Shown here: piece by piece, positions 1-64,000 of the stretch | How the letters are laid out: every line of letters begins with the position of its first letter | How positions within the stretch are numbered: the first letter of the stretch is position 1 | NCBI GenBank assembly: GCA_036274315.1 | Contig: DASUFY010000074.1 | Span: 698-64,697, forward strand | Direction: 5' to 3' | Length of the DNA: 64,000 nt | Source of the DNA: Planctomycetota bacterium | GTDB taxonomy: Bacteria; Planctomycetota; UBA1135; UBA2386 | Translations under genes and position numbers: made by a program | The notes under the pieces: generated by a model | What the model was told of the DNA's origin: nothing | Seen by the model: only the letters and a program-made list of their open reading frames with translations | Database searches by the model: none

Positions 1-410
1 GGTCGCGGCGATCGAACCGCATCTCGAGCTCGTGTCGGTGCGTTCGGCCGAGTTCCGCGACACGCCCGAGCCGGCGATGGCGTGGATCTGCCTGTCGCGC
101 CGTCGTGCGGTCGCGGCGCAGCCTTCGAGCCGGCACGCCTGACGCCGGCGCGTTCGCGCCGATGTCGTCGGCGACCCGGCTCGGTGCCGATCCTGATCCT
201 CGGCAACAGCGACACGAACTGGCAGGGCGCGCCGCTGCCGCTCGACCTCGGTGCGATCGGGTTGGGGGGGTTGCGACCTGCGGGTCAGCGTCGAACTCGC
301 GTTCCTGCTCGTGAACCTCGGCGGCCAGGCCGACTGGTCGTTCGCCGTGCCGGCCGACCCGATGCTGCCCGGAGCGTCGGCCGGGCGCGCGCACCGCGCG
401 ACCGCCGCCG
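1..410 (+). pseudogene. 3' relic of a secreted-protein gene carrying the recurrent C-terminal module; frame is broken at a G7 run and the module is truncated
   Basis: Frame 1 reads ...PILILGNSDTNWQGAPLPLDLGAIGLGG. Frame 2 continues GCDLRVSVELAFLLVNLGGQADWSFAVPADPMLPGAS. Removing one G from 264-270 gives LGAIGLGGCDL, the LG(F/M)xGCxL core seen in six other proteins here. The expected Q...S..L.L.IG tail is absent in all frames before the convergent gene's stop at 411. The 5' end lies outside the window. Confidence 0.4.
264..270. repeat. G7 homopolymer at the frameshift point of the relic gene
   Basis: The sequence gttgggggggttgc has seven consecutive G. The reading frame of the conserved motif switches exactly here. 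Confidence 0.9.
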
Positions 411-2597
411 TCAGCGGATGCGCAGGTGCAGGCCGTAGGTCGTCAGCGCGCCGCCCGCGTTGCTGCCCGGCGCGAAGTAGAGCCACTGCGCGAACAGGTC
501 GGCGGCCGGCACCGACTCCGGCAGCGGCACCTGGATCTCGGCCGAACCGCCCGCACCCGTGACCGCCGCGATCGCCTCGATCCAGCCGGCACCGAGGTCG
601 ACGAGCAGCGTGCAGCCCGTGAAGCCGAGCGAGTCGAGCGGCAGGGAGCCGCTGCCCAGCGACAGACCGACCAGCGCGAGCTGGTTGCCGGGCGCGTTCT
701 CGAGCCGCAACGACGCGAACTCGTTGCCGCGCAGCCAGCGGCCGCCGACGACCGCCGTGGCGCTGCCGCACGCGGGCGCGCCGTAGTAGCTGACGGCGTC
801 GTTGGGGTGCGTGACGACGCGACCCCAGACGTCGCCGTAGGTGGGCTCCAGCATGACGTAGACGGTCTGGAACCAGCCGTGCTCGGGGTCGTAGGCGACG
901 GCGGCGGGGCCCGGCGTCATCGGCGCGATCGGCCCCTGCACCGACTCGGTGCGCAGCACGCGCCCCGTCATGCCGAGCATGCGCGACCGGAGCTCGCCGG
1001 TAGTGGTGTCCGCCACCAGGCTGAGCCAGTGCGAACGTGTCGCCGGATCGACCGCGAGGTCCCTGGCCAGCAGCACGGGCTGGCTCATGGCGACGAGTTC
1101 CTGCGACGCCAGCGCCTGCGGCGCCGCGGCGAGCACGCCCCAGCTGAACCGGCGCGAACGCACTCGCTGCGCCATGCCGTCGGCGGGCAGGCCGCTCACC
1201 GTGTTCTGATCTCGTTCGCCGTAGGTCAACAGGAACTCGGCGCCGCGCCCGTCGACGAGCGGCGCGACCTCGTGCACCGGCAACGACGAACGGTCGCTGA
1301 GCAGCGACGCGCTCGACACGGTCCCTCCGGTCGTGACGCGCTTGGCGACGATGCGGTACTCGGGCACCAGCGTCGAGCCGCTCTGCCAGGCGACGACCCA
1401 TTGCAGGCCGCCGGCGTCGCGCGACACGCTCGGCGCCTTCGCCGTGGTGAACAGGCCGGCGCCGAACGAGAACTGCGTGGTCACGAAGTGCGTCTGCAGG
1501 TCGTAGATCTGGCCGGCCACCGTCGTGCTCCCGCCGAGCGTACGCTCGCAGACCACGAGCACGCCCGCGGCGACCCCCGAGAGGCTGCCGCCCAGACGCG
1601 GCTTGCGATCGGTTGCGCCAGCCGGCTGCCCGAGCTGCACGAGGTTGTTGTCGTAGCCGAGATCGGTGACGGCCCGCGTGTGCAGGAAGCACGCGTTCGC
1701 GCTCTGGCGCGTGAACGCGACGACCCAGTTCTGGCCGCCGTTGGCGGCGACCACGTCGATGTCGAGGATGTGGTCGTTCACCGCGCCGATGGCGTGCAGG
1801 AACTCGAACGACGACAAGTCCGCGGTGGCGGCGTCGACGATCAGGTCGGTCTCGGCGGTCGACCAGTCCAGCTTCGTGACGATGCACGCCGGGTACTGCA
1901 CGTTCGCCGAGGTGTAGGCGACGCGCACGTCGGTGTACGACCAGGCGAGCACGGTGGTCGGTGCGAGCAGCGGATCGACGGTCAGCGGGTAGCGCGCGTT
2001 CGCGAGCAGCGCCGCGGGCAGTTCGATCGCGATGCGTCCGCCGTCGCTGCTGGTCATGAGCGGCGTGCGCACGCCGTCGGCGTCGATCGCGACCGCGGCG
2101 CCGTAGCGGGCCCGCACCTGCCCCGACGGATCGCGCAGCACGAGCGGGCCGTGTGCGGCGCCGCGCGCCTCCGCGTGCAGCGCGCCGTCGACGGCGCCGA
2201 CGATGCGCAGGTCGCCGCGCACTTGCGGCGGGTTCGCGAACACGAAGCTCTGCTCGAGCCCTTCGGTGCGCACGTCGTAGCGTTCGGTCGCGAAGCCGAG
2301 GTCGATGTCGCAGCCGTAACCGTGCGCCTCGGGCCCGTGCGGCGCGGCGACCAGGCCCTGGCCGTCGGCCGCGAACAGGCCGAGCGTGCGCCAGCGGAAC
2401 GGCAGCGACGGTGTGTCGGCATCGACGTGCGGCGTGAACGTCACGCCGTCGGCGAAGCGCACCTTGTAGTCGTGGCCAGCGGCCCAGAGGCCTTGGGCAT
2501 CGCCGGCGAGCGGCGTGACCGGCACGTGGGGCGGCGGCAGCTGCAGCTGCGCGGCGAGAGGAACGGTGAACAACAGGGGCAGGAGCGAACGGTTCAT
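411..2597 (-). CDS. secreted protein (728 aa), full-length paralog of the 26715..29051 product, ending in the recurrent C-terminal module
   Basis: ORF 411..2921 was trimmed to ATG 2597, giving the signal peptide MNRSLLPLLFTVPLAAQ. Blocks GLWAAGHDYKVRF, ERYDVRTEGLEQSFVF and IAIELPAALLANARYPLTVDPL match GLWAATAAYKVSF, ETWDVRDDGLEQSFVV and VVELRVPAAWLATARFPVVVDPL of the paralog. The C-terminus is LPLDSLGFTGCTLLV...FAQWLYF...GLHLRIR. No named family recognised. Confidence 0.85.
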   Translation of the reverse strand: MNRSLLPLLFTVPLAAQLQLPPPHVPVTPLAGDAQGLWAAGHDYKVRFADGVTFTPHVDADTPSLPFRWRTLGLFAADGQGLVAAPHGPEAHGYGCDIDLGFATERYDVRTEGLEQSFVFANPPQVRGDLRIVGAVDGALHAEARGAAHGPLVLRDPSGQVRARYGAAVAIDADGVRTPLMTSSDGGRIAIELPAALLANARYPLTVDPLLAPTTVLAWSYTDVRVAYTSANVQYPACIVTKLDWSTAETDLIVDAATADLSSFEFLHAIGAVNDHILDIDVVAANGGQNWVVAFTRQSANACFLHTRAVTDLGYDNNLVQLGQPAGATDRKPRLGGSLSGVAAGVLVVCERTLGGSTTVAGQIYDLQTHFVTTQFSFGAGLFTTAKAPSVSRDAGGLQWVVAWQSGSTLVPEYRIVAKRVTTGGTVSSASLLSDRSSLPVHEVAPLVDGRGAEFLLTYGERDQNTVSGLPADGMAQRVRSRRFSWGVLAAAPQALASQELVAMSQPVLLARDLAVDPATRSHWLSLVADTTTGELRSRMLGMTGRVLRTESVQGPIAPMTPGPAAVAYDPEHGWFQTVYVMLEPTYGDVWGRVVTHPNDAVSYYGAPACGSATAVVGGRWLRGNEFASLRLENAPGNQLALVGLSLGSGSLPLDSLGFTGCTLLVDLGAGWIEAIAAVTGAGGSAEIQVPLPESVPAADLFAQWLYFAPGSNAGGALTTYGLHLRIR

Positions 2598-2668
2598 GCC
2601 GTTGCCAGGATCGTGGCCGCGCGTTCGGGACACCGCGGCGCCGGTTTTCCGGAGCGGCGGGCGGGAAC

Positions 2669-3133
2669 TCAACTCCGCCGCGTGACCTTCGCCAGCAACA
2701 ACGCGGCGATCGGCACCACTGCGACGCCCACCCACAACGCCACGAGCGCCCAGGCGAACCCCGCTCCCGGTGACGCGATCTGTGGACGCTCGGGCGACAG
2801 TACGCGCCCGCAGTGGCCGACCAGTGCCACGGCGAAGGCGCCGCTCGACAACGCGCCGGCGACCACGAGCGGGAAGCGCCAGCGACGCAGCGGCACACCG
2901 CGTCCGACCACCGCGAGGCACGCCACCAACACGGACGCCGCCGTTGCGAGCCGACTCCTCTCGATCTGCCCGTCGACGAGCATGACGACCGCCAACACGG
3001 CGACCACGACCGCCGCTGCGCTGACCACGGGCCGCCCCTGGCCGACCGCGGGTCGTCGGCCACCCGCGACGTCGCGTTCGGAGTTCACGGCTGCAGCGTA
3101 TCTCGAGTTGCCGTGAGGCGACGACCTGCGCAT
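2669..3133 (-). CDS. small hypothetical membrane protein (about 154 aa)
   Basis: ORF 2669..3175 was trimmed to ATG 3133, one nt after the upstream gene's stop (3135-3137). It has four hydrophobic stretches, e.g. VVVAVLAVVMLV, VLVACLAVVG and FAWALVALWVGVAVVPIAALLLA. No family recognised, and it could be a GC-frame artefact. Confidence 0.45.
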   Translation of the reverse strand: MRRSSPHGNSRYAAAVNSERDVAGGRRPAVGQGRPVVSAAAVVVAVLAVVMLVDGQIERSRLATAASVLVACLAVVGRGVPLRRWRFPLVVAGALSSGAFAVALVGHCGRVLSPERPQIASPGAGFAWALVALWVGVAVVPIAALLLAKVTRRS

Positions 3134-3134
3134 C

Positions 3135-3950
3135 TCACGCCGCGCGCGCACGTTTGCTGCGGCGCGGACGGCCATTGCCGGCGCCGCCGCCGCCGCCGCG
3201 GCGCCACTGCCGCACGGCCTCGCGCAGCGCTTCGCGCTCGTGCGCGGTCAGCGGCCGCAGCTGCCCCGCGGCGAGTTCGCCGAGCTCGACCGGTCCGACG
3301 GCGATGCGGTGCAGGCGCACGACCGTGCGGCCGATCGCCGCCGCCATCCTGCGGATCTGACGGTTCCGCCCTTCGCGGAGCTCCATGATCACGCGCCGGC
3401 CGCCGGCGCCGGGCACGGGCCGCGCGCGCACCGGCCGCAGCTCGGTGCGATCGGGCAGGCGCATGCCAGCCCGGAACGGCGCCAGCTCGGCGTCGCTGAC
3501 GGCGCGATCGAAGGTCACGTCGTAGACCTTCGCCAGTGCCGAGCCGGTGAGCGCCGCGCCGAGCCCGGTGTCGTTGGTCAGCACCAACAGGCCGCTGCTG
3601 TCGCGGTCGAGGCGACCGACCGGGAACAACCACGGCAGATCGGCGGGCAGCAGGTCGTAGATCGTGCGGCGGCCGCGCTCGTCGGCCCGCGTCGTCACGA
3701 CATCGACGGGCTTGTGGAACGCGAACGCGGCCGGTGCTCGGCGCCGCGCCGGCTCGCCGTCGAGCGCGATGCCGCGGTCGGGATCGACCCAGCGATCCGG
3801 ATCGCGGCAGATCCGTCCGTCGACGGCGACGCGCCCGGCCGCGATCGCGGCCCGCGCCAGGCTCCTCGACAACACGCCGAGCTTGCTCAGCGCGCGCGCG
3901 AGGGTGACGCGGTGCGAGGATGCGGGGACGGGACGACGCGGGGCCGCCAT
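3135..3950 (-). CDS. rRNA pseudouridine synthase, RsuA/RluB/RluE/RluF family
   Basis: 271 aa. It has an N-terminal S4-like RNA-binding segment (RVTLARALSKLGVLSRSLARAAIAAGRVAVDG). The synthase core follows, with the catalytic-Asp motif PVGRLDRDSSGLLVLTND and REGRNRQIRRM. Confidence 0.9.
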   Translation of the reverse strand: MAAPRRPVPASSHRVTLARALSKLGVLSRSLARAAIAAGRVAVDGRICRDPDRWVDPDRGIALDGEPARRRAPAAFAFHKPVDVVTTRADERGRRTIYDLLPADLPWLFPVGRLDRDSSGLLVLTNDTGLGAALTGSALAKVYDVTFDRAVSDAELAPFRAGMRLPDRTELRPVRARPVPGAGGRRVIMELREGRNRQIRRMAAAIGRTVVRLHRIAVGPVELGELAAGQLRPLTAHEREALREAVRQWRRGGGGGAGNGRPRRSKRARAA

Positions 3951-4142
3951 GCGAGCGGAACACTACGCGAACGGCGCCGCAGGTGCGCGGCGAGCGGCCG
4001 TGGATCAACCTGCCCTGACCGATGCACCGGCCGTCGGTTGCAACCGCGGCCGTTTCGAAGGAGCCTTCCAGGGGACGCAAGAGGAAACCGTGCTCCCGCC
4101 TGCATCCGGTCGTCGCGATCGCGGGAAGAGAATGGCACCGCG

Positions 4143-7100
4143 ATGTCCCGCTCGGTCGAACACGAACTGCTGCTGCACACCGCCGCCCTGCGGCGCCTCG
4201 CCCGGCAGCTGGTCGGGGCCCAGCACGCCGACGACCTGGTGCAGGACACGGCCCTGCTCGCGCTGCAGACGACGCCGCGGCGGCCGGGGCCGCTCGGCGG
4301 CTGGCTCCGTGGCATCGTGCGCCACCTGGCCATGCACCACCGCCGCGGCGAACTTCGCCGGCGCGCGCGCGAACTGGCGCAGGCGCGGCCCGAAGAGGTG
4401 CCACCCGACCGTTCGGTCGCCGAACGGGACACGCTGCGGCGCCTGAGCGAGGCCGTGTTGTCGCTGCCGGAGCCGTATGGCCAGGTGCTGCTGCAGCGCT
4501 ACCTGCGCGAACGATCGCCGCAGCAGATCGCGCGCGCGAGCGGCGTGCCGCTGGCGACGGTCAAGAGCCAGCTGCAGCGCGGCCTGCAACTGCTGCGCGA
4601 ACGGCTGCAGCGAGACGGCGGCGACTGGCGCGCGGCGCTGGTGGCCGGGTTCGGCATCGAACACGCGCTGCCGATCGCGGCCGCGACGACCTCGGGAGTG
4701 TTGCTCATGTCGACGATGGCCAAGTGGGCCGCCGCGGCCGCGGTGCTGCTGGCGGCGTCGGGTGGACTGTGGTGGGCGCTGCGACCACCGATGCCGGCGG
4801 TGCGCGAGCCGGTCGACGCGATGTCCGTTGCCGCGGCCGGCACCGAAGCGGGAGCGGCGAGGCCGACCGCGGGCACGATCGGGCCGGTGCCGGCCGCGTT
4901 GCAGCGCGTTGCGGCGCCGCCCGCGCCGGCGCGAGGCAACGGCGCCGTGCTGCGCGGCCGTTGCGTCGATGACCATGGGCCGCTGGCCGGCGTCGCCGTC
5001 GAACTGCACGGCGCCCGCGCCGAGGGCACGGCCGACGAGTCGATCGACCTGCACGCGGCCACCGGCGCCGATGGCAGCTTCGCCTTCACGTTCGCTCCCG
5101 TGACCGGACAGTCCTTCCGCCTGCAGCTCCAGGCCGAGGAAATGGCGGACTCGGAGGCCACGTGGAACCACATCGCGGCCGATGCCACCATCGATCTCGG
5201 CGACGTGCTGCTGCTGCGTGCGGTCGCCGTGCGCGGCAGGGTCTTCGACGAACAGGGTGCGCCCGTGCCGGGCACGTCGGTGCACCTGCGCCGCGGCGAC
5301 CGCGACGACGGACCGGCGCGGCCGCGCCCCTACCAATCGGCGACGACCCGCGACGACGGCACGTTCGCGTGCGGGTTCGGCCTGGCGAGCGGAAGCTGGC
5401 AAGCCGACGTGCAGGCGCGCGAACTGGTGGCCGATGGCACTGTGCTGCTGCAGGCTCCGGCCGCCGATCTGCGACTCGTCGTGCGCACCGTGAGCGCATC
5501 GCACACGATCGCCGGCGTCGCCACGGACGAAACGGGGGCGCCGCTGGCCAGAGTGGCGATCCGAACCGTCCCGACCCGCGATGGGGCGCTGCACAGGACG
5601 CGGCGCGACGGCAGCTTCGAGCTGATCCGCGGGCGGGACGCCGGCGACGAGCCCGTCCGGCTCGCGTTCGAGAAGCCCGGCTACGAGACCGAAGAGACCG
5701 AAGCGGTCGCCTGGGGCAGCCGCGACCTGCGCGTCGTGCTGCACGCCAACGGCGGGCAGATCGTGCACGTCGTTCGCCTCGACGACGGCGCGCCGGTCGA
5801 GCACTGCACGCTGCACGCGCTGTGGCTCGCGCAACCGGGCGCCGCCCACAGCAACGAGAACCACGCGACCGTGCGCGGACCCTTTGCTCGAGGCCGCGCG
5901 GTCCTGCACCTGCGCAGCGGCGAGTACCGGCTGCTCGTCGAGCCCGACGACGCGCAGCTCGACTGCAGCGAGCTGTTGCCGTTCACCGTCGCGGGAGCCG
6001 ATGCCTCGACCGTCGTGCGGTTGCCGCCGCGGCTCGAACGGCGCGTCCGCGTGCAGTACCGGGACGGCTCACCGGTCGCCGGCGCACTCGTGCAGCGCTG
6101 CCTGCCACCGCTGCGGCCCGAACGCTTCCTCGATGTGTGCATGCCCCTGGACCCGTGGCTGCTCCAGGCCAACTGGGACAACGTGTCGCTGCGGCTCGAA
6201 GCCGGCATCACGGACGATCGAGGCGAGCTGCTGCTGCACGGCAGCTGCGGTCGCAGCGACACCCTGGTGCTGCCGGGCCCGGGACACGCGCCGTGCGGGG
6301 TGCCGTTCGGAGTCGAGGGCGACGGGCCGCAAGTGATCACCGTCGCCGCCGGCGCGCACCTGCGCGGCCGATGCACGCCGCCCGCCAGCGTGGCGGCGCT
6401 GCGCGCGCCGGCGCTGCGGCTGCGCGGCGATGGGGCGGCCAGATTCCCCGATCTGGATCGACCGCCGATCGCGATCGATGCCGAAGGTCGCTTCGACGTC
6501 GAGGGAGCACCGCCCGGCGCGTGGCGCATCGAACTGCGGCTGACGACGGTCAACGACGGTGGCGGCACGTTCACGTCCGGAGTGCCGGTCGGTCGCGTCG
6601 ATCTGCGCGAGGGCGAGACGGCGTTCGCGACGGTCGACCTGGCGCCGCTGCAGTGCGAGGAGGGCACGCTCGACGTCATGGTGCTGCACAACGGCGAGCC
6701 GTTGCGCAACGCCTTCGTGATGCCCATGGCGGTCGCGGCACCGGACAGCGTCAGCCTCGCCGGCCGCGCATCGTGGACGAGCCGCATCGACGCCGAGGGA
6801 CACATGCACAGCGAGCGCTGGCAGGGTCGCTACCGGTTGCTGTGGAGTCCGAAAGGCGTGCAAGGGCCAGACGCGCGCAGCCTGCGCGCGGACGAGATCC
6901 TGGAGGTCGTGCCGGGGCAGACGACGAAGGGCACGGTGCACTTCCGCAGCGGCACGCTGCGCGTGCACGTTCGCGATGCCGCGCAACGACCGCTGCCCGG
7001 CATCGCGGTCGAGCTCGTCGATGCGACCGGCGAGTGGTGCGCGACGCTGCCGCCAACCGACCGCGACGGCGCGGCCGAGCAGCTCGTCGAAGCCGGAACG

Positions 7101-7283
7101 TTCACGTGCCGCGCGCTGCCGGCGGAGCTGCTGGCGCAGAATCCGCAGCGCGCATCGCAACGCCCGCGGCAGCACGGCGAGGACCCACTGGCGCCGTCGC
7201 TGCTGCCCCTCGGCGAGGTGCTCGTGCAGCAGGGGGCCACGACGCAGGTGGTGTTGCAGCTGCCGCCGGCGAAGCCGCACTGA
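4143..7283 (+). CDS. ECF sigma-70 domain fused to a TM helix and a roughly 800-aa repeat ectodomain (1046 aa)
   Basis: ORF 3240..7283 was trimmed to ATG 4143 (MSRSVEHELLL). It has sigma region 2 (ADDLVQDTALLAL) and the region 4 HTH (SPQQIARASGVPLATVKSQLQRGLQLLRERL). A hydrophobic helix WAAAAAVLLAASGGLWWAL follows. After that come repeated units such as LRGRCVDDHGPLAGVAVEL...GADGSFAFTF and VRGRVFDEQGAPVPGTSVHL...RDDGTFACGF, a carboxypeptidase-regulatory-like beta-sandwich pattern. Confidence 0.85.
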   Translation: MSRSVEHELLLHTAALRRLARQLVGAQHADDLVQDTALLALQTTPRRPGPLGGWLRGIVRHLAMHHRRGELRRRARELAQARPEEVPPDRSVAERDTLRRLSEAVLSLPEPYGQVLLQRYLRERSPQQIARASGVPLATVKSQLQRGLQLLRERLQRDGGDWRAALVAGFGIEHALPIAAATTSGVLLMSTMAKWAAAAAVLLAASGGLWWALRPPMPAVREPVDAMSVAAAGTEAGAARPTAGTIGPVPAALQRVAAPPAPARGNGAVLRGRCVDDHGPLAGVAVELHGARAEGTADESIDLHAATGADGSFAFTFAPVTGQSFRLQLQAEEMADSEATWNHIAADATIDLGDVLLLRAVAVRGRVFDEQGAPVPGTSVHLRRGDRDDGPARPRPYQSATTRDDGTFACGFGLASGSWQADVQARELVADGTVLLQAPAADLRLVVRTVSASHTIAGVATDETGAPLARVAIRTVPTRDGALHRTRRDGSFELIRGRDAGDEPVRLAFEKPGYETEETEAVAWGSRDLRVVLHANGGQIVHVVRLDDGAPVEHCTLHALWLAQPGAAHSNENHATVRGPFARGRAVLHLRSGEYRLLVEPDDAQLDCSELLPFTVAGADASTVVRLPPRLERRVRVQYRDGSPVAGALVQRCLPPLRPERFLDVCMPLDPWLLQANWDNVSLRLEAGITDDRGELLLHGSCGRSDTLVLPGPGHAPCGVPFGVEGDGPQVITVAAGAHLRGRCTPPASVAALRAPALRLRGDGAARFPDLDRPPIAIDAEGRFDVEGAPPGAWRIELRLTTVNDGGGTFTSGVPVGRVDLREGETAFATVDLAPLQCEEGTLDVMVLHNGEPLRNAFVMPMAVAAPDSVSLAGRASWTSRIDAEGHMHSERWQGRYRLLWSPKGVQGPDARSLRADEILEVVPGQTTKGTVHFRSGTLRVHVRDAAQRPLPGIAVELVDATGEWCATLPPTDRDGAAEQLVEAGTFTCRALPAELLAQNPQRASQRPRQHGEDPLAPSLLPLGEVLVQQGATTQVVLQLPPAKPH

Positions 7284-7413
7284 CCGCGCGTCGTCGGGGC
7301 TCGGGGAGACATGTTCCCGCGCCTCGACGCAAAGCGGATCCGCGGTTGCAACGCCGACGACGCAGGTCGACACTGGGCTCGTTCGATGTCCTCCGTATCG
7401 AGGAGCCGGTGAC

Positions 7414-8163
7414 GTGAAGCTGAGCCGCTGCTGTCGGGGCGCCGTGCTCCTGTGTGGTGTCGTTGCATGGACCGCGTGCGCCGCGCCGCGCACGGCGTCT
7501 GCCCCGCCCGTTGCGCGGCGAGCTGCGCCTGCCGAACCGCCCCGATGGCAATTCGAGGTCGAACCGTACGTGTGGCTGCCCAGCACGGCGGGCACCGGTT
7601 CGACCGACACGACGCCACCGCTGCAGATCGACCTGGTCGGAGAACTCGACGCGGCCTTCCCTCTGGCGGTCGGTGCCAGGTCCCCCGACGGCAGGTTCGA
7701 GGTGCTCGCCGACGGCTTCTACGTGCGACTGAAGGACGACGAGGGCCCGCTGCGCACGACCACCCAGGCGGCGATGGTCGAGAGCGGAGTCGCCGTCGCG
7801 CTCGACGAGGCAAGGCACTTCAGTGCCTTGGTCGGCGTGCGGTACGTGGACGTCAGCTACGACGTGAGCCTGGGCGCGCTCGCCGGGAGCGCGGGCGCGG
7901 ATTGGGTCGATCCATGGATCGGGGCCCGCGCGGTCTTCGCGCTCGACGACACATGGTCCGTCCGCGCGCGCGGCGATGTCGGCGGCTTCGGCGTCGGGAC
8001 CGAGTTCAGCTGGCAGGCGATGGCCTTCGTGGGCGTCGCCGTCTCGAAGAGCGTCGCGTTCGACTTCGGCTACCGCGCCATCGGGATCGACTACCAGGGC
8101 AGCGGCCTGGACTACGAAGTCGTGTTCCACGGCCCGATCATCGGCCTCGTCGTGTCGTTCTGA
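7414..8163 (+). CDS. outer-membrane beta-barrel protein (249 aa), possibly a lipoprotein
   Basis: GTG 7414 is preceded by AGGAG at 7401-7405. The signal is KLSRCCRGAVLLCGVVAWTAC. Alternating beta-strand pattern is present (WSVRARGDVGGFGVGTEFSWQAMAFVGVAVSKSVAFDFGYRAIGIDY). The C-terminus GLVVSF ends in Phe. Confidence 0.7.
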   Translation: MKLSRCCRGAVLLCGVVAWTACAAPRTASAPPVARRAAPAEPPRWQFEVEPYVWLPSTAGTGSTDTTPPLQIDLVGELDAAFPLAVGARSPDGRFEVLADGFYVRLKDDEGPLRTTTQAAMVESGVAVALDEARHFSALVGVRYVDVSYDVSLGALAGSAGADWVDPWIGARAVFALDDTWSVRARGDVGGFGVGTEFSWQAMAFVGVAVSKSVAFDFGYRAIGIDYQGSGLDYEVVFHGPIIGLVVSF

Positions 8164-8281
8164 CGCCGCGCCCGCGGGGCCCGCGGCATGGTCGTGGCGC
8201 GAGGGGAACACACAGGTTCCGCGCCGTGGCGGCGGACCGGTGATCGCGCGGCGCTCCTCCGCGCGGCCCGCTGCTTGCACG

Positions 8282-8518
8282 GTGAATCTTGTCCCGAAGA
8301 CCCTGTCGAGTCCTCTCATCTCACGCTCCGTTCGCTCGAGCCTCGGCTCGCTGTCCGTTGTCTGCCTGCTCGCCGCCTCCGCCCGCGCGCAGTGCTCGCC
8401 ACAGTGGCTGCCCGGCGGCGGCACGCCGGGCACCGACCAGACCGTGCGCGCGTTGACGGTCTGGGATCCCGAGTTCAGCAGCACCAACGCGCTGACGCTG
8501 ACGGTCGGCACCTGGTGA
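8282..8518 (+). pseudogene. orphan N-terminal stub: signal peptide plus about 40 mature residues, ended by TGA
   Basis: GTG 8282 gives ...SLGSLSVVCLLAASARAQCSPQWLPGGGTPGTDQTVRALTVWDPEFSSTNALTLTVGTW*. This is protein-like and signal-bearing but only 78 codons long. Sequence after the stop is nonsense in this frame, and the next gene brings its own signal peptide. Confidence 0.3.
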
Positions 8519-8574
8519 GCGCGGGCGCGGCCCGAGGGTGGGGTCCGATCCCTACCCAGGCGACGAGCAACCGT

Positions 8575-9942
8575 ATGATCCGGCGATCGAGGTGCCCCAT
8601 GCGCGTGCTGCTCTGTGCGACTCTCTTGACCCACTCCATCGCGGCCCAGGTCGGCATCTGGGCTGCCGCGCCCGCGACCGTGATGCCGCCGCACCAAGAA
8701 CAGCAGCTCGTCTTCGATCCGGTGCGGCAGGTCATCAGCATGGTCGGCGGGCAGACGATCGGCAACAACTCGTCCCCGTTGGCCCTGTGGGACTACGTCG
8801 GCGGCACGTGGGTGGACCGCACGCCCTCCGGCGCGCCGGTCGTCGAAGGCGTGCGCGCGACGTTCCACGGTGGGCTCGGCAAGGTCGTCGCGCTCGTCGA
8901 ACGAAGCCAGAGCTTCCTCGAGCTGTACGCCTGGACCGGTTCGACCTGGAGCCTGCTGCCGGGCGCGCCGCCGCTGTTGCGCACGCGCTTCGGGTTCACG
9001 TACGACGCGATGCGCGACCGGCTCGTCGTGTTCGGCGGGATCCGCGCTGGTCAGGTCGTGTCCGAGACCTGGGAGTGGGACGGCGCTGTCTGGCAGCAGC
9101 TGTCGTCAGGCGGACCGCCCGGGAGGATCGATCCCGCGATGCAGTTCGACAGCGTGCGCCACGTGTGCGTCCTGTTCGGCGGCAATCGCGAACCGTCGAC
9201 GCTGAACTACGGCGACACCTGGGAATGGAACGGTTTCTACTGGCTCGAGCACTTCGGCATCCCGGGCCCGTCGCCGCGCACCCGGGCGATGTCGACGTTC
9301 GACCAGGACCGCGGCCGCATGGTCCTCTATGGCGGCGTCGCCGCGGCCAATCCGACAGACACGTGGGAGTGGGACGGCTCGGTATGGGCGCAGATGCAGA
9401 CGACCATGAATCCCGGTCACGTCATCGGCGCGATGGCGTACGACCCGACCACCGCCAGTGTGCTGCTGCTGTGGCAGAATGGGACCTGGCAATACGCGCC
9501 CGTGCCGCCGGCACCTTCCACGTTCACCGCGTTCGGCGACGGTTGCGGCGGCACGCTGGGTGTGCCGGTGCTGGCGGCCGCGGGCACGTCTCTGCCGATG
9601 CTTGGCACGACGTTCCATGCCGAACTGACCAACATTCCCGGGTCGGTGTTCAACGTGCCGATCGGCTTCGCCGCTTTCGACGCGACGACGTGGAACGGGG
9701 TGCCGCTGCCGATTCCGCTCGATCCGTTGGGCTTCACGGGCTGCGAGGTGTGGATCGCGCCCGCCGTCTCGCAGCCGCTACCGAACAACGCCGGCGTCGC
9801 CCCGTGGGACATCGCGATCCCGCTCCACTTCAACCTGGTCGGGCTCGATCTCTACCTCCAAGGTGCGGTGCTGGCACCGGGCGCCAACCCGGGCGGCTTC
9901 CTGTTCAGCAACGCGGGCCACGTCGTCGTCGGCACACCGTAG
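8575..9942 (+). CDS. secreted Kelch-repeat beta-propeller protein with the recurrent C-terminal module (455 aa)
   Basis: ATG 8575 (alternative 8599) gives the signal MRVLLCATLLTHSIAAQ. The propeller signature repeats: LALWDYVGGTW, ETWEWDGAVWQQL, DTWEWNGFYWLEH, DTWEWDGSVWAQM. The tail is FGDGCGG...IPLDPLGFTGCEVWI...YLQGAVLAPGANPGGFLFSNAGHVVVGTP. Confidence 0.85.
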   Translation: MIRRSRCPMRVLLCATLLTHSIAAQVGIWAAAPATVMPPHQEQQLVFDPVRQVISMVGGQTIGNNSSPLALWDYVGGTWVDRTPSGAPVVEGVRATFHGGLGKVVALVERSQSFLELYAWTGSTWSLLPGAPPLLRTRFGFTYDAMRDRLVVFGGIRAGQVVSETWEWDGAVWQQLSSGGPPGRIDPAMQFDSVRHVCVLFGGNREPSTLNYGDTWEWNGFYWLEHFGIPGPSPRTRAMSTFDQDRGRMVLYGGVAAANPTDTWEWDGSVWAQMQTTMNPGHVIGAMAYDPTTASVLLLWQNGTWQYAPVPPAPSTFTAFGDGCGGTLGVPVLAAAGTSLPMLGTTFHAELTNIPGSVFNVPIGFAAFDATTWNGVPLPIPLDPLGFTGCEVWIAPAVSQPLPNNAGVAPWDIAIPLHFNLVGLDLYLQGAVLAPGANPGGFLFSNAGHVVVGTP

Positions 9943-9977
9943 GTCGCGGCGAGGACCGCGGTGGCGATCGAGCGGTC

Positions 9978-10376
9978 TCAACTGTCGACGCGCACGTGCA
10001 GGTAGAGCAGCACGTCCGCGATGCCATCGCCCTCGGGGATGATGGGGTAGTTCAGGGCCGCGGTCGGCCCGTAGTCCCACTTGCCCGTGTTCTGGTTGTA
10101 GCGGGATGTCGAGCGACGCGTCTCGTCGATGTCGACCTTGTTGTCCGCCTCCCAGCGCTTGAATGCAGCGGTCTTGGCGAAGGTCGTGAAGTGGTCGTGC
10201 AGGATCTCCGTTTGCAGGATGAGATCGGAATCGCCGTCGACCTCGGCCTTGGTGTCCAGTGCGAAGAGTCTGGTGTACTTCGCAGCCGGCGGATCCAGGA
10301 GATCGAAGGTCATCGTCTTGTTCTTGGCGACGACTCTGCGTTCGTAGATTTCGTAAACGACAGGGATCTTGGGCAT
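9978..10376 (-). CDS. hypothetical protein (132 aa), last gene of the sigma/kinase operon
   Basis: ORF 9978..10652 was trimmed to ATG 10376 (MPKIPVVYEIYERRVVAKNK...). A GAGG motif sits 8 nt upstream and overlaps the TAG of the preceding gene (5-nt gap). The protein is acidic and soluble-looking, with no Cys and no signal peptide. GC is visibly lower than in the neighbours. No family recognised. Confidence 0.7.
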   Translation of the reverse strand: MPKIPVVYEIYERRVVAKNKTMTFDLLDPPAAKYTRLFALDTKAEVDGDSDLILQTEILHDHFTTFAKTAAFKRWEADNKVDIDETRRSTSRYNQNTGKWDYGPTAALNYPIIPEGDGIADVLLYLHVRVDS

Positions 10377-10381
10377 GGCCT

Positions 10382-11245
10382 CTACCTCAGGACAAAGGAC
10401 TCGGGAATGCCAGGCTTCGGGGGTACGGGCTTCTCGGGTGCAGCCCCCGTGGGTGGAGTTGGCGGTTCGAATTGAGGCTTCTCCGCGCGGTCGCGCAGCG
10501 CCGCCGCCACGCCGACCGAGAACGTCGCGATCGTGAAGATCGGTCTGCGCTTCTCGTAGGTGGCGAACAGCTCGCGCCAGTACGTGTTGCCGGCGCGGAA
10601 GAAGTGGTTCGAGTAGGCGCTCTCGAGGCGGCTCCTGCCGTTCCAGTAGCAACTCGGGAAGATCTCGGCCATGCAGACGAAGGTCGGCAGCAGCCCGAGC
10701 CAGAAGGCCCGCTTGCCGTTGACGTTCCAGGCGGCGAAGTAGAGTGCCGCTTCGGCGAACGAGAAGAACTGCACGCCGTCGGGAATGCCCGCGCTCGCCA
10801 GGTCGTCCTTCGGGGTCGCACCGGTCAGCGTCATCTCGCCGCAGGTGAACGCGCCGAGGATCTCGGTGAACTCGACGTGTGCGCGGTCGCGTTGGCGCAG
10901 GAAGCCCTGCTCGAGCAGCCCTCGCACGTGCTTTTCAACGATGGCAGCTGCCTCCAGCCAACGCTCGTCTTCGGCGGGCAGGCAGAAGGGCTGGCCGCGC
11001 AGGGCGGCGGCCGCGCGGCGCGTCGTGCGGAAGGACAGGTGATTGCGCAGGAAGTCGATGGCGTCGCCGGCGTCCCTGGCCTTCGCGCCGCTCGGGAGCG
11101 GCTTGTCGCCCATTCCCCAGAGCACCTCGGGATCGGTCATCTTGTCGAAGTGGGCCAGCGCGAGCATGCGCCGTCGGCGCACGGGATCCTTCTCCTTCCT
11201 GGTGAGTTCGCGGCGGCGGTCGTGATAGGGCTGAACAGTGGTCAT
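10382..11245 (-). CDS. hypothetical protein (287 aa) with a Pro-rich C-terminal tail
   Basis: ATG 11245 has GAGG 5 nt upstream, overlapping the kinase TGA (6-nt gap). The composition is protein-like (FFSFAEAALYFAAWNVNGKRAFWLGLLPTFVCMAEIFPSCYWNGRSRLESAYSNHFFRAGNTYWRELF). A late hydrophobic stretch IFTIATFSVGVAAAL is followed by the tail PQFEPPTPPTGAAPEKPVPPKPGIP. No family recognised. Confidence 0.7.
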   Translation of the reverse strand: MTTVQPYHDRRRELTRKEKDPVRRRRMLALAHFDKMTDPEVLWGMGDKPLPSGAKARDAGDAIDFLRNHLSFRTTRRAAAALRGQPFCLPAEDERWLEAAAIVEKHVRGLLEQGFLRQRDRAHVEFTEILGAFTCGEMTLTGATPKDDLASAGIPDGVQFFSFAEAALYFAAWNVNGKRAFWLGLLPTFVCMAEIFPSCYWNGRSRLESAYSNHFFRAGNTYWRELFATYEKRRPIFTIATFSVGVAAALRDRAEKPQFEPPTPPTGAAPEKPVPPKPGIPESFVLR

Positions 11246-11251
11246 GGAACC

Positions 11252-13819
11252 TCAGGGTTGGTCGCTGCGCGCGCAGCGGAAGCCGCAGGCGCAGCGCACG
11301 TGGTCGTGGATGCCATCGGTGCGCACGTTGAACGGCAGGCCCCGCTTGCGCGTGTCCCACCAGGTCCCTCCTTGGATGAACCGTTCGTTCGCCCAGTAGC
11401 GCAGACTGTCGCCGGTGCGGCTGACCCCGACGCTCTCGACCCACTCCTCGACGTTGCCGAGCATGTGGTGCACGCCTTCGGGCGTCGCGGCGTCGGGCAT
11501 CGAGCGCACGGGGGTCGCGAGCCGGACGAAGGCGCTGACCTGTGCCGGCCAGCCGAGGTCGGCCGCGTGCGGATCCTCGCGCTCGAGTGCGCCGCGAACC
11601 TCCGCGTCCTCGGTGGGGGCATACGGCAGCCAGCGATTCTGTTTGCCCCTCGCCGCCCACAGCCACTCGGCGCGCGTCGGCAAGCGCTTGCCGCGCCATT
11701 CCGCATAGGCGCGCGCATCCTCCCAGCTGACGAACACGGCCGGCAACTCCGCGACCTCGGGATGCTCGCTGGCGTGCGCGTCGAGCAGCGACCACGCCAC
11801 GTTCATCGGCCGTTGCGTGCGCTGCACGAACTCGCGGAACTCGCCGATGCTGACCTCGTACCGATCGAGCCAGAACGCGGCCACCGTCGCGACCCGGCCA
11901 CTGCCCGGTCCGGGCGGCGCCAGCGGTTCGGGCTGCAGCAGGTCGCCGCCCTGGATGCGGACCATGTCCGAGCCCGGTTCGGTCGGGCTCGCCGTGCCCG
12001 CGACCACGCACTGCACGACGTGGTTCCAGCGGCCGACGTCGAGCATCCGGGTCAGCTCTCGCAGGCCGCCTGGCAGGTGGAACTGCAAGCGCCAGTAGCC
12101 GGCTGGCAACGCGTGCTGCTCGACCGGCAACGCGCCGAGTTCCACGGTTGGACCGAGCTCGTCGGTGAAGGGGTCGATCCTGCGGGCGGTCGCCGTGCCG
12201 GCGAGCGCGGCGTCGTCGGGGCCGCGCGCGGTCAGCGACACGCGCGCATCGAAGGGCCGGTCCGGAAACGCAGTCTGCACTTCGCGGTCGGTCGGGAACA
12301 GGTGGCGCGCGCGCCCGAGCCGGTGGGTGCTCTCGAACAAGGTCTGGAAGCGCGCCGGATCGTCCGCCACTTCGTCGGTGGGGTTGGTGGCCGAGTGCAA
12401 CAGCGCAAGCCCGCTCTGCAACAGGTCGCGGCGCATTGAGTCGAAGCGCGCGGCCGCCCGATGGACCGGACTCGAGTCGAGCAAGTCGGGGTCTCGCATC
12501 GCCTGCTCGAGTTGCTCGAGCCCGGCCTGCAGTTCGCGATCCGTCAGCGGTTGCCAGTCGGCGATCGCCAGCAGTCGTTCGAGCGCGGCCACGGTCTGTC
12601 GCCGGCCTTGGGCTCGCGTCACCGAACTCGTGGCGAAGCTCGCGCCGGTGGCCGCGACCAGGACCAGCGCGGCGGCACTCAGCGGGCGCCAATGCCGCCG
12701 GCTCCAGTTCTGGAGTCGGCGCCAGACCGGAGTCGGTCGCGCGTGGATGGCGTCGTGCGCGAGGAAGCGCTCGAGGTCGTCGCGCAGCGCCGCCGCGGTC
12801 GGGTATCGATCGGCGACGTCCTTCGCCATCGCCACGCTGCAGATCGTCTCCAGATCGCGCGGTACGCGCTTGTTCCGCTTGCGCACCGGCGGTGCCACAC
12901 TCTGCTGGATCTGGCTGAGGACCTCGTGGTCCGTCAGGCCCTCGAACGGCCGCGTCAGCGTCAGCAGCTCGTAGAGCACCACACCGAGCGAGTACACGTC
13001 CGTGCGATGATCGACGCGATCCTTGCCGCGGAGGCGGGCCTGCTCGGGGCTCATGTAGTAGAGCGAGCCCGGCGCCTCACCGGTGCGCGTGAGCGTGCCG
13101 TAGCGCGCGGTCCGGGCGATGCCGAAGTCGGCCACCTTGACGTGACAGTGGCGGTCGAGCAGCAGGTTCTGCGGCTTGACGTCGCGGTGCACGATGCCGG
13201 CCCGATGGGCGCAGTCGAGTGCGTCGGCCGCATCGGCGCAGATGCGGGCGACGGCCGTGACGTAGCCCGAGTTCGCGAAGGCCGGCAGCAGCGGCGCGGG
13301 ATCGTTCGGCAAACGATCTCTCTGCAGGTCGATCTCGCGCCCCATGTCGTGGCCGTCCACGTACTCCATCGCGAACCAGTGCGTGGCGCCCTCGCTGCCG
13401 TCGGTGAAGACCTGCACGATGTGCGGATGGTTCAACTGCGCGGCGGCGCGCGGCTCGCGGTGGAAGCGCTCGATCTGGCGCTCGGAAGTCGCCAGCGACT
13501 CCGTCAGCACCTTGAGCGCGACCTTGCGGTCGAGCGACCGCTGCGTCGCCAGGTACACGGGCAGGTTGCCGCGCCCCAGTTCGCGTTCGATCACGAAGTC
13601 CTGCAGGCCCGGCGGCTCGGCCTTGGCCGCCGCGGCATGCAGGTCCACGGGCCTCAGGAAGTCGTCGCTGGGATTGGCCGCGAGCAGCGCCATCGCCTCG
13701 GCCCGCATGGCCGCGTCCTCGCCGCAAGCGTCCGCGACGAACGCCGCGCGTTGCTCGACCGGCAGGCCAAGGGCCTGGCCGATGATCTCCTGCATGCGTT
13801 GGAAGCGTGGATCGCTCAC
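11252..13819 (-). CDS. Ser/Thr protein kinase, single TM, with a C-terminal FGE-sulfatase (SUMF1-like) ectodomain
   Basis: GTG 13819 overlaps the sigma gene's TGA (GTGA); the alternative start is ATG 13795. Kinase motifs are ALKVL, HRDVKPQNLLL, DFGIAR and SPEQ. The TM segment is LSAAALVLVAATGASFA. The C-terminus carries FGE-type blocks FWLDRYEVSIGEFREFV, VSWEDARAYAEWRGKRLPTRAEW, HMLGNVEEWV and CGFRCA. Confidence 0.9.
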   Translation of the reverse strand: MSDPRFQRMQEIIGQALGLPVEQRAAFVADACGEDAAMRAEAMALLAANPSDDFLRPVDLHAAAAKAEPPGLQDFVIERELGRGNLPVYLATQRSLDRKVALKVLTESLATSERQIERFHREPRAAAQLNHPHIVQVFTDGSEGATHWFAMEYVDGHDMGREIDLQRDRLPNDPAPLLPAFANSGYVTAVARICADAADALDCAHRAGIVHRDVKPQNLLLDRHCHVKVADFGIARTARYGTLTRTGEAPGSLYYMSPEQARLRGKDRVDHRTDVYSLGVVLYELLTLTRPFEGLTDHEVLSQIQQSVAPPVRKRNKRVPRDLETICSVAMAKDVADRYPTAAALRDDLERFLAHDAIHARPTPVWRRLQNWSRRHWRPLSAAALVLVAATGASFATSSVTRAQGRRQTVAALERLLAIADWQPLTDRELQAGLEQLEQAMRDPDLLDSSPVHRAAARFDSMRRDLLQSGLALLHSATNPTDEVADDPARFQTLFESTHRLGRARHLFPTDREVQTAFPDRPFDARVSLTARGPDDAALAGTATARRIDPFTDELGPTVELGALPVEQHALPAGYWRLQFHLPGGLRELTRMLDVGRWNHVVQCVVAGTASPTEPGSDMVRIQGGDLLQPEPLAPPGPGSGRVATVAAFWLDRYEVSIGEFREFVQRTQRPMNVAWSLLDAHASEHPEVAELPAVFVSWEDARAYAEWRGKRLPTRAEWLWAARGKQNRWLPYAPTEDAEVRGALEREDPHAADLGWPAQVSAFVRLATPVRSMPDAATPEGVHHMLGNVEEWVESVGVSRTGDSLRYWANERFIQGGTWWDTRKRGLPFNVRTDGIHDHVRCACGFRCARSDQP

Positions 13820-14412
13820 GACAGTTCGCGCTTGAGCCACGCGCGCGCCGCGCGCAGTCGGCGTTCGGTGGTGCTCACGCTGAGTTCGAGGTTGTGCGCG
13901 CACTGCGTGACCGTCAGGCCGAGGAAGAAGTGCAGATCGACGATCTGCGCGCCTTCGTGGTCCAGCGCGTAGAGCCGCTCGAGCGACTCGTGCAGCGCGA
14001 CGCAGTCGCTGCCGTCGGTGTGACGTTGCACGGCGTCGGCGACCTCGTCGAGATAGAGCCGCCGGCCCGGCGGCCGGCGTTTCCCGGAGTGCTTGCGCCG
14101 GATGTGATCGACGAGGATCTGGCGCATGGCGCGGGCGGCGACGCGCAGGAAGTGCTCGTGGTTGTTCCAGACCTTGCCCTCGGCGCCGCACAGCTTGATC
14201 CACGCCTCGTGCACGAGCGCCGTCGGCTGCATCGTCGCGGGCCGTCCGCGGGCAACGAGACAGCCGGCGATTGTCCGCAGCTCCAGGTAGATGTCGTGGA
14301 ACAACTCCGCCTGACGGTCGGGGTCGCCAGCTCGCGGGTCGAAGGCACCCGGATCAGGGTCGTGCGTCGGCATCGGCTGGCGTCTCCGGGCGGCCAAGCA
14401 GGCAACGGTCAT
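13816..14412 (-). CDS. ECF sigma factor of the kinase-associated type (Sigma70_ECF / TIGR02999-like; ECF43-like)
   Basis: LFHDIYLELRTIAGCLVARGRPATMQPTALVHEAWIKL...WNNHEHFLRVAARAMRQILVDHIRRKHSGKR matches my memory of this family. Region 4 is IVDLHFFLGLTVTQCAHNLELSVSTTERRLRAARAWL. The start may be ATG 14412 or ATG 14373 (GGAG lies 10 nt upstream of the latter). Confidence 0.9.
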   Translation of the reverse strand: MTVACLAARRRQPMPTHDPDPGAFDPRAGDPDRQAELFHDIYLELRTIAGCLVARGRPATMQPTALVHEAWIKLCGAEGKVWNNHEHFLRVAARAMRQILVDHIRRKHSGKRRPPGRRLYLDEVADAVQRHTDGSDCVALHESLERLYALDHEGAQIVDLHFFLGLTVTQCAHNLELSVSTTERRLRAARAWLKRELS

Positions 14413-14460
14413 TGTAGTCAGCGAGTCTCCTCGACGCAGTTTCGGATGGTGGAAATGACC

Positions 14461-14486
14461 CGCGGTGCGGCGGTTACCGCACCGCG
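14461..14486 (-). terminator. perfect 10-bp inverted repeat (CGCGGTGCGG-N6-CCGCACCGCG) between the MBOAT gene end and the sigma gene
   Basis: The repeat is read directly from the sequence. It lies about 170 nt downstream of the MBOAT stop, and only a weak T-tract (TCATTTCC) follows on the minus strand. It may be a terminator or an operator; function is unproven. Confidence 0.25.
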
Positions 14487-14654
14487 GGCCGTCTTCCTCG
14501 CCTGTTTCCCGCGGGAGAACGCAAACGACCCGACCAGTCCGTCAGGTTTCTTCGGGTCGTCGGTCCGGCGCGCCGCCACGGTGCCACGGTGCGCGATCGC
14601 CGCGGCCGCGATACCGCGACGCTGCATTCACGAGAACGCGCGGGGCAACCTCGC

Positions 14655-16094
14655 TCAGAAACGGAAGTAGATGAACGGATTGTAGGAGGAGTTCACGACG
14701 GCGAGGCAGCCGATCACGAGACCGAGCCAGACCACGACGGCGAACACCGGTGCGCCGAGCCGTGTGCGCGCCCAGGCGAGGAACCGCTGTTCGAGGGCCA
14801 GGTAGCGCTGCGACCAGGGCAGGAACGCGACGAGCGCGGCGACCGCGAACAGGACCAACGTGTACGTGTCGAGCGGGACGAGCGAGTTGAGGCTCGGTTC
14901 GGTCCAGTCCGGTCCGCTGCCGCGGAACATGCGGGCGAGGAAGCTGCCGGCGTGGGTGAGGTCCCTCGTGTTGAAGATCACCCAGCTCACCAGCACCAGG
15001 AACACCATCATCGGGCGCAGCACCAGAGCGGGCAGTCGCGCGGCGATGCGTTGCCAACCCAGCTTGTCGACCGTGAGGAAGACGCCCTGGTAGGCGCCCC
15101 AGACGACGAAGTTCCACGCGGCGCCGTGCCAGAACCCGGAGATCAGGAACACGACCCAGAGGTTCAGATAGCCTCGCAGCGTGCCGACGCGGTTGCCGCC
15201 CAGCGGGATGTAGATGTACTCCCGCATGAAGTTCGACAGCGAGATGTGCCAGCGACGCCAGAACTCGGTGAACGTGCGTGCGACGTAGGGGCGGTCGAAG
15301 TTCTCGAGGAACTCGAACCCCATCATGCGGCCGAGGCCGATCGCCATGTCCGAGTAGCCGGAGAAGTCGAAGTAGATCTGGAAGTAGTAGGCGAAGGCCG
15401 CCATCCACGCGAAGCCCTGGGAAACGACCCCGATCGGGCGGTTGAAGACCGGATCGCAGACGGCCGCCATGCCGTTGGCGAGCAGCGCCTTCTTGCACAG
15501 CCCGAGCACGAACCGTTCGACGCCGCGCCAGAACCGGTCCGCGGTGTGTTGGCGGCTGCGGATCTGGAGATCGACGTCGTGGTAGCGCACGATCGGCCCG
15601 GCGATCAGCTGCGGGAACAACACGACGTACAGCAGGCAGTCGGCGAAGCTGCGCGCCGGTTGCGCGGTTCCGCGGTAGACGTCGATGACGTAGCTGAGCT
15701 TCTGGAACGTGAAGAAGCTGATGCCGATGGGCAGCGCGACCGCGGTCCAGGTCAGCTCGCGATGGCCCATCGATGCGAGCGCCGAGTCGAGTTGCGCGAC
15801 GAAGAAGTTCGCGTACTTGAAGTAGCTGAGCACGCCGATGTTGCCGACGACGCTCAACCAGACCCAGAGTTTGCGTCGTCGCCCGTGCGGGCTGCGGACG
15901 ACCGCGTGCGACAGCAGGTAGTCGACGAGAGTGCCGCCGAGCAGCACGTAGACGAACTCCGGTGCTCCCCAGGCGTAGAACGCGAGCGAGGCGAACAGGG
16001 CGACCGCGTTCTTCGCGACCCGCGGCGCCAGGTGGTACAGGACCAGGAACGCCGGCAGGAAGTAGAAGAGGAAGAGGCTCGAGGTGAAGACCAC
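14655..16094 (-). CDS. MBOAT family O-acyltransferase (AlgI/DltB-like), 479 aa
   Basis: ORF 14655..16454 was trimmed to GTG 16094 (VVFTSSLFLFYFLP, a typical MBOAT N-terminus). Family blocks are ISFFTFQKLSYVIDVYRG, FPQLIAGPIVRY, FWRRWHISLSNFMREYIYIPLGGNR and SGFWHGAAWNFVVWG, the last containing the conserved His. Confidence 0.9.
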   Translation of the reverse strand: MVFTSSLFLFYFLPAFLVLYHLAPRVAKNAVALFASLAFYAWGAPEFVYVLLGGTLVDYLLSHAVVRSPHGRRRKLWVWLSVVGNIGVLSYFKYANFFVAQLDSALASMGHRELTWTAVALPIGISFFTFQKLSYVIDVYRGTAQPARSFADCLLYVVLFPQLIAGPIVRYHDVDLQIRSRQHTADRFWRGVERFVLGLCKKALLANGMAAVCDPVFNRPIGVVSQGFAWMAAFAYYFQIYFDFSGYSDMAIGLGRMMGFEFLENFDRPYVARTFTEFWRRWHISLSNFMREYIYIPLGGNRVGTLRGYLNLWVVFLISGFWHGAAWNFVVWGAYQGVFLTVDKLGWQRIAARLPALVLRPMMVFLVLVSWVIFNTRDLTHAGSFLARMFRGSGPDWTEPSLNSLVPLDTYTLVLFAVAALVAFLPWSQRYLALEQRFLAWARTRLGAPVFAVVVWLGLVIGCLAVVNSSYNPFIYFRF

Positions 16095-16176
16095 GGACGA
16101 GGGCGAGGCGCGCGGCGACTGGTCGTACCGCGGGCGTTGTGTTCTACTGAGCAGGCGCGTTCTGCACCATCGCCCG

Positions 16177-17415
16177 ATGTCTCTCTTGCCGCGTCTTTGC
16201 AGGTTGGTGTCATCGATCGCCTTCGTGCTCGTGCTGTCCTTGCCGTTGTTGCAGACGGCGTTCGGGTTCGCGCCGACGTTTCGACTCAGCGGTGTCGTCC
16301 CCGCTGCCGAGGAAGCGCCGGTGTCGTTGGAGTCCTGGCACAGTGGCGCTCTGCAGGAATCCATCGAGGCGCAGATCGAGAAGAGTCTCGGCCTGCGAGA
16401 CTGGATGGTCCGGTTGGACAACCAGTGGAAGTTCTGGTTGCTCGGCGTCACCAAACGGCCGGTCGTCGCCGGACCGGGGGGCTGGCTCGTCGAAGACGGC
16501 TATCTGACGTCCCGCACGCACCTGCGGGGGAACCAGGGCACGAGCATCATCGGCAGCGTCTACGCGTTGACGCAGGCCCAGCTCGTGCTCGCCGAACATG
16601 GCGTGACGATGCTGTTGCTCGTGACGCCGAGCAAGACCGAGACGCTGCCGGAGCACCTGCCGCTGCCCTACCGCCTCGTCGACGAAGCCAACCACGTGCG
16701 GCACATCGACCTGCTGCGCGCGATCCTCGACAGCGGGTGTTGCAACCATCTCGACGCGCAGAGGCTGTTCGAGCAGTGGCGCGACAGCGAGCCCGACTTC
16801 GTGCTCTTCCCGCGGTCGGGTACCCATTGGAGCAACGTGGCTGCGGCGCGCGTGGCCGTCGACCTGCTCGACGAACTCGAACGACTGTCCGGCATCGACC
16901 TCGTCAACCTGGACCTGGCGCCGAGGGTGATGGGGAAGGGGCCCGCCGCGAGCGAAGACGACATGGCGGTGCTCGCCAACCTGGTCGACCACAGCTGCCT
17001 CCGCGACCCGATGCCTATTGCCCGCACGCAGCGTCGGCCCGGGGATCACGGCGCCGCGCAAGGCCTCCTGCTCGTGAGTTCGAGCTTCGCCTGGCGGCTC
17101 GCCGAAGCGATGCAGTCGCCGGACGTGGTTTCGCCGCTCACGGTCTACTACTACTTCAAGTCGGCGTACGACTATCGCGACGGGCGCGTCGGCGAGAAGC
17201 GTGCGATCGACTTCGACCCGGCCGCCCTGCGCGCCGAGATCCTCCGCTACCGCTTCGTGGTCGTCGAATGCAACGTGTCGAAGATCCCCGAGCTCGGGTT
17301 CGGCTTCCCGAAGGCCGTGCTCGAGGCGTTCGGGCCGCCGAAGACCGGGTTCCCGGTGATCGCACGGGACAAGCTGGACAGGATCCAGAGAATGTCGGTG
17401 CCGGGTCGCCGGTGA
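16177..17415 (+). CDS. AlgJ/AlgX-like SGNH-type O-acetylation partner protein (412 aa)
   Basis: ORF 16084..17415 was trimmed to ATG 16177 (MSLLPRLCRLVSSIAFVLVLSLPLL, a signal anchor). FPRSGTHWSNVAAARVA resembles the D/G-T-H-W block of AlgJ/AlgX proteins. The gene is divergently paired with the MBOAT gene (82-bp spacer), which is the usual partnership. Confidence 0.65.
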   Translation: MSLLPRLCRLVSSIAFVLVLSLPLLQTAFGFAPTFRLSGVVPAAEEAPVSLESWHSGALQESIEAQIEKSLGLRDWMVRLDNQWKFWLLGVTKRPVVAGPGGWLVEDGYLTSRTHLRGNQGTSIIGSVYALTQAQLVLAEHGVTMLLLVTPSKTETLPEHLPLPYRLVDEANHVRHIDLLRAILDSGCCNHLDAQRLFEQWRDSEPDFVLFPRSGTHWSNVAAARVAVDLLDELERLSGIDLVNLDLAPRVMGKGPAASEDDMAVLANLVDHSCLRDPMPIARTQRRPGDHGAAQGLLLVSSSFAWRLAEAMQSPDVVSPLTVYYYFKSAYDYRDGRVGEKRAIDFDPAALRAEILRYRFVVVECNVSKIPELGFGFPKAVLEAFGPPKTGFPVIARDKLDRIQRMSVPGRR

Positions 17416-17597
17416 GACGGTGGTGACATGGCGTCAGCCTGTGCGATCGCGCTGGCCGCGAAGCAACGGGCGGCGGCGATGGGCAACGGCGGATCGACGC
17501 ACCCGGGATCAACGCCCGAGCTGTTCGCGCGCGTGCGCCGCCGATTCCTGCTAGCCTCTCCGGCTCGCCCCCGATCACCCCTGACGCCCACTACCCC

Positions 17598-19832
17598 ATG
17601 CTCAGGAATTCGCTCGTTTTCGCAGTTCTCGCGGTGCCCGTGCTCGCCCAGGCCAACGCCGTGCCGGGCCTCGACATCCGCATGTACGAAGTCACCGACC
17701 TCGGCTACACCGGTCGCCGCGGCGCCGCCTACCCGAACGGCGAAGCCGGCTTCATGGTCGGCCATTCGTGGTGCAACGGCGGCACCGTCAACCTGCCGTG
17801 GATCTCGCAGAGCGGCGGCGTCATGGTCGACATGTACCCGCGCATCGCGTTCCTGCTGGCGCGCGAGAGCGGCGGGCGCATGGTCCAGATCTCGGGCCGC
17901 AGCTTCTGCAAGCACTCGCCGACCGCGTTCAACTTCTCGTCGGGCCCGTGCGCGCCGTGCACGAGCGGCGGCGGCTCGTTCTTCTTCGTCGGCTGCTCCG
18001 ACACGTACGGCAGCGGCATCAACCAGAGCCAGTACGCACTCGGGCCGACGGAGGAGATCGATCCGTGGCTCGGCACCTGGAACCCGCAGGGCAGCTACTT
18101 CGACCGCGGCGATCCGGCGGTCACCGGCCCCGCGGCGATGGACTCGGTGCGCTCGCTGACGTCGGCGCAGATCGCGGCGTTCGATGCGGTCAAGAACCGC
18201 ATGACCGTGCGCGAGCCCGAGCTGCTCGCGGGCGCGACCTACTACGGGCAGGTGCACGCGATGGTGCAGGGCGAGCCGGGCTCGGCGCGCGGCAACAACA
18301 CCGCGAACCGCGAGTTCTCGATCACGGGCACCGGCAGCGCTTGGTCGGCGGGAACGGTCGGCCCGACGATGATCGGCTCCGTGCTGACCCGCTGGTCGGG
18401 CGCGACGTGGGAGGTCGGCGGCAACGGCAACGACGACGGCCGCTTCCTGGTCGCGGCCAGGGTCACGGGCCCCACGGGCGGCATGTGGCACTACGAGTAC
18501 GCGATCCACAACCTCGACAACAACCGCGGCGGCGCGTCGTTCCGCATCCCGGTCGCGCCCGGCGCGATCGTGCAGAACCCGGGCTTCCGCGACCTCGACA
18601 CGGACCCGCTCGACGACTGGACCTTCTCGCAGTCGAGCACCGAGATCGCGTTCATGGCGGTCGGCACGAACTCGCTGCAGTGGAACACGATCTACAACTG
18701 CTGGTTCGACTGCTCGGTCGAACCCGGCGCCGGCTCGATGACGATCGACGAAGCGCTGCCGGGCCCCGGCGGCCTCAGTGTGATGGTCAGCAGCCACGTG
18801 CCGTCGGGGCTCGCGTTCGCCTACAAGAACGCGGTCGGTTCGTCGTGCGGCAACTGCACGGGCACGTTCTACGAGCTGTTCCCCAGCAGCGGCGCGTTCG
18901 ACCTCACGGGCCGTTCGATGACCGCGACGCTCGGCGGCGGCGCCTACACGGTCGTCGAGACCCCCGTGACGTTCCTGCCCGTGGCGGGCACGAACCTGAA
19001 CTTCGGTCTCAACACGCAGACCGTGGTCAACCTGCCGTTCTCGTTCCCGTACCCGGGCGGCACCACGACGCAGCTGCAGGTGCACTCGAGCGGTTTCGTC
19101 TCACCGGGCGCCCCGAACCTCGCGCAGGCGGTGGGATCGGCGTCGGCGCTGCTGCAGGGCAACCCGCGGTGGGCGCCGGCCTGGAGCCTCTACAACCCGT
19201 CGCCGGGATCGGGCAACAACGTGTACTTCGACGCCAACGCGAGCCGCGCGGTGCTGACGTGGAACAACATCGCCATGGTCAGCGGCTCGACGGGCTGCAG
19301 CTTCCAGATCCAGTTCTATCCGAACGGCACCGTCAGCGTGGTGTGGGGCAACATGGCCTCGTCGCTGTTCTCGGTGCTCGTCGGTTGGTCGCCCGGCGGC
19401 GGCCACGGTGATCCCGGCGGCCGCGACCTGTCGGCGACGCTGTCGACGCCGCTGAGTCTGTGCGCCAACCCGTTCGACGGCATGACGCTCGACAGCAGCG
19501 AGCTGCCGGTGCTCGGCACCACGCTGCAGTGGCAGCTCGGCGGCATCCCGGGCTCGACTCCTTGGGGCGCCCTGATGCGTTCGTTGCAGCAGGCGACGCC
19601 GCCGATCGACCTCACCGCGGCGGGCATGCCGGGCTGCTTCGCGCACGTCATCGACCCGATCGCGACCGTGTTCGTCTCGCCGGGCGCGAGCCATCAGCTG
19701 GCCGAGTCGATCCCGAACATCACCGGGCTGATCGGTCTGACGCTCGTCGGCCAGGCGGTGGTCTACGATCCACCGCTGACCCCGCTGGGCCTCGTGGCGT
19801 CCAACGGCCTCGTGCTCACGCTCGGGCTGTAG
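17598..19832 (+). CDS. secreted Cys-rich protein (744 aa) with the recurrent C-terminal module
   Basis: The signal is MLRNSLVFAVLAVPVLAQANA. The N-terminal roughly 600 aa have no recognised family (…GHSWCNGGTVNLPW…, …GPCAPCTSGGGSFFFVGCSDTYGSG…). The tail is LSLCANPFDG...IDLTAAGMPGCFAHV...LVGQAVVYDPPLTPLGLVASNGLVLTLGL. Confidence 0.85.
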   Translation: MLRNSLVFAVLAVPVLAQANAVPGLDIRMYEVTDLGYTGRRGAAYPNGEAGFMVGHSWCNGGTVNLPWISQSGGVMVDMYPRIAFLLARESGGRMVQISGRSFCKHSPTAFNFSSGPCAPCTSGGGSFFFVGCSDTYGSGINQSQYALGPTEEIDPWLGTWNPQGSYFDRGDPAVTGPAAMDSVRSLTSAQIAAFDAVKNRMTVREPELLAGATYYGQVHAMVQGEPGSARGNNTANREFSITGTGSAWSAGTVGPTMIGSVLTRWSGATWEVGGNGNDDGRFLVAARVTGPTGGMWHYEYAIHNLDNNRGGASFRIPVAPGAIVQNPGFRDLDTDPLDDWTFSQSSTEIAFMAVGTNSLQWNTIYNCWFDCSVEPGAGSMTIDEALPGPGGLSVMVSSHVPSGLAFAYKNAVGSSCGNCTGTFYELFPSSGAFDLTGRSMTATLGGGAYTVVETPVTFLPVAGTNLNFGLNTQTVVNLPFSFPYPGGTTTQLQVHSSGFVSPGAPNLAQAVGSASALLQGNPRWAPAWSLYNPSPGSGNNVYFDANASRAVLTWNNIAMVSGSTGCSFQIQFYPNGTVSVVWGNMASSLFSVLVGWSPGGGHGDPGGRDLSATLSTPLSLCANPFDGMTLDSSELPVLGTTLQWQLGGIPGSTPWGALMRSLQQATPPIDLTAAGMPGCFAHVIDPIATVFVSPGASHQLAESIPNITGLIGLTLVGQAVVYDPPLTPLGLVASNGLVLTLGL

Positions 19833-20100
19833 GCGGCAGGGGGCCGGCGCCGCGATTCCAGGTCGATGCTCGTCCCGTGCGTGCTCGCCGCCGCGGCGCT
19901 CGCGCAGCAAGCCCCCACCGACCACACCGACGTGCTGAGCGAATGGATCGAGAGCCGGGGGTTCGAACGGTGGTCCCGTTCGCCGGCTGCGTCCGCCGCA
20001 GCACTGGCCGCCGCGCCGAACACTGACCGGCAGTGCCCGTCGAGCCATGGGTTTCGAAGGCGATTGTCATGCTCGCGGCTCGCCGCTCCCGGCCGACCCG

Positions 20101-23064
20101 TCAAAGCTCGACCACGATCGGCTCGGCCAGTTCGCCGGCGAACACCACGCGCCGCCGCCGCCGCGCCTCACCGCGTTCGAGTTCTTCGCGCGTGCCGACC
20201 CGCAGTTCCCACGTGCCGATCGGGACGTTGCTCAGGGCGAAGTAGCCGGGGCTGCTCGCCGCCAGCACCGTCTCCCAGACGTCGTCGTGATCCGGCGCGC
20301 TGATCATCAGCAGTCGACCGCCGTCGTCGGCCAGCGCGACGCAGGCCGCGAAGTGCTCGGAGTGCTCGCCGAACCGGATGCGGCCGCGACACGTCGCTGT
20401 GTTCGACAGCGTGAGCGGCAGTTCGACCTCGTCGCCGGCGACCGTCACCGGTCCTGTCGTGACGCGCGAGAGCGGCTCGCCGTCTGGCCCACGTGCGCTG
20501 ACGGAGATCCAGGCGGGGCCGCGGTCGAGCAGCAGTTCGACGACGCCGCGCGCATCGGCGTCGGTGCGCGGCGATCGGCGGTGCACCTCGAGGCGCCAGA
20601 TCCCTTCGGGGCGCCGGATGCGCTGGGGCACGGGCAGCGTGCACAGCGCGTGCAGTGCCGCGTGCGACCAGGCGGTGGTCGGGCCGAGCGCGGGCCACGC
20701 CGGGTCGACGCCGTCGTCGGCTTCGAGGTGGCCGACGCGAACTTCGACCTCGCCGATCGCCGTCGCCGAAGCACTCGCGAGGAGTCGCAACCGGGTGCGC
20801 TTCGCCGGCTCGAGCACCACTTCGATCGGCTCGCCGGGGCGAACGTCGTCCCGGACCGCCGTGGTGAAGCCGTCGCCGGCGACTTCGAGCCTCTGCACCG
20901 CGCCGGCGATGCTCGGCACACGGAACGCGCCGTGCTCGTCGGTCCGCCACGCTCCGCTGTGCTCGATCCAGTCGCCTTCCCCCGGGAACCTGAGCAGGCG
21001 ACGGACCTGCGCCGCGACGGCACGCCCGCTCGCATCGTGCACGCGACCGACGAGGCTCTGTGCCGGCGCGAGCCGGAGCTCGACGAACATCGGCTCCGCA
21101 CCATCGATCTGCAACCGCCGCACCGCGCGGGGTCCCTCGCTGTCTCCCGACTTGCGGGCGGTGATCAGCAGGAGCTGGTCCCTCCAGGCTCCGGACAGCG
21201 GCAGCTCGAATCGGCCAGACGCATCCGTGGTCGCCATGCGGATCGACTCGAGGTACCCGCCGTGCACCATCTCGAACCAGAGGTCGGCGCCGCTCGCCGA
21301 CTGCCCGTCGGGGTCGACGACGGTCACGTGCACTGAGAGGTCGGTGCCGAGCACGAGGCGCAAACGCCGTCGCTCGCCGGCGCCGACCGAGATCGGTCGC
21401 CCGGTCGGGGATCCCGGCGCCACGCCCTGCCCGTCCTGTTCGTGCACGAACATGCTCTCACCGGCCAGCAGCACGAGGTCCAACCCGGCGGGAACGCACA
21501 GCGTCGCGGCGCCCTGCGCAGTCGGCGCCCTCGCGAGCAGCGGCGTGCGCGGCCTGCAGTCCGTGGCCGCGAACAGACCGGTCTCGGTGCTGCCGACCGC
21601 CACGCCGACTCCGTCGACGTGGAGCGCGGGTCGGCCCGAGGCATCGACGATCTCGACGGTCAGGGTGCCGGCCGGTGCCAGCAGGATGCGCGCCGGCTGC
21701 CAGCCGCCGCGCGGCAGCGCACGAAGCTCGGACGTCCCGACCTGGATGAAGCCCTCGCGCTCGGCCGCCAGCCACGACCCGGCGTCGGCCGTCGCGAACA
21801 CGAAGTGTCCGTCCTGGTCGGCGGAGGTCTCGATCGCGACGCGCTCTCCGTCCTGCCGATGGGTGAGCGTGACACGGGCGCCAGCGACCGCGGTGCCCGA
21901 GGGTTCGGTCACGATGCCCTCGAGTCGACCCTGTGGATAGCGGGTCAGCACGAGCTGTTCGGGTGGTCGGTCCACGCCCTTCGCGGCGGACCAACGCGCG
22001 GCGCGCAGGACCTCGGTGCCGTCCGCCTTGGCCGCGACGAGCACGGCGTCGTCAGGCAGTTCGATCTGGAAGTGCCCCTGCGCGTCCGTCGTGACCTCGA
22101 CCTCGACCGTGCTCGCGGTGGGCACGGTGAGCACTTCCGGGGTCTTCGCGTCTGCTGCGCGCGCGGCGCCGTGCGAACTCGCGGACCCGCCCGGTTGCCG
22201 CAGCCGGCAGCGCACGGTGACGTTCGCCGCTGGCTGGCCGTGGCCCGGTGCCGCGCCGATCGCGGCGTCTTCGACGAGGCCGTGCACGAGCGTCGCCGGC
22301 GATGCGGTTGCGAGCGGATCGCGCTGCACGCGCGGGTCGACCGTCGTTCGTGAGAGCGCGGTGCCGCGGCTGGCGGTGGTCGACTGCGCCGGGGCCGGGT
22401 CGTTCGCGTGCCAGGACAGCGACGTGACCGCGACGGTGGTGATGAGCACGAGGCCGGCCGCGTTGCGCAGCAGGCGCAACACCGGCGCGCGTGTCGTCAC
22501 CGCACCAGCGCCCGGCGGCATGCCGAGCGTGCCCGGGTCGAGTCCGCCGATCGCGCAGAGCGCGGGCAGCCAGTTCTGCCGGCCTGCCGGATGGTCAGCG
22601 TCGAGGCGTTCGCGGAGTCGGGCCAGCGCGCGGGCCAGGCGCGTCTTGACCGTGCCGAGCGGGACGTCGAGTCGCGCCGCGATCTGCTGCGGCTTCAGGT
22701 TCTCGTAGTAACGCAGGAAGATGGCGTCGCGACCGGGGGCGTCGAGCGCCTCGACGTGCTGCAGCAGGCGGCGCGCGACGTCGAGTTTGACGGCGACGTC
22801 GGCGGTGTCGGCGGAGATGGGGGCACGCGCGGCGGTGCGCTCGCGGGCGCGCCGGCGCGTGCCGGTGCGCATGTGGCGCGCGGCGCGCTTGCGCAGCACG
22901 GCAGCCAACCACGGGACGAGGCCGTGGGGGCGCGGGGCGCCGGTCAGCGCGGCGACGCAGGTCTCCTGGACGAGGTCGTCGGCGGTGTGCTCGTCGGTGG
23001 CGAGGCGGCGGGCCAGGGCGCGCAGGAACGGGGCGTGGGCGGTGAACTCGGCTTCGAACGTCAT
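20101..23064 (-). CDS. ECF sigma-70 domain fused to a TM helix and a roughly 750-aa repeat ectodomain (987 aa); same architecture as 4143..7283
   Basis: ORF 20101..23445 was trimmed to ATG 23064 (MTFEAEFTAHAPFL). Region 2 is ADDLVQETCVAAL. Region 4 is KPQQIAARLDVPLGTVKTRLARALARLRERL. The TM segment is AAGLVLITTVAVTSLSW. Repeats follow, such as LEGIVTEPSGTAVAGARVTL...DQDGHFVF, VHVTVVDPDGQSASGADLWF...DASGRFELPL and LVGRVHDASGRAVAAQV...DEHGAFRVPS. Confidence 0.85.
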   Translation of the reverse strand: MTFEAEFTAHAPFLRALARRLATDEHTADDLVQETCVAALTGAPRPHGLVPWLAAVLRKRAARHMRTGTRRRARERTAARAPISADTADVAVKLDVARRLLQHVEALDAPGRDAIFLRYYENLKPQQIAARLDVPLGTVKTRLARALARLRERLDADHPAGRQNWLPALCAIGGLDPGTLGMPPGAGAVTTRAPVLRLLRNAAGLVLITTVAVTSLSWHANDPAPAQSTTASRGTALSRTTVDPRVQRDPLATASPATLVHGLVEDAAIGAAPGHGQPAANVTVRCRLRQPGGSASSHGAARAADAKTPEVLTVPTASTVEVEVTTDAQGHFQIELPDDAVLVAAKADGTEVLRAARWSAAKGVDRPPEQLVLTRYPQGRLEGIVTEPSGTAVAGARVTLTHRQDGERVAIETSADQDGHFVFATADAGSWLAAEREGFIQVGTSELRALPRGGWQPARILLAPAGTLTVEIVDASGRPALHVDGVGVAVGSTETGLFAATDCRPRTPLLARAPTAQGAATLCVPAGLDLVLLAGESMFVHEQDGQGVAPGSPTGRPISVGAGERRRLRLVLGTDLSVHVTVVDPDGQSASGADLWFEMVHGGYLESIRMATTDASGRFELPLSGAWRDQLLLITARKSGDSEGPRAVRRLQIDGAEPMFVELRLAPAQSLVGRVHDASGRAVAAQVRRLLRFPGEGDWIEHSGAWRTDEHGAFRVPSIAGAVQRLEVAGDGFTTAVRDDVRPGEPIEVVLEPAKRTRLRLLASASATAIGEVEVRVGHLEADDGVDPAWPALGPTTAWSHAALHALCTLPVPQRIRRPEGIWRLEVHRRSPRTDADARGVVELLLDRGPAWISVSARGPDGEPLSRVTTGPVTVAGDEVELPLTLSNTATCRGRIRFGEHSEHFAACVALADDGGRLLMISAPDHDDVWETVLAASSPGYFALSNVPIGTWELRVGTREELERGEARRRRRVVFAGELAEPIVVEL

Positions 23065-23333
23065 GGCGGATCGCGCGGGTCTCGGTGTACCCGTTCTGTT
23101 CCCGCGGTGCCGAAAGCGATGTCCGGGCGCGTGGAAACTTCGTGCGCGCGACGTGCGGTCCCATCGCCGAACTCGTGTAACGGCGGACGCGTTGCGCGGC
23201 TTGCTCGGCAGGTCCACCCGGAATCCGAACCACCGCGTCCGTGCCTTCGGCTGCCGCCTTCCGGCGCACGCCGGAGCTCCGGCCCCGTGTACGCCCGCGG
23301 CGCGGCGCCGCGCAGCCCGATACCATCCTCCCG

Positions 23334-26051
23334 ATGTCCGCCTCCCCTGCCGATCAGGACGACGTGCGCACGTTGCTCGAGCAGTGCGTGACGGCGTGGC
23401 ACGAGCAGGGGCCGCGCGCTGCCGAAGCGTTGCTCGAGCAGGCACCGGAGCTCGCGTCGCCCGTGCGCGACGGCCTCGCCGCGCTCGCGCGTGCAGGGCT
23501 GCTCGACGCCGAGGACGCGCCCGAGCTGCCCGAACGCATCGGTGGCTATCGGGTGCTGGCGTTGCTCGGCCGCGGCGGCATGGGTGCCGTGTTCCACGCG
23601 CGCGACGACGCCGCCGGGCGCGACGTCGCGGTAAAGGTCGTGCACCCGCAGCTGCTGTGGTACGGGCGGGCGCGCGAACGCTTCGAACGCGAGATCCGGG
23701 CGCTGGCGCGACTGCGACACCGCGGCGCCGTGCCCGTGTTCCACTTCGGCGACGACGCCGGCGTGCCGTACTTCGTGATGGAGTACGTGCCGGGCCGATC
23801 GCTCGCCCAGGTGCTCGCCGGGTTGTCCGGACGGGCTCCGGGCAGCCTGCGCGGCGCCGACCTGCACGACGGAGCCGACGCGGCGCAGCCGTGGTGGCGC
23901 GCCGTCGTCGGCGTGATGCTGCAGGTCGCCGACACGCTGCACCACGCGCATCAGCTCGGCATCGTGCACCGCGACGTCAAGCCGTCGAACGTGCTCGTGA
24001 CGTCTTCGGGTGAAGCGCGCCTCGTCGACTTCGGGCTCGCGCGCGTCGACGGCGACCCCTCGCTGACGCGCCTGCCGACGACGATCGGTTCGGAACCGTA
24101 CCTCGCGCCCGAACAGTGCACCGAGCACGGTGGCCGCGCCGACGCACGCAGCGACGTGTTCTCGCTCGGCGCGACGTTGTACGAGGCGCTGACCCTGCGC
24201 CCGCCGTTCGGCACCGGCGGGCCGCGCACGCGCGAGCGCATCCTCGCCGGCGACCACGTGCCGCTGCGCAGCGCCGTGCCCGGGTTGGCGCGCGACCTCG
24301 CCGCGGTCGTCGCGGTGGCGATCGACCCGGAGCCGGCGCGCCGGCACGCGACCGCGGGCGCGTTCGCCGACGACCTGCGCGCGGTGCTGGCGGGCCGCCC
24401 GGTCGCAGCGCGACCGATCGGATGGTGCGCACGGCTGCTGCGTCTCGCGCTGCGGCACCGCATCGCTTCGGCCGCGGTCGTGACGGCACTGCTGCTCGTG
24501 GTCGCGGCGCCGACCGCCTTCGCGTGGCAGCAGTACGAGTCGTCGCGGCAGACGCAGGCCGCATTGCAGCGCGCGGTACAGAACCGCGACCGGGCGCTCG
24601 AGGCGATCGACCGCCTGTTGGCCCGCGTCGCGCAAGAACGGCTGTTCGACCTGCCCGAGGCCGAAGGTGCGCGCCGGCGGCTGCTGCTCGACGCGATCGA
24701 GGTCCAGGAGGCGATGTTGCGGGAGTCGCCCGACGACGCGCAGGTCGTGTTGGACGTCGCGGTCGGCAAGCGACGGCTCAGCGAGTTGCACGGTTGGCTC
24801 GGCGACGAGCCTGCCGCGGCGCGCTGCATCGACGAGGCGCTGGTGCTGCTGCGCGGCACGCCCGGCATGTCGGCGATCGAACTCGCGCGCGCGCTGGCGA
24901 TCCACTCGCGCGGCAACGTCACGCGCGGCGACACGGCGGGGGCCGAGGCCGACCTGCGCGAGGCGCTCGGGGCGCTCGAGCGCGAACGCTCGGCGCCGGC
25001 CGCGGCGGACCGCAGCGCGCGGCTCGAGCGCACGATCGCCGAACGTCGCATCGACCTGGCGATCGTCGAGGGCATGCGTGGCAAGGTCGCCGATGCCGAA
25101 CGTGGCCTCGCCGAGGCTCTCGCGACGTTGCGCGCGCTGCCCGAGAACCGCAACACGCTGCAGGCGGTGGGTCGCGCGCTGCTCCAGGGCGCGCTGCCTG
25201 CCGTGCAACGCAACGACAATCAGCTCGCCGCGAGCCTGGCGGCCGGCGCATTCGACGCCTACGGCCGGGCGCTGGAGCTCGATCCGGGCGACTGGGAGCT
25301 GCGCGCGCTGCAGGCACACGCGCAGACCGACCTGGCGAAGATCTGCCATGCCTCGGGCGATGCGGCGCGCGGACTCGAACACGGCGAAGCCGCGCATGCG
25401 ACGCTGGTGACGCTGCACGCCGCACACCCGCAGGTCGCCTGGCTCACGCACCAACTCGCCCAGTGCGGCCTCGCGCTCGCCGACGCCTACCAGGACCACG
25501 GGCGCGAACAGGACGCCCGCGTCGCGCTCGACGACTCGATCGGCATGTTGCGCGAGCTGCTGCGCGCCGAGCCGCGCAAGGTGCAGCTGCGGGAGTCGCT
25601 GGGCCTGGCGCTCGGCATGCGTTCGCTGCTGACGACGTACGTGCACGAGGCGCAGCCGCTGCTCGACGAGGCGCAGCAGTTGTTCGAGGACCTGCAGCGC
25701 GAGGACGCGGGCAACGCGCTGGCCTGGCGCCAGCTCGTGGTCGTCTACGCGAGCCAGGCGAGCCTGCGGCGCACCGCCGAGGACCTCGAGGGCGAGGCGA
25801 AGTGGCTCGACGACGCGATCGCAACGACGCGGCCGTGGGTCGAGAGCAACGTCGCGCCGGCGACCGAGATCCTCGCCGCGCTCTTGCTCGACCGGGCCGA
25901 CTGCGCCGCGCGCGGCGCCGATGCCGAGCTCGCCCGCGAGTTCGTGCGCGAGTCGCTGGCGCTGCGCCGGGCCGGGCGCTCGCAGCTCCAACGGCGTCCC
26001 GGTCTCGCACCGCTGCTGGCGACGCCGGCGTTCGCGGAGCTGCTGAAATGA
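23334..26051 (+). CDS. Ser/Thr protein kinase, single TM, with a long helical-repeat (TPR-like) C-terminal domain (905 aa)
   Basis: ORF 23241..26051 was trimmed to ATG 23334. Kinase motifs are GRGGMGAVF, VAVKVV, HRDVKPSNVLV, DFGLAR and APEQ. The TM segment is IASAAVVTALLLVVAAPTAFA. About 480 aa of Ala/Leu/Arg-rich helical repeats follow. Confidence 0.9.
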   Translation: MSASPADQDDVRTLLEQCVTAWHEQGPRAAEALLEQAPELASPVRDGLAALARAGLLDAEDAPELPERIGGYRVLALLGRGGMGAVFHARDDAAGRDVAVKVVHPQLLWYGRARERFEREIRALARLRHRGAVPVFHFGDDAGVPYFVMEYVPGRSLAQVLAGLSGRAPGSLRGADLHDGADAAQPWWRAVVGVMLQVADTLHHAHQLGIVHRDVKPSNVLVTSSGEARLVDFGLARVDGDPSLTRLPTTIGSEPYLAPEQCTEHGGRADARSDVFSLGATLYEALTLRPPFGTGGPRTRERILAGDHVPLRSAVPGLARDLAAVVAVAIDPEPARRHATAGAFADDLRAVLAGRPVAARPIGWCARLLRLALRHRIASAAVVTALLLVVAAPTAFAWQQYESSRQTQAALQRAVQNRDRALEAIDRLLARVAQERLFDLPEAEGARRRLLLDAIEVQEAMLRESPDDAQVVLDVAVGKRRLSELHGWLGDEPAAARCIDEALVLLRGTPGMSAIELARALAIHSRGNVTRGDTAGAEADLREALGALERERSAPAAADRSARLERTIAERRIDLAIVEGMRGKVADAERGLAEALATLRALPENRNTLQAVGRALLQGALPAVQRNDNQLAASLAAGAFDAYGRALELDPGDWELRALQAHAQTDLAKICHASGDAARGLEHGEAAHATLVTLHAAHPQVAWLTHQLAQCGLALADAYQDHGREQDARVALDDSIGMLRELLRAEPRKVQLRESLGLALGMRSLLTTYVHEAQPLLDEAQQLFEDLQREDAGNALAWRQLVVVYASQASLRRTAEDLEGEAKWLDDAIATTRPWVESNVAPATEILAALLLDRADCAARGADAELAREFVRESLALRRAGRSQLQRRPGLAPLLATPAFAELLK

Positions 26052-26656
26052 CCGCCTCCGACCAGCCGCCGCTCGAGGGGCTCGTCGCCGCCGCTGCGGG
26101 CGGCGACGAATCGGCGATGCACATGCTGCTGCAGGAGTACCTGCCGCGCATCCGCGCCTACGTGCGGCTGCGCACCGGCGCCGGGCTGCTCACGCACGAG
26201 TCGCGCTCGGACCTCGTGCAGTCGATCTGCCGCGATCTGCTCGAGAACGCGCGCCGCCTGCACAGCACCGATGTCGAAGGCTTCCAGGCGTGGCTGTTCA
26301 CGACCGCGCGCCGCAAGCTCGCCGACCGCGCCGAGCGCTGGAGCGCGCAGAAGCGCGCGGGCGGTCGTGAGGTCGAAGCACCGGCCGACGGCGAGCTGCT
26401 GGCCGCCTGCCGCGGCTTCTTCACGCCGAGCCAGCAGGCCGGTGCGCGCGAGGAACTCGCGCGCGTCGAACGCGCGCTCGGCGAGCTGCCCGCGGAACGC
26501 CGCGAAGTGATCCTGCTCGCCAAGGTGCTCGGCCTGTCGCGGCAGGAGATCGGCGCGCGGCTCGGCCGCAGCGAGGGCGCGGTGCGCGTGCTGCTGACCC
26601 GGGCGCTCGCCGACCTCGCGCTGCGCATCGCGACGGCCGACCGCCCCAAGCCATGA
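26048..26656 (+). CDS. ECF sigma factor (202 aa), translationally coupled to the upstream kinase
   Basis: ATG 26048 overlaps the kinase TGA (ATGA). Motifs are YLPRIRAYVRLRTG...ESRSDLVQSICRDLL (region 2) and REVILLAKVLGLSRQEIGARLGRSEGAVRVLLTRAL (region 4). It is a paralog of the 29300..29890 product. Confidence 0.9.
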   Translation: MTASDQPPLEGLVAAAAGGDESAMHMLLQEYLPRIRAYVRLRTGAGLLTHESRSDLVQSICRDLLENARRLHSTDVEGFQAWLFTTARRKLADRAERWSAQKRAGGREVEAPADGELLAACRGFFTPSQQAGAREELARVERALGELPAERREVILLAKVLGLSRQEIGARLGRSEGAVRVLLTRALADLALRIATADRPKP

Positions 26657-26714
26657 AACGTCCGGCCGCGTTCGCGGCTGCCTCCGTCATCCACCCAACC
26701 GACGGAGGTAACCG

Positions 26715-29051
26715 ATGCAAGCTGTTCATGTCCCGTTGGCAGTGCTCACGACTGCCGTGCTCGCGGTCGCCCAGGCCGCCACCCCCGATCTGTCCGCGTC
26801 CACCGAGGTCCACGCGCTCGCGGCGTCGCTGCGCGTGCCGATCCACGGCGGCGCGCCCGACGGCGGCAAGCCGTACGGTCTGTGGGCGGCGACGGCGGCC
26901 TACAAGGTCTCGTTCGACGGCGACGCCACGTTCGTCCCGTACCTCGGCGCCGCCTGGCCCGAGAACCAGCCGGTCGCCTGGCGCTCGCTGTCGGTGCGCA
27001 TCGGCGAAGTCGAGCTGATCACCGCCGCGCCGCCGCACCGCCGGAACGGCGACTGGCGCTGCGAACTCGACCACGGCGGCGTGGTCGAGACCTGGGACGT
27101 GCGCGACGACGGCCTCGAGCAGTCGTTCGTCGTCGCCGGGCGCCCTGCGGCCGCGGGCGACCTCGTGGTGCGCGGCCGCCTGACCACACCGCTGCACGCC
27201 GAGCCGTGCGCACCGGCGCACCAGGCGCTCGTGTTCGCAGCGGCCGACGGCACGCCCGTCGTGCGCTACGGCGAAGCGTTCGCCGTCGACGCGACCGGCG
27301 CGCGTGTCGCAGCGAGCACGGCGTTCGCGGAAGGAGTCGTCGAGCTGCGGGTGCCTGCCGCGTGGCTCGCCACCGCCAGGTTCCCGGTGGTCGTCGACCC
27401 GCTGGTGACGGCGGTCACGGTCAGCACGGGGCTCGCGCCCGAATCGATCGACGTCGCGCGCGACGACACCGGCAACGGGCTGATGACCGTGTTCACGCGC
27501 AGCGCCTCGGCGGGCGACTACGACGCGGTCGGCATCATGACGAACAACGGCTTTGGCGCCGCCGCGACGGTGTTCAGCGACATCACTTCGTCGTGGAGCA
27601 CACCGAACGCGCGCGTCGCCACCGCGGCCGACCCGCAGGTCTACTGCATCGCGATCGAACGCATCCTGCCCGACCACCGCATCCGCGCCCATCTGCACGC
27701 GAGCGGCGACACGACGTTGTCGACGAGCGTGCTGTTCGTGAGCAGCGGCGCCGCGGGTATCCACGACTGGCGGCCCGACATCGGCGGCCAGACGCTGTCG
27801 ACGAGCGCGTTAACGTCGACCGGTTCGCGGTTCCTGATCGTGTTCCAGCGCGAAGCGCCCGCTGGCGGCGTGTTCCAGAACACGAACAACAGCTCGATCT
27901 TCGGCGTCACGCTCGACGCCAATGGCACGCTCGGCACCGAGTTCCCGATCGCGCTCGGCATCCTCTCCACCGAGGACGACGAGTTCCCGAGCGTGAACCA
28001 GCAGGCGCAACGCGTCGGCTCGCTGACGCAGCGCACCGACTGGATGGTCGTCTACCAACGCTACGTCGGCACCGGTGCGACGTGGCGCGTGTTGGGCCGC
28101 TCGGTCGCCGACACGGGTGCGTTGAACTCGGGCCTGTGGACATCGACCGGCAGCGGCCCGACCGCACACCGGCTGACGCCGCAGGTCGCGGGCCAGGTCG
28201 GCCGCTACGTCGTCGCCTACGTCGAGACACCGTTCTCGGCGGCCCCGTTCCAGACCACGGCGCAGCGCGGCCACTCGCTCGTCGCCGAACGCGTCGATTG
28301 GACGCCCGGTTCGTCGCCGGTCAACCACGCGCCCGTGGTGCTCGAGGGCCCGAACGCGCAGGCCTGGCTGCGCACGGGGGCGATCGCCTACGACACGGCG
28401 ACGTTGTCGCACTGGGCGCTGATGGGGCAGAGCGACGCGTCGGCCGGCGGCTCGGGCGACTCGTTCGTGGTGCGCACCGGCTTCCAGGGCATGCAGACCG
28501 AACGGCGCACGCTCTACGCGCAGGGTGCCTCGGTCGAGCAGGGCCTGGTCGGCGGCATCACGTTCGACGAGGACGGCAGCAACTTCGTGGTCGCCTACGG
28601 CCGCGACGCGGGCTCGGTCGGCAGCGTGTACGGCCGCCGCTTCACCTACGTCACGCCGGCGGCGCTGCTCGCCTCGGGCGTGGCGTGCTCGAGCGGCTCG
28701 ATCGCGTGGAACGGTTCCCAGCAGATCGGCGCCGCGTTCTCGTCGATCGCGCTGACTGGCGCGCCGGCCAGCCTGCCGGCGATCGCGGCCGTGTCGCTCG
28801 CGACGCTGGACCTCAACCTGACGTCGATCGGCATGACCGGCTGCCGGCTGCTGATCGACTCGACGGCGCCGAACTTCATCACGTCGTTCGCGACGCTGAC
28901 CTCCGCGAGTGGCTCGGCGTCGATCGGGATCCAGCTGCCCGAGACGCTGCCGTCCGCGACGCTGTGGTTCCAGTGGTTCCACTTCGACCCGGGCGCCAAC
29001 CCGCTCGACCTCGTCAGCACGCAGCGCCTGCGGGTGGCGATCGTGAAGTGA
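26715..29051 (+). CDS. secreted protein (778 aa), paralog of the 411..2597 product, with the recurrent C-terminal module
   Basis: ATG 26715 has GGAGG 6 nt upstream. The signal is VPLAVLTTAVLAVAQA. Paralogy blocks are as listed for 411..2597. The tail is GVACSSGS...LNLTSIGMTGCRLLI...WFQWFHFDPGANPLDLVSTQRLRVAIVK. Confidence 0.9.
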   Translation: MQAVHVPLAVLTTAVLAVAQAATPDLSASTEVHALAASLRVPIHGGAPDGGKPYGLWAATAAYKVSFDGDATFVPYLGAAWPENQPVAWRSLSVRIGEVELITAAPPHRRNGDWRCELDHGGVVETWDVRDDGLEQSFVVAGRPAAAGDLVVRGRLTTPLHAEPCAPAHQALVFAAADGTPVVRYGEAFAVDATGARVAASTAFAEGVVELRVPAAWLATARFPVVVDPLVTAVTVSTGLAPESIDVARDDTGNGLMTVFTRSASAGDYDAVGIMTNNGFGAAATVFSDITSSWSTPNARVATAADPQVYCIAIERILPDHRIRAHLHASGDTTLSTSVLFVSSGAAGIHDWRPDIGGQTLSTSALTSTGSRFLIVFQREAPAGGVFQNTNNSSIFGVTLDANGTLGTEFPIALGILSTEDDEFPSVNQQAQRVGSLTQRTDWMVVYQRYVGTGATWRVLGRSVADTGALNSGLWTSTGSGPTAHRLTPQVAGQVGRYVVAYVETPFSAAPFQTTAQRGHSLVAERVDWTPGSSPVNHAPVVLEGPNAQAWLRTGAIAYDTATLSHWALMGQSDASAGGSGDSFVVRTGFQGMQTERRTLYAQGASVEQGLVGGITFDEDGSNFVVAYGRDAGSVGSVYGRRFTYVTPAALLASGVACSSGSIAWNGSQQIGAAFSSIALTGAPASLPAIAAVSLATLDLNLTSIGMTGCRLLIDSTAPNFITSFATLTSASGSASIGIQLPETLPSATLWFQWFHFDPGANPLDLVSTQRLRVAIVK

Positions 29052-29299
29052 CGGTGCGCGGCGCCGGCCTCTGTGGCCGCGCGCCGTCAGCACGACCGGC
29101 GGTTCCGGGTGCGTCGGGATGCATCCTGGTACTCGACCCGGCCGCCGGCAATGCGTTCGGCGCCATCATGACGAACGCCGGCATGACCGTGATCGGCCAC
29201 TAGTCCGGGCCGGCCGGCACACGCGGACCGCCGGCGTCGCCGCGGTCCGCGGGATCAGAGGCTGCCGAGACCGAGCCCGACGGGCTACGATCCGCGCCC

Positions 29300-29890
29300 G
29301 TGCACACTCGCGACCACGAGTGGTTCGAACAGGCTCGGCGCGGCGACAGCGGCGCGCTCGAACGGCTCGTCGAGAGCTACCTGCCGCAGCTGCACGCGTT
29401 CGTGCGCGTGCGCCTGGGCGGCGTCGTGCGGGCGCGCGAATCGAGCATGGACATCGTGCAGTCGGCCTGCCGCGAGCTGCTCGCCGACCCGAGCCGGCAC
29501 GAGTTCCGCGGCGAGGCCCGCTTCCGCGGCTGGTTGTTCACGATCGCGCTCAACAAGCTGCGCGAGAAGCACCGCTTCCACGGCCGCGAGATGCGCAGCC
29601 CCGTGCGTGAGAACGACGCCGGCGTCGACGACCTGCTGCCCGCGGCGAGCCTGCTGACGCCGAGTGTCGACGCGATCGGCCGTGAGACCGCGGCGGCGCT
29701 CGACGCCGCGATGCAGGCTCTGAGCGAGGAGCACCGCGAGGTCATCACGATGGCGCGCATCGCCCAGCTGCCGTACGAGGTCATCGCCGAGCTCATGGGC
29801 CGCAGCGAGCAGGCCGTGCGGCAGTTGCTCGTGCGTGCGTTGCGCCGGCTCGCCGAGGAGCTGCGGGCCCGGGGCGTCGCTTCGGACTGA
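29300..29890 (+). CDS. ECF sigma factor (196 aa), paralog of the 26048..26656 product
   Basis: The start is GTG 29300. Motifs are YLPQLHAFVRVRLG...ESSMDIVQSACRELL (region 2), FRGWLFTIALNKL, and REVITMARIAQLPYEVIAELMGRSEQAVRQLLVRAL (region 4). Confidence 0.9.
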   Translation: MHTRDHEWFEQARRGDSGALERLVESYLPQLHAFVRVRLGGVVRARESSMDIVQSACRELLADPSRHEFRGEARFRGWLFTIALNKLREKHRFHGREMRSPVRENDAGVDDLLPAASLLTPSVDAIGRETAAALDAAMQALSEEHREVITMARIAQLPYEVIAELMGRSEQAVRQLLVRALRRLAEELRARGVASD

Positions 29891-30022
29891 CGGGATTCCG
29901 CGTCACAGCGTGCGCCCCAGGTCATCGAGGCAGTGCCGCTGCCGACGAGTCCCGCCGCAGCGGCCGCGACCAAGGCGAAGGCTCGCCGTCGCGCAGCTCG
30001 GACTCCATCGATCGAAACCCGC

Positions 30023-31063
30023 ATGAACCGGTCTCCCTCGACCTCGCTCTGGACACGGCTGCCCGCACGTGCCGCCGCGGCCGTCGTACTGCTCGGCGCC
30101 GCGGCGCCCGTCGCGGCCCAGTCCGTGATCTACACCACGCGCACCGGCGGCAACATCGTCGCCTGCGGCCCGCTCACCGGCGGACCGCTCGTTCATCACA
30201 CCTTCGGCACGCCGATCGCCACCAACGACTCGATCGCCGTCAGCGATCCCGGCACCGCGACCCTGCCCGCGAGCGCCGCCGCGGCGCAGTTGGACGCGAT
30301 CGCGACCTCGACCACGTTCTCGCTCTCGATGGCCGGCACGGCCACGCGCACGGCACCCGCGGGCACGTTCATCACCGCGCTCGCCGACGGCCGCGACGTC
30401 TGGGAGTTCACGCTCGCCGCACCGGTGCGCTTCACGCTGACCGCGTCGCTGAACGCGTCGAGCACCGACGCCACGGTGCCGCCGCAGCACTTCACGTTCG
30501 CGGGTGCGATCGTGCCCGACCCGGGTGCCCCGCCGCTGCCGTACCAGCAGACGATCCAGGCCCCGGGGTCGTTCACGCTCGCGGCGACCGGCACGCTGCT
30601 GCCGGGCCAGTACTTCGTGAGTGTGTTCGGACGCGTCGAGAGCACGTCGTCGCCGTTCACCAGCTCGTACTCCAACTCGCTGACGCTGACGTTCCAGCCG
30701 GCCGCGAACGCGACCGCGCGACAGGCGTTCGGCAACACGAACTCGTACACGTGCAGCCTGCCGGTGCTCGGCCAGACGTGGAACGCGACCGTCGACGTCG
30801 GGCTCACGGGTCACTCGTTCGCGATCGTCTTCGCGTCGCTGCTGCCGGGCCAGGTGACGCTCGGTCCCGGCTTCACCGTGCTGCTCGGCGGTGCGCCGGT
30901 GGAGTTCCTGCCGATCGCGCCGGGCCCGCACGCGACCTACGCGGTGGTGATGCCGTCCGACCCGACGCTGGCGGGCTTCCAGCTGTCGACGCAGGCATTG
31001 CACTTCGGCGTCCTGCCGTCGCTCGCGCTGTCGAACGCGCAGGACCTGACGCTCGGGTTCTGA
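30023..31063 (+). CDS. secreted protein (346 aa) with a divergent copy of the recurrent C-terminal module
   Basis: ORF 29933..31063 was trimmed to ATG 30023 (MNRSPSTSLWTRLPARAAAAVVLLGAAAPVAAQ). The tail is SYTCSLPVLGQTW...ATYAVVMPSDPTLAGFQLSTQALHFGVLPSLALSNAQDLTLGF. The central GC motif is missing. The gene lies directly downstream of the sigma gene. Confidence 0.8.
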   Translation: MNRSPSTSLWTRLPARAAAAVVLLGAAAPVAAQSVIYTTRTGGNIVACGPLTGGPLVHHTFGTPIATNDSIAVSDPGTATLPASAAAAQLDAIATSTTFSLSMAGTATRTAPAGTFITALADGRDVWEFTLAAPVRFTLTASLNASSTDATVPPQHFTFAGAIVPDPGAPPLPYQQTIQAPGSFTLAATGTLLPGQYFVSVFGRVESTSSPFTSSYSNSLTLTFQPAANATARQAFGNTNSYTCSLPVLGQTWNATVDVGLTGHSFAIVFASLLPGQVTLGPGFTVLLGGAPVEFLPIAPGPHATYAVVMPSDPTLAGFQLSTQALHFGVLPSLALSNAQDLTLGF

Positions 31064-31177
31064 TCGCCGCGACCGACGACGGCGCCCGGGTACTTCCCCG
31101 CGTTCGGAGCGCCAGCCATCATCGCGACCGCCGAGGGCGTTCTGCGGCAACCGTCTGTTGCGTGCGATCGATCGCGT

Positions 31178-32077
31178 TCAACGGAGCCCTTGGTCGCGGA
31201 GGTTGCGTTGCCCGCCGCTGGTCGTTGCCGAGGCGTGCCGGGACCCGCTCGGGGTCATGGCACGGCCCGCCAAGGGCAATCGCACCACCACGACCGTGAC
31301 GTCGCCTGTGGCACCTGCTGCCCTGGCTGCCAGCACGAGCCACTCGCAAGCCTCCTCCGCGGAAGACGCGGCCATCATCGCATTGCGCATCTGGTCGCTG
31401 CGCACCTTCGTCGTCAGGCCGTGCGTGCACAGGAGCAGCGCGTCGCCCGGGCACAGGCCCAGGGTGAACACCTCAGGCGTCGCGCCCGCCATGCCGCCGA
31501 GCGCCCGGCGGCCATCGCCGATCTCGAACGTGTGGTCGGTCGTGAGTTGCATCAGGTCGGCGTTGCGCAGCAGGTAGCAGCGGCTGGTTCCGACATGCCC
31601 CACGCACAGATTCGGCCAGAGCAGGTGCGCAGCGGTCAGCATCGACCACGCCGGCGCAGATCCGGGGCCATGCGCGCTCGTTCGCCTCGATTCCGTCTGG
31701 CAATGCTGCATCGCGGCGCGCATCTGGCGTTCGACATCCGGGACGCGCGCATGGTGCGTGGACAGCAACACCGGCACCGAATCCGCGACGTGGCGAAACA
31801 TCACCTCCGCCGCCAGCAGGCTCGCCCGCTGACCGCCGAGGGCGGCACCGACCCCATGCGCGACGAGGAACACCTGGCTCTGCGCGTCGACAAACGGCGG
31901 GATGTCGTCCGCAGGCACGTTCGATTCCGTGACCAGAACGGACTTCTCCATGTCCGCCAACAGGAAGTGGTCGTCGTTCGTCGGACGGCCGCGGTCGCAG
32001 ATGCCGAACCCCTCGATGACGATCCACGTGCCTTCGGGATCGCCATTGCGATGCGCGCTGTTGGCGTACGACATCAT
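31178..32077 (-). CDS. PP2C-fold protein (299 aa) with non-canonical metal-site motifs
   Basis: PP2C order is preserved: RGRPTNDDHFLL (R-x-x-N-E-D block), FLVAHGVGAALGGQRAS (normally DG-x-GG), CVGHVGTSRCYLL (normally GDSR), LLLCTHGLT (normally S/T-DG-L), GDVTVVVVRL (normally D-N/D-x-T). The His codons are at 31856-31858 and 31421-31423. Confidence 0.8.
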   Translation of the reverse strand: MMSYANSAHRNGDPEGTWIVIEGFGICDRGRPTNDDHFLLADMEKSVLVTESNVPADDIPPFVDAQSQVFLVAHGVGAALGGQRASLLAAEVMFRHVADSVPVLLSTHHARVPDVERQMRAAMQHCQTESRRTSAHGPGSAPAWSMLTAAHLLWPNLCVGHVGTSRCYLLRNADLMQLTTDHTFEIGDGRRALGGMAGATPEVFTLGLCPGDALLLCTHGLTTKVRSDQMRNAMMAASSAEEACEWLVLAARAAGATGDVTVVVVRLPLAGRAMTPSGSRHASATTSGGQRNLRDQGLR

Positions 32078-32331
32078 CCTCTCATGCGCTCCCGGGTCCG
32101 CATGTCCTCGAGGTCACGCTCGTGCTGTCGGGCGCGCTCGAGCCGCTGGCCCAGAATCTCGATCGCGGAGGACCACCGGCTCAGTCGGCGTCTCTCGATG
32201 CGGTTGCACGTACCCGCCTGCCCCGCGATCAGGACCATGGTCCGGATCCACAGCATGCGCACGCGTGCCAGCATCTGCGCGATCGTCTTGGCAGTCGACG
32301 CCCGGTCCATGCTCGACGTGACCCGCACCAT
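32074..32331 (-). CDS. small hypothetical protein (85 aa) coupled to the PP2C-like gene
   Basis: ATG 32331 has GAGG 7 nt upstream. Its TGA overlaps the ATG of the PP2C-like gene (ATGA). The C-terminal half is Arg/Glu-rich and helical-looking (ILGQRLERARQHERDLEDMRTRERMRG). No family recognised. Confidence 0.5.
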   Translation of the reverse strand: MVRVTSSMDRASTAKTIAQMLARVRMLWIRTMVLIAGQAGTCNRIERRRLSRWSSAIEILGQRLERARQHERDLEDMRTRERMRG

Positions 32332-32424
32332 GTCGTCACCTCGGCTGTCCAGACCCCGGCCGCGGCGTCGCCGTTAGCGGCGTCCCGGTCCGTTCAGGCA
32401 AGGTCCAACTGCGCGCAGCGGGCG

Positions 32425-33465
32425 CTACTTCGGGCGCTTGCCTGCGCCGGCCTCGAGCTTGACGACGAACAGGTGGCGCTTGCCGGCCAGCGGCGGCGGG
32501 GCCAGCACGACGATCGAACCCGGCTGCAGCTCGAACGCGGCTTCGAGCTGCGTCGACTGCACGTTGGGCAGCTGGATCGTCACGGGCACCGTCGATCCGC
32601 CGAGCGATGTCGTGAACGTCGGGATCGGCTTGATCAGATCGGCGACGCGGACTTCGATCGACAGGCCGAGCTTGCTGTCGGCCAGCGGGGCGACCGAGGC
32701 CTCGATCGTGATGCCGTCCTGGACCACGTCGATGATCGGGTTGGCGATGAACGCCGCCTGTGCGACCTCGACGTCGAAGTCGCGCACATAGGCCGTCTGG
32801 TTGACGACGGCGACGTGGCCGGTGGTCAACGGCCAGACCACGAGCCCTTGGCCCTGCCCGGTCGTGACCTCCTTCAGTGCTGGCAGCGCCTTCAGGAACG
32901 CGTCGGTGTTCGGGCCAGGGGCCAGCACCTGCGAGACGAACTTCGGCGGTGCGGCCTCGGGTTCGTCGGCGCCGTTGCCGGTGCCGCCCTTGGGCACGAG
33001 CGCATCGCGGATGTCGCGCAGGAACACCAGTTCGGGCGCCGAATAGTACGAACACTCGAGCTGGAAGGTCTGCGCGTCGCTGCCGCGCGTGGCCTGCAGG
33101 AAGCGCTCGATCCAGGCGTGCTGTTCGGGGCGCGCGAGTACGACGATCCAGCGTTCGCCGAGGGCGCGGATCTCTTCGTTGGCCGCCAGCGGCGGCTTCA
33201 CGAACGCCTGCAGCAGGCGCACGATCGCACCGGGACGTGGCGCAGGGCCCTCGGTCTCCGTCCACTGCATGGTGTCCCGGTCGCCGGCCTGCTTCAGCTC
33301 CGTTCCGGTGAAGTGCAGGTCCGGGCCGGGTGGGCTCTTGTCGACGAGATCGCCGACTTCGTAGATCTTGGCGACGCGGCCGCCGGTCGCCGGCGCGGCC
33401 TGCGCGAGCGCCACCGTGCACGGCAGCGACACGGCGAACAGCAGGTGGAGAGCGTGTTTCGTCAT
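32425..33465 (-). CDS. secreted protein (346 aa) with secretin-like sequence character
   Basis: ORF 32425..34188 was trimmed to ATG 33465, which overlaps the anti-sigma TGA (ATGA). The signal is MTKHALHLLFAVSLPCTVALAQA. RVAKIYEVGDLV and the C-terminal ...IIDVVQDGITIEASVAPLADSKLGLSIEVRV...QLEAAFELQPGSIVVL resemble secretin N- and C-domain patterns. The assignment is tentative. Confidence 0.7.
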   Translation of the reverse strand: MTKHALHLLFAVSLPCTVALAQAAPATGGRVAKIYEVGDLVDKSPPGPDLHFTGTELKQAGDRDTMQWTETEGPAPRPGAIVRLLQAFVKPPLAANEEIRALGERWIVVLARPEQHAWIERFLQATRGSDAQTFQLECSYYSAPELVFLRDIRDALVPKGGTGNGADEPEAAPPKFVSQVLAPGPNTDAFLKALPALKEVTTGQGQGLVVWPLTTGHVAVVNQTAYVRDFDVEVAQAAFIANPIIDVVQDGITIEASVAPLADSKLGLSIEVRVADLIKPIPTFTTSLGGSTVPVTIQLPNVQSTQLEAAFELQPGSIVVLAPPPLAGKRHLFVVKLEAGAGKRPK

Positions 33466-33923
33466 GGTTCCAGGACTCGTTGTTCGACGACGCGCGCTGC
33501 GATGTGGCGCGCGGTGGCTGTCGGGGCAGAGACGTAGTGTTCGGCGGTTTGCAACACGTTGCCGGTCAGCACGCGTTCGCGCGCGCTCCCGCCGCCGATC
33601 TCGCTGGTGCTCACGCGGCACGACACGAGCGTCATCGCCGCGAAGTCGGGCCTCGGCAGCGGTCGCGGTGCCGCGTTCGCGTCGCTGCGTCCGCGCAGCA
33701 CCGCGGCCGCGATCGCGGCAGCGGCGATCACGCCGACCCACGGCACTGCCCGGCGCCACGGTCGTGCGATCGGCGGCAGGGTCCGCAGGTCGCCGAGCAC
33801 GCGCCGCGTCGCCGCGAACGCCTCGAGTGCTTCGGGGTGCGCCAGCAGCCACTGCTGCGAGCGCTCGTCGGCGAGCGGATCGTGGCCTCGGTCCAACAGA
33901 TCCTGCACGAACGGCGGAAGCAT
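33462..33923 (-). CDS. putative single-pass anti-sigma factor (about 153 aa)
   Basis: ATG 33923 (or GTG 33929) abuts or overlaps the sigma gene's TGA at 33926-33928. The short cytoplasmic N-terminus is VQDLLDRGHDPLADERSQQWLLAHPEALEAF, resembling an anti-sigma N-domain but without the CxxC. The TM segment is VPWVGVIAAAAIAAAVL. The call rests mainly on position. Confidence 0.6.
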   Translation of the reverse strand: MLPPFVQDLLDRGHDPLADERSQQWLLAHPEALEAFAATRRVLGDLRTLPPIARPWRRAVPWVGVIAAAAIAAAVLRGRSDANAAPRPLPRPDFAAMTLVSCRVSTSEIGGGSARERVLTGNVLQTAEHYVSAPTATARHIAARVVEQRVLEP

Positions 33924-33925
33924 GC

Positions 33926-34441
33926 TCACGGCGTGCCCCCGCGTTGCGTCTCGCAGCTGAGCATGCGGTTGCGCGCCCGGTGCAGGTGCGACTTGACCGT
34001 GCCGGCCGGCAGCCGCGTCGCGCGCGCGATCTCTTCGATCGACTCGCCGTCGCGATGGAAGCGCAGCAGGATCTCGCGTTCGCGGATGGACAGCTGCGCC
34101 AGCAGCGCCGCCGTGTGCTCGCGCAGCGCCGCGTGCCGCAGCGGATCGCAGCCACCGTCGACCGGTTCGCTCGCCGGCGCGCCGGCATCGCCGCCGCCGT
34201 GCTTCGGCCGATCGAGGAACGCCCGGAACGCGACGCGCAGCAGCCACGCGTCGGCGGTGCCGCGCGCCGGATCGAACGTCTGCCGCGAGCGCCAGGCCCT
34301 GGTCAGCGTCTCCTGCACGAGGTCGTCGACCTCGGCGCGCGCGAGATTGCGCAGGAAGGCGCGGATGCGCGGCTGCATGCTGGCCAGGATCTGGCTCATC
34401 GCGGCGTCAGCCGTGCGATCGGCGGCGCGGTCGGCGGTCAT
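33926..34441 (-). CDS. ECF sigma factor (about 171 aa)
   Basis: This is the tail of ORF 33926..36517, with start ATG 34441 (alternatives 34453 and 34468). Region 2 is VDDLVQETLTRAWRSRQTFDP...AWLLRVAFRAFLD. Region 4 is REREILLRFHRDGESIEEIARATRLPAGTVKSHLHRARNRM. Confidence 0.85.
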   Translation of the reverse strand: MTADRAADRTADAAMSQILASMQPRIRAFLRNLARAEVDDLVQETLTRAWRSRQTFDPARGTADAWLLRVAFRAFLDRPKHGGGDAGAPASEPVDGGCDPLRHAALREHTAALLAQLSIREREILLRFHRDGESIEEIARATRLPAGTVKSHLHRARNRMLSCETQRGGTP

Positions 34442-34545
34442 CGGGTGGGGCATGCGGACATCAGGCATACCGCCGATCGGGTCGGCAGGTTGCACGAGAT
34501 CCGATCGGCGCCGATCGCGCGCGGTTGCGGCCGATCGCGCGCCCC

Positions 34546-35358
34546 TCAGCCGCCGGCCGCGGGCGCCGGGAAGCGCGCTGTGAGCCACGGCGCCAGGTGC
34601 TGGCGGACGAGCGCAGCACTGCGTTCGGCATCGCTGCCGTACATGTAGGCGGACACCTGCACCATCGTGCCGCCGCACGCGTAGGCGCCGGCGAGCATCG
34701 TGCCGGACGTCGGCTGCTCGAGCAGCACCTCGACGTTGAAGCCGTGGCCGAGATCGTCGACGCGGTCGACCTTGCCGGCCAGCACGGTGTTCGGCGCGAT
34801 CGCCAGCGACAGGCGCTGACCGGGCCGCGGCTGGCCGCCCATCGCGGTGAGAAGCGCCGGCCACGCCGTGCCGACCGGTGCCTGCGTCGTCGCCGAGGCC
34901 TGCACGAGCGCACTGGGCTGTCCGGCGAAGTGGCGCAGGTAGCGCACCAGCACGCGGAAGAACGACGGCCAGCCGCTCTCCGTGCCCTCGAGCTGTTGGT
35001 CCCAGTCGTCGGTGCTCGCGAACAGACTGTGCACGACGCGCACGACGCAGGTGCCGCCGCGCCGCGCCTCGACCGTCCATTCGGTGGCCATCGTCGGCAT
35101 GCCGGGCGTCCAGCCCGGGGCCTCGGCCGCGAGCCGGAACGGCGGTTCGTAGGCCGTGATCTTCGCGGTCGAGATCATGCCGCCGCCGAAGTCGCTGACC
35201 ACTTCGCCGCCTTCGCGTCCGTCGACCTTCGTCGGCACGAACCACGCCGAGATGCCGGGGCCGGTGGCGATCGCCTGCCAGACCTGTTCGGGAGTGCCGG
35301 GGACTTCGACTTCGACGCGGACGCTGCGGCGGCCGTCGGGATCGCGTTGCATGCTCAT
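34546..35358 (-). CDS. SRPBCC (AHSA1/START-like) family protein, two-domain (270 aa)
   Basis: ORF 34546..35802 was trimmed to ATG 35358, which overlaps the ArsR gene's stop (ATGA). RSVRVEVEVPGTPEQVWQAIATGPGISAWFVP is a typical SRPBCC opening. An ArsR-SRPBCC pair is a common arrangement. Confidence 0.8.
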   Translation of the reverse strand: MSMQRDPDGRRSVRVEVEVPGTPEQVWQAIATGPGISAWFVPTKVDGREGGEVVSDFGGGMISTAKITAYEPPFRLAAEAPGWTPGMPTMATEWTVEARRGGTCVVRVVHSLFASTDDWDQQLEGTESGWPSFFRVLVRYLRHFAGQPSALVQASATTQAPVGTAWPALLTAMGGQPRPGQRLSLAIAPNTVLAGKVDRVDDLGHGFNVEVLLEQPTSGTMLAGAYACGGTMVQVSAYMYGSDAERSAALVRQHLAPWLTARFPAPAAGG

Positions 35359-35972
35359 GACTGCGTGGTGGGGGTTGTGGAAACGGAAGACGGGCCATCG
35401 CCGATCGGATGGGCGACGGCGACGAGTCGGTGCAATCGGCCACCGGGCGCCGAAGGATCGTGGTAGCGGGCCGCGAGCGACGCGATGCCCGCCGCGAGTT
35501 CCTCGCTGAACGCGGCGCGTTCCTCGGCGCTGCGGAAGCGGATCTCGGTGTCGATCGAGAGCGTCGCGAGCCGTTGGTTCGAACTCGCGGCGCGGCGCAG
35601 CAGCGCGCCGACTTCGCGCACGACGCGCGCGGCCAGCGCGAGCAGGTAGCTCGCGGACAGGCGATCGCACGCGCGGCCCGGATCGGCGGCCGCCGGACCG
35701 AGCGCGGCGGGCGACACCAGGTACGAAGCCGCCGTCGCCACCATGTGCCGCTCGGTGATGCCGCCCCACTTGCGCCGCCCGGCTTCGCGCACGAGGCCGC
35801 ACTGCTCGAGCGTGCGCAGGTGGTAGTTGACCTTCTGGCGCGCGATGCCGAAGCGTTCGGCGAGCACCGCGGCACTCGCGGGCTCGGTGAGGCCCGCGAG
35901 CAGTCGCGCGCGCGCGGGATCGAGCGCCGCCGCGGCGACGCCCGGGTCGTCGATGACTTCGACCTCCAGCAT
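35355..35972 (-). CDS. ArsR-family winged-helix transcriptional regulator (205 aa)
   Basis: The wHTH block is DPARARLLAGLTEPASAAVLAERFGIARQKVNYHLRTLEQCGLV. The gene is directly coupled to the SRPBCC gene. Confidence 0.85.
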   Translation of the reverse strand: MLEVEVIDDPGVAAAALDPARARLLAGLTEPASAAVLAERFGIARQKVNYHLRTLEQCGLVREAGRRKWGGITERHMVATAASYLVSPAALGPAAADPGRACDRLSASYLLALAARVVREVGALLRRAASSNQRLATLSIDTEIRFRSAEERAAFSEELAAGIASLAARYHDPSAPGGRLHRLVAVAHPIGDGPSSVSTTPTTQS

Positions 35973-36203
35973 GCGCGCATCGAAGCCTTGACGAGTATTC
36001 TTGTCAATAGGCTGGAGGTCGGTGACAAGCGACGGCTTGCAGGCAGGTTACGACCGTTCCTTGCACAACCGTGCATGCCGGGCGGCCCACGCCCCGGCGC
36101 GCGACGCTGCCGTGGTGGTCGGCCTCGCGGGGCTGCGCACATCTCGTCCCGCCGGCGCACGGTTCGCCCCCGCCGCCGCGCGAGCGCGGGCCGCCATGGG
36201 TAG

Positions 36204-36443
36204 AGGTCCTCGGGCGCGCAGGCTCGCCTCGTGCGCACGACGCTGCAGCAGTGCGAGGCCGACCTCGACCGTGCGCCGTTCGTGCGCGTGCACCGCTCGG
36301 CGATCGTCAACCTCGACGCCGTGGTCGACCGCCGCCGCCTGCCCGGCGGCGACTTCCGCCTGCGCACGCGGCATTGCGGCGAGCTGCTGCTGAGCCGCAC
36401 GCGCCGCCGTGCGTTCGACGCGGCGCTGGCGCGGCGGCGCTGA
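36204..36443 (+). pseudogene. remnant of a LytTR DNA-binding domain (C-terminal half only)
   Basis: The frame opens after TAG 36201-36203. It reads ...RTTLQQCEADLDRAPFVRVHRSAIVNLDAVVDRRRLPGGDFRLRTRHCGELLLSRTRRRAF, which fits the LytTR pattern L..LE..L....F.R.HRS.IVN......g...l.l..g..l.vSR. The N-terminal half of the domain and any receiver domain are not readable in any frame upstream. Confidence 0.45.
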
Positions 36444-36550
36444 CCGGCGATGCGGCGAAGGACTCCGGGATCCACGCGATGCAGGGCGTTGGCCGGCTCG
36501 TTCGGCGGCTGCACCACCGACAGACTGCTTCGCGGCGGCCCCGCACGGCG

Positions 36551-37531
36551 TCAGCCGCGGGCCGGGCGCCAGCGCGCCCCGCGGTGCAGCAGCACCGAAT
36601 CCAGCACCGAGACCGCCGCGGCGGCGACGAGCAGCCACATGCCGGCGAGCGGCGTCGGGCTCGCGAGGGCGTCGAGTTTCGTGAACACGACCAGCAGCGC
36701 CAGGACGAAGACGTCGAGCATCGACAGGCCGTCGAGCAGGAGCAGACGCTCGCGCCACTTGGCGTGCTGCGGGCGCACGAGCCGCAGCACGAACAGCGCG
36801 AGCAGACGCAGTGTCGGCAGCACCACGACGAACAGGAGCAGCGTGCTGCCGAGCACCCAATCGCCGCGTTGCAGCAGCTGGCCGACACCCCGCAGGAGCG
36901 AGTAGCGATTCCCCCAGAAGAAGCCCTTTTCGACGTCGAGCAGCGGCAACGACAGGCCGGCGCCGTACAGGACCGCGGCCGGCACGGTCAGCCAGAGTCC
37001 CCGTCGCGTGAACGGGCGTCGCGGTTGGCGCCGTCGGCTGCGCACGATCGCGCTCAGCAGCAGGATCGCCACGAGCGACAGCAGGATCGACGCGAGGTAG
37101 ACGTACGCGCCGGGCAGCGCGGCCGCCTGGCTCAGCAGGCCGAGCTGCACCGTGCCGACGAGCACGGCGATGACGAACGCGTCGAGCAGCGACCATTTGC
37201 CCAGTAGCTCGAGCCAGTCGACGATCTCGACTCGCGTCGGCTCGCGCGTGGGCACGAACCACAGCACGAGGATGCCGCCGAGCTTGATCGCCGGGAACGC
37301 GACCGAGAAACCGAACAGCAGCAGCGCCAACAGGATGTTGCCCGAGGTTGCGAAGCTCCAGATGCCGGAAACCACCGAGAACGTCTCGTCGCCGACCAGG
37401 AACAAGTTGTCGAAAGTGAGCGCCGGCCGCGTCACCCCGAATACGAGCAACGCAAGCGCGAGACCCGCGACGATCGGCACGTCGACGCGGCGCGGGGACT
37501 CCAGGCGAAGGGATCGGAGGTCGTTCACCAT
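36551..37531 (-). CDS. PqiA-family integral membrane protein (326 aa)
   Basis: ORF 36551..37738 was trimmed to ATG 37531. It has multiple TM segments in two similar halves (…GNILLALLLFGFSVAFPAIKL… and …GSTLLLFVVVLPTLRLLALFVL…, each followed by LLD.F/LDVFV). No MCE (PqiB-like) partner is adjacent. Confidence 0.65.
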   Translation of the reverse strand: MVNDLRSLRLESPRRVDVPIVAGLALALLVFGVTRPALTFDNLFLVGDETFSVVSGIWSFATSGNILLALLLFGFSVAFPAIKLGGILVLWFVPTREPTRVEIVDWLELLGKWSLLDAFVIAVLVGTVQLGLLSQAAALPGAYVYLASILLSLVAILLLSAIVRSRRRQPRRPFTRRGLWLTVPAAVLYGAGLSLPLLDVEKGFFWGNRYSLLRGVGQLLQRGDWVLGSTLLLFVVVLPTLRLLALFVLRLVRPQHAKWRERLLLLDGLSMLDVFVLALLVVFTKLDALASPTPLAGMWLLVAAAAVSVLDSVLLHRGARWRPARG

Positions 37532-37626
37532 GCCGCGGCCCCATGGTAATCGACTCGGGGCCGTGCGCCGATGTCGATCCCGAACCGCGCGAGCATCGCG
37601 CGACGCGGCCCTCGACCGCGGGTCGG

Positions 37627-38280
37627 ATGGCGATCCACGGGCCCACGTTCGCCGACTTCCTCGCGAGGTTCGCGGCCGCCGCCGCCGACTACGCCGGCAT
37701 GTATCTTCGCACGAAGGGTGTCGACGCGACGCCGGCACAGCGCGAACAGGCGATCGCCGACCTCGAGAAGGTGCTCGGCATGACCGAGGACGACTCCATC
37801 GTCGAACGCATCCACCGCGCGATCTGGGAGGAGCAGCACCTCGGCATCGGCAAGGCGGCGCCCGACATCGAGGGCGAGGACCTCGACGGCGTGGCGTTCA
37901 AGCTCAGCGACCATCGCGGCAAGGTGGTCATGCTCACCTTCTGGGGCGATTGGTGAGGCCCCTGCCGGGCCATGTACCCGCACGAGCGGTCGCTCGTGCA
38001 CGATCTCGCCGACGAGCCGTTCGTCCTGATCGGCGTCAACAGCGACGAGGACAAGGATGCGCTGAAGCCGCGGCTCGCCGAGGAGCGCATCTCGTGGCGC
38101 AGCTCCAGGAACGGTCCCGAGGGCACCGAGGGGCCGATCGCCAAGGCCTGGAACGTGACCGGCTGGCCCATGGTCTACGTCATCGACCACGACGGAGTGA
38201 TCCGGCACAAGAGCCACGGCGGCGAGGCCATGGACGCGGCGCTGAGGAAGTGCATCGAGCTGGCCAACATGAATCGCTGA
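37627..38280 (+). CDS. thioredoxin-fold thiol:disulfide oxidoreductase (TlpA/redoxin-like) with an in-frame TGA at the CxxC position; candidate selenoprotein (motif W-U-G-P-C)
   Basis: Track ORFs 37543..37956 and 37972..38280 are in the same frame and are separated only by TGA 37954-37956. Read-through gives GKAAPDIEGEDLDGVAFKLSDHRGKVVMLTFWGDW-[TGA]-GPCRAMYPHERSLVHDLADEPFVLIGVNSD...GWPMVYVIDHDGVIRH. This is the canonical redoxin layout with TGA where the first Cys of WCxPC sits. The start is ATG 37627 (alternative 37543). No signal peptide is seen. Confidence 0.7.
37980..37999 (+). promoter_or_regulatory. candidate bacterial SECIS-type hairpin (8-bp stem, GGUC tetraloop) downstream of the in-frame UGA
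   Basis: G-CACGAGC-GGUC-GCUCGUG-C was read directly from the sequence. The stem starts 24 nt after the UGA and the loop starts 31 nt after it. The GGUC loop matches my recollection of the apical loop of the E. coli fdhF SECIS. Confidence 0.5.
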
Positions 38281-38541
38281 CAGGCGCGACGCTGTGAATG
38301 GCGCCCCGGAGCCACTGGCTGAACCCGCTGATGGCGCTGCTTGGTGCCGCCGGCCACGTGCGGTCCAGCGGTAGTCGGGTGGAGTGGCGAGCGCGCCTCG
38401 AGCGCCCGCTTGACGCGCAATCGCCGCTTGGGGAACGTGCCCTCGCGGCCGGGTACCGGGACACGAGTTGGAGTCGGCTCGCTCTCCGGTGCACCCATCG
38501 TGGCGCCGCGCCCGGTCCAGGCAGCGGTCCCCTCCACCCAC

Positions 38542-39642
38542 ATGCCGCGACACCTCCCCGTTCTCGACGGTCTGCGCGGCGTCGCCGTGCTGCTCGTCAT
38601 GTGGTGTCACGTGCCGGCCCACACGCCGGGCTACCCGAGCTGGCTCAACGCGGCGCTCATGCTCGTCGGACCCGGTTCGCTCGGCGTCGAGATCTTCTTC
38701 GTGCTGAGCGGCTTCCTCATCACGCGCATCCTGCTCGCCGAGCGCGCCGCCGGCACGCCGCTGCGCTGGTTCCTGCTGCGGCGCGCGTTCCGCATCTTCC
38801 CGGCCTACTACGTGCTGCTGTTGCTGCTGCTGCCGACGCGGCCGCTCGACGAGATCGCCTGGTGCGCGATCTACCTGCACAACCTCGATGCGATCCTGCG
38901 GCCGCACGCGACTCCGCTGGGCCACACGTGGTCGCTCTGCGTCGAGGAGCACTTCTACCTGATGTGGCCGCCGCTCGTCGCGTTCGCGGCCGCGGCGACG
39001 GCCGCGCGCGTGCTCGCGTGGGCCGTGCTGCCGCTCGCGTTCGCGGGCGCGGTGCTCGTCGGCTGCACGGTGCACTCCGACTACGTGATGAACGCGGTGC
39101 AGCACGGCTCGCCGTTCCGCTTCTTCAGCCTGGGCGCCGGCTGCCTGCTGGCATTCCACGAACGACCGCTGCTCGAGCGCTCGCGCGCGCGCGCGCTCGT
39201 CGTCGCGGGCTGCCTCGCGGTCGCGCTCGCGATGCACCCGCTGCTGCTCTATGTGCTGGGTCCGTGGTGGAGCGGCCGCCTCTGGCTGCCGCTCGAACTC
39301 CAGCAGGCGACATGGCTCCTGCACAGCACGTCGCTCGCCACGGCGATCGTGCTGCTCGGCATCGGCACGCGCGCGACGGGCCGCTCGCCGCTGCGGCTGC
39401 TGACCTGGTCGCCGCTGCGCGGCGTCGGCCGCATCAGCTACGGCCTCTACCTGTACCACTTCCCGATCTACTGGGCGCTGCTGCTCCACGCGCCGACACC
39501 GGCGCTCGCGGCCGCCGCGATCGTGCTCACGTTCGTCGCCGCCATCGTCTCCTACTGGATGCTCGAGCGGCCGCTCCTGCGCTACGCGGGCCGCTTCCGC
39601 GGCGCGCCGCCGCCGAGCGCCATCGTGGGCGCCTCGGCGTGA
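38542..39642 (+). CDS. acyltransferase family 3 (OafA/YrhL-like) membrane protein (366 aa)
   Basis: ORF 38341..39642 was trimmed to ATG 38542. Family motifs are HLPVLDGLRGVAVLLVMWCH, LGVEIFFVLSGFLITRIL and RRAFRIFPAYY, plus many TM segments. Confidence 0.85.
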   Translation: MPRHLPVLDGLRGVAVLLVMWCHVPAHTPGYPSWLNAALMLVGPGSLGVEIFFVLSGFLITRILLAERAAGTPLRWFLLRRAFRIFPAYYVLLLLLLPTRPLDEIAWCAIYLHNLDAILRPHATPLGHTWSLCVEEHFYLMWPPLVAFAAAATAARVLAWAVLPLAFAGAVLVGCTVHSDYVMNAVQHGSPFRFFSLGAGCLLAFHERPLLERSRARALVVAGCLAVALAMHPLLLYVLGPWWSGRLWLPLELQQATWLLHSTSLATAIVLLGIGTRATGRSPLRLLTWSPLRGVGRISYGLYLYHFPIYWALLLHAPTPALAAAAIVLTFVAAIVSYWMLERPLLRYAGRFRGAPPPSAIVGASA

Positions 39643-39705
39643 GATCGCCGTGCGCCGGCGCCGCTGCCGATTCCACCGACCGCTGGCGCCCGGTGGCGAC
39701 GTAGG

Positions 39706-40740
39706 GTGTCGCATGACGAGCCGCAGCAGGAAGCGATGGGAGTGATGCGGTGGCTGGTCGACCGCCTCGGCGCGCGGCAGGGGTTCGGCTCGCGCGGTCC
39801 CGGCGGGCAGCTGATCGCGCACGAAGTGCCGCGCATCTTCCACCACTGGGAACACACGCACGTGCAACCGCTGCTGCACGAACTCGGTGTCTGGGACGCC
39901 GCGACGCTGTTCGGGCACCACCTGCGCGACGGTGCTGCGCGCACCGGCAACGCGACACCGCGCTTCCTGAGCCTCGGCGCCGGTGACTGCCAGCTCGAGC
40001 TGACGCTGGCGAAGGCGTTCGTGAAGGGCGGCCTGCGCACGTTCACGATCGACTGCGTCGAACCCGACCTCCTGCTGCGCGGGCGGGCGCGGGCGTCCGC
40101 GCTGGCGCAGGGGCTCGAGCAGCACGTGGTCGGCGTCGCCGCCGATCTGAACACCTGGTCGGCGCGGCATCGCTACGACGGCGTGATGGCGAACGGTTCG
40201 TTGCACCGCGTCGTGCGGCTCGAGCGGCTGCTCGACGGTGTGCAGAAGGTCATGGCCGACGGCGCCTGGTTCGTCGTGCGCGCGCGCATCGGCAGGAACG
40301 GCCACCTGCGTTGGCCCGAGGCGCTCGCCGAAGTGCATCAACTCTGGCAGGACCTGCCGCCGAGCCATCGTTGGGACCACCACCTGCGGCGCAGCCAGCA
40401 GACGTTCACCGACTGGGACAACTCGCGCATCGGCGACGACGGAGTGCGCGCGCAGGACGTGCTGCCCGAACTGCTCGAGCGCTTCTCGATGCCGTTGTTC
40501 GCCGGCTTCGGCAACCTGATCGACGTGTTCGTCGGCACGGCGTTCGGCCCCAACTTCTCGCCGGAGAGTGCTTGGGATCGCGACTTCATCGCGAGCGTGC
40601 ACGAACGCGACGAGGAGTTGCTGACAGCGGGCAGGTTGACGCCCACGCACATGTTCGCGGTGATGGCGCGCGGCGCCGAACCCGTGCGGGCGCAGGCACG
40701 CGGCCTGCGGCCCGAGCAGTGCGTCCGGCAACGTCGGTAG
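39706..40740 (+). CDS. class I SAM-dependent methyltransferase-like protein (344 aa)
   Basis: The start is GTG 39706 (alternative ATG 39736). PRFLSLGAGDCQLELTLA fits SAM-binding motif I, with DGVMANGSLHRV as a post-I/II block. The substrate is unknown. Confidence 0.65.
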   Translation: MSHDEPQQEAMGVMRWLVDRLGARQGFGSRGPGGQLIAHEVPRIFHHWEHTHVQPLLHELGVWDAATLFGHHLRDGAARTGNATPRFLSLGAGDCQLELTLAKAFVKGGLRTFTIDCVEPDLLLRGRARASALAQGLEQHVVGVAADLNTWSARHRYDGVMANGSLHRVVRLERLLDGVQKVMADGAWFVVRARIGRNGHLRWPEALAEVHQLWQDLPPSHRWDHHLRRSQQTFTDWDNSRIGDDGVRAQDVLPELLERFSMPLFAGFGNLIDVFVGTAFGPNFSPESAWDRDFIASVHERDEELLTAGRLTPTHMFAVMARGAEPVRAQARGLRPEQCVRQRR

Positions 40741-40795
40741 GCCGGGCCTCTCGTCGGCGCTGCGCCCGGTCCCTGCCTGCGGCCGCCGCCGGGGG

Positions 40796-41896
40796 TCAGA
40801 ACCCGATGCGGATCTCGGCGCCGCTGGAGAACGACAGGTTGCCTGGCACCAGTTCGAACACGACGTGCTGCGCGTAGAAGAACTGGCCGCCGAAGCCGGG
40901 CGGGATCGGGATCGGCGTGACGAAGATGCCGCTGTTGTCGACGGTGCCGCCGAGCATCACGTCCGGGCTGACCAGCAGGCGGCAGCCCGAGGTGCCGAAG
41001 ATCGGGTCGACGTTCAAGGGCAGGCTCGCGCCGCCGCTGCTCGTGCGCGAGGCGCCGAAGCACAGGATGCCGAAGCTGTTGTGCAGGTGGAACGTCGACA
41101 GCAGCTGGTAACCGGTGCCCGGGTACGGCAGGAAGGTGTGGCTGATGGCCGGGGTGCCATTGGTGCCGGCGCAGCCGGTCCCGAACGGCGTGGTCGAGCC
41201 GAAGCGTTCCTCGCAGCCGCGCAGGTCGGTCCAACCGGGGCTGCTGCCGATCAGGGTCAGGCTGCCGTTGACCGTGTTGACCTCGTAGAGTTCGTTGCGC
41301 CCGGCGAGCACGCGGCCGTCGCTCATCGTCGTCAGGAACTGCACGTCGACGCCGCCGCTGCCCATGAACGGATGCAGGTCGCTGGCGGCCCCGTTCGTCG
41401 GGTTGACGTTGATCAGGCCGTTGGTGGCGTTCCAGGCCAGCAGCGTGGCGCCGTGCCGCGTCAGCGCCTGCACGCCGGTGAAGCCGAGGCTGCCGATGGT
41501 CGTGAACGCGCCGGTCGTCGTGTCGATGCGCATCAGCACGTCGCTGGTGCTGCCGGGCACGACCGCCAACAGGTCGCCGCTCGCCGTCGTCGCCATGCCG
41601 CGCACGTCGAAGCCGGTGTTGAAGAACACGCGCGTGCCGGCGTTGGTGCGTTCGTCGAAGGTGGCGATGTGGAACAGAGGGGCGAACACGGTGCCCGTCC
41701 GTTCACTCGTCCAGATCGTGCCGCCGAAGCGCGCCATGGCGTTGCAGCCGGTGAGGCCGGAAGACGCCGAGAAGCCCGAGATGCCCGAAGTGGAGTGGAT
41801 GGCGGTGGCGGTGCCGTTGAACGACAGCGCGATCAGATCCTGGGCCGGAGCCGGCGCGATGCCCTAGAGCGCCGCGAACAGGAAGCGGGTGTTCAT
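40796..41896 (-). pseudogene. secreted protein with the recurrent C-terminal module, interrupted by an in-frame TAG in the signal peptide (codon 11)
   Basis: Track ORF 40796..41737 starts at an internal Met with no signal peptide. The same frame extended upstream reads ATG 41896 MNTRFLFAAL-TAG(41864-41866)-GIAPAPAQDLIALSFNGTATAIHSTSG...NAMARFGG. That is a normal signal peptide and mature N-terminus broken by one stop. The tail is FGTGCAG...VDPIFGTSGCRLLV...FYAQHVVFELVPGNLSFSSGAEIRIGF. Confidence 0.65.
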
Positions 41897-42034
41897 GCCC
41901 TGCAAGAGGTCCCGGTGCGACGTTTCCTTACCGAGGATGCGGAAGATCGTGGCGGGCGAGCGAACGGCGGCCGGCGCCCCTGTCGGCCACGGCTGGCCTG
42001 CCGGGCGCGGCTTCCTAGAATCGAGGGCGGTTCC

Positions 42035-42970
42035 ATGCGCGGCCCAACCTCACGACGACTCGGCACCTCGCTGCCGGTGATCGCTGCGCTCGCAGCAGGC
42101 GCCGCGCTGCTCCCGGCACAGCGCGGCCCCGACGCGGCGCCCCGGGCACGCGCGTCGGCCGTTTCCGAGCTCCGCGACCTCGCCTATCGCGACGGCGCCG
42201 ATGCCGATCCCAAGAAGCACCGGCTCGATCTGTTCCTGCCGACCGGCGCGACGAACGTGCCGGTGCTGATGTGGATCCACGGCGGCGGCTGGCAGATGGG
42301 GGACCGGTGGCTCTATGCGTCGGTCGGCCGCCGCTTCGCCGAGGCCGGCATCGGCTTCGCGGCGATCAGCTACCGCCTGTCGCCGCAGGTCCGGCATCCC
42401 GCGCACGTCGAGGATTGCGCGAGCGCCTTCGCCTGGCTGCACGCGCACGTCGCCGAGCACGGCGGCGACCCCGAACGGCTGTTCGTCGCCGGCCAGTCCG
42501 CCGGTGGTCATCTGGCGGCGCTGCTCGCGTGCGATCCCCGCTACCTGCGTGCCGCCGGGTTGCCCGATGGCGCGCTCAAGGGCGCGATTCCGATGAGCGG
42601 CGTGTACGAGATTCCGGCGCTGCCGGCGGACACGAATCGGCTCCTGAAGATGTTCCCGGTCTGTTTCGGCAGCGACCCGGAGGTCTGCCGGAACGCGTCG
42701 CCGACCACCCACGTCGGCACGCTCACCTGCCCGATGCTCGTGATCACCGAGAGCGAGGACATCGGGATGATCCGGTCCAACATGGAGCTGCTGCGCGCGG
42801 CCGCGCGGGCCGCCGGCGTGCAGGGTGTGCGGTTCCTCGACGCCGAACACCGCAACCACATCACGATCGTGACCCATCTCGCGCAGCTGCGCGACGAGCC
42901 GGTGCGCAACTCGATGCTCGAGTTCGTGCGCCAGCGGTGCCGCGAACTGGCCGCGAAGCCGCCGCGGTGA
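42035..42970 (+). CDS. secreted alpha/beta hydrolase (carboxylesterase-like, 311 aa)
   Basis: This is the tail of ORF 40865..42970, starting at ATG 42035. The signal is LPVIAALAAGAALLPAQ. The oxyanion motif is WIHGGGW. The nucleophile elbow is GQSAGGH. Confidence 0.85.
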   Translation: MRGPTSRRLGTSLPVIAALAAGAALLPAQRGPDAAPRARASAVSELRDLAYRDGADADPKKHRLDLFLPTGATNVPVLMWIHGGGWQMGDRWLYASVGRRFAEAGIGFAAISYRLSPQVRHPAHVEDCASAFAWLHAHVAEHGGDPERLFVAGQSAGGHLAALLACDPRYLRAAGLPDGALKGAIPMSGVYEIPALPADTNRLLKMFPVCFGSDPEVCRNASPTTHVGTLTCPMLVITESEDIGMIRSNMELLRAAARAAGVQGVRFLDAEHRNHITIVTHLAQLRDEPVRNSMLEFVRQRCRELAAKPPR

Positions 42971-43012
42971 CCGGGGCGCTCGTCCAGCGGTGCGAGCACC
43001 CTGACGGCTACG

Positions 43013-44011
43013 TCACCGCGCGCGTGCTTCGATCACGTCGATCGGTCCCGGCGTGGTGTGGATCGCGTGGAGCTGCATGCCCGCGCCGCGCAGCAGTTCT
43101 CTGTATTGCGTCTCGGTGCGCTCCTTGCCGCCGATGGCCATCATGTTGAGGTCGAGCAGCTTGGCGAAGCTGGGATCGTTGCCGGGCGTGATGACCTTCT
43201 CGACGATCAGCAGACTGCCGCCGCCGGCCAACGCCGTGCGGCAGTTCGCGAGAATGCGTGCGCAGTCCGCGTCGTTCCAGTCGTGCAGGATGTGCCGCAT
43301 GACGATGCAGTCCGCTTCGCCGGCGACCCGCTCGAAGAAGTCGCCGCCGTGGATCTCGACGCGCCCGGTGAGGCCGGCCCGTTCGATCGGCTCGCGCGCG
43401 TTCTCGACCACGTGGGGCAGGTCGAAGATCTGTCCGCGCAGCCGAGGATGCGCCGCGAGGATCCCGCACAGCGTGGAACCGTTGCCGCCGCCGACGTCGA
43501 GCACGGTCGCAAAGCGCGAGAAGTCGAAGTGCTCGAGCATCAGGGCCGTCTCGCCGCCGTGGACCTCCTGCATGGCGCGGTCGAACAGGTGGGACTTCTG
43601 CAGGTCCTTGGCGATCCTGGCGAAGAAGTCGCGGCCGAAGCGCTTGTGCACGGCGCTCCCTCCGGTCTCGACGGCGTGGTAGATGTCGCACCAGGCTTCG
43701 AACAGGTCGTCGCCGACCATCAATGCGAAGTGCTTCATGGTCTGTGCATGGTCCGCGCGCAGGTACTGCGCCTTCTCGGTGAGGCCGAAGACGAACGGTT
43801 CGGTCTCCTCGAAGATGCCGACGCTGGCGAGCGCGCGCAGGATGCGGTGCAGGCTCTCGGCGTGCACGCCGGCGGTCCTGGCGATCTGGTCGACGTGCCG
43901 GGGTCCGTCCTTCAGCTGATCCGCGGCGCCGACCTTGGCCGCGCAGAACAGCGCCTTCGACAACCAGTAGCCGATGGCGGTCTGCATCATCTCCGTTCTG
44001 GGTTCGTCCAT
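43013..44011 (-). CDS. class I SAM-dependent O-methyltransferase (family 2, COMT-like, 332 aa)
   Basis: ORF 43013..44239 was trimmed to ATG 44011. It has an N-terminal dimerisation/wHTH region (VDQIARTAGVHAESLHRILRALASVGIF). SAM motif I is VLDVGGGNGS, and HILHDW is present. Confidence 0.9.
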   Translation of the reverse strand: MDEPRTEMMQTAIGYWLSKALFCAAKVGAADQLKDGPRHVDQIARTAGVHAESLHRILRALASVGIFEETEPFVFGLTEKAQYLRADHAQTMKHFALMVGDDLFEAWCDIYHAVETGGSAVHKRFGRDFFARIAKDLQKSHLFDRAMQEVHGGETALMLEHFDFSRFATVLDVGGGNGSTLCGILAAHPRLRGQIFDLPHVVENAREPIERAGLTGRVEIHGGDFFERVAGEADCIVMRHILHDWNDADCARILANCRTALAGGGSLLIVEKVITPGNDPSFAKLLDLNMMAIGGKERTETQYRELLRGAGMQLHAIHTTPGPIDVIEARAR

Positions 44012-44123
44012 CTCGTGCTCCTCGATGCCGGGCGGTGTCCGTGACTGGAAGGTGCTGGAGCATAGCGGCATGGTGTCGTGCACCGGCACGCAGCATGCCT
44101 CGCCGATCGGCGGGCCGGCTACC

Positions 44124-45335
44124 ATGCACGCTGTGCAACCCCTCCGCTCGTTGCTGGCCGCCCTCGGCGCGGTCGGGCTCCTGGCCGCGCAGGCTCCGAC
44201 GACCGTGACCACCGATGAACCCACCGGCTTCCTCGACAAGACGCTGACCGTCGGCGGCGAAGAACATCGCTACGTCGTCTACGTGCCGCCGGGCTACACG
44301 AAGACGAAGCCCTGGCCGCTGCTCGTGTTCTTGAACGGCATGGGCGAGTGCGGCACCGATGGCCGCAAGCACGTCGAGGTCGGACTCGGGCCGGCGATGG
44401 CCAAGGACCCGCAGCGCTGGCCGTTCGTGGTCGTGTTCCCGCAGAAGCCGGACCCGCTGTCGCAGTGGATCGACCACGAGGAGATGGTGATGGCGATGCT
44501 GGCGGCGACCGAGCAGGACTACGCGATCGACGGCAGGCGCCGCTTCCTCACGGGGCTGTCGCAGGGCGGGGCGGGCACCTGGGCGCTCGGTGCGAAGCAC
44601 GAGGACGTGTGGGCCGCGATCGCGCCCGTGTGCGGCTACGGCAAGCCGGCCGAGGTGGCGGCGGCCCTGAAGCACATGCCGATCTGGGCCTTCCACGGTC
44701 TCGACGACAAGACGGTGCCGGCGCGGCAGTCGAAGGACCTCGTCGCCGCGGTCGAGGCGGCGGGTGGCACGCCGCTGCTGACGCTCTACGAGAACACCGC
44801 GCACAACTCGTGGGACCGGGCCTACCGCGAGTCGGGGTTGGCGGAGTGGCTGTGTATGGTCGCCGACGAGCCGGTCGCGGCGCGATACTTCGCCGACCCG
44901 AGGTCGCTCGCGACGGTGCGCATCGAGATCCGCCGGCACTCGGCACCCGCCGGCAAGGAGCCCGCCACGCGGACCGCGTGCATCGAGGCCGAGGACAAGC
45001 GCGTGTCGCTGTCGTGCAGCGGTGGGTCCGAGCACTCGTCGGAACCGTCCGCGGTGGGCCAGGCCTTGCCAGCGGAGTCCTGGCATGACGCCGCCGCGGC
45101 GCAGCGGTTCGTCTACGAGCCCCTGCGGGATCTGCAGCGCAGCGGCGTGTTCCGGCGGGGAGCGCAGCCCACGGCCGAACCAGCGGCGCTCGGAGACGAC
45201 CTCGAGGTCGTACTGACTGGTCTGTCCGGAGCGTGGCGTTTTCGCACGCATGTGCCGTCGACGGACGCGGCCGTGGATCGGGCGCGGGCCGCGCTCGGTC
45301 GCGTCTTCGATCTCGCCGTGTCCGAAGTCCGCTGA
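44124..45335 (+). CDS. secreted alpha/beta-fold esterase (PHB-depolymerase/carboxylesterase-like) with a roughly 160-aa C-terminal extension (403 aa)
   Basis: ORF 43974..45335 was trimmed to ATG 44124. The signal is LLAALGAVGLLAAQA. Motifs are PLLVFLNGMGECG, the elbow GLSQGGAG, and FHGLDDKTVP...AHNSW (the Asp/His region). Confidence 0.8.
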   Translation: MHAVQPLRSLLAALGAVGLLAAQAPTTVTTDEPTGFLDKTLTVGGEEHRYVVYVPPGYTKTKPWPLLVFLNGMGECGTDGRKHVEVGLGPAMAKDPQRWPFVVVFPQKPDPLSQWIDHEEMVMAMLAATEQDYAIDGRRRFLTGLSQGGAGTWALGAKHEDVWAAIAPVCGYGKPAEVAAALKHMPIWAFHGLDDKTVPARQSKDLVAAVEAAGGTPLLTLYENTAHNSWDRAYRESGLAEWLCMVADEPVAARYFADPRSLATVRIEIRRHSAPAGKEPATRTACIEAEDKRVSLSCSGGSEHSSEPSAVGQALPAESWHDAAAAQRFVYEPLRDLQRSGVFRRGAQPTAEPAALGDDLEVVLTGLSGAWRFRTHVPSTDAAVDRARAALGRVFDLAVSEVR

Positions 45336-45352
45336 CCCCGCACGCGTTGCCC

Positions 45353-45664
45353 ATGCTGCATGATCCTGCGGTCGCCGGGTTCGTCGCGAGCCTGACGCAG
45401 CCGGCACCGCCCGCCGGTGCGAGCCCGGCGCTGCGTGGCGTCTGGCACGCGCTGCGCGGCGAATGGGATGCGGCCCACGACGCCGTGCAGCCGGATGCGC
45501 CGGAGTGCGCGTGGGTGCACGCGGCGCTGCACCGCGAAGAGGGGGACATGGAGAACGCCGGCTACTGGTACCGGCTGGCGCGTCAGGCGGTCGCGTGCGG
45601 TCCGCATCGCGACGAGTACCTGGCGATCGCGCAGGTGCTGCTCGCCCGCAGCGACGATGGGTAG
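45353..45664 (+). CDS. small conserved hypothetical protein (103 aa)
   Basis: ORF 45233..45664 was trimmed to ATG 45353. WVHAALHREEGDMENAGYWYRLA is a motif I recall from small uncharacterised proteobacterial proteins. No function is known. Confidence 0.55.
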   Translation: MLHDPAVAGFVASLTQPAPPAGASPALRGVWHALRGEWDAAHDAVQPDAPECAWVHAALHREEGDMENAGYWYRLARQAVACGPHRDEYLAIAQVLLARSDDG

Positions 45665-45728
45665 CGATCTGACGGAGGAACCATCGCGTGCCGGAGCATG
45701 CCACCCACGTCGGCGGCAACACAGCGCA

Positions 45729-46913
45729 CTACCCGCACCCGATCACGCGCCGGGTGTGGCGGGCGATCATCAGCTCCTCGTTCGTCGCGATGACGTAGGC
45801 GCGGGCGCGGCTCGCCGCCGTGGTGATGCACGGCCCGCCCGCCGCGTTGGCAGCGGGGTCGAGTTCGACACCGAGCCACGCGGCGTCGCGGCACACGCGT
45901 TCGCGGATCGCCGCCGCGTGCTGCCCGATGCCGCCCGTGAATACCAGGGCGTCGAGACCGCCGAGCGCCGCCGCGAGCGAACCGAGTTCGCGCCCGATGC
46001 GATAGACGAACAGGTCGACGGCCAGGCGCGCACCGGGCTCCTTGCTCGCGAGCAGCGCGCGCATGTCGCTCGAGATCCCCGACACGCCGAGCAGTCCCGA
46101 CTGCTTGTAGATCAGCGTCTCGATCGCGCGCGCGTCCATCTGCAGCTCGTCCATGAGGTAGAGCATCACGCCGGGATCGAGCGAGCCCGAACGCGTGCCC
46201 ATCGGCAGGCCCTCGACCGCGGAGAAGCCCATGGTGCTCGCCACGCTCCTGCCGGCGGCGATCGCGCACATGCTGGCGCCGTTGCCGAGGTGTGCAGCCA
46301 CGACGCGGCCGGCCGCCGCCTTCGCATCCACGGCCGGCAACGCGCCCGTGAGGAACTCGTAGGACAGGCCGTGGAAGCCGTAGCGCCGCACACCGCGATC
46401 GGTGATCGAGCGCGGCAGCGCGAAGGCCCTGGCGAGATCCGGCAGCGTGTGATGGAACGCCGTGTCGAAGCACGCCACCTGCGGCACCGGCGGGCGGCGT
46501 GCCATGAGGATGCGGATCGGCGCCAGGTTGTGGGGTTGGTGCAGCGGCGCCAGTGGAACGTACTGGGCCAGCGTCTCCAGCACGTGTGCGTCGACACGCG
46601 TGGGCCCCGAGAAGTCCGGTCCCCCGTGCACGACGCGGTGGCCGACCGCGACCAGCGTGTGGTCGCCGCGGTGACCGCGCAGGAAGTCGGTCAGGAACGC
46701 GATCGCGCCGTCGTGGCCGAGGCGCGTGCCCTGGCCCCACTCGTGCGCGCCGATGCTCGTGCCCGCGTCATCCTCGGCCGTGAACACCGGCGCCGTGTAG
46801 AGCCCTTCGATCTGGCCGCACAGCAAGAGCTCGGGCTCCGCGGCGCGGTCAGCATAGGCCGAGAACTTGATGCTCGAGGAGCCGGCGTTCAGGACGAGCA
46901 GCAGGTCGGCCAT
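45729..46913 (-). CDS. ackA: acetate kinase
   Basis: 394 aa carrying the full signature set: LVLNAGSSSIKF, GHRVVHGG, CFDTAFH, YGFHGLSY, HLGNGASMCA, MGTRSGSLDPG and VFTGGIG. Confidence 0.95.
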   Translation of the reverse strand: MADLLLVLNAGSSSIKFSAYADRAAEPELLLCGQIEGLYTAPVFTAEDDAGTSIGAHEWGQGTRLGHDGAIAFLTDFLRGHRGDHTLVAVGHRVVHGGPDFSGPTRVDAHVLETLAQYVPLAPLHQPHNLAPIRILMARRPPVPQVACFDTAFHHTLPDLARAFALPRSITDRGVRRYGFHGLSYEFLTGALPAVDAKAAAGRVVAAHLGNGASMCAIAAGRSVASTMGFSAVEGLPMGTRSGSLDPGVMLYLMDELQMDARAIETLIYKQSGLLGVSGISSDMRALLASKEPGARLAVDLFVYRIGRELGSLAAALGGLDALVFTGGIGQHAAAIRERVCRDAAWLGVELDPAANAAGGPCITTAASRARAYVIATNEELMIARHTRRVIGCG

Positions 46914-47019
46914 GGCTTCACCCCAGTGTCCTGCCAGCGCCCTCCCGGCGGGCCTTGGCGACGAGCGCGGGCGGAGGGGCCTCGCAGCGCGCCTGCAGGC
47001 CTCGCGGAGCCGACATGCT

Positions 47020-47811
47020 TCAGAAGTGCGAGAAGGTCAGCATGACCATCAGCCCGTCGACCTGCAGGTCGCCGAGGTTGTTGTCCACGTCGATCTCTGC
47101 CTGCGACCAACGCACGCCCAGGCCGACGAACGAACCGCGGCCGACGACGAACTCGAGTCCGGTGCGCGCGTAGTAGCCCAGTCCGAAGCCGCTGCCGTCG
47201 CCGTTGCCGCGCTCGTCGTAGGTGGCCCACTGCATCAGCGGCCCGGCCGAGACGTAGACGCGTGCGCCCGAACCGAGGAACGCGCTCGCAAACGGGCCGC
47301 CATAGAGATCGAACAGGAAGAGGTCGGTGTCGACCGCGACCGCGGCGCCACCGCCGCCGACTGCGATCGCCGTGGAACTGGCGCGCCAGTTGAACCCGAG
47401 GAACGCCTCGAGGCCCAGGTCGATTCCGTCGCCGCCGAGCTTGAGCTGCGCACCGCCGCCGAGCGAGGGGATCGTCACGTCGTCCGAGGTGACCGTGACC
47501 GGGCCGCGTTTGGCCTCGATGTTGTCGTAGACCGTGGCGCCGAAGTAGCCGCTCAGCAACGCGCCGCCATTGCGCCAGGTCGGCCGGCGCCCCGCCGGGG
47601 GCCCCTGCGGCGTCGTGACGTCCGATTCCTCCGAGCCGACGAACGCGGTTGCGGCCGGCACGGGCGGCACGGCCGGTGCCTCGTCCGCTGGCGAAGAGGG
47701 CGAGGTGGCGCGCGGCAGCCCAGGCGACAGCGGTGCGGCGTTTCGGCCCGGCGAGGCGCAGGCTGCCAGCACGAGAGCGGTTGCTAGAGAACACGTGTAC
47801 GTCTTGTTCAT
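47020..47811 (-). CDS. outer-membrane beta-barrel lipoprotein (263 aa)
   Basis: ORF 47020..48291 was trimmed to ATG 47811. The lipobox-like signal is LATALVLAACAS. A Pro/Ala-rich linker follows, then Gly-rich alternating strands. The C-terminus VMLTFSHF ends in Phe. Confidence 0.75.
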   Translation of the reverse strand: MNKTYTCSLATALVLAACASPGRNAAPLSPGLPRATSPSSPADEAPAVPPVPAATAFVGSEESDVTTPQGPPAGRRPTWRNGGALLSGYFGATVYDNIEAKRGPVTVTSDDVTIPSLGGGAQLKLGGDGIDLGLEAFLGFNWRASSTAIAVGGGGAAVAVDTDLFLFDLYGGPFASAFLGSGARVYVSAGPLMQWATYDERGNGDGSGFGLGYYARTGLEFVVGRGSFVGLGVRWSQAEIDVDNNLGDLQVDGLMVMLTFSHF

Positions 47812-47909
47812 GGGGTCCCGCGGCATTCTGGCCTGGGCCTGCCGCAGAATCATCTGACTTCGGGCGCGCCGCGGGCGAACCGCAGGGCGACGCCGTCTGG
47901 AGTCGCGGG

Positions 47910-48764
47910 CTACACGCCGGTGCGGCGCCGGCGTTCGAGGCCCACGACGAACACGGTGACCACGAGCGTCGCGCCCAGTGCGTAGCCGAACACCGCCGCC
48001 GTCACGCTCGCCGGCGTGCGGTTGACCGCCGCGATGAGCAGGGCGAGCCCCGGATTGCGCATCGCGACCGCGACCGCCGCGGTCGGTCTCGCCGCGGCAT
48101 CGCGGCCGGCGAACAGCGCCCCGGTCGCCAGCGCCGCGGTGGTCAGCACGACGCCGGCTGCGGGCGGCACCCAGCCGTTCTCGCGCAGCAGCGGCCACAA
48201 CACGACGAGGCACGCGACCACGAGCGCGAGCAGCAGCACGTTGGCGACGCGAGCCAGACGGGGCTGCAGGCGCTGCGCCGAGCCGGGCCACAGGCAGCGA
48301 CAGGTTGCTCCCAGGGCGAGCGGCAGCAGCTGCGCGAAGAACAACTGGCGGGCGACCTGCAGCGGCGTGACCGTGAACTCCTTGTCGAAGATCACGTCGA
48401 GCACCAGGACGCTGAGCGGCAGCGTGACCACGGCGAGCAGCACGATCGCGAGGTGGAGTGCCGGCGCGAACTTCGCGGTGCCGCCGACTTCGATCGCGCG
48501 CCGCAGCGCCACCGGCGCACCGGGTGCGATCGCCATGAGCACGATGCCGGCGGCGGCGGGTCCACGCAGGCCCAGAGCGAACACGTACAGCACCGCGAGC
48601 ACGGGCAGCGGCACGGCCACCGCGAATGCGATCGCGACGAGCAACAGGCGGCGCTGCATGCCAGCCGCGAACGACTCGCGGCCGAGCAGCAGCCCGAGCG
48701 ACAGCATCACCACGAAGACGGTGACCGTGGCAGCCAACGTCAGCCAGGCGGGCAGTGCGTTCAC
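47910..48764 (-). CDS. bile acid:sodium symporter (BASS/SBF-like) family transporter (284 aa)
   Basis: Polytopic membrane protein with family-like blocks LMAIAPGAPV and AVAMRNPGLALLIA. Confidence 0.8.
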   Translation of the reverse strand: MNALPAWLTLAATVTVFVVMLSLGLLLGRESFAAGMQRRLLLVAIAFAVAVPLPVLAVLYVFALGLRGPAAAGIVLMAIAPGAPVALRRAIEVGGTAKFAPALHLAIVLLAVVTLPLSVLVLDVIFDKEFTVTPLQVARQLFFAQLLPLALGATCRCLWPGSAQRLQPRLARVANVLLLALVVACLVVLWPLLRENGWVPPAAGVVLTTAALATGALFAGRDAAARPTAAVAVAMRNPGLALLIAAVNRTPASVTAAVFGYALGATLVVTVFVVGLERRRRTGV

Positions 48765-48821
48765 GCGTGTCGGTCGGCGTCTCGGGCCATGATCATCGTG
48801 CGAACGTGTGCCGCGCCGCGG

Positions 48822-49913
48822 TCACGGCGCCGCCGCGACGGGCGCGGCGTCGTTCGTCGGTTCGCCCTCGCCGATCCACGTCAGCAGCAGGGCGTGGCCG
48901 ACCGCCAGCACGACCGGCCCGACGAACAGACCGATGGGCCCGTAGGCGACCAGGCCGCCGATCACGCCGGCGAAGATCAGCATCAGGGGCAGCTCGACGC
49001 CCTTGCGGATCAGCAGCGGCCGGATGACGTTGTCGATGCTGCCGACGAAGACGGCCCAGACGAGCAGCGCGATGCCCCAACCGGTGGCGTCGGTACAGAA
49101 CAGCCAGATGGCTGCCAACACGAGCACGGGCGCCGCACCGATCTGCGCGATCGACGCCACGAACATCAGTGCGGTCAGCATGCCGACTGCCGGCACCCCG
49201 GCGATCAGCAGGCCGAACCCGCCCGCGATGGACTGCACGAGGGCCGTGACGACGACGCCGATGGCGACCGCGCGCACGCTCTTGGCCGCGAGCACGGCGG
49301 CGCGCTCGCCGCGTTCGCCGGCGAGCCGGCGCGCGAACTGCAGCACCTGGGCCGCGAATGCTTCGCCCCGCGCGAAGAACACGCCGGTGAGCAGCAGCGT
49401 CAGCAGGAACTGCAGCACCAGCAGGCCGACGCCGCCGGCCTGTCGCACGAACCATGCCGCCAGGATCTCGGCGTAGGGTGTGATGTGCGCCGTCAGCCCG
49501 TCCGGACCCGCGGCCGCGAGTTCGGACCATTTGGTCGCGATCCTCTTGCCGACGCCGGGGATCTCGGCGACCCACGCGGGCATCGCGGGCAGCCCCTGCT
49601 GCAGCGTCTGCCGCACCCAGGCCACGGCGTCGGGAGCCTGTTCGATCAGCACACCGAGCATGAGCACGAACGGGATGATGAACACGAGCAGCACGAGCCC
49701 GATCATCACGGCGATCGCGGTGCGGCGGCGGTTGCCGAGCCACGCTTCGATGCGGTGCATCGCCGGCCAGCTCGCGATCACGAGCAGCGCCGCCCAGACC
49801 AGCGGCGCCAGGAACGGCCGCAGCACCCACAGGCTGGACGCGATCAAGGCACCCAGGAACAGCACGGCGAGGACGGTGCGCGGCAGATCGTTCGGCGAGG
49901 CGGCTTTGATCAT
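48822..49913 (-). CDS. AI-2E family transporter (PerM/UPF0118, 363 aa)
   Basis: ORF 48822..50000 was trimmed to ATG 49913. The family pattern is LRPFLAPLVWAALLVIASWP ... VFVGSIDNVIRPLLIRKGVELPLMLIFAGVIGGL. Confidence 0.9.
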   Translation of the reverse strand: MIKAASPNDLPRTVLAVLFLGALIASSLWVLRPFLAPLVWAALLVIASWPAMHRIEAWLGNRRRTAIAVMIGLVLLVFIIPFVLMLGVLIEQAPDAVAWVRQTLQQGLPAMPAWVAEIPGVGKRIATKWSELAAAGPDGLTAHITPYAEILAAWFVRQAGGVGLLVLQFLLTLLLTGVFFARGEAFAAQVLQFARRLAGERGERAAVLAAKSVRAVAIGVVVTALVQSIAGGFGLLIAGVPAVGMLTALMFVASIAQIGAAPVLVLAAIWLFCTDATGWGIALLVWAVFVGSIDNVIRPLLIRKGVELPLMLIFAGVIGGLVAYGPIGLFVGPVVLAVGHALLLTWIGEGEPTNDAAPVAAAP

Positions 49914-49996
49914 GGCGCCGCCGATCGTAGCCAGGCCCGACGTCGAACTCGCCAGGAAGGTCGGCGCCGGTGTCGTCGGGCGCGTGGAGCAGCCGG

Positions 49997-51739
49997 TCAC
50001 CGACCGGTGGCGCCGCCGGTGAACGCGCTGACGGCCTCGGCCAGCGATGCGCGGCGGCTGATCGGCCCCATGCGCGCTTCGAGACCCTCGCGACGCAGCA
50101 TGTCGCGCACCCTCGCGCGCGCCTCGACGACCTGGAACTGGATGTTCTTCGCGGCGAGTTCGCCGTGCAGGTCGGCGAGCATCTCGGCGCCCGCCATGTC
50201 GACGTGCGGCGACGTCGACAGGTCGCAGACGACGAGCCGCGGCGGCGCCGTGCCGGCGTGCAGCCGCGCCGAGACCGCCTCGTGCACCGACTCGACGTTG
50301 AAGTAGAGCAGCGACGCCTCGACGCGGAACAGCAGCATGCCGGGCACGACCTCGTTGTCGGGATGGAAGGCGAGATCGGAGAAGCGCTGCATGCCGGGGA
50401 TGCGGCCGAGGAAGGCGACGTGCGGCCGCGCCGCGCGGCGCAACAACAGCACGAGCGAGATGACCGCGCCGATCATGATGCCGCGCAGGATGCCGGAGCC
50501 GAGCACGCCGAGCACCGCGGCCAAGGCGATCAGGAACTCGCCGCGATGCGCCCGCCAGAGCCGCTTCAGCGCGTCGACCTTGATGAGGCTCGTGACCGCC
50601 ATGAGGATGATCGCAGCGAGCACGGGTTGCGGCAGATCGGCCAACAGGCCCGAGAACCAGAGCCCCACCGCCAGCATCAGCACCGCGGCGACGAGACCCG
50701 ACAGCGGCGTGCGTGCACCGCCGCTCTCGTTGACGAGCGACTGCGACATGCCGCCGCTGACCGGCAGGCCGCCGCCGAGACCCGCGGCGAGGTTGGCGGC
50801 GCCGATGGCGAGGAACTCACGGTCGGAATCGAGCCGGTAGCCGTGCTTCTTCGCGAACATGCGGCCGATCGCCGCGGTCTCGACGGCCGCCAGCAGGAAG
50901 CACGCGAACGCCAACGGCAGCAGATCGTTGAGGTCCTGCCAGCCGATCGCCGGCAGCTGCAGCGGCGGCAGGCCCTGCGGCACGCTGCCGATGGTCTTGA
51001 CGCCACTCTGGCCGAGGTCGAACAGCCGGGAGCCGAGCACGCCGCCGACCACGACGACGATCGCCACTGGCTTGCCGGGCAGCCAGCGCTTGCCGGCCAA
51101 CAGCACCGCCAGCGACGCGAGGCCGATCGTGAGCGCCACGGTGTTGGTCTCCGCCGCGTGCGCGGCGAAGTGGTGCATGCGTGCCCAGAAGCTGCCGCCG
51201 TGGGCGCCGCCGAAGCCGAACAGCTTCGGCAGCTGCGTGCTGGCCAGCACGAGCGCGATGCCGGCCTTGAAGCCGATCATCACCGTCTCCGAGATGAAGT
51301 GCACGACGCTGCCGGCCCTGACGAGCCAGGCGATCACGCCGAGCAGTCCGACCAGCAGCGCGGTGCCGGCCGCGAGCGCACCGAACCGTGTGGCGTCGCC
51401 GCCCGCCAGTTGGCCCAACGACGAGCCGAGCAGCAGCGAGATGGCGGAGGTGACGGTGATCGTGGTCTGGCGCGAGCTGCAGAACAGCCAGAACAGGAAG
51501 CCGGCGCACGTGCAGGCGTAGATGCCCGCCTCGGCGGGCAGGTTGGCCAGCGATGCGTCGCCGATCGCGGCGGGCAGCAGGTAGGCCGTGAGCGTGACGC
51601 CGGCGACGAGGTCGGCGCGCAGCCAGGCCGGCTGGTAACCGCGCAGCCACTCGGTTGCGCCCAGGAACCGGCGCGCCGGCGACCGTTCGTGCGGCGGGTC
51701 GGGCTCGCCCGCGCTGGCCGGTGCGTCAGGCGGCTGCAT
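49997..51739 (-). CDS. SulP-family anion permease with a C-terminal STAS domain (580 aa)
   Basis: Motifs are DLVAGVTLTAYLLPAAIGDASLA, ETVMIGFKAGIAL and NLAAGLGGGLPVSGGMSQSLVN. The STAS-like tail is MLLFRVEASLLYFNVESV...VVCDLSTSPHVDMAGAEML. The ATG lies 6 nt after the decarboxylase stop. Confidence 0.95.
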   Translation of the reverse strand: MQPPDAPASAGEPDPPHERSPARRFLGATEWLRGYQPAWLRADLVAGVTLTAYLLPAAIGDASLANLPAEAGIYACTCAGFLFWLFCSSRQTTITVTSAISLLLGSSLGQLAGGDATRFGALAAGTALLVGLLGVIAWLVRAGSVVHFISETVMIGFKAGIALVLASTQLPKLFGFGGAHGGSFWARMHHFAAHAAETNTVALTIGLASLAVLLAGKRWLPGKPVAIVVVVGGVLGSRLFDLGQSGVKTIGSVPQGLPPLQLPAIGWQDLNDLLPLAFACFLLAAVETAAIGRMFAKKHGYRLDSDREFLAIGAANLAAGLGGGLPVSGGMSQSLVNESGGARTPLSGLVAAVLMLAVGLWFSGLLADLPQPVLAAIILMAVTSLIKVDALKRLWRAHRGEFLIALAAVLGVLGSGILRGIMIGAVISLVLLLRRAARPHVAFLGRIPGMQRFSDLAFHPDNEVVPGMLLFRVEASLLYFNVESVHEAVSARLHAGTAPPRLVVCDLSTSPHVDMAGAEMLADLHGELAAKNIQFQVVEARARVRDMLRREGLEARMGPISRRASLAEAVSAFTGGATGR

Positions 51740-51745
51740 GGCGAC

Positions 51746-54595
51746 TCATCCTCGCTTGCGGGACACGGGGGCACGGCGCGCGGCGGTCTTCGCCTTGGCG
51801 GCGGCCTTGATGACGGCGACCTTGGCGGTGGCTCTCGTGGGGGCCTTGCCGGCCTTCTCGCCGAGCGCGGCGGGCGAGATCAGCTTGAGGCCGGCGTTGT
51901 TGTCGTAGCCGTGGATCTCCTTCACGTCGAGCTTGCGCATGAACTCGATCGTGTCGGCGGCGATGACCTGGCCCGGCACCATGATCGGGAAGCCCGGCGG
52001 GTAGGGGATCACGAAGTTGGCCGCCACCATGGTCGGCCCGCTGCGCAGGCGCTTGTCGACCTCCGGGCTGCCGAGCTTCACGTACTCGCATTCGTCCTCG
52101 CGGTAGGCCTTGTAGAAGGCCGTGCGCATGTCGCCCTCGAGCGTGTCGCCCTTGGGGTCCTCGCGGAAGCAGTCGTGGAAGCGGCTGAAGTTCGGCAAGT
52201 TCGGCACGTCCTCCATCAGCGACTTGACGCGCGCCGCGAACGCCTTCTGCGCCGGCTCGCCACCGTTGCCGAGCTTCGCCTCGATGCCGTTGGCGATCTC
52301 GACGAGCACGCCGAGCAGGTTGGCGATGTCGCTGCGCGTGTTGTTGATGTTGGTCTGGAACAGCACCGAGTTGCGCGAGGTCTTGTTGAGCTGGATCTCG
52401 TGGTCGGCGGCCAGCAGGCCCTTGAACTGCGTGCCGTCGAAGCCGGCCGTGCCACACACGAGCGTCAGGCGCGTCGGGTCGAGCACGAACTCGTCCTTCT
52501 GGAACGACGCGAGCACGTCGGCCCAGCTGACGCCTTCGGTCAGGTAGTCCGTGAAGCCCGAGGCCCGGAACTCGGCCGGGATCATCTCGGCCGGCGTCAG
52601 GATCCTGAAGTACTTGGACAGCAGCGGGTGCGTGTTGACGTCGCGGCGCAGCTCGATCGCGAGCGCGATCGCGCGCGTGACGAGGTCGTAGCCCTCGAGC
52701 TCCATCTGCCGGCGCGCGACGTCGAGCGAGGCGATGATCTGCAGGTTGGGCGACGTCGACGCGTGCGTGAACACGGCCTCCTTGAACGGCTGGATGTGCT
52801 TGTTGAAGTCCTGGTCGCCGACCAGCACCATCGAGCCCTGTCGCAGCGACGACATCGACTTGTGCGTCGAGTTCGTCTGGTAGACGCGCAGGCGGACCTG
52901 GCGCGGATCCGGGACCAGCCGCCGCTGCAGCACGCGCTTGTCCTTCGGATCGAGGTCCTTGCCGAGGTCCTTCTCCTGGGCCAGGTAGCGCTGCAGGCAC
53001 GCGGGGTCGGCGAACTCCTGCTGCAGCATGGCGCGCGCGCCCATCGCCGTGCGCCGCCGGTACATCCACGACCAGCGCGCGAAGCCGAACCACGCCTCGT
53101 CCCAGAGGAAGATCAGGTCCGGCTTGATGGCGAGGCACTCCTCCATCACGCGCTTCGTGTCGTACATGTGGCCGTCGAAGGTCACGTTGGTCAGCGCGAG
53201 CATCTTGACGCGATGCAGGCGACCCGCGGCCTTGAGGTCGAGCAGCGCCTGCTTGACTGCGCGCAGCGGCACGCTGCCGTACATCGAGTAGGCGACCAGC
53301 GGGAACGCTTCGACGTAGTAGGGCTGGGCGCCGGCGAGCACGCAGCCGTAGTGGTGCGACTTGTGGCAGTTGCGGTCGACGATCACGATGTCGCCCGGCT
53401 CGCACAGGGCCTGGTAGACCATCTTGTTCGACGTCGACGTGCCGTTCGTGACGAAGAACACGTGGTCGGCGCCGAACGCGCGCGCCGCCAGGTCCTGGGC
53501 CTTCTTGATGTTGCCCGTGGGCTCGAGCAGGCTGTCGAGGCCGCCCGTCGTCGCCGACGACTCGGCCAGGAACAGCGTCGGGCCGTAGAACTCGCCCATG
53601 TCGCGGATCCACTCCGAACGGAACACCGACTTGCCGCGCGCGATGGGCAGCGCGTGGAACGTGCCGACCGGCTTCTGCGCGTAGCGCTTCAGGTTGTCGA
53701 AGAACGGCGTCTCGAAGCGATCGGCGATGCCGGCGATCAGCGACAGGTGCAGTTCGAGCGGCTCCTCGACCTCGTAGAACACGCGGCGGATGCCGACCTC
53801 GGTGGCGCTGGCGGCGAGTTCCTCGGGACGCCGGTCGGCGAGCAGGAAGATGTCGACCTCCGGCCGCAGCGCCTTGATGACGCGCGCCAGCGTCAGGCCG
53901 AGCTCGCCGGGCATCACCTCCTCGGGCCGCACCTCGAGTGCCTGCGCCAGCACGTCGCGCAGCAGCGGGACCTGCTTGTCCGTCGCGTAGGCGAATCCTT
54001 CGTACAGCACCACCGACTGCACGCTCGCGTTCAGCAGGATCGCGAGCACGGCATCCTCGAAGCTGCCGACGAAGACCGGTTCGTAGACGAACTGGTCCTG
54101 ATGCCGGCGCACCTTGCGCACCTGTTGGCCGTGCGTCGCCCAGCGACTCGACGGGGTCGGCGTCACGAACAGCACTTCGAAGTAGGGCCGGCCGCCCGCG
54201 TCACCGCCGACGGTCGGCATCGACGGCGCCGTGCCGGTGGGCTCTTCGTCGAGATCCCACTCCGCGGGGTCGCGGCGGTAGCTGCGGTTCATCAGCGCCG
54301 TGGCGATGCGCTGCACGAGCCGCGACGTGCCGACCGCGTCGCCGTTGCGCGCGCGGTCCTGCAGCGCTCCGAGCAGGCGTTGGCCCGGGTAGGCGTAGTA
54401 GTCCTCGAGCGGCCGCAGGTCCTCGAGCGCGGCGGCGCACTTCGCCTGCAGCTGGCGCACGTCCTTGCCCGAGGCCTTGGCCGCCCACACGCGGCTCTGG
54501 TTGTTGAGGTCCGCCCAGCGATCGGTGCGGGCGAGCACGGCGGAGAACAGGTAGTCGACGCGGAGGGATGCAGCCGGGCTGGAGGTGGGGGACAT
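51746..54595 (-). CDS. large Orn/Lys/Arg decarboxylase-family PLP enzyme (949 aa)
   Basis: ORF 51746..55123 was trimmed to ATG 54595. The major-domain blocks are FHALPIARGKS, LLEPTGNIKKAQDLAARAFGADHVFFVTNGTSTSNK, DRNCHKSHHYG and the PLP-Lys motif NSTHKSMSSLRQGS. About 300 aa of N-terminal extension and a Lys/Ala-rich tail are also present. Confidence 0.9.
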   Translation of the reverse strand: MSPTSSPAASLRVDYLFSAVLARTDRWADLNNQSRVWAAKASGKDVRQLQAKCAAALEDLRPLEDYYAYPGQRLLGALQDRARNGDAVGTSRLVQRIATALMNRSYRRDPAEWDLDEEPTGTAPSMPTVGGDAGGRPYFEVLFVTPTPSSRWATHGQQVRKVRRHQDQFVYEPVFVGSFEDAVLAILLNASVQSVVLYEGFAYATDKQVPLLRDVLAQALEVRPEEVMPGELGLTLARVIKALRPEVDIFLLADRRPEELAASATEVGIRRVFYEVEEPLELHLSLIAGIADRFETPFFDNLKRYAQKPVGTFHALPIARGKSVFRSEWIRDMGEFYGPTLFLAESSATTGGLDSLLEPTGNIKKAQDLAARAFGADHVFFVTNGTSTSNKMVYQALCEPGDIVIVDRNCHKSHHYGCVLAGAQPYYVEAFPLVAYSMYGSVPLRAVKQALLDLKAAGRLHRVKMLALTNVTFDGHMYDTKRVMEECLAIKPDLIFLWDEAWFGFARWSWMYRRRTAMGARAMLQQEFADPACLQRYLAQEKDLGKDLDPKDKRVLQRRLVPDPRQVRLRVYQTNSTHKSMSSLRQGSMVLVGDQDFNKHIQPFKEAVFTHASTSPNLQIIASLDVARRQMELEGYDLVTRAIALAIELRRDVNTHPLLSKYFRILTPAEMIPAEFRASGFTDYLTEGVSWADVLASFQKDEFVLDPTRLTLVCGTAGFDGTQFKGLLAADHEIQLNKTSRNSVLFQTNINNTRSDIANLLGVLVEIANGIEAKLGNGGEPAQKAFAARVKSLMEDVPNLPNFSRFHDCFREDPKGDTLEGDMRTAFYKAYREDECEYVKLGSPEVDKRLRSGPTMVAANFVIPYPPGFPIMVPGQVIAADTIEFMRKLDVKEIHGYDNNAGLKLISPAALGEKAGKAPTRATAKVAVIKAAAKAKTAARRAPVSRKRG

Positions 54596-54711
54596 GTTCT
54601 GCTCAGGGGTCTGGACTTGCGATTGGGGTCGACGGGACGAACTCGCCGCGAGTACGTCCCGCCGCGCGACGGCGAAGGCGCGGTCGGAGGAGTCGCTTCG
54701 CCGAGGATGGC

Positions 54712-55914
54712 TCAGATGTCGAAGCGGATGGAGAACTGTATGCGGTTGGCTTCGCCGCGGGTGCCGTCCTGGTTCTCGCGCGCGCCGAACAGGTATTCGA
54801 CGCCGGTCCAGGCCCGGTCGGAGAACTGCCAGATCAGGTTGGCCGCGCCGTACTCGAGGTGCTCGACGCTCGTCGGCGGCACGCCGTTGGGCAGGTCCCC
54901 ATCGCCCCAGCTGTAGGTCACGGTGCTGCGCCACTCCGCCGACCAGTGGTGTTCGAAGCCGATCATGCCGCCGAACACGTCGATGGCCTCGAGGTTGCCC
55001 GAGCTGTCGGGTGCCGCCGTGATGCCGCCGCGGTAGCGGCCGACGCCCGGTCCGTAGGTGCCCTGCAGGAACACCTTGTCGCTCTCGCCGATGTCCTGCT
55101 TCACCGACAGGTTGGTGCCCCACAGGAACACCGTGTCGGCAGGTGACGTGGTCGGGTCGTAGCGGGCGCTGCCGGCGAACAGGCTGAGCTGCACGTGGCC
55201 ATCGCCGTGTTCCCAGCGCAGCCGTCCGGTCAGGTCGGGCGTGGCCTCTTCCATCTCACCGGGCACCGCGGGTGTGATCAGCTTCGAGGCGGGATCCTCG
55301 ACGGCCACGGCCCAGTAGCTGCCACCGTCGCCGATCTTGCTCGTGTAGCGGACCTGCGCCTGGCGGATCAGCGGGAAGGCGATCGGCGATTCGAAGTCGA
55401 GGGTCTCGGGCATGCAGTCCTCGTCCATGAACGTGGTCCAGGTCTGGCCGCCGAGCACGCCGGCGATCGTGCCGTAGGCATGGCGCAGCCGGAACGCGTT
55501 GCCGTCGCCGAAGAAGTCACCCTCGATGTAGATGCGGACGTCGCCGGCCGTGGTCGGACCGCGCACGTCGAGGTTCAATCGCGTCTCGCGCGCATGGATG
55601 CGCGTGTTGACGCCCGGATCGGACTCGTCGTTGGTGGGGATCGTGCGCGGATCGAAGCTGTCGGTGGAGCCGATCTCGTTGAAGTCGTGGATGACGTCGA
55701 CCTTGACGCGCCCGCCGAACTTGACCTTGAAGTCACCGATCTGCGTCTCGATGCCCTTGGGGCGAGCCGCCGGCTTCTCGGTCGGGGCCGGCTGCTGGGC
55801 CGGGGCCGGCGGTTCCTGGGGCGTCGCCGACGATCCGGCACCAGGACCCTGGGCCGGCAGGTGGGAGAGGGCGAGTGCGGAGACGGCCGTGGCGATGCGT
55901 TGCAGGTTCCACAT
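54712..55914 (-). CDS. outer-membrane porin (DcaP-like pattern, 400 aa)
   Basis: ORF 54712..55992 was trimmed to ATG 55914. The signal is IATAVSALALSHLPAQG. A Pro/Ala/Gln linker follows, then the barrel (FKVKFGGRVKVDVIHDF, TRLNLDVRG, AFRLRHAYG). The specific family name is tentative. Confidence 0.7.
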   Translation of the reverse strand: MWNLQRIATAVSALALSHLPAQGPGAGSSATPQEPPAPAQQPAPTEKPAARPKGIETQIGDFKVKFGGRVKVDVIHDFNEIGSTDSFDPRTIPTNDESDPGVNTRIHARETRLNLDVRGPTTAGDVRIYIEGDFFGDGNAFRLRHAYGTIAGVLGGQTWTTFMDEDCMPETLDFESPIAFPLIRQAQVRYTSKIGDGGSYWAVAVEDPASKLITPAVPGEMEEATPDLTGRLRWEHGDGHVQLSLFAGSARYDPTTSPADTVFLWGTNLSVKQDIGESDKVFLQGTYGPGVGRYRGGITAAPDSSGNLEAIDVFGGMIGFEHHWSAEWRSTVTYSWGDGDLPNGVPPTSVEHLEYGAANLIWQFSDRAWTGVEYLFGARENQDGTRGEANRIQFSIRFDI

Positions 55915-56269
55915 GATGACTCCTGTCCGTGGCGGGGGGGACGTCGAGCCGGGCGTCTGCAGGCACGGGAGAGGTGGCTCATCCCGGTCCAATCGGTCGC
56001 GATGCTAGCCAGCACATCGGCCGCTCGCCACAGAACGAGTGGCAGTTCCGGTCCCGCATGGTGCGCAGGAGAGGAGGTCCCGATCCTTGCCGTGCGCCGC
56101 GAGACCGAGCCGGCGCCCTGCTCCGCGTCGCCAGCCTCGATCACCGGGCTGCGTGACGCAGGCGGTGCACAAAGCCCGATCGGCGGGTGACCGGGGCGTC
56201 TATGGTTGGCCGGGCGGCGTTCACAGTGGGCGCTGCTTCGCCCCCCATCCTTCCCCGGCTGTCTCACCC

Positions 56270-56548
56270 ATGAAGAAGAACGCCCTCGTCGCACTCGCTC
56301 TCGCCTGCTGCCTCAGCTCGACCTCCTGCGTCGGACCGAACCACATGTACAACGGGCTTGCCTCGTGGAACACGCGTGTCTCGGATTCGAAGTGGATCAA
56401 CGAGGTGCTCTACGTCTGCCTCTGGGCCATCCCCGTCTACCCGATCACGTTCACTCTGGATGCTCTGATCTTCAACGCCTTCGAGTTCTGGGGCGGTGAG
56501 AATCCGATCGGCGAGCCGGCCGACTTCGAGACACAGGCGAAGAAGTAG
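56270..56548 (+). CDS. small lipoprotein (92 aa), DUF3332-like
   Basis: This is the tail of ORF 56039..56548, starting at ATG 56270. The lipobox is LALACCLSSTSC. WNTRVSDSKWINEVLYVCLWAIPVYPITFTLDALIFNAFEFWGGENP resembles DUF3332 as I recall it. Confidence 0.7.
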   Translation: MKKNALVALALACCLSSTSCVGPNHMYNGLASWNTRVSDSKWINEVLYVCLWAIPVYPITFTLDALIFNAFEFWGGENPIGEPADFETQAKK

Positions 56549-56626
56549 CAAGCAGCGCGGCCTGCCGCGGCCGACAGCCTCGACTCGCTGCACCGACGTC
56601 GACGCCAGGCGTCGTTGTCACGTAGA

Positions 56627-57337
56627 TCAGTTCTTGTCGTCGCCTGGCGGCGGCTCGGCGCCGGGGGGCGCGGCCCGCCGTCGCCGCCACTCGGTGACCG
56701 GTCGCGTGCGCCAGTTGTAGGCGATCGCCAGCACGCGGAACGTGAAGGTCAGGCCGATCGCCGCCCATGCAGCGTGCGCCGTGCTCAGCGGCGTGTGCAG
56801 CACCAGCAGGATGAAGACGATGCAGCCCATCATCGACGCGAGCACGTAGAGCTGGCCCGGCTTCAGCAGCAGCGGCTCCTCGCGCGTGATCAGGTCGCGC
56901 AGCAGGCCGCCGCCGCTGGCATTGACGACGCCGACGAGCACGGCCGCCGGATACGAGAGGCCGGCGGCGAGCGACAGGCAGGTGCCGAAGACCCCGTAGG
57001 CGCCGAGCCCGACCGCGTCGATCAGCGCGATCACGCGCTGGAACCGCTCGAGGCGCAGGCCGAGGATCCAGCCGACGCCGGCACCGGCCAGCACGGCGGC
57101 GAGGTAGCGCCAGTCGCGGGTCAGCGCCGGCGGGCCGTTCTGCAGGAAGATGCCGTCGCGGATCAGGGCACCACCGAGGCCGCTGATCAACGACATCGCG
57201 AACAGGCCGACCAGATCGTAGCCGCGCTTCACCGCGACGACCGCGCCGGTCACGGCGAAGAAGAACACCGCACCGATGTCGAACGCCGGCGGCAGCTGGA
57301 ACAGGTACCGCTGCAGGCTGTCTTGCGCGCTGATCAT
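56627..57337 (-). CDS. trimeric intracellular cation channel (TRIC/UPF0126, YadS-like) family protein (236 aa)
   Basis: Two internal repeats each carry the Gly-rich signature: ISGLGGALIRD and ASGGGLLRD. There are about 7 TM segments. Confidence 0.85.
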   Translation of the reverse strand: MISAQDSLQRYLFQLPPAFDIGAVFFFAVTGAVVAVKRGYDLVGLFAMSLISGLGGALIRDGIFLQNGPPALTRDWRYLAAVLAGAGVGWILGLRLERFQRVIALIDAVGLGAYGVFGTCLSLAAGLSYPAAVLVGVVNASGGGLLRDLITREEPLLLKPGQLYVLASMMGCIVFILLVLHTPLSTAHAAWAAIGLTFTFRVLAIAYNWRTRPVTEWRRRRAAPPGAEPPPGDDKN

Positions 57338-57431
57338 CGAGGGTGATGCCTCGCGTGGAACGATGCGTGTTCGTCAGCGGCCGCCGGGGTCAGCCCGACG
57401 GCCCACGCGGCGCCATGCCCTCGGCGCGTGG

Positions 57432-58331
57432 CTAGCCGCCGGTGACGGTCGGACGCCACGACTCGTCGGGGTCGTAGCTGTCGATCTTCTTCGCGGCCGA
57501 CGCCGTGTCGGCCCCGAGATCGCGTTCGAAGACGATGCCCTGCTGGTTGACGAGGAACGTCATCACGCCGGAGTTGCCGTACGTCGCGGGCCAGGCCAGG
57601 AACGCGAACCCGAAGCGCAGCGCGCCGTCCTTGTCCTCGTAGTCGCGCGCGCCACCGGGCGCGTCGGCGCCCTGGCGCGTGAGGATGCGGTAGTAGTAGC
57701 CCTGGTACGGGGCTGGCTCGCTCGCCTCGGTGCGATCGTAGCCCTGCGTGGCAGCTTCGGCGACCAGCGGGCCGAGCGGGCTCGGCGTCTCGCCTTCGCC
57801 GACCGGCCAGTAGAGGCCATCCTTCTTGCCAGGGCTGCTGAGGACCTTGGCGGCGTACATGGAGCCCTTCGCGTCGGAGGTCAGCGCGGCGTACTCACGT
57901 TCGGCCTCGACGCAGGCGCGCAGCGTCTCGATGGTCGACAGCTCGTTGCGACCGACCCGGCGGCTCAGGATCTCGTCGAGGCCCGCCTCGACGTCGAAGC
58001 GCCAGCGATCGCCCACCTTGACCAGCGGCAGCGGCAGCGGCCAGCCGTCGTTGCCGAGCAGCGCCGTGCACACGTCGCCATCGGTCGCGAAGGCGACCTT
58101 CTCGCGGATCAGGCCGCGCACGGTGTCGATGTCCTCGTGGTCGGCGACCTCGTCGCCGGAACGCAGCGCCTCGAAGCCGCCGGGGCCGAGCAGCTCCTCG
58201 GCGCGCGCCTTGTCCTCGGCGCTGTCGACGAGCGCCTGCACGGCGGCTTCGGGAGACTCGAACGTGAGGGGCGCGGACGCGCACGCGGGCACGAACAACG
58301 CCAGCAAGATCGGAAGGTGGATCCGTGTCAT
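57432..58331 (-). CDS. DUF2950 family secreted protein (299 aa)
   Basis: ORF 57432..58613 was trimmed to ATG 58331. The signal is ILLALFVPACASA. Family blocks are SSPGKKDGLYWP, PYQGYYYRILTRQG..APGGA, FAFLAWPATYGNSGVMTFLVNQQG. It follows the DUF3300 gene, which is its usual partner. Confidence 0.85.
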   Translation of the reverse strand: MTRIHLPILLALFVPACASAPLTFESPEAAVQALVDSAEDKARAEELLGPGGFEALRSGDEVADHEDIDTVRGLIREKVAFATDGDVCTALLGNDGWPLPLPLVKVGDRWRFDVEAGLDEILSRRVGRNELSTIETLRACVEAEREYAALTSDAKGSMYAAKVLSSPGKKDGLYWPVGEGETPSPLGPLVAEAATQGYDRTEASEPAPYQGYYYRILTRQGADAPGGARDYEDKDGALRFGFAFLAWPATYGNSGVMTFLVNQQGIVFERDLGADTASAAKKIDSYDPDESWRPTVTGG

Positions 58332-58356
58332 GGGGTCTCTCCTGTGGGCTTGGGCA

Positions 58357-59691
58357 TCAGCGACCGCGACCGCCGCCGCGACCGCCGCCGCCACGCGAAC
58401 CGCCGCTGCGCGAACCGCTCGAACGCGTGCCGCGCGAACTGGCGCCCCGGCTGCTCGAGGCGCGCGCGGTGCTCGCGCTCTTGCTGCCGCTGAAGCTGCC
58501 GCTGCGTTGGCCCGTCGACTTGTTGGTGCGCGACGTCGAACCCGCGGTGCCCGTGCTCGGGCGCGTCGATGGAGTCGTGCGGGGCGTCGTGCCCGCACTC
58601 GGGCGGGCCGCATTCCCGGCGCCGCCGCGGTTCGCCGGCTGCGTGCCCGCGGAGGGTCCGTAGCCGCGCGCCTGGTCGCGGCTCACGCGGTTCGACGTGC
58701 CGGCACCGCCGAACTGTTTGGCCGTCGCGTTGTCGCGATAGCCGACGCCCTTGCGGTGCGATGGGTCGTGCTGCCACTTGTTGTTGCCGCCGCCGCCCGA
58801 CGGGCGGTTCGAGGGCCGGTTGCCGCCGAAGTTGTTGTCCGTGCGGCCGCCGAAGTTGTTCTGGCGGTCGATGTCGATGTTGACGTTGTTGTTGCCGCCG
58901 TGGCCCCAGTGGCAACCGCCCCAGATCGCCGCGCCCCAGGCGACGCCGACGGCGAACGAGAACGCGGCGTAGCCGGGCGGGTAGGCCGGGTACATCGCCG
59001 GGTAGTAGTAGGACGGGTAGCCCCAGCCGGGGTAGACGGCCGTCGGGTAGTACGTGGGCACGTAGACGACCTCGGGGCTCGTCGACTCGATCACGATCAC
59101 CTTGTCCTCGCGTTGCTCGACCTTCTGCTCCTTGGAGGTCTTCAGGTTGCCGGACTCGTACGCCTTGCGCCGCATGACCTGGACGGCGTCCATGAGCGCG
59201 GACTGGTCGGCGAGGAAGGCGTCACCGAGATCCTGCGTCCACTCGAGGTTGTCGTTCATGCGCTTCAGCACGCTCTGCAGGCCGCAGATCGACTTGACGC
59301 TCGGGTCCCAGTCCTTGTCCTTGAGCGCCTTCTCGAGCGCCTCGCCCTGCAGCGACGGGTTCTTCTGCTGCCAGCGCGCGGCCTCGACGATCTCGAGCGG
59401 GTACGTGGAAGCCATCAACACCTGCGCCAGCAGGCCGTCGTCGTAGAGTGCGATCGGCGCGACGAGCTGCTCGAGCTTCTCCTTGGGGATCGGCGCGGCC
59501 TTGGCCGCGTCCTGTGCGCCTTCCTTCGGCGGGGTCTTCGCCGGTTCCTGCGGCTTGGCGTCCGCGGGGGCGGGATTCTGGGCCGCGGCGGCCGGCGGCT
59601 TCGCGGCCGCTGCCGGCGGCTTCGGTTCCTGGGCTGGAACGGCCGCACCGAACAGCAGCAGTGCGGCGACGTGGGAGGTTCGGGTCAGCAT
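58357..59691 (-). CDS. DUF3300 family secreted protein with a long Gly/Ser/Arg low-complexity tail (444 aa)
   Basis: The signal is VAALLLFGAAVPAQ. Family blocks are LVAPIALYDDGLLAQVLMASTYPLEIVEAARW, WDPSVKSICGLQSVLKRM, and VVYVPTYYP. The last roughly 180 aa are N/G/S/T/R-rich and end in GGSRGGGGRGGGRGR. Confidence 0.85.
   Translation of the reverse strand: MLTRTSHVAALLLFGAAVPAQEPKPPAAAAKPPAAAAQNPAPADAKPQEPAKTPPKEGAQDAAKAAPIPKEKLEQLVAPIALYDDGLLAQVLMASTYPLEIVEAARWQQKNPSLQGEALEKALKDKDWDPSVKSICGLQSVLKRMNDNLEWTQDLGDAFLADQSALMDAVQVMRRKAYESGNLKTSKEQKVEQREDKVIVIESTSPEVVYVPTYYPTAVYPGWGYPSYYYPAMYPAYPPGYAAFSFAVGVAWGAAIWGGCHWGHGGNNNVNIDIDRQNNFGGRTDNNFGGNRPSNRPSGGGGNNKWQHDPSHRKGVGYRDNATAKQFGGAGTSNRVSRDQARGYGPSAGTQPANRGGAGNAARPSAGTTPRTTPSTRPSTGTAGSTSRTNKSTGQRSGSFSGSKSASTARASSSRGASSRGTRSSGSRSGGSRGGGGRGGGRGR
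58360..58620 (-). repeat. low-complexity coding repeat (Ser/Arg/Gly-rich tail of the DUF3300 protein)
   Basis: Imperfect CGNCCGCCG/CGNGAACC-type periodicity encodes ...SGSKSASTARASSSRGASSRGTRSSGSRSGGSRGGGGRGGGRGR. Confidence 0.6.
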
Positions 59692-59760
59692 GTCGTGTTC
59701 GTCCTGGTCAACATGGTGCGACGTTGGAAGCGTAGGGCGGTGCGGCCGCAGGGCACGCCA

Positions 59761-61209
59761 TCATCCCCCCGCCGGCGGCGGCTCGCCAGTCGGCGGTGCG
59801 GCCGCTGCGGGTTCGGCAGGCCAGCCGCCGCCGAGCGCCTTGTACAGCTGGATCAGCGAGACGTACTGGTCGCGGATCGCCTCGGCCTCGCTGAGCTCCG
59901 AATCGAGCAGCGAACGCTGGGCGTCGAGCACGTCGAGGTAGGGCGCGACGTCGCCGCGGTAGCGGACCTCGGCGAGGGCCAGGACCTGGCGCTCGGCCGC
60001 GACGCGGCTCGACTCCGAACTGCGCCGTTCGCCGAACTTGCGGTACCCGACCAGCGAGTCCTCGACCTCGCGCAGCGCGCGCAGGATCGCCTGCTCGTAG
60101 GCGGCCAGCGTCTGGCGCTCGAGCGACTCGGCGACCTCGACGCGACTCTGCAGCTGGCCCGAGTTGAAGATCGGTTGCAGCAGGTTGGCGCCCAGCGACC
60201 AGGTGCGCGCCGGCGCGGTCGCGAGATCCTGCAGCTCGGTGCTCTCGAACCCGAAGAAGCCGGTCAACGAGATCGACGGGTAGAGCAGCGCCTTCGCTTC
60301 GCCGATGCGCGCGTTGGCCGCGACGAGGTCCTGCTCGGCGGCGGCGAGGTCGGGCCGCCGCTGCAGCAGTTCGGACGGCAGACCGGCCGGGACCTGCGGC
60401 GGCAGCGGCATCGTGGCGACGGCGGCGCCGCGCGGGATCGGACCCGGGTTGCGGCCGAGCAGCAGGTTGAGCTCGTTCTCCTTCTGCGTCACGAGGCGCT
60501 CGAAGTCGTGCATCTGCGCTTCCGTGCGGTGCAGTTCGGCCTCCGCCTGCCGGAAGTCGAGTTCGGAGGTCAGGCCGCCTTCGTAGCGGATGCGCACGAG
60601 CTCGAGGTACTGGCGCCGAGACAGCACCGTCGCGTTTGCGATCTCGAGGCGCCGGTCGAAGTCGCGCAACTCGACGTAGGCCTGCGCGACGTCCCCGACG
60701 AGGGCCAGCACGATCGCGGCGCGCGCATGCTCGGTGCTGAACAGGATCGCCTGCTGCGCCTCGGAGGCGCGCCGGATGCGGCCGAACAGGTCGATCTCCC
60801 AGGACGCCGAGGCCCCGGCGCCGTAGACGCTGCGCTGGATGTCGGCGCCCGTGGGGCCGTTCGGCAGGCTCTCTTCGCTGATGCGTTCGGTCCGGGCGCC
60901 GGCGCCGACGTCGACCTTCGGCCACAGGTCGGCGCGCGTGAAGCCGTAGCGGGCCCGGGCCTCTTCGATGCGTTCGACGGCGATCCTGAGGTCGAGATTG
61001 TGTTCGAGCGCCGTCTTGATCAGGTCGTGCAGCACCGGATCCGGGTAGAGCTCCCACCAGGGCACGTTGGCCAGCGACTCACCCTGCTTGCCCTCGAGTT
61101 CGCGCCAGCCCTGCGGCATCGCGATCTCGGGCGGCGCGTAGTCGGGGCCGACGGTGCAGCCGTTCGGCGCGAGCCCCAGGAGACAGACCACGAGCAGTCG
61201 GCGGTTCAT
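59761..61209 (-). CDS. RND efflux outer-membrane factor lipoprotein (NodT family, 482 aa)
   Basis: The lipobox and family opening is LLGLAPNGCTVGPDYAPP. Two OEP repeats are present. The ATG lies 1 nt after the RND permease stop. Confidence 0.95.
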   Translation of the reverse strand: MNRRLLVVCLLGLAPNGCTVGPDYAPPEIAMPQGWRELEGKQGESLANVPWWELYPDPVLHDLIKTALEHNLDLRIAVERIEEARARYGFTRADLWPKVDVGAGARTERISEESLPNGPTGADIQRSVYGAGASASWEIDLFGRIRRASEAQQAILFSTEHARAAIVLALVGDVAQAYVELRDFDRRLEIANATVLSRRQYLELVRIRYEGGLTSELDFRQAEAELHRTEAQMHDFERLVTQKENELNLLLGRNPGPIPRGAAVATMPLPPQVPAGLPSELLQRRPDLAAAEQDLVAANARIGEAKALLYPSISLTGFFGFESTELQDLATAPARTWSLGANLLQPIFNSGQLQSRVEVAESLERQTLAAYEQAILRALREVEDSLVGYRKFGERRSSESSRVAAERQVLALAEVRYRGDVAPYLDVLDAQRSLLDSELSEAEAIRDQYVSLIQLYKALGGGWPAEPAAAAPPTGEPPPAGG

Positions 61210-61210
61210 G

Positions 61211-64000
61211 TCAGTGTCCTCCGGTGGTGGCCGGCTCGCCCGGCGCCTCTGGCTCGCCCGGCTCGCTCGGCGGCGCCGGCGGGGCCTTGGTCTTGCCGCG
61301 ACGGCCCAACGACTCGACGAACACGTAGTTGCCGGGGATCAGGAAGACGCCGAGGAAGGTCGCGACGAGCATGCCCCAGAACACCGCGGTGCCCATCACG
61401 TTCTGCGCGCCGGCGCCGGCGCCCGACGCGATCATCAGCGGCACGACGCCGAGGATGAACGCGAACGCCGTCATCAGGATCGGCCGGAAGCGCAGCCGCG
61501 CCGACTCGAGCGCGGCCTCCATGAGCGGCATGCCCTCGTCGTGCTTGGCCTTGGCGAATTCGACGATCAGGATCGCGTTCTTCGCCGCCAGTCCGATCAG
61601 CATGATCAGGCCGATCTGCACGTAGACGTTGTTGTCGAAGCCAGCCAGCCAGACGCCGAAGAACGCCCCGAGCGCCACGAGCGGCGAGCCGAGCAGCACG
61701 GCCCAGGGCAGGCGCCAGCTCTCGTACATCGCGGCCAGCAGCAGGAACACGCACAGGATCGCCATCAGCAGCGTCGGCCCGGCCGGCGGTGCCACCTTCT
61801 CCTGGTACGACAGCGACGAGTACGCGAACCCCATCTCCGGGGGCATCTTCTCCTTGAACACCTCCTCGAGGGCGGCGAGCGCCTGGCCCGACGAGTAGCC
61901 GCGGCCCGGCACGCCCTGGATCTCGGCGGAGCGGAACAGGTTGAACCGGTTGGTGATCTCGGTGCCCGACTGCGCGGAGACGTTCGCGATCGTCGACAGC
62001 GGCACCATGTCCCCGCTGCTGCTGCGCACGTGGATGCGACCGATGTCCTCGGGCTTCTGCCGGTCCTCGCCTTCGGCCTGCAGGTAGACGCGGAACAGGC
62101 GGCCGAAGCGGTTGAAGTCGTTGACGTAGGAGCTGCCCAACGCCGCGGACATCGCCTGGTAGGCTTCGTTGAGCGCGATGCCGAGCTTGCGCGCCTTGTC
62201 GCGGTCGATGTCGACCTTGACCTGCGGGTAGGTCGGGTCGAACGACGTGAACAGGTTGCCGAGCTCGGGACGCGCCCGCGCCGCGTCGAGGAACGTGGCG
62301 ACGTGCGTGCCGAGTTCGGCCACGCTCAGCGAACCGCTGCGGTCCTGCACGAGGAAGTTGAAACCGGCCGACGCGCCGAACCCGGAGATGGTCGGGATGT
62401 TGAACGGGAAGATGACCGCATCGGGGATGCGCCGCAGCTCCTGCTGCAGCTTCGCCATCAGGCCCTTCACGTGCAGATCGGGCCCCTTGCGTTCCGCCCA
62501 CGGCCTGAGGCGCGCGAACACCGTGCCGAAGTTGGGTTGGTAGGTGCTCGTGACGGCACCGAAGCCGCCGATCGTCTGCGACGCCTCGACGCCGTCGAGT
62601 TGCGCCAGCAGCGCCTCGACCTTGCCCAGCACGTCGCTCGTGCGCTGCAGCGACGCACCGGGCGGCAGCTGCACGTTGACGCCGAACACGCCGAGGTCCT
62701 CGTCGGGGATGAAGCCCTGCGACAGGCGCCCGCCGAACACGCCGGCGCCGTAGACGACGCCGCCGATGATCACGAGCGTCAGGATCGAACGACGCGCCAG
62801 CAGGCGCGTGACGCCGACGTAGCCCTTGGTGGTGGTGTCGAACGTCTTGTTGAACAGCTTGAAGAACCAGCCCAGCGGGCCGCGCATCGGCTTCGCCGGT
62901 TTCAGCAGCATCGCCGACAACGCGGGCGACAACGACAGCGCGCTGAACGCCGACAGCAGCACCGAGATCGCGATCGTCAGCGCGAACTGCTGGAACATCT
63001 GGCCGGTCAGGCCGCCGAGCATCGCGACGGGCACGAACACCGCGGACAGGATCAGCGCGATGCCGATGACCGGCGCCGACACCTCCTTCATCGCCTGTTC
63101 GGTCGCCTCCCGCGGGCTCTTGCCGTGCTCGATGTGGTGCATCACGGCCTCGACGACGACGATCGCGTCGTCGACGACGATGCCGATGGCGAGCACGAGG
63201 CCGAACATCGACAGCGTGTTGACCGAGAACCCGAGCATCGGGAAGAACAGGAACGTGCCGATCAGCGAGACCGGCACGGTCAGCAGCGGGATCAGCGTCG
63301 CGCGCAGGTTCTGCAGGAAGAAGAACACGACGAGCGTCACGAGGACGATGGCCTCGAGGAACGTGTGCAGGATCGACTCGATCGACGCCTCGACGGCCGG
63401 CGTCGTGTCGTAGACGATCTTGTAGTCCATGTCGGGCGGGAACAGCTCCTTGGCCCGCGCCATCGTCGTGTAGATCGCCTCCGACGCCTTGAGCTGGTTC
63501 GCGCCCGGCAGCAGGTAGACGGCCATCGCGCCGGCGGGCTTGCCGTCGAGTCGGCCGAACGAGTCGTAGTTCTGCGAGCCGAGTTCGGCGCGGCCGATGT
63601 CGCGGATGCGGATCTGCGCGCCGGTCTCGGTCTCGCGCACGATGATGTCGTCGAACTCGGCGGGCGTGAGCAGGCGGCCCGGCGCGCTGACGGTGTACGT
63701 GAACTGCTGCCCGGGCGGCGTCGGTTCGCCGCCGATCTTGCCGGCCGGCGCCAGCAGGTTCTGTTCCTTGATCACGGCCGCGACGTCCGCCGGCGTGACG
63801 CCGAGCTGCGCCATGCGGTCCGGCTTGAGCCAGATGCGCATGCCGTAGTCGGTGCCGCCGAACAGATCGACCTGGGCGATGCCGGGGATGCGCAGCAGCT
63901 GGTCGCGCAGGTTGATGCCGCAGTAGTTGATGAGGAACTTCGCGTCGTACGCGCCCCCCGGCGAGTACAGCGACAGGATCATCAGGATGCTGGGGCTCTG
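61211..64000 (-). CDS. RND (HAE1, AcrB/MexB-like) efflux permease, 5' end outside the window
   Basis: The frame is open to the window edge (2790 nt = 930 codons). The layout is typical AcrB: porter-domain blocks and TM clusters (...VVDDAIVVVEAVMHHIE..., ...AKNAILIVEFAK...). Confidence 0.95.
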   Translation of the reverse strand, partial: QSPSILMILSLYSPGGAYDAKFLINYCGINLRDQLLRIPGIAQVDLFGGTDYGMRIWLKPDRMAQLGVTPADVAAVIKEQNLLAPAGKIGGEPTPPGQQFTYTVSAPGRLLTPAEFDDIIVRETETGAQIRIRDIGRAELGSQNYDSFGRLDGKPAGAMAVYLLPGANQLKASEAIYTTMARAKELFPPDMDYKIVYDTTPAVEASIESILHTFLEAIVLVTLVVFFFLQNLRATLIPLLTVPVSLIGTFLFFPMLGFSVNTLSMFGLVLAIGIVVDDAIVVVEAVMHHIEHGKSPREATEQAMKEVSAPVIGIALILSAVFVPVAMLGGLTGQMFQQFALTIAISVLLSAFSALSLSPALSAMLLKPAKPMRGPLGWFFKLFNKTFDTTTKGYVGVTRLLARRSILTLVIIGGVVYGAGVFGGRLSQGFIPDEDLGVFGVNVQLPPGASLQRTSDVLGKVEALLAQLDGVEASQTIGGFGAVTSTYQPNFGTVFARLRPWAERKGPDLHVKGLMAKLQQELRRIPDAVIFPFNIPTISGFGASAGFNFLVQDRSGSLSVAELGTHVATFLDAARARPELGNLFTSFDPTYPQVKVDIDRDKARKLGIALNEAYQAMSAALGSSYVNDFNRFGRLFRVYLQAEGEDRQKPEDIGRIHVRSSSGDMVPLSTIANVSAQSGTEITNRFNLFRSAEIQGVPGRGYSSGQALAALEEVFKEKMPPEMGFAYSSLSYQEKVAPPAGPTLLMAILCVFLLLAAMYESWRLPWAVLLGSPLVALGAFFGVWLAGFDNNVYVQIGLIMLIGLAAKNAILIVEFAKAKHDEGMPLMEAALESARLRFRPILMTAFAFILGVVPLMIASGAGAGAQNVMGTAVFWGMLVATFLGVFLIPGNYVFVESLGRRGKTKAPPAPPSEPGEPEAPGEPATTGGH

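Follow-up and report, generated by a model that had tools for sequence, protein, structure and literature searches.

Module-bearing genes in the window

The window, a 64,000-nucleotide stretch of DNA, contains six genes (A to F) whose products end in related forms of one module, together with one degraded fragment of it (Table 1). The window proteins with the module are annotated by NCBI as 'hypothetical' and are assigned to a 'Planctomycetota bacterium' MAG.

Table 1. Features of the window that carry the module, and the sigma gene next to gene E
Feature	Position (strand)	Product (aa)	Identifier	Module position	Profile E	Remarks
Relic	175..376 (+)			175..376		module pseudogene fragment; profile positions 40-107 only; both ends lost
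Relic, frame 1	175-270			profile positions 40-72	~4e-7	
Relic, frame 2	260-376			profile positions 69-107	~4e-7	
Gene A	411..2597 (-)	728	HEX5051139.1 / VFZ65_05170	~414-791	4.9e-23	canonical module; signal peptide MNRSLLPLLFTVPLAAQ; NCBI 'hypothetical'
Gene B	8575..9942 (+)	455		~9520-9939 (aa 316-455)	7e-49	signal peptide, then Kelch propeller
Gene C	17598..19832 (+)	744		~19461-19829	3.1e-28	signal peptide
Gene D	26715..29051 (+)	778		~28671-29048	1.1e-25	signal peptide; paralogue of gene A
ECF sigma gene	29300..29890					directly upstream of gene E
Gene E	30023..31063 (+)	346	VFZ65_05265	~30731-31057 (last ~110 aa)		divergent module form
Gene F	40796..41896 (-)		HEX5051172.1	~40799-41194	3.4e-32	canonical module; DUF4394-like passenger

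The canonical module is 125–140 aa long (about 130), longer than the roughly 110 aa given by the first-pass annotation, and begins at the beta-strand immediately N-terminal of FGxGC. It closes five window proteins, those of genes A, B, C, D and F, with family-profile E values of ~1e-23 to 1e-49, and a six-frame profile scan of the window gave no further above-noise match beyond the canonical tails. The tails were also linked by BLASTP with no need of the passengers (B–F, A–B and B–C at 8e-8, 1e-5 and 1e-4, respectively), while genes A and D were full-length paralogues with 30% identity (2e-61). The peptide blocks quoted in the first-pass annotation were all found at their coordinates. Its claim that seven proteins share the tail held for the five canonical copies; gene E carries the module only in a divergent form and the relic is only a frameshifted fragment.

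The tail of gene E lacks both Cys, the FGxGC start (block A) and the PLP..GMPGC loop (block B). As a single sequence it was marginal: one search missed it and another gave E = 0.011. An hhalign comparison reached 76%. The profile of its orthologue family, however, aligned to the module profile with 95.8% probability (E 6.5e-9) over 108 columns reaching the last residue, and on the basis of this profile–profile alignment gene E is regarded as a divergent member. Both Cys have been lost together in the E family. The relic adjoins the 3' end of gene A on the opposite strand and carries a +1 frameshift within a run of seven G at ~262-268. It had been described as extending over 1..410(+); a relic is indeed present, but only the segment in Table 1 is module-like, and blocks A and C are gone.

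Six signal-peptide proteins had been proposed for the window. This was confirmed for genes A to D; in gene F an in-frame TAG at codon 11 (41864-41866) interrupts the signal peptide. The NCBI model of gene F starts downstream of this codon and has no signal peptide. Because the TAG lies within the signal peptide, gene F is possibly a pseudogene or the product of an assembly error. The passenger of gene C had no Pfam match. No shared DNA motif was found upstream of the six window genes, which shared 8-mers (≤1 mismatch) no more often than random window segments did.

Family size, hosts and placement of the module

No Pfam or NCBIfam match was found for the six window tails at E ≤ 1, nor on the module of 103 family members at E ≤ 1e-3, and 43 isolated modules gave nothing even at E ≤ 10. 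A search of the PDB sequences with the module profile was likewise empty at E ≤ 10, and a literature search returned no account of the domain, in agreement with the first-pass annotation, which knew of no tag to match it. An exhaustive search recovered 6,818 cluster representatives (50% identity) at E ≤ 1e-3 and 748 at E ≤ 1e-10. The census was taken from this search since a word-indexed protein search with module alignments, which returned only 6 and 12 matches, was insensitive for the family. The module defines a very large undescribed family with no entry in the searched copies of Pfam, NCBIfam and PDB.

Genomic loci were collected by a degenerate DNA motif scan of 185,579 species genomes. 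In total, 118 of 120 motif matches were verified as module loci, and the other two were chance matches in Alphaproteobacteria. The 118 verified loci all came from uncultured MAGs, of which almost all bear the label Planctomycetota. The lineage restriction is read from these loci rather than from the ~6,600 weaker database matches. The hosts originated from particle-rich fresh waters, sludge and soil. Several copies per MAG were present in this one lineage, so the genome-wide expansion on which the first-pass annotation had staked its proposal was found. Copies also cluster locally, with five to seven in the window, four within 20 kb at another locus (L121), and the neighbouring genes VFZ65_07370 and VFZ65_07375.

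The module was described at first as always terminal, which is overwhelmingly the case. Its end lay 0–3 residues from the C-terminus in 158 of 159 database matches and at most 4 residues from the stop in 132 of 143 genomic copies; overall, the distance to the stop codon was 4 residues or fewer in ~92-96% of copies, and each protein carried a single copy. However, internal fusions exist (for example Trypsin_2–module–FGE-sulfatase), some copies bear a C-terminal extension of ~30 aa (30-34 aa), and one module-only protein was found. A flexible linker between passenger and module was absent, and the module followed directly on the last Kelch blade.

The passengers spanned more than 12 unrelated Pfam families, including Kelch, BNR/Sortilin, GSDH, LamG, C-type lectin, S8 and M36 proteases and GDSL lipase. 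About half of them were Kelch propellers with no enzyme domain (53 Kelch members), and glycoside hydrolases were nearly missing. A signal-peptide-like N-terminus of the Sec type was seen in 84 of 94 complete members. An 'AQ' cleavage-like motif was present in 59 of 94, whereas a control window gave it in 2 of 94, so the heterogeneous signal-peptide-bearing passengers proposed earlier are borne out well beyond the window. A lipoprotein reading was rejected, with a lipobox in only 1 of 94 members. An outer-membrane beta-signal was also ruled out, as the last residue was Arg or Lys in 73 and aromatic in 16 of 159 sequences.

Predicted structure and comparison with known systems

As predicted by AlphaFold2, the module of gene B alone folds as an all-beta, Ig-like sandwich of eight strands (pLDDT 96.7), and its C-terminus lacks a hydrophobic helix. 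Four residues are invariant, two Cys together with a Gly and a Gln (C324, G386, C390 and Q429 in gene B), and Cys9 and Cys75 were jointly kept in 274 of 277 distinct modules, as expected from the beta domain with two conserved Cys suggested at the outset. The conserved residues are mainly loop Gly or Pro, and this conservation could be structural only. The polar residues Gln114, Asn123, Ser/Asn130-131 and Asp119 are invariant or nearly so in every module subtype, which suggests a shared functional constraint. Module sequences clustered by passenger (A/D type versus Kelch type), indicating that part of the pattern goes back to paralogue expansion rather than free shuffling.

Membership of the Ig-like/E-set class was found at the level of the fold only, with no sequence family. 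The Foldseek neighbours of the isolated module in the PDB were generic Ig-like sandwiches (TM 0.35-0.47, none at E < 1e-3). The top match, an NPC2/ML (MD-2-related lipid-recognition) domain, gave TM 0.34-0.40 and E 2.5e-3. Both are small Ig-like sandwiches with a disulfide, which in the module is presumed, but the identity of 9-13% and RMSD of ~10 Å make this a generic fold resemblance. The full-length gene B model (pLDDT 92, pTM 0.84) showed a rigid pair of Kelch propeller and module, and its top fold matches were dynein heavy chains. The order of propeller and then Ig-like sandwich in the Kelch subfamily recalls the N-terminus of outer-arm dynein heavy chains (Kelch plus Ig) and galactose oxidase domain 3 (DUF1929). 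The dynein match had an RMSD of ~14 Å, and gene B and dynein therefore arrange their domains differently; the module, unlike these systems, also occurs on non-propeller passengers. The idea that the Kelch proteins resemble galactose oxidase was rejected: DUF1929 (PF09118) was found in 0 of 53 Kelch members, and galactose oxidase was absent among the best 50 fold matches listed.

Among sorting systems, the closest parallel is the T9SS C-terminal domain of Bacteroidota (Por_Secre_tail, PF18962 / TIGR04183), also an Ig-like sandwich at the extreme C-terminus of unrelated Sec-exported proteins, restricted by lineage and present in dozens of copies per genome (several per MAG were counted for the module). 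The module differs from it in having no sequence similarity, ~130 rather than 70-100 aa, two invariant Cys and no passenger linker, in being sometimes internal, stand-alone or extended, and in its host phylum, Planctomycetota, which is not known to have a T9SS. Dockerin/cohesin-type, SLH and PPC modules are likewise mostly C-terminal and single-copy on diverse secreted enzymes, tolerate non-terminal placement and could tether enzymes to one common partner. In contrast, the module matches none of them in Pfam, no repeated-receptor scaffold protein was identified, and its beta-sandwich is distinct from the Ca-binding EF-hand pair of dockerin and the helix bundle of SLH; dockerin (PF00404) was excluded by the missing Pfam match and the all-beta model. 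PEP-CTERM, LPXTG, GlyGly-CTERM and MYXO-CTERM were discarded on the globular 125-140 aa tail, the lack of a terminal helix and the absence of an NCBIfam match.

Proposed role of the module

We tentatively propose that the module is a new lineage-restricted C-terminal Ig-like domain that may well act as an address or anchor shared by Sec-exported proteins of an uncultured Planctomycetota clade. The signal peptide, seen in the sequence, would carry the protein over the cytoplasmic membrane. The module would then fold outside the cytoplasm, where its two Cys are predicted to form a disulfide stapling the N-terminal strand to the core, to judge from the model, from their invariance and from the way in which the E subfamily has lost both. 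The conserved PLPxxLxxxGMPGC and DPGANPxG..SN loops and the invariant Gln may bind one shared envelope or cell-surface partner, which would retain or display at one place dozens of passengers per genome, among them propeller lectin-like proteins, proteases, lipases and dehydrogenases. Three observations count against this reading: neither a partner nor machinery turned up around the module genes, the conserved loop Gly and Pro may be there for structure alone, and modules group by passenger type.

The module might instead be a substrate-binding domain (glycan or lipid, CBM- or ML-like) directed at material outside the cell (algal or particle polymers, for instance) and not at the cell's own envelope, a reading that we consider unlikely but that has several observations on its side. 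Stand-alone and internal copies are also known from CBMs, the module packs tightly on its passenger, the lipid-binding NPC2/ML domain is among its best fold matches, weak as these are, the passengers include hydrolases and lectin-type domains, and the habitats of the lineage are rich in particles. CBM-type domains, however, are normally neither at the last residue in more than 90% of proteins nor single-copy. The near absence of glycoside hydrolases, the many enzyme-free Kelch passengers and the generic nature of the fold matches also argue against it.

A cleavable secretion signal like the T9SS C-terminal domain, recognised by an undescribed outer-membrane translocon, removed by a sortase-like peptidase and possibly ending in attachment to a surface glycolipid, is rather improbable. 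The sandwich fold, similar size class, extreme C-terminal position on heterogeneous signal-peptide proteins, high copy number and lineage restriction would suit it. The module, however, matches neither Por_Secre_tail nor the NCBIfam sorting models, and no T9SS C-terminal domain structure appeared among the best 50 fold matches listed. The rigid two-domain model, the module-only protein, the internal fusions and the variants with residues beyond the module also speak against cleavage. A binding or anchoring domain that stays on its passenger for good fits better than a cleaved tag, given the missing linker, the module-only protein, the fusions and the extensions.

The module could also be the recognition tag of an undescribed planctomycete envelope sorting pathway, in which a dedicated outer-membrane or surface apparatus would recognise the folded, disulfide-bonded domain and either export its cargoes, dozens per cell, or attach them covalently, as an independently evolved functional analogue of the T9SS C-terminal domain and PorU; we give this equally little credence. 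No peptidase, sortase or outer-membrane gene recurred beside the module genes at 118 loci, and no genes for T9SS machinery (PorU/PorV/SprA) were seen in the window or among the flanking 8-20 kb at 120 loci. The sorting or secretion tag that the first-pass annotation had favoured is thus not supported. Neighbour-gene clusters over the 118 loci were mostly opposite-strand shadow ORFs of the module genes. The sole real recurrent neighbour was an ECF-sigma/CarboxypepD_reg protein, found at 10 loci, at L121 and two times in the window. It is regulatory and not clearly above background; planctomycete genomes are rich in ECF sigma genes, which leaves its enrichment unproven.

Least probable of all is a role in structure or oligomerisation only, without a common partner, as a stabilising C-terminal cap spread when a few ancestral fusions expanded into paralogues: the module does co-vary with passenger type, Ig-like caps are common beside beta-propellers, which many passengers are, and conservation falls largely on Gly, Pro and Cys, but it also occurs alone and on unrelated non-propeller folds (S8, M36, GDSL, LamG, C-type lectin), and its polar residues are kept across subtypes.

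How the envelope of Planctomycetota is assembled and populated is poorly understood, and no cultured member of the module-bearing clade was among the genomes found. In each genome the module probably labels exported proteins by the dozen, it is present in thousands of public protein clusters, and its definition annotates many 'hypothetical' proteins as extracytoplasmic. The profile HMM offers a handle for phylogenetic profiling toward the partner or machinery; should the partner be a translocon or sortase, this would be a new sorting system. The module also outlines the surface or secreted proteins of an abundant lineage of freshwater, sludge and soil, with CL500-15 among its members.

The module in the window and its fold

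Every peptide block quoted for the C-terminal module in the first-pass annotation was recovered on translating the seven intervals, while the length of about 110 aa proposed there was corrected to 125-140 aa, as the first strand lies just before FGxGC. In the window (G+C about 71%), tail similarity was significant and independent of the passenger, the region N-terminal to the module (BLASTP: B-F 8e-8, A-B 1e-5, B-C 1e-4), and A and D were paralogues along their full length (30% identity, 2e-61). A module profile built from 43 family members and searched against all six frames gave E-values of 7e-49, 3e-32, 3e-28, 1e-25 and 5e-23 for B, F, C, D and A, respectively; the relic and protein E scored more weakly, and no comparable score was found elsewhere in the window. 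Five of the seven carriers claimed earlier therefore scored strongly, whereas the relic is partial and E divergent. Only a fragment of the module, about 70 aa, makes up the relic; a +1 frameshift within a run of seven G (G7) splits it, and each half matches the profile (E ~4e-7). Protein E lacks both cysteines and its single-sequence match to the module is marginal; its orthologue family (28 matches) aligned with the module profile up to the last residue (95.8% probability, E 6.5e-9). Judged from these alignments, protein E is a divergent cysteine-less subtype of the module. Gene F contains an in-frame TAG at codon 11 within the signal peptide (41864-41866, - strand; MNTRFLFAAL*GIAPAPAQ) and is otherwise intact; the NCBI model begins downstream and so is without the signal peptide. 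This TAG reflects either a recent pseudogene or a MAG consensus error.

The module belongs to the Ig-like sandwiches and has two invariant cysteines. Its consensus is FGxGCxGxxGxPxL...LPxxG...GxSxxxWxGxPLPxxLxxxGMPGCxLxVxPD...IPxxPxLxGxxxYxQxxVxDPGANPxGxxxSNGxxxxIG, with C324, G386, C390 and Q429 (gene B numbering) invariant. The AlphaFold2 model (43-sequence alignment) is all-beta with eight strands (mean pLDDT 96.7, pTM 0.89), and both cysteines were kept in 274 of 277 distinct modules, which agrees with the disulfide-type beta domain suggested earlier. The cysteines fit a disulfide pair, because both are lost together in the E subtype. Foldseek against the PDB returned solely generic Ig-like sandwiches (NPC2/ML, macroglobulin domains, transglutaminase C-terminal barrels and VHH) at TM 0.35-0.47, none with E <1e-3. 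In the full-length model of the Kelch protein B (pLDDT 92, pTM 0.84), a signal-peptide helix is followed by the propeller and then by the sandwich straight against the last blade. Fold matches to whole protein B mostly covered the propeller alone; dynein heavy chains (Kelch+Ig N-terminus) aligned more columns at an RMSD of ~14 Å, and galactose oxidase was not among the 50 matches listed.

Family size and taxonomic range

The module represents a real, very large, unannotated and lineage-restricted domain family. HMMER, run exhaustively over 1.84 billion representatives clustered at 50% identity, matched 6,818 proteins with E<=1e-3, among them 748 with E<=1e-10; the best 150 of the 6,818 were listed. 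Pfam and NCBIfam gave no match to the tails of the window proteins (E<=1), to 43 isolated modules (E<=10) or to the module of 103 family members; the PDB sequence search (E<=10) gave zero matches, and no description was found in the literature searched. The earlier statement that the module matches none of the familiar tags was thus upheld. By exact sequence match, the window belongs to a 65 kb contig (VFZ65_05170 to VFZ65_05335) of a 'Planctomycetota bacterium' MAG, and NCBI labels its module proteins hypothetical. Further module proteins are encoded on other contigs of this MAG, among them those of the neighbouring genes VFZ65_07370 and VFZ65_07375.

In 185,579 species genomes, at least 120 loci matched a degenerate DNA pattern for PLPxxLxxxGMPGC, and the module was verified in 118 of the 120 listed (146 modules together). 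Matches in Devosia and Methylobacterium were chance, with no module verified at either. The verified loci fell in at least about 55 MAGs from lakes (including CL500-15), rivers, groundwater, activated sludge and soil, with no isolate among the genomes listed. Nearly all were labelled Planctomycetota and a few carried generic or evidently automatic labels. Module contigs have about 70% G+C, and some are labelled 'uncultured candidatus Brocadiaceae', 'Candidatus Kuenenia stuttgartiensis' or 'Luminiphilus sp.' (L020, L021, L026, L030 and others; L119; L070); the Luminiphilus-binned contig is 3.9 kb with 73% G+C. The G+C of anammox genomes is much lower, so these labels look like automatic mapping or binning artefacts. 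Several MAGs held at least 5-6 motif loci each, in line with the predicted genome-wide expansion, and locus L121 has four module genes within 20 kb. Since the strict motif occurs in only 30 of 146 unbiased modules and in 0 window copies, dozens of copies per genome is a reasonable inference.

Gene surroundings and other window genes

Features of the window
Feature	Coordinates	Strand
Module gene A	411..2597	-
Module gene B	8575..9942	+
Module gene C	17598..19832	+
Module gene D	26715..29051	+
Module gene E	30023..31063	+
Module gene F	40796..41896	-
ECF-sigma/CarboxypepD_reg protein, large	3240..7283	+
ECF-sigma/CarboxypepD_reg protein, large	20101..23445	-
ECF sigma genes, two more		
Ser/Thr kinases and PP2C phosphatase		
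Ser/Thr protein kinase with C-terminal FGE-sulfatase domain	11252..14203	-
MBOAT/AlgX pair, acyl- and methyltransferases		
PqiA and efflux components		
Thioredoxin-like/AhpC-TSA (TlpA-type) gene, in-frame TGA at 37954-37956	37420..38280	+
Orn/Lys/Arg decarboxylase (OKR_DC_1) ORF	51746..55255	-

Nothing like a sortase, dedicated peptidase or translocon was found among the window genes, and no upstream motif common to the module genes was detectable. Neighbour clustering over the 118 loci recovered solely shadow ORFs and the ECF-sigma/CarboxypepD_reg protein, which occurred in 10 loci (L061 among them) and again in L121 (13057-17130), not clearly above background. These proteins (~1,100-1,350 aa), each one gene in public data and a few kb from module genes, contain sigma-70 regions 2 and 4 and multiple CarboxypepD_reg/Big_1 repeats; they may join a sigma factor to a sensor domain outside the cytoplasm. 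FGE-sulfatase (formylglycine-generating-enzyme-like) domains occur in unusual fusions in the window kinase and, in another MAG, in a Trypsin_2-module-FGE-sulfatase protein.

The TGA of the TlpA-type gene stands exactly at the first redox-motif Cys (...LTFWGDW-TGA-GPC..., WUGPC versus WCGPC), which favours a candidate selenocysteine protein over a pseudogene. A hairpin of 8 bp (loop GGUC) begins 26 nt past the TGA, its stability not significant (z -1.1), and an Rfam search of the window gave zero matches. In the OKR_DC_1 ORF, an open frame of 1,168 aa, the catalytic domain does not start until residue ~515; either the protein has a long N-terminal extension with no assignment, or the ORF was drawn too long in GC-rich DNA.

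Position, passengers and proposed role of the module

The module is almost always the last domain, on carriers with a signal peptide and unrelated passengers. It ended 0-3 residues from the C-terminus in 158 of 159 proteins retrieved from the database and, where a genomic copy had a stop codon, at most 4 residues before it in 132 of 143. The claim that it is always terminal failed for about four true fusions followed by large domains (e.g., Trypsin_2-module-FGE-sulfatase, L049 2-1669), for one protein with the module close to the N-terminus (P0151), and for 6 of the 143 copies with a C-terminal extension of about 30 aa. Extended copies have 30-37 residues after the module (two genes at L033; L030, L046, L085, L102; L121 10629-11690 and 11962-13029), as in ...NGVARVFASPGQTSGSVGLLLGLVIGLEGS. 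The extension may be an added beta-hairpin and mark a distinct subtype. A module-only protein of 149 aa (L121/L122 10001-10450, contigs of at least 41 kb) has a short hydrophobic N-terminus, then at once FGPYGAGC...IGL, and heads a run of three module genes.

The heterogeneity of the passengers was confirmed among 103 members. Kelch propellers accounted for 53, and others were LamG, C-type lectin, BNR/Sortilin/Ycf48-like propellers, PQQ-type GSDH, DUF7948, DUF5122, subtilase S8, M36 and GDSL lipases. Of 94 complete members, 84 had a signal-peptide-like hydrophobic stretch, 59 an 'AQ' motif between positions 13 and 42 (2/94 in the control window) and only one a lipobox. The final residue was Arg/Lys in 73 of 159 proteins and rarely aromatic.

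The module would fold beyond the cytoplasm, form a disulfide there and confer one common interaction on all carriers. We tentatively prefer, a little short of calling it probable, an address or anchor domain that stays on its carrier for good and binds a shared envelope partner. A CBM- or ML-like substrate-binding domain is rather unlikely, since placement is strictly terminal and single-copy and glycoside hydrolases are scarce among passengers. The module has hallmarks of T9SS CTDs, yet its removal as a cleaved tag is improbable: there is no obvious linker, as the 30 residues ahead of the module are not Pro/Thr-rich, the two-domain model is rigid, stand-alone, internal and extended forms occur, and no machinery was found among window genes or neighbours at the 118 loci. 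That the module marks a new sorting pathway is similarly doubtful. A purely structural cap is very unlikely, fitting poorly with a module found on unrelated folds and alone.

A constant C-terminal domain on heterogeneous exported proteins is already known in kind from T9SS CTDs, PPC domains and dockerins, whereas no sequence test placed the module in any of them and the phylum differs. The module is a solid and easily exploitable domain-family discovery.

What the first reader, a model, noticed from the sequence alone, without database searches (positions are those of the whole stretch)
4143..7283. ECF sigma factor, TM helix and a roughly 800-aa repeat ectodomain in a single polypeptide
One ORF contains a complete ECF sigma, with regions 2 and 4 readable. 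A linker follows, then one hydrophobic helix (WAAAAAVLLAASGGLWWAL). After that come many tandem units of the G-x-V-x-D-x-x-G-x-P...DG-x-F type, a carboxypeptidase-regulatory-like beta-sandwich pattern.

A membrane-tethered sigma factor cannot reach RNA polymerase on the nucleoid in the usual way. The architecture therefore implies either regulated proteolytic release or a self-contained sigma/anti-sigma in cis. ECF groups with C-terminal extensions, including TM-containing ones in Planctomycetes, have been catalogued but remain poorly understood mechanistically. A second copy of the architecture lies at 20101..23064.
Basis: partly seen in the sequence, partly recalled or inferred. Interest (0 to 1): 0.6.

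Follow-up and report, generated by a model that had tools for sequence, protein, structure and literature searches.

The report
Membrane-tethered ECF sigma factor family
This gene really does join a transcription sigma factor, through one membrane helix, to eight beta-sandwich domains outside the cell; it is one of at least 44 such genes in this genome, with its own promoter motif and a probable internal start that would also make a sigma-less copy.

Summary
ORF 4143-7283 (1046 aa) is one intact gene. It encodes ECF sigma regions 2 and 4, a 28-residue linker with one short conserved helix, one TM helix (187-213), a disordered Ala/Pro tether and eight beta-sandwich domains. The second copy at 20101-23064 is real.

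- **Expansion.** This 62%-complete soil MAG carries 44 complete and 3 truncated paralogues. Their sigma cores form one clade. Relatives carry 10 to at least 91 copies, and cultured Engelhardtia mirabilis at least 23.
- **Promoter.** TGCATCC-N13/14-CGGGRW lies 12-31 nt before the start codon. It recurs in other genomes, which suggests autoregulation.
- **Internal start.** A conserved GGAG plus ATG sits just before the TM helix. It is ATG in 35 of 44 paralogues, 25 of them with GGAG (background 1.7%). Stand-alone sigma-less genes begin at the same point.

No anti-sigma domain is present, so "sigma/anti-sigma in cis" is not supported. The most likely mechanism is inferred, not shown: the tether alone silences the sigma, and proteolysis releases it, as in Pseudomonas putida IutY. 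I rate this a new variant of a known kind, of moderate-to-good interest. Earlier scan agents reported the same family in other genomes.

The parts
4101..4127 (+). ECF-type promoter motif: TGCATCC (4101-4107), a 14-nt spacer, then CGGGAA (4122-4127). It ends 16 nt before the ATG.
   Evidence: The same bipartite motif lies 12-31 nt upstream of six close paralogues. Six of the nine genome-wide TGCATCC-type hits are at such gene starts. It is also present upstream of homologues in ten loci from other genomes and upstream of P0003. Function as a promoter is inferred.
4143..7283 (+). Whole gene: membrane-tethered ECF sigma factor, 1046 aa (P0001).
4149..4613 (+). Cytoplasmic ECF sigma core: sigma-2 (residues 3-80) and sigma-4 (residues 88-157).
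   Evidence: Pfam r2 and r4_2 and TIGR02937 are above cut-off. pLDDT is about 90. The nearest solved relatives are mycobacterial SigE and SigL.
4626..4667 (+). Conserved post-sigma-4 helix (residues 162-175, motif DWRxxLxxAFGL; W162 and R163 nearly invariant).
   Evidence: Alignments; model. Its role is unknown.
4694..4709 (+). Predicted internal translation start: GGGAG (4694-4698), an 8-nt spacer, then ATG for Met189 (4707-4709).
   Evidence: The column is ATG in 35 of 44 paralogues, and 25 of those have GGAG at -15..-5, against 1.7% at random in-frame positions. GGA is only 6.3% of Gly codons (p about 1e-21). In other genomes 44 of 84 have ATG and 23 of those have GGAG. Use as a start is inferred.
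4701..4781 (+). Single transmembrane helix (residues 187-213).
   Evidence: Hydropathy; helix. It is present at residues 180-230 in all paralogues.
4782..4931 (+). Disordered Ala/Pro-rich periplasmic tether (residues 214-263).
   Evidence: pLDDT is below 50. It is a candidate site-1 cleavage region (inferred).
4944..7280 (+). Ectodomain of eight beta-sandwich (CarboxypepD_reg / prealbumin-like) domains. It opens with the conserved RGRCVD motif (Cys274).
   Evidence: Pfam; model; Foldseek matches to tandem pilin/adhesin and macroglobulin-type domains.
20101..23064 (-). Second paralogue (P0002, 987 aa) with the same architecture. It lacks the internal ATG (CTG at that column).

Best explanation
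The gene encodes a one-component transmembrane signalling protein. A complete ECF sigma factor sits in the cytoplasm. A short conserved linker and one membrane helix tie it to a rod or array of eight beta-sandwich domains in the periplasm or at the cell surface. There is no anti-sigma domain.

The most likely mechanism has four steps:
1. The short tether to the membrane keeps the sigma from working.
2. An event at the ectodomain exposes the disordered Ala/Pro tether to a periplasmic protease.
3. A site-2 (M50) protease then cuts in the membrane helix and frees a sigma fragment of about 20 kDa.
4. The freed sigma transcribes from the family's own TGCATCC-N13/14-CGGGRW promoter, including its own gene.

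The same mRNA probably also yields, from an internal GGAG-ATG just before the membrane helix, a sigma-less copy of the membrane helix plus ectodomain.

Shown here: the architecture, the lack of an anti-sigma domain, the expansion, the promoter motif and the internal start signal. Inferred: topology, proteolytic release, autoregulation and use of the internal start.
For: **Architecture and integrity.**

**Conservation of the fusion.** About 60 full-length homologues and 513 clusters at E<=1e-30.

**No anti-sigma domain.** Sigma-4 ends near residue 157 and the TM helix starts at 187. Only one short helix lies between them, and no anti-sigma Pfam or NCBIfam family matched.

**Expansion.** There are 44 complete and 3 truncated paralogues in a 62%-complete genome. 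All 46 fused sigma cores in the tree fall in one supported clade (97/88) among the 106 ECF cores included. The cassette is in 28 of 31 genomes searched (own plus 30 relatives), with up to at least 91 copies.

**Promoter.** Six of nine genome-wide hits lie 12-31 nt upstream of family start codons. The motif is conserved in other genomes.

**Precedent.** IutY of P. putida has a sigma of about 168 aa followed directly by a TM helix and a periplasmic domain. It is inactive until Prc and RseP cut it, and truncations that keep the TM helix still need RseP (PMC5411451).

**Proteases.** M50 and S41 protease genes are present in the genome.

**Internal start.**. About 25 of the 150 best relatives are sigma-less proteins of about 830-906 aa that align from query residue about 190-205 onward. 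Two were checked as true separate genes.
Against: - No cleavage, released fragment or transcription has been observed.
- The genome shows only two short M50 genes and one fragment, with no clear PDZ-bearing RseP. It is only 62% complete.
- No site-1 protease or partner gene is conserved next to the family.
- No target genes other than the family's own promoters were found.
- After intramembrane cleavage an Ala-rich C-terminus could act as a degradation tag for the sigma itself.
- The GGAG-ATG could in principle reflect a protein constraint plus a pause signal rather than initiation. The second copy (P0002) lacks it.
Confidence: 0.55

Rival explanations
1. The sigma works while still tethered. 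RNA polymerase holoenzyme forms at the membrane, as DNA binding does for ToxR or CadC. The ectodomain would modulate activity by conformation or clustering, without proteolysis.
For: There is no anti-sigma domain. The sigma-4 C-terminus is followed by a flexible linker of about 28 residues. The promoter sits directly in front of the gene, so coupled transcription, translation and membrane insertion would keep the locus at the membrane. Relatives in the Saltatorellus clade have deeply invaginated membranes (bioRxiv 10.1101/817700).
Against: In the one tested analogue, IutY, forms that keep the TM helix are inactive without RseP (PMC5411451). The linker here is short and partly helical. The disordered periplasmic tether and the Gly-containing, Ala-rich membrane helix suit a proteolytic route.
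Confidence: 0.2
2. Sigma and inhibitor lie in cis. The conserved post-sigma-4 helix (DWRxxLxxAFGL) folds back on sigma-2 or sigma-4 as a minimal anti-sigma element, and a signal relieves it through the membrane helix.
For: W162 and R163 are nearly invariant across the family. The helix is modelled with moderate confidence (pLDDT about 83 for residues 161-170).
Against: One helix of about 14 residues is far smaller than known anti-sigma domains. No anti-sigma family matched. Contacts could not be inspected because no coordinates or error map were available.
Confidence: 0.1
3. The sigma part is a relic. The protein is mainly an envelope or surface beta-sandwich protein, and the N-terminal domain is just a cytoplasmic anchor.
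For: Sigma-less paralogues with the same ectodomain are common and stand alone. An internal start would make the same sigma-less product.
Against: Sigma regions 2 and 4 are the best-conserved part of the family, with many invariant residues. A matching promoter motif is conserved in front of the genes in several genomes. The -35 words differ between paralogue subgroups.
Confidence: 0.05
4. The long ORF is an assembly or frameshift artefact that joins two genes.
For: None found.
Against: The coding signal is continuous. A second assembler gives an identical contig. Hundreds of full-length homologues exist, and there are 44 paralogues with the same layout.
Confidence: 0.01

Closest known systems
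IutY of Pseudomonas putida (sigma/anti-sigma hybrid of a cell-surface signalling system, ECF243; PMC5411451, PMC8999054)
   Same: One polypeptide with a cytoplasmic ECF sigma, a single TM helix almost directly after sigma-4, and a periplasmic sensing domain. IutY is silent until the periplasmic part is trimmed (Prc) and the helix is cut (RseP). This is the only tested example of this logic.
   Different: - IutY is 374 aa with a FecR-type periplasmic domain.
- It works with a TonB-dependent receptor encoded next door and is described as unique in its organism.
- Here the ectodomain is about 780 aa of beta-sandwich repeats and no receptor partner is conserved.
- The sigma core belongs to a different clade.
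- There are dozens of paralogues per genome, and an internal start signal is present.
ECF52/ECF53/ECF48 of Actinobacteria, for example SCO4117 of Streptomyces coelicolor (PMC8999054)
   Same: ECF sigma with a long C-terminal extension that crosses the membrane and carries extracytoplasmic domains. Activation by proteolysis is proposed.
   Different: Those extensions contain a zinc-finger (ZAS-like) anti-sigma element before the membrane helices. None is present here. The phylum and the ectodomains also differ.
ECF57 (formerly ECF01-Gob), the planctomycetal ECFs with large C-terminal extensions (PMC7826278 gives 5.3 copies per planctomycetal genome; the WD40 content is from PMC8567305, PMC11032199 and my memory of Jogler 2012)
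   Same: Planctomycetota; many paralogues per genome; long C-terminal extensions; no separate anti-sigma factor.
   Different: The described ECF57 extensions are WD40 or TPR type. Here they are CarboxypepD_reg beta-sandwiches behind a TM helix. Group assignment could not be tested because the ECF group profiles are not available here.
Pro-sigma-K / SpoIVFB of Bacillus subtilis (from established knowledge)
   Same: The sigma factor itself is the substrate of a site-2-type membrane metalloprotease and is held inactive at the membrane until cut.
   Different: That is an N-terminal pro-sequence on a group-3 sigma, with no ectodomain and a developmental checkpoint rather than an envelope sensor.

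Membership tests
ECF (group 4) sigma-70 family | [quoted passage not shown] | tested here: met
   Pfam r2 and r4_2 are above gathering scores, TIGR02937 scores 52.9 against 42.9, and there is no r3 or r1 hit. The two helical domains are modelled at pLDDT about 90.
ECF (group 4) sigma-70 family | Own bipartite -35/-10 promoter upstream of its gene (autoregulation). | tested here: inconclusive
   A conserved TGCATCC-N13/14-CGGGRW motif lies 12-31 nt before the ATG in six paralogues and in ten loci of other genomes. Recognition by this sigma was not tested.
IutY-type cell-surface-signalling sigma/anti-sigma hybrid (ECF243) | FecR-type periplasmic domain. | tested here: not met
   There is no FecR hit. 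The ectodomain is CarboxypepD_reg / Big_1-like.
IutY-type cell-surface-signalling sigma/anti-sigma hybrid (ECF243) | Adjacent TonB-dependent transducer gene. | tested here: not met
   The neighbours are a pseudouridine synthase and a 249-aa protein with no family match. No gene family is significantly linked to the 44 paralogues.
IutY-type cell-surface-signalling sigma/anti-sigma hybrid (ECF243) | Release by site-1 protease plus RseP. | not testable with these tools
   M50 and S41 protease genes exist in the genome, but cleavage needs an experiment.
ECF52/53-type fused sigma/anti-sigma (Actinobacteria) | Zinc-finger (ZAS) anti-sigma element between sigma-4 and the TM helix. | tested here: not met
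   There is no zf-HC2 or RskA-type hit. Only about 28 residues lie between sigma-4 and the TM helix.
ECF57 (ECF01-Gob) | Sigma core falls in the ECF57 profile group. | not testable with these tools
   The ECF Hub group profiles and the supplementary group descriptions are not held.
ECF57 (ECF01-Gob) | WD40 or TPR-type C-terminal extension. | tested here: not met
   No WD40 or TPR hit. The model shows beta-sandwich repeats only.
Class I anti-sigma domain in cis | Three- to four-helix cytoplasmic bundle that binds sigma-2 and sigma-4. | tested here: not met
   There is a single short helix, 162-175.

The most novel reading that the evidence does not exclude
One gene would make a self-contained signalling pair. 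The first product is a low-abundance sigma-tethered sensor, translated from a nearly leaderless mRNA. The second is a sigma-less twin, translated from a strong internal Shine-Dalgarno/ATG, that shares the same membrane helix and ectodomain. The twin, like the stand-alone sigma-less paralogues, would pair with or shield the sensor's ectodomain and so set the threshold for proteolytic release. The membrane tether alone, with no anti-sigma domain, would keep the sigma silent. Radiated to 40-90 copies per genome, this cassette would be the main envelope-sensing system of the Saltatorellus-clade Planctomycetota.
Probability: 0.3. Interest if true: 0.75.

Novelty: new variant of a known kind. Interest (0 to 1): 0.58.

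Why it matters
ECF sigma factors are the third major route of bacterial signal transduction, and nearly all mechanistic knowledge concerns sigma/anti-sigma pairs. This family has no anti-sigma element at all. It makes up roughly 40% of the ECF sigma genes of this genome and is carried in dozens of copies by a whole order.

If tethering alone silences a sigma and proteolysis frees it, the IutY case, described as unique in its organism, becomes a widespread design. The internal start would add a new layer: a regulator and its decoy made from one mRNA.

The family is testable. Cultured Engelhardtia mirabilis Pla133 has at least 23 copies, and the predicted promoter gives a ready reporter.

Tried and rejected
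- **Conserved partner genes.** I clustered all good ORFs within 5 kb of the 44 paralogues. The only recurrent neighbours were a secreted "module" family (next to 15 of 44) and Ser/Thr kinases (next to 8 of 44). The module family has about 100-130 copies in the genome, so about 10 adjacencies are expected by chance. I dropped it as a partner.
- **Regulon.** A genome-wide scan for the promoter motif found only three sites away from family genes. All three are inside coding frames with no gene start downstream.
- **Thioester or enzyme function.** The Foldseek top hits (TIE protein, alpha-2-macroglobulin, complement) rest on generic tandem beta-sandwiches with TM-scores of 0.05-0.12. The model has no helical thioester domain. 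I rejected this reading.
- **Positive-inside rule.** Lys/Arg counts in the 15-residue flanks of the TM helix do not discriminate (0.9 against 0.9). Topology therefore rests on the need for the sigma to be cytoplasmic and on the absence of other TM helices.
- **Locus search with the 23-sequence alignment.** It failed for lack of a conserved stretch. An 8-sequence alignment worked.
- **Papers not held.** Wiegand 2020, Jogler 2012, Pinto 2019 and the supplementary group descriptions of Casas-Pastor 2021 were unavailable, so the ECF group could not be assigned.
- **RNA evidence.** Only soil DNA runs hold the sequence.
Full report
**1. The observation.** The ATG at 4143 opens a 1046-codon frame that ends at 7283. 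The window is 71% G+C. Third-position G+C is 0.83-0.91 in every 300-nt block of the frame, so the coding signal runs unbroken from the sigma part into the ectodomain. A contig built by another assembler from soil-metagenome run X1 covers 4000-7400 with no differences and no gaps.

Pfam finds Sigma70_r2 (residues 14-70), Sigma70_r4_2 (99-151) and four CarboxypepD_reg stretches, all above their curated scores. NCBIfam's ECF superfamily model TIGR02937 is also above its cut-off. The one strong hydrophobic segment is at 186-204. The copy at 20101-23064 on the minus strand (987 aa) has the same domain order. It is 37% identical to the first over residues 1-220 and otherwise alike only at profile level.

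**2. Anatomy.** An AlphaFold2 model built on 50 full-length homologues has mean pLDDT 84 and pTM 0.64. It shows:
- sigma-2 at residues 3-80;
- sigma-4 at residues 88-157;
- a short helix at 162-175;
- a long helix at 187-213, the membrane span;
- a disordered Ala/Pro-rich stretch at 214-263;
- eight beta-sandwich domains of 80-105 residues from 268 to 1039.

Foldseek against the PDB returns tandem prealbumin/CnaB-type pilin and adhesin domains and macroglobulin-type domains. TM-scores are low, as expected for a string of generic sandwiches, and no enzyme or thioester domain appears.

Across the family the best-conserved parts are the sigma regions, a post-sigma-4 motif DWRxxLxxAFGL (W162, R163), G185 and M189 just before the membrane span, and RGRCVD (Cys274) at the start of the first sandwich. 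Only about 28 residues separate sigma-4 from the membrane helix, and nothing resembling an anti-sigma domain was detected.

**3. Not two copies but a large family.** The window lies in a soil MAG of 5.97 Mb in 339 contigs. It is 70.7% G+C and estimated 62% complete. A profile of sigma plus linker plus membrane helix finds 116 ECF-like frames in the genome. Of these, 44 complete and 3 contig-truncated genes have the whole cassette followed by 500-980 further residues. All have a hydrophobic peak at residues 180-230. Thirty-nine match the ectodomain profile, and five of six tested among the rest still carry CarboxypepD_reg domains.

In a maximum-likelihood tree of 106 sigma cores, with linker and helix removed, all 46 fused genes in the tree fall in one supported clade (97/88). 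Six "plain" rows sit with them; at least one of these (C241_8235) is itself fused and several others appear cut off at contig ends. This points to one ancestral fusion followed by radiation, at least in this genome.

The cassette occurs in 28 of 31 genomes searched (own plus 30 relatives of the order). Named relatives are almost all Planctomycetota MAGs, with a few labelled as Myxococcota-type (Kofleriaceae, Polyangiaceae, Myxococcales, Deltaproteobacteria). Cultured Engelhardtia mirabilis Pla133 has at least 23 copies. That clade was already noted as unusually rich in ECFs (bioRxiv 10.1101/817700). The 50%-identity representative library holds 513 clusters at E<=1e-30.

**4. A promoter of its own.** Upstream of the gene lies TGCATCC (4101-4107), then 14 nt, then CGGGAA (4122-4127), ending 16 nt before the ATG. 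Nine sites in the whole genome fit the TGCATCC form of the pattern TGCATC[CG]-N11-15-[GC]GGG[ATG][AT]. Six of them sit 12-31 nt upstream of the start codons of the six closest paralogues. The other three are inside coding frames.

The same bipartite motif, with a 13-nt spacer, precedes homologues in ten loci from other genomes. It also precedes the closest homologue, P0003. More distant paralogues carry other -35-like words in the same position (TGAACC, GGAGTCC, TGCAAC). This is the pattern expected of autoregulated ECF sigma factors that have diverged in promoter specificity. Recognition was not tested. If the -10-like element is real, the leader is only about 7-10 nt and has no Shine-Dalgarno sequence (inference).

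**5. An internal start signal.** An earlier scan note (e1-1109925, another genome) proposed a nested start, and I tested it here. The nearly invariant Met189 column is ATG in 35 of 44 paralogues. In 25 of those 35, GGAG lies 5-15 nt upstream. The rate is 1.7% at random in-frame positions, and 7 of the 416 other internal ATGs have it.

The GGAG is made by a GGA glycine codon followed by a G-starting codon. GGA is only 6.3% of glycine codons in these genes, so the preference acts on the nucleotides and not on the protein (binomial p about 1e-21). In loci of other genomes the column is ATG in 44 of 84 cases, 23 of them with GGAG. In this gene the site is GGGAG at 4694-4698, then 8 nt, then ATG at 4707. 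The second copy has CTG instead and lacks the signal.

Independently, about 25 of the 150 best relatives in the representative library are proteins of about 830-906 aa. They align from query residue about 190-205 onward, so they begin at the membrane helix. Two were checked and are genuine separate genes. One lies divergently next to the closest fused homologue. A similar pair exists on contig C51 of this genome. The membrane helix plus ectodomain is therefore an autonomous unit. The fused genes very probably make it as a second product. Translation from this site remains to be shown.

**6. How it most likely works.** The only tested protein of this design is IutY of Pseudomonas putida. It has a sigma of about 168 residues, then a membrane helix, then a periplasmic domain. 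It is silent until Prc trims the periplasmic part to about 50 residues and RseP cuts the helix. Truncated forms that keep the helix still need RseP (PMC5411451; PMC8999054).

By analogy I propose the same route here. The short tether alone would keep the sigma from productive use. An event at the ectodomain would expose the disordered tether (residues 214-263) to a periplasmic protease. A site-2 protease would then release a sigma of about 20 kDa, which would act on the family promoter, including its own gene. The bulky ectodomain would otherwise exclude a PDZ-gated site-2 protease. The Ala-rich helix contains glycines, as site-2 substrates often do.

M50 and S41 protease genes are present, but no clear RseP-type gene was seen in this incomplete genome. 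None of these steps has been observed. I give the whole explanation 0.55. The rivals are activity while tethered (0.2), a minimal cis-inhibitory helix (0.1), a relic sigma (0.05) and an artefact (0.01). The sigma-less twin could shield or pair with the sensor's ectodomain; this is speculation and is entered as the novel case.

**7. Context and what led nowhere.** No gene family is linked to the paralogues beyond chance. The gene's own neighbours are a pseudouridine synthase upstream on the other strand and a 249-aa protein without family matches downstream. The second copy is divergent from a Ser/Thr kinase. No extra regulon members were found.

**8. Comparison and novelty.** Long, diverse C-terminal extensions on planctomycetal ECFs, and TM-containing extensions in ECF52/53 and IutY, are documented (PMC7826278, PMC7671368, PMC8999054). 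So the kind is known.

I could find no description of this particular family: an ECF core, a conserved post-sigma-4 motif, one helix and eight CarboxypepD_reg-type sandwiches. I also found no description of its promoter, its expansion to dozens of copies per genome, or the internal start. Key papers and supplements were not held, so a prior mention cannot be excluded. Public records call these proteins only "sigma-70 family RNA polymerase sigma factor".

Earlier agents of this scan reached similar conclusions in other genomes. Those notes are not independent evidence, but the promoter and nested-start leads were re-tested here on 44 paralogues.

**Verdict.** This is a real and conserved gene and a new variant of a known kind. 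The mechanism is inferred. Interest is 0.58.

Noticed in passing
window 411-3134 (-), 17598-19832 (+), 26712-29051 (+), 8164-9942 (+): Large secreted proteins that share a C-terminal module of about 90 aa (GC.L..D ... ending in a beta-strand-like tail). BLAST finds about 100-130 ORFs of this family in the 6-Mb genome, and Pfam finds nothing in one of them. This is another very large lineage-specific expansion.
   Followed up: partly
window 7420-8163 (+): A 249-aa protein directly downstream of the sigma fusion. It has a signal-peptide-like start and a Gly/aromatic-rich C-terminal half ending in Phe, like a small outer-membrane beta-barrel. It has no Pfam match. Whether it is co-transcribed with the sigma gene is unknown.
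   Followed up: partly
window 4962-4964 (Cys274 of P0001): A single cysteine in the RGRCVD motif at the start of the first ectodomain sandwich is conserved in at least 90% of 50 homologues. No second conserved cysteine exists. It might form an intermolecular disulfide, for example with the sigma-less twin. This is unexplained.
   Followed up: no
genome contigs C151, C139, C241, C121, C79, C328, C134, C146, C230 (outside the window): A subclade of the fused sigmas (14 rows in the tree) has an extra hydrophobic insert of about 15 residues (LPAGLAxA..LL..GRGLAAxR) between sigma-4 and the conserved juxtamembrane motif. It could be a second membrane-associated segment.
   Followed up: no
L087 1603-4812 (-) and 5001-7679 (+); genome contig C51 1440-4229 (-) and 5979-9026 (+): A fused sigma gene and a sigma-less paralogue of the same ectodomain lie head to head in two different genomes. 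This suggests a functional pairing of fused and unfused forms.
   Followed up: partly
window 23241-26051 (+) and 11252-14541 (-): Ser/Thr kinases with long C-terminal sensor regions sit next to ECF sigma genes. One is divergent from the second fusion gene. Kinases are next to 8 of the 44 fused paralogues genome-wide, and the significance of this was not assessed.
   Followed up: partly
window 22469-22471 (Leu198 codon CTG of P0002): The second copy has CTG where most paralogues have the internal ATG, and no GGAG upstream. It is a natural "no-twin" variant that could serve as a comparison in experiments.
   Followed up: yes

Follow-up and report, generated by a model that had tools for sequence, protein, structure and literature searches.

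Phosphorylation-activated ECF sigma factors have been worked out recently in two proteobacterial examples, EcfP–PknT of Vibrio parahaemolyticus and EcfK–PknS of Xanthomonas citri, and are described as two-component switches of a sigma factor and a kinase. The hallmark of the ECF43 group is that, where other ECF sigma factors have the acidic DAED motif, an uncharged stretch stands that includes a conserved Thr, the consensus being QTTA (PMC8999054, PMC13147305), and according to reviews ECF43 sigma factors need no partner beyond the kinase. The locus described here resembles both systems in having a minimal sigma2–sigma4 factor of the PF07638/TIGR02999 type, an uncharged Thr-containing motif (QPTA) in place of DAED, an adjoining transmembrane Hanks kinase, and no recognisable anti-sigma factor. 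It differs from them in the FGE-sulfatase-like extracytoplasmic domain of its kinase, in that phosphorylation here is a prediction, and in two further coupled genes; none is described for those two systems, an earlier mention elsewhere being possible. The planctomycetal groups ECF59, ECF61, ECF62, and ECF217 share with it the phylum, a sigma gene adjoining a Ser/Thr kinase gene, and the lack of an anti-sigma gene, but they keep, according to a review, a DAED-like acidic motif, which is missing here. Canonical ECF sigma/anti-sigma operons are alike in that the sigma factor is co-transcribed and translationally coupled with the genes of its own signalling partners, which together make up a complete module that is duplicated as a whole.

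The locus lies in a window of 64,000 nucleotides (the whole stretch of DNA analysed) from a Planctomycetota bacterium. An earlier note on this DNA had placed four genes with coupled junctions on the minus strand. The list of open reading frames and the junctions, read directly, bear out both the tight coupling and the coordinates, and the features are as follows.

14413–14654, minus strand: intergenic region upstream of the sigma gene, presumed location of the promoter
13816–14412, minus strand: ECF sigma factor of the ECF43 type, 198 aa (PF07638, TIGR02999)
14218–14229, minus strand: codons of Q62-P63-T64-A65 in sigma region 2.2; T64 (14221–14223) is the predicted phospho-acceptor
11252–13819, minus strand: transmembrane Hanks-type Ser/Thr kinase, 855 aa, GTG start (Pkinase and FGE-sulfatase matches; HRD, DFG, SPE)
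12785–13594, minus strand: cytoplasmic kinase catalytic domain, aa 76–345 (PF00069)
12617–12685, minus strand: single predicted transmembrane helix, aa 379–401 (Kyte-Doolittle, the sole segment above 1.5)
11267–11971, minus strand: FGE-sulfatase-like domain, aa 617–851 (PF03781), predicted to be extracytoplasmic from the single transmembrane helix
10382–11245, minus strand: 287-aa protein of an undescribed, predicted all-helical family (exhaustive HMMER search, alignment A1)
10377–10392, minus strand: coupling junction of the 287-aa and 132-aa genes, GAGGTAGAGGCC preceding the ATG, with Shine-Dalgarno sequences within the end of the upstream gene
9978–10376, minus strand: 132-aa protein of a fast-evolving small beta-rich family (profile searches, synteny, fusions)

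The sigma factor matches PF07638 over aa 27–197 (E = 2.8e-39) and TIGR02999 with 155.6 bits, above the cutoff of 126.15. In keeping with these models, it has the sigma2 and sigma4 regions only. The motif QPTA, placed by eye, occupies the position of DAED in ordinary ECF sigma factors and is followed by LVHEAW. Among the aligned sigma factors of related loci, T(M/L)QPTALV is kept in all but one, L002, which has HATV and thus retains the Thr. Judged by the two models, the motif, and the adjacent Hanks kinase, the protein is an ECF43-type sigma factor, as the earlier note had proposed. No anti-sigma match is found in the operon with Pfam or NCBIfam; the 287-aa protein could play such a role. The N-termini of the homologues suggest that translation may start at the second ATG, Met14 (14373), giving a protein of 185 aa.

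The kinase matches Pkinase (PF00069, E = 2.3e-39) and FGE-sulfatase (PF03781, E = 2.1e-32), and the Hanks-type motifs VALKVL, HRDVKPQN, DFG, and SPE are read in its translation. The PF03781 match runs end to end, from profile position 3 to 255 of 255, over the C-terminal 235 aa. This domain thus shares the FGE-sulfatase fold with FGE (SUMF1), PvdO, GldJ/GldK, and the C-terminal domain of EgtB. True FGEs, such as human SUMF1, have behind their GGS motif two catalytic Cys residues that bind copper (C-x4-C). In the kinase, GGTWW is followed by DTRKRGLPFNVRT, in which, by eye against the SUMF1 motif, this Cys pair is absent. Therefore, the domain is probably a ligand-binding sensor rather than an enzyme.

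The junctions are close throughout. The TGA of the sigma gene overlaps the GTG of the kinase gene at 13816–13819 (GTGA), as noted before, and the two genes are also neighbours at all related loci with contig sequence beyond the start of the kinase gene. The kinase TGA (11252–11254) does lie in a Shine-Dalgarno sequence (tGAGG), but the spacing to the ATG at 11245 is 4 nt (TTCC), not 5 nt. The TAG of the 287-aa gene (10382–10384) overlaps a GAGG, as claimed; that GAGG ends only 2 nt before the ATG at 10376, however, and the Shine-Dalgarno sequence of the 132-aa gene is more plausibly another GAGG, whose end lies 8 nt upstream. Similar coupling is present in relatives, with AAGGA(G/A) within the last codons in L005/L006, L007, L009, and L011/L012, and with ATGA overlaps in L007, L010, and L012. 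Codon periodicity of both distal genes is strong and like that of neighbouring genes (GC3 0.875 and GC2 0.50 for the 287-aa gene; GC3 0.85 and GC2 0.38 for the 132-aa gene). Together with the homologues found elsewhere, this indicates that both genes are real.

Upstream of the sigma gene, the intergenic region contains a perfect 12-bp GC-rich hairpin (14459–14488) and a terminator-like hairpin downstream of the MBOAT gene (14528–14547). No sigma-70-like promoter is found upstream of the sigma gene in the window, and among 11 homologous regions upstream of sigma genes of related cassettes no k-mer exceeds the shuffles as a shared promoter motif. The window contains no Rfam family and no tRNA.

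The two distal proteins had been described as matching nothing recognisable, and the searches agree, as Pfam, NCBIfam, PADLOC, PHROGs, and PDB sequences yield no match for either of them. Profile searches with single sequences and family profiles give no homology to a characterised family (best PDB profile E values 0.25 and 0.49). In neither protein is a signature recognisable that would point to an anti-sigma factor, an FHA domain, a phosphatase, or DNA binding, or to an enzymatic, transport, or secretion function, and both lack a transmembrane helix and a signal peptide. AlphaFold2 models from single sequences without alignments are unusable (pLDDT 48 and 39), and Foldseek with the unusable 132-aa model returns nothing (best E = 0.6).

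A word-indexed homology search, with single sequences and with the family alignment, returned only the proteins themselves. An exhaustive HMMER search, in contrast, finds relatives of the 287-aa protein that, clustered at 50% identity, form about 50 groups, and no member of the family has a significant match in Pfam or PDB. The family is marked by the motifs FDxxTDP, G(V/I)PDG, FxFAEAALxF, FWxxxLPxFV, and YWxGxxR. In alignment A1, D34, R77, G136, P155, W182, and Y211 are invariant, and the invariant or near-invariant charged residues are D34, D38, R73, R77, D156, E165, and R206. The conserved positions are mostly aromatic or hydrophobic, and no His or Cys is conserved. Unlike canonical anti-sigma factors, the 287-aa protein has no anti-sigma domain, no zinc-binding HxxxCxxC, and no membrane anchor. 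Roughly half of the family has an additional N-terminal domain of about 90 aa, which shows no similarity to the small protein (E = 0.43 and 0.76). Sigma-factor mimicry by the family was considered and rejected (hhalign against the cassette sigma factors, E = 0.82). A C-terminal helix-turn-helix is hinted at by a few weak Pfam matches of single members (EutK_C, E = 0.031 at LTISELAAEF); we give it little weight because the helix that would have to contact DNA is hydrophobic (IVGIALRD) and because this stretch is degenerate in the protein of the window.

The Pro-rich tail of the 287-aa protein and the acidic, Cys-free character of the 132-aa protein (net charge −4) are both as the earlier note described them. 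Wherever downstream DNA is present and the 287-aa homologue is unfused, a gene for a small protein of 116–143 aa comes next. In some relatives, the domain is instead fused to the C-terminus of the 287-aa homologue. In particular, jackhmmer started from the 132-aa protein reaches the C-termini of seven long members of the 287-aa family, for example residues 349–480 of P0050, with zero false matches among about 1000 decoys. A second subclade has the same pattern of separate and fused forms: the small protein of L014 matches the C-terminus of the long member P0044 (E = 2e-8), and the small protein of L017 matches the profiles of both subclades (E = 1e-14 and 2e-4). Members of the 132-aa family are thus always found either behind a member of the 287-aa family or as the C-terminal part of one.

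The whole gene set recurs. In 16 of 16 related loci examined, which were picked through a 287-aa homologue and are therefore counted from that side, this gene adjoins a Pkinase + FGE-sulfatase kinase gene, and the ECF sigma gene also adjoins wherever the contig extends far enough upstream. The co-occurrence of the 287-aa/132-aa pair, proposed as a check in the earlier note, thus holds with sigma and kinase in every locus examined, and the recurrence and the fusions place the distal genes with the sigma/kinase pair. Identities to the proteins of the window are 35–38% for the sigma factor, 34–43% for the kinase, 27–38% for the 287-aa protein, and 24–34%, over short local BLASTP matches, for the 132-aa protein. 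A pattern-based locus scan with the single protein found no locus; with a narrower alignment it found one genome locus and five metagenome loci. The flanking genes differ at every locus, indicating that the module is autonomous; the neighbourhoods consist of ordinary housekeeping and envelope genes and are not defence islands. At the loci whose gene content was listed, neither the module nor its immediate surroundings include a phosphatase gene. Two complete cassettes stand in tandem at L005/L006. At L017, the pair of the 287-aa/132-aa type is divergent from sigma–kinase across a 383-bp region, a layout that fits an output role at least as well as an accessory role. Divergent layout is classical for a regulator and its target. 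Taken together, the gene content defines a four-part signalling cassette that recurs across Planctomycetota and, among the loci found so far, only there.

The distal genes had also been described as visibly less GC-rich and as possibly acquired separately. The lower GC is real, clearly so for the 132-aa gene (0.602, z = −4.8) and only mildly for the 287-aa gene (0.674, z = −1.6), against 0.709 ± 0.022 for 31 genes of the window. Most of the drop in both genes comes from codon positions 1 and 2, that is, from amino-acid composition, and is therefore no evidence of separate acquisition. GC3 and synonymous-codon scores are low but still within what native genes show, near the bottom of their range (z about −1.3 to −2.2). 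Foreign origin thus finds no support in GC3, codon usage, or synteny. Separate acquisition is further disfavoured by the presence of the sigma/kinase pair alongside these genes everywhere, and by the identity of the distal proteins to those of the window, which declines in step with that of sigma and kinase.

How might the four parts work together? The domain identities, the motif, the predicted membrane topology, the conserved gene set, and the fusions are observations. Building on them, we regard it as about an even call that the four genes encode a self-contained four-part transmembrane module, in which the new pair is a cytoplasmic, module-specific partner of the sigma/kinase switch. The membrane kinase would sense through its FGE-sulfatase-like domain on the outer side, the catalytic domain being in the cytoplasm. 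Once activated, it would, like PknT with EcfP and PknS with EcfK, phosphorylate Thr64 in QPTA, the replacement for the acidic patch that binds RNA polymerase, and the phosphate would supply the negative charge needed for core polymerase binding. The 287-aa and 132-aa proteins would be made in fixed proportion through translational coupling and, as the fusions and the coupling suggest, would form a cytoplasmic complex that acts as one unit. Rather than generic cargo, this unit may be a substrate of the kinase or an adaptor for it, or else it may hold the sigma factor or regulate it by feedback. Its regulatory role is the weakest step of the proposed mechanism. The constant company of two proteins, sometimes fused into one, suggests that a switch of this type has extra, unrecognised parts.

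The earlier note left the pair as either output or accessory components. That the pair belongs with sigma and kinase stands; the accessory or feedback role is a proposal, and a dedicated output is its main competitor, a possible but less probable reading in which the phospho-sigma factor would transcribe the two genes, from the operon or a divergent promoter, for a task in the cytoplasm. The two genes are distal in the operon, and at L017 they form a separate transcription unit. Moreover, nothing else is conserved around the module, so that these adjacent genes are the only visible candidate regulon. On the other hand, tandem duplication takes in the entire cassette with these genes, the proteins lack the signatures, helices, and signal peptides searched for above, and the very rapid divergence of the small protein would be expected of a partner that determines specificity more than of an effector; these points do not decide the matter.

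It is unlikely that the pair is instead a reset device, a phosphatase or a phospho-sigma-specific antagonist. Many Hanks-kinase operons carry a PP2C phosphatase, which the pair would replace here; the lack of a phosphatase gene in the listed loci and the seven conserved acidic and basic residues are consistent with this. However, there is no phosphatase-family similarity in Pfam, NCBIfam, or PDB, and the family has no conserved His or Cys and a mostly aromatic and hydrophobic, scaffold-like conservation.

We consider it very improbable that the four genes serve in defence against phage or in another biological conflict, with a Ser/Thr kinase at the centre and the two proteins as effectors. The kinase scores strongly against the PADLOC models PD-T4-6 and mad6 (MADS), but only within the generic catalytic domain (aa 71–410); the sigma factor and both distal proteins, and thus the partner genes, are unmatched. 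The neighbourhoods described above and the combination of an ECF sigma factor with an outward-facing sensor kinase point to envelope or environment sensing. Least probable of all, and already refuted by the synteny and fusion data, is that the distal genes came in by horizontal transfer as a lower-GC insert unrelated to sigma and kinase, or that they are spurious reading frames of a high-GC genome: the lower GC, the slightly low synonymous-codon scores, and the empty word-indexed search would fit, but GC3 and periodicity are gene-like, the exhaustive search finds homologues, and the same gene set stands in 16 other loci.

Most signalling in Planctomycetota is uncharacterised. Here, a clade of sigma switches predicted to be phosphorylation-activated is always accompanied by two more proteins of no described family, whose genes show translational coupling, are duplicated along with the switch, and have fused with each other repeatedly. 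In a tentative and more specific form of the partner reading, which we think somewhat doubtful, the pair would in this lineage be an obligatory cytoplasmic partner, in two proteins or a single chain, of an entirely new fold family. By binding the sigma factor or the kinase, it would determine how specific the phospho-switch is, how it is gated, or how it is reset. If true, sigma-factor regulators of a new class would be at hand. If the proteins take part in signalling, sigma factors would have a kind of regulator not seen before, and the four genes would form a defined system; if they are output only, they would still be two new protein families in a clear regulatory context.

The earlier note described four coupled minus-strand genes, and both the ORF listing and direct reading of the sequence bear this out, placing each gene as follows:

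13816-14412, minus strand, sigma gene
11252-13819, minus strand, kinase gene
10382-11245, minus strand, 287-aa gene
9978-10376, minus strand, 132-aa gene

As claimed, the stop codon of the sigma gene overlaps the GTG start codon of the kinase gene, GTGA being common to both codons. The kinase TGA does lie within a Shine-Dalgarno sequence (TGAGG), but the spacing to the next ATG is 4 nt, not 5 nt. Likewise, a GAGG is present before the ATG at 10376, but the TAG of the 287-aa gene is positioned between two GAGG boxes. On the 3' side, 35 nt separate the last stop codon of the cassette from the end of a convergent Kelch-repeat gene, and on the 5' side there are 242 nt between the sigma gene and an unrelated MBOAT gene. 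Therefore, the unit consists of exactly four genes.

The MBOAT gene (14655-16454, minus strand) encodes an MBOAT-family membrane O-acyltransferase and is divergent from a gene for an AlgX-like SGNH domain protein (16084-17415, plus strand); the two look like a polysaccharide O-acetylation pair. Given an overlap of about 370 nt between the two ORFs at their maximal lengths, the real start codons must be further in. At 14459-14488, 47 nt before the sigma ATG, there is a GC-rich inverted repeat with perfect 12-bp arms (CCCGCGGTGCGG / CCGCACCGCGGG) and a 6-nt loop; TCATTTCC comes next on the coding strand. The repeat could be the terminator of the MBOAT gene, or it could belong to the sigma operon as a leader or operator.

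The sigma factor matches PF07638 (E 2.8e-39) and scores above the TIGR02999 cutoff. Ordinary ECF sigma factors contact RNA polymerase through an acidic DAED patch, in place of which the ECF43 group carries, as its hallmark, an uncharged motif with the consensus QTTA (PMC8999054, PMC13147305). The group has no anti-sigma factor, and phosphorylation of the motif Thr by the adjacent Hanks kinase has been demonstrated for EcfP/PknT of Vibrio parahaemolyticus and EcfK/PknS of Xanthomonas citri (PMC8999054, PMC13147305). In the window, residues Q62, P63, T64, and A65 occupy the place of the DAED patch. All three pairs thus share an uncharged motif with a Thr in the sigma factor and an adjacent Hanks kinase gene, and by these features the sigma/kinase core is of the known ECF43-type kind.

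The kinase comprises a complete catalytic domain (residues 76-345), a single predicted transmembrane helix (residues 379-401), and an FGE-sulfatase domain matched end to end (residues 617-851). Because the single helix separates the catalytic and FGE-like domains, the FGE-like domain is predicted to lie outside the cell. True formylglycine-generating enzymes have a catalytic Cys pair. Since this pair is not seen on inspection of the FGE-like domain by eye, the domain is probably a sensor.

Other sigma factor and kinase genes are present in the window. Two long ORFs (20101-23445, minus strand, and 3240-7283, plus strand) contain ECF sigma regions 2 and 4 and a distal CarboxypepD_reg (and TTR/Big-like) region, pointing to ECF sigma factors whose C-terminal extensions are very long; with the ORF starts as called, some of these may be pairs of genes read in a single frame. 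The same gene type occurs near the cassette in two related Planctomycetota loci (L002:17242-19704 and L013:1-1449). A second Ser/Thr kinase gene (23241-26051, plus strand), which encodes a Pkinase domain only and no FGE-sulfatase domain, is divergent from the sigma-extension gene at 20101-23445, and this may be another, different way of linking a sigma factor to a kinase. In addition, a small ECF sigma factor with a weak PF07638 match (29300-29890, plus strand; E 2.9e-5) is followed after 42 nt by the gene of a 376-aa protein with no Pfam match (29933-31063, plus strand). They may represent one more uncharacterised pairing of a sigma factor with a partner.

The two distal proteins had been described as unlike anything recognised, and in accordance, searches of Pfam, NCBIfam, PADLOC, PHROGs, and PDB sequences give no match to either. 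A word-indexed homology search returned only the two query proteins themselves, which come from a Planctomycetota MAG and are annotated there as hypothetical (VFZ65_05210 and VFZ65_05205). When 1.84 billion cluster representatives were scanned exhaustively by HMMER with the two proteins concatenated as the query, 57 matches were obtained, about 50 of which (152-564 aa) are to the 287-aa protein; clear matches to the 132-aa protein number only two (43% and 45% identity). In a 34-member alignment of the 287-aa family, residues D34, R77, G136, P155, W182, and Y211 are invariant, and the motifs FDxxTDP, G(V/I)PDG, FxFAEAALxF, FWxxxLPxFV, and YWxGxxR are recognizable. No Pfam match is consistent across family members even at E = 1, and the family profile has no match in the PDB. 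About half of the family carries an N-terminal domain of about 90 residues, unrelated to the small protein and absent from the window copy. Neither a transmembrane helix nor a signal peptide is predicted in the 287-aa or the 132-aa protein. Judged from their sequences, the two proteins represent two real, undescribed families.

At position 37 of the window's 287-aa protein, which falls within the FDxxTDP motif, at least 90% of the 34 aligned proteins have Thr; the exceptions noted, the cluster representatives P0019 and P0034, have Ser. This residue could cap the N-terminus of a helix or be phosphorylated by the kinase of the same operon.

A gene encoding a small protein of 116-143 aa directly follows the unfused 287-aa homologue in all loci with downstream DNA. 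The small proteins are usually below BLAST detection in pairwise identity (24-34% to the window protein over short local matches); they align over their full length, with D41, S91, W100, and L126 invariant. An HMM built from the aligned small proteins matches members outside its training set in three loci (L007, L008, and L010) and also the C-terminal ~100 residues of long 287-family proteins; among the 53 family representatives, 12 are extended at the C-terminus by 137-188 aa. When the 132-aa protein was used as a jackhmmer query on about 1000 sequences, decoys among them, there was no false match, and seven fused proteins were recovered (P0050, P0027, P0038, P0041, P0025, P0055, and P0057). 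The pattern repeats in a second subclade, where the separate small protein of locus L014 matches the C-terminus of the fused protein P0044 (E 2e-8). The small protein of L017 matches the profiles of both subclades, and hhalign relates the two subclades to each other with an E value of 4e-4. Both the repeated alternation between fusion and separation and the translational coupling speak for the 287-aa and small proteins acting as one physical unit.

The co-occurrence of the distal pair with the sigma and kinase genes elsewhere is confirmed by the 16 related loci retrieved, near-identical contig pairs being counted as one. The order sigma, kinase, 287-aa homologue is collinear in 14 of them, three of which (L008, L009, and L010) are on contigs that break off inside the kinase gene. 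Complete collinear cassettes number 11 (L002, L003, L004, L005/L006, L007, L011/L012, L013, L014, L015, L016, and a second tandem cassette of L005/L006). On the contig of P0046, the sigma gene is divergent from the kinase-287-small genes, and the sigma factor is typed by PF04542/PF08281, not PF07638. In L017, sigma-kinase is divergent from the 287-small pair; the contig of L001 ends too early for a view of the upstream genes. The genes around the module differ from locus to locus at all loci, and the named sources are Planctomycetota MAGs throughout, apart from one labelled only 'bacterium'. Start/stop overlaps are repeated among the loci, and many 287-aa homologues have a conserved C-terminal 'KE(L/F)(R/Q)', because its codons contain the AAGGAG Shine-Dalgarno sequence of the next gene. 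Membership of the extra pair in the module is firmly established.

The tandem contigs L005 (706-8434) and L006 (63-7795) each carry two complete cassettes head to tail, with 144 nt between them. A frameshift or assembly break interrupts the first sigma gene of L005, where a 98-aa sigma fragment is called, and the kinase ORF of that cassette runs upstream into sigma-like sequence. Downstream of the divergent pair of L017 lies a series of Pfam-less genes (L017:8714-13626). Two paralogous proteins encoded in this series (379 and 505 aa) have signal-peptide-like N-termini and a common 'SGVNLQIVNGLGATNGNP' motif; neither matches the 287-aa or 132-aa profiles.

The lower GC content of the distal genes is real by computed GC and codon usage: values are 67.4% for the 287-aa gene and 60.2% for the 132-aa gene, against 71% for the window (z-scores of -1.6 and -4.8 relative to 31 window genes). 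However, the composition does not show a foreign origin, such as the acquisition as a cassette that the earlier note raised as a possibility. The shortfall lies mostly at codon positions 1 and 2, GC3 is 0.875 and 0.85, respectively (mean of the 31 genes 0.913, minimum 0.848), and synonymous-codon scores are low yet in the native range (z about -2). Therefore, amino-acid composition accounts for most of the step.

By analogy with the known ECF43 pairs, an external signal would act on the FGE-like domain and activate the kinase, the active kinase would phosphorylate Thr64 of the sigma factor, and the sigma factor would then bind polymerase and have the operon transcribed. The two new proteins would form a complex, as fusion and coupling suggest. 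In the least certain step, this complex would serve the kinase as substrate or adaptor, or else hold or modulate the sigma factor. No description of the extra pair was found in the ECF reviews and papers covered, within an incomplete coverage of the primary literature; what appears new here is an obligatory extra pair, made up of two families without an entry in any library searched.

In the main rival reading, the pair is no more than a dedicated output of the switch, which the divergent layout of L017 fits well. The other readings, in which the pair is a phosphatase-like reset device, part of a defence system, or a chance neighbour, are less probable or refuted. The pair is duplicated along with each sigma factor and kinase, the small protein shows the fast divergence typical of specificity partners, and neither protein has an enzymatic, transport, or secretion signature. 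For these reasons we favour, as the least certain of our conclusions, that the pair would be a module-specific accessory or feedback component.
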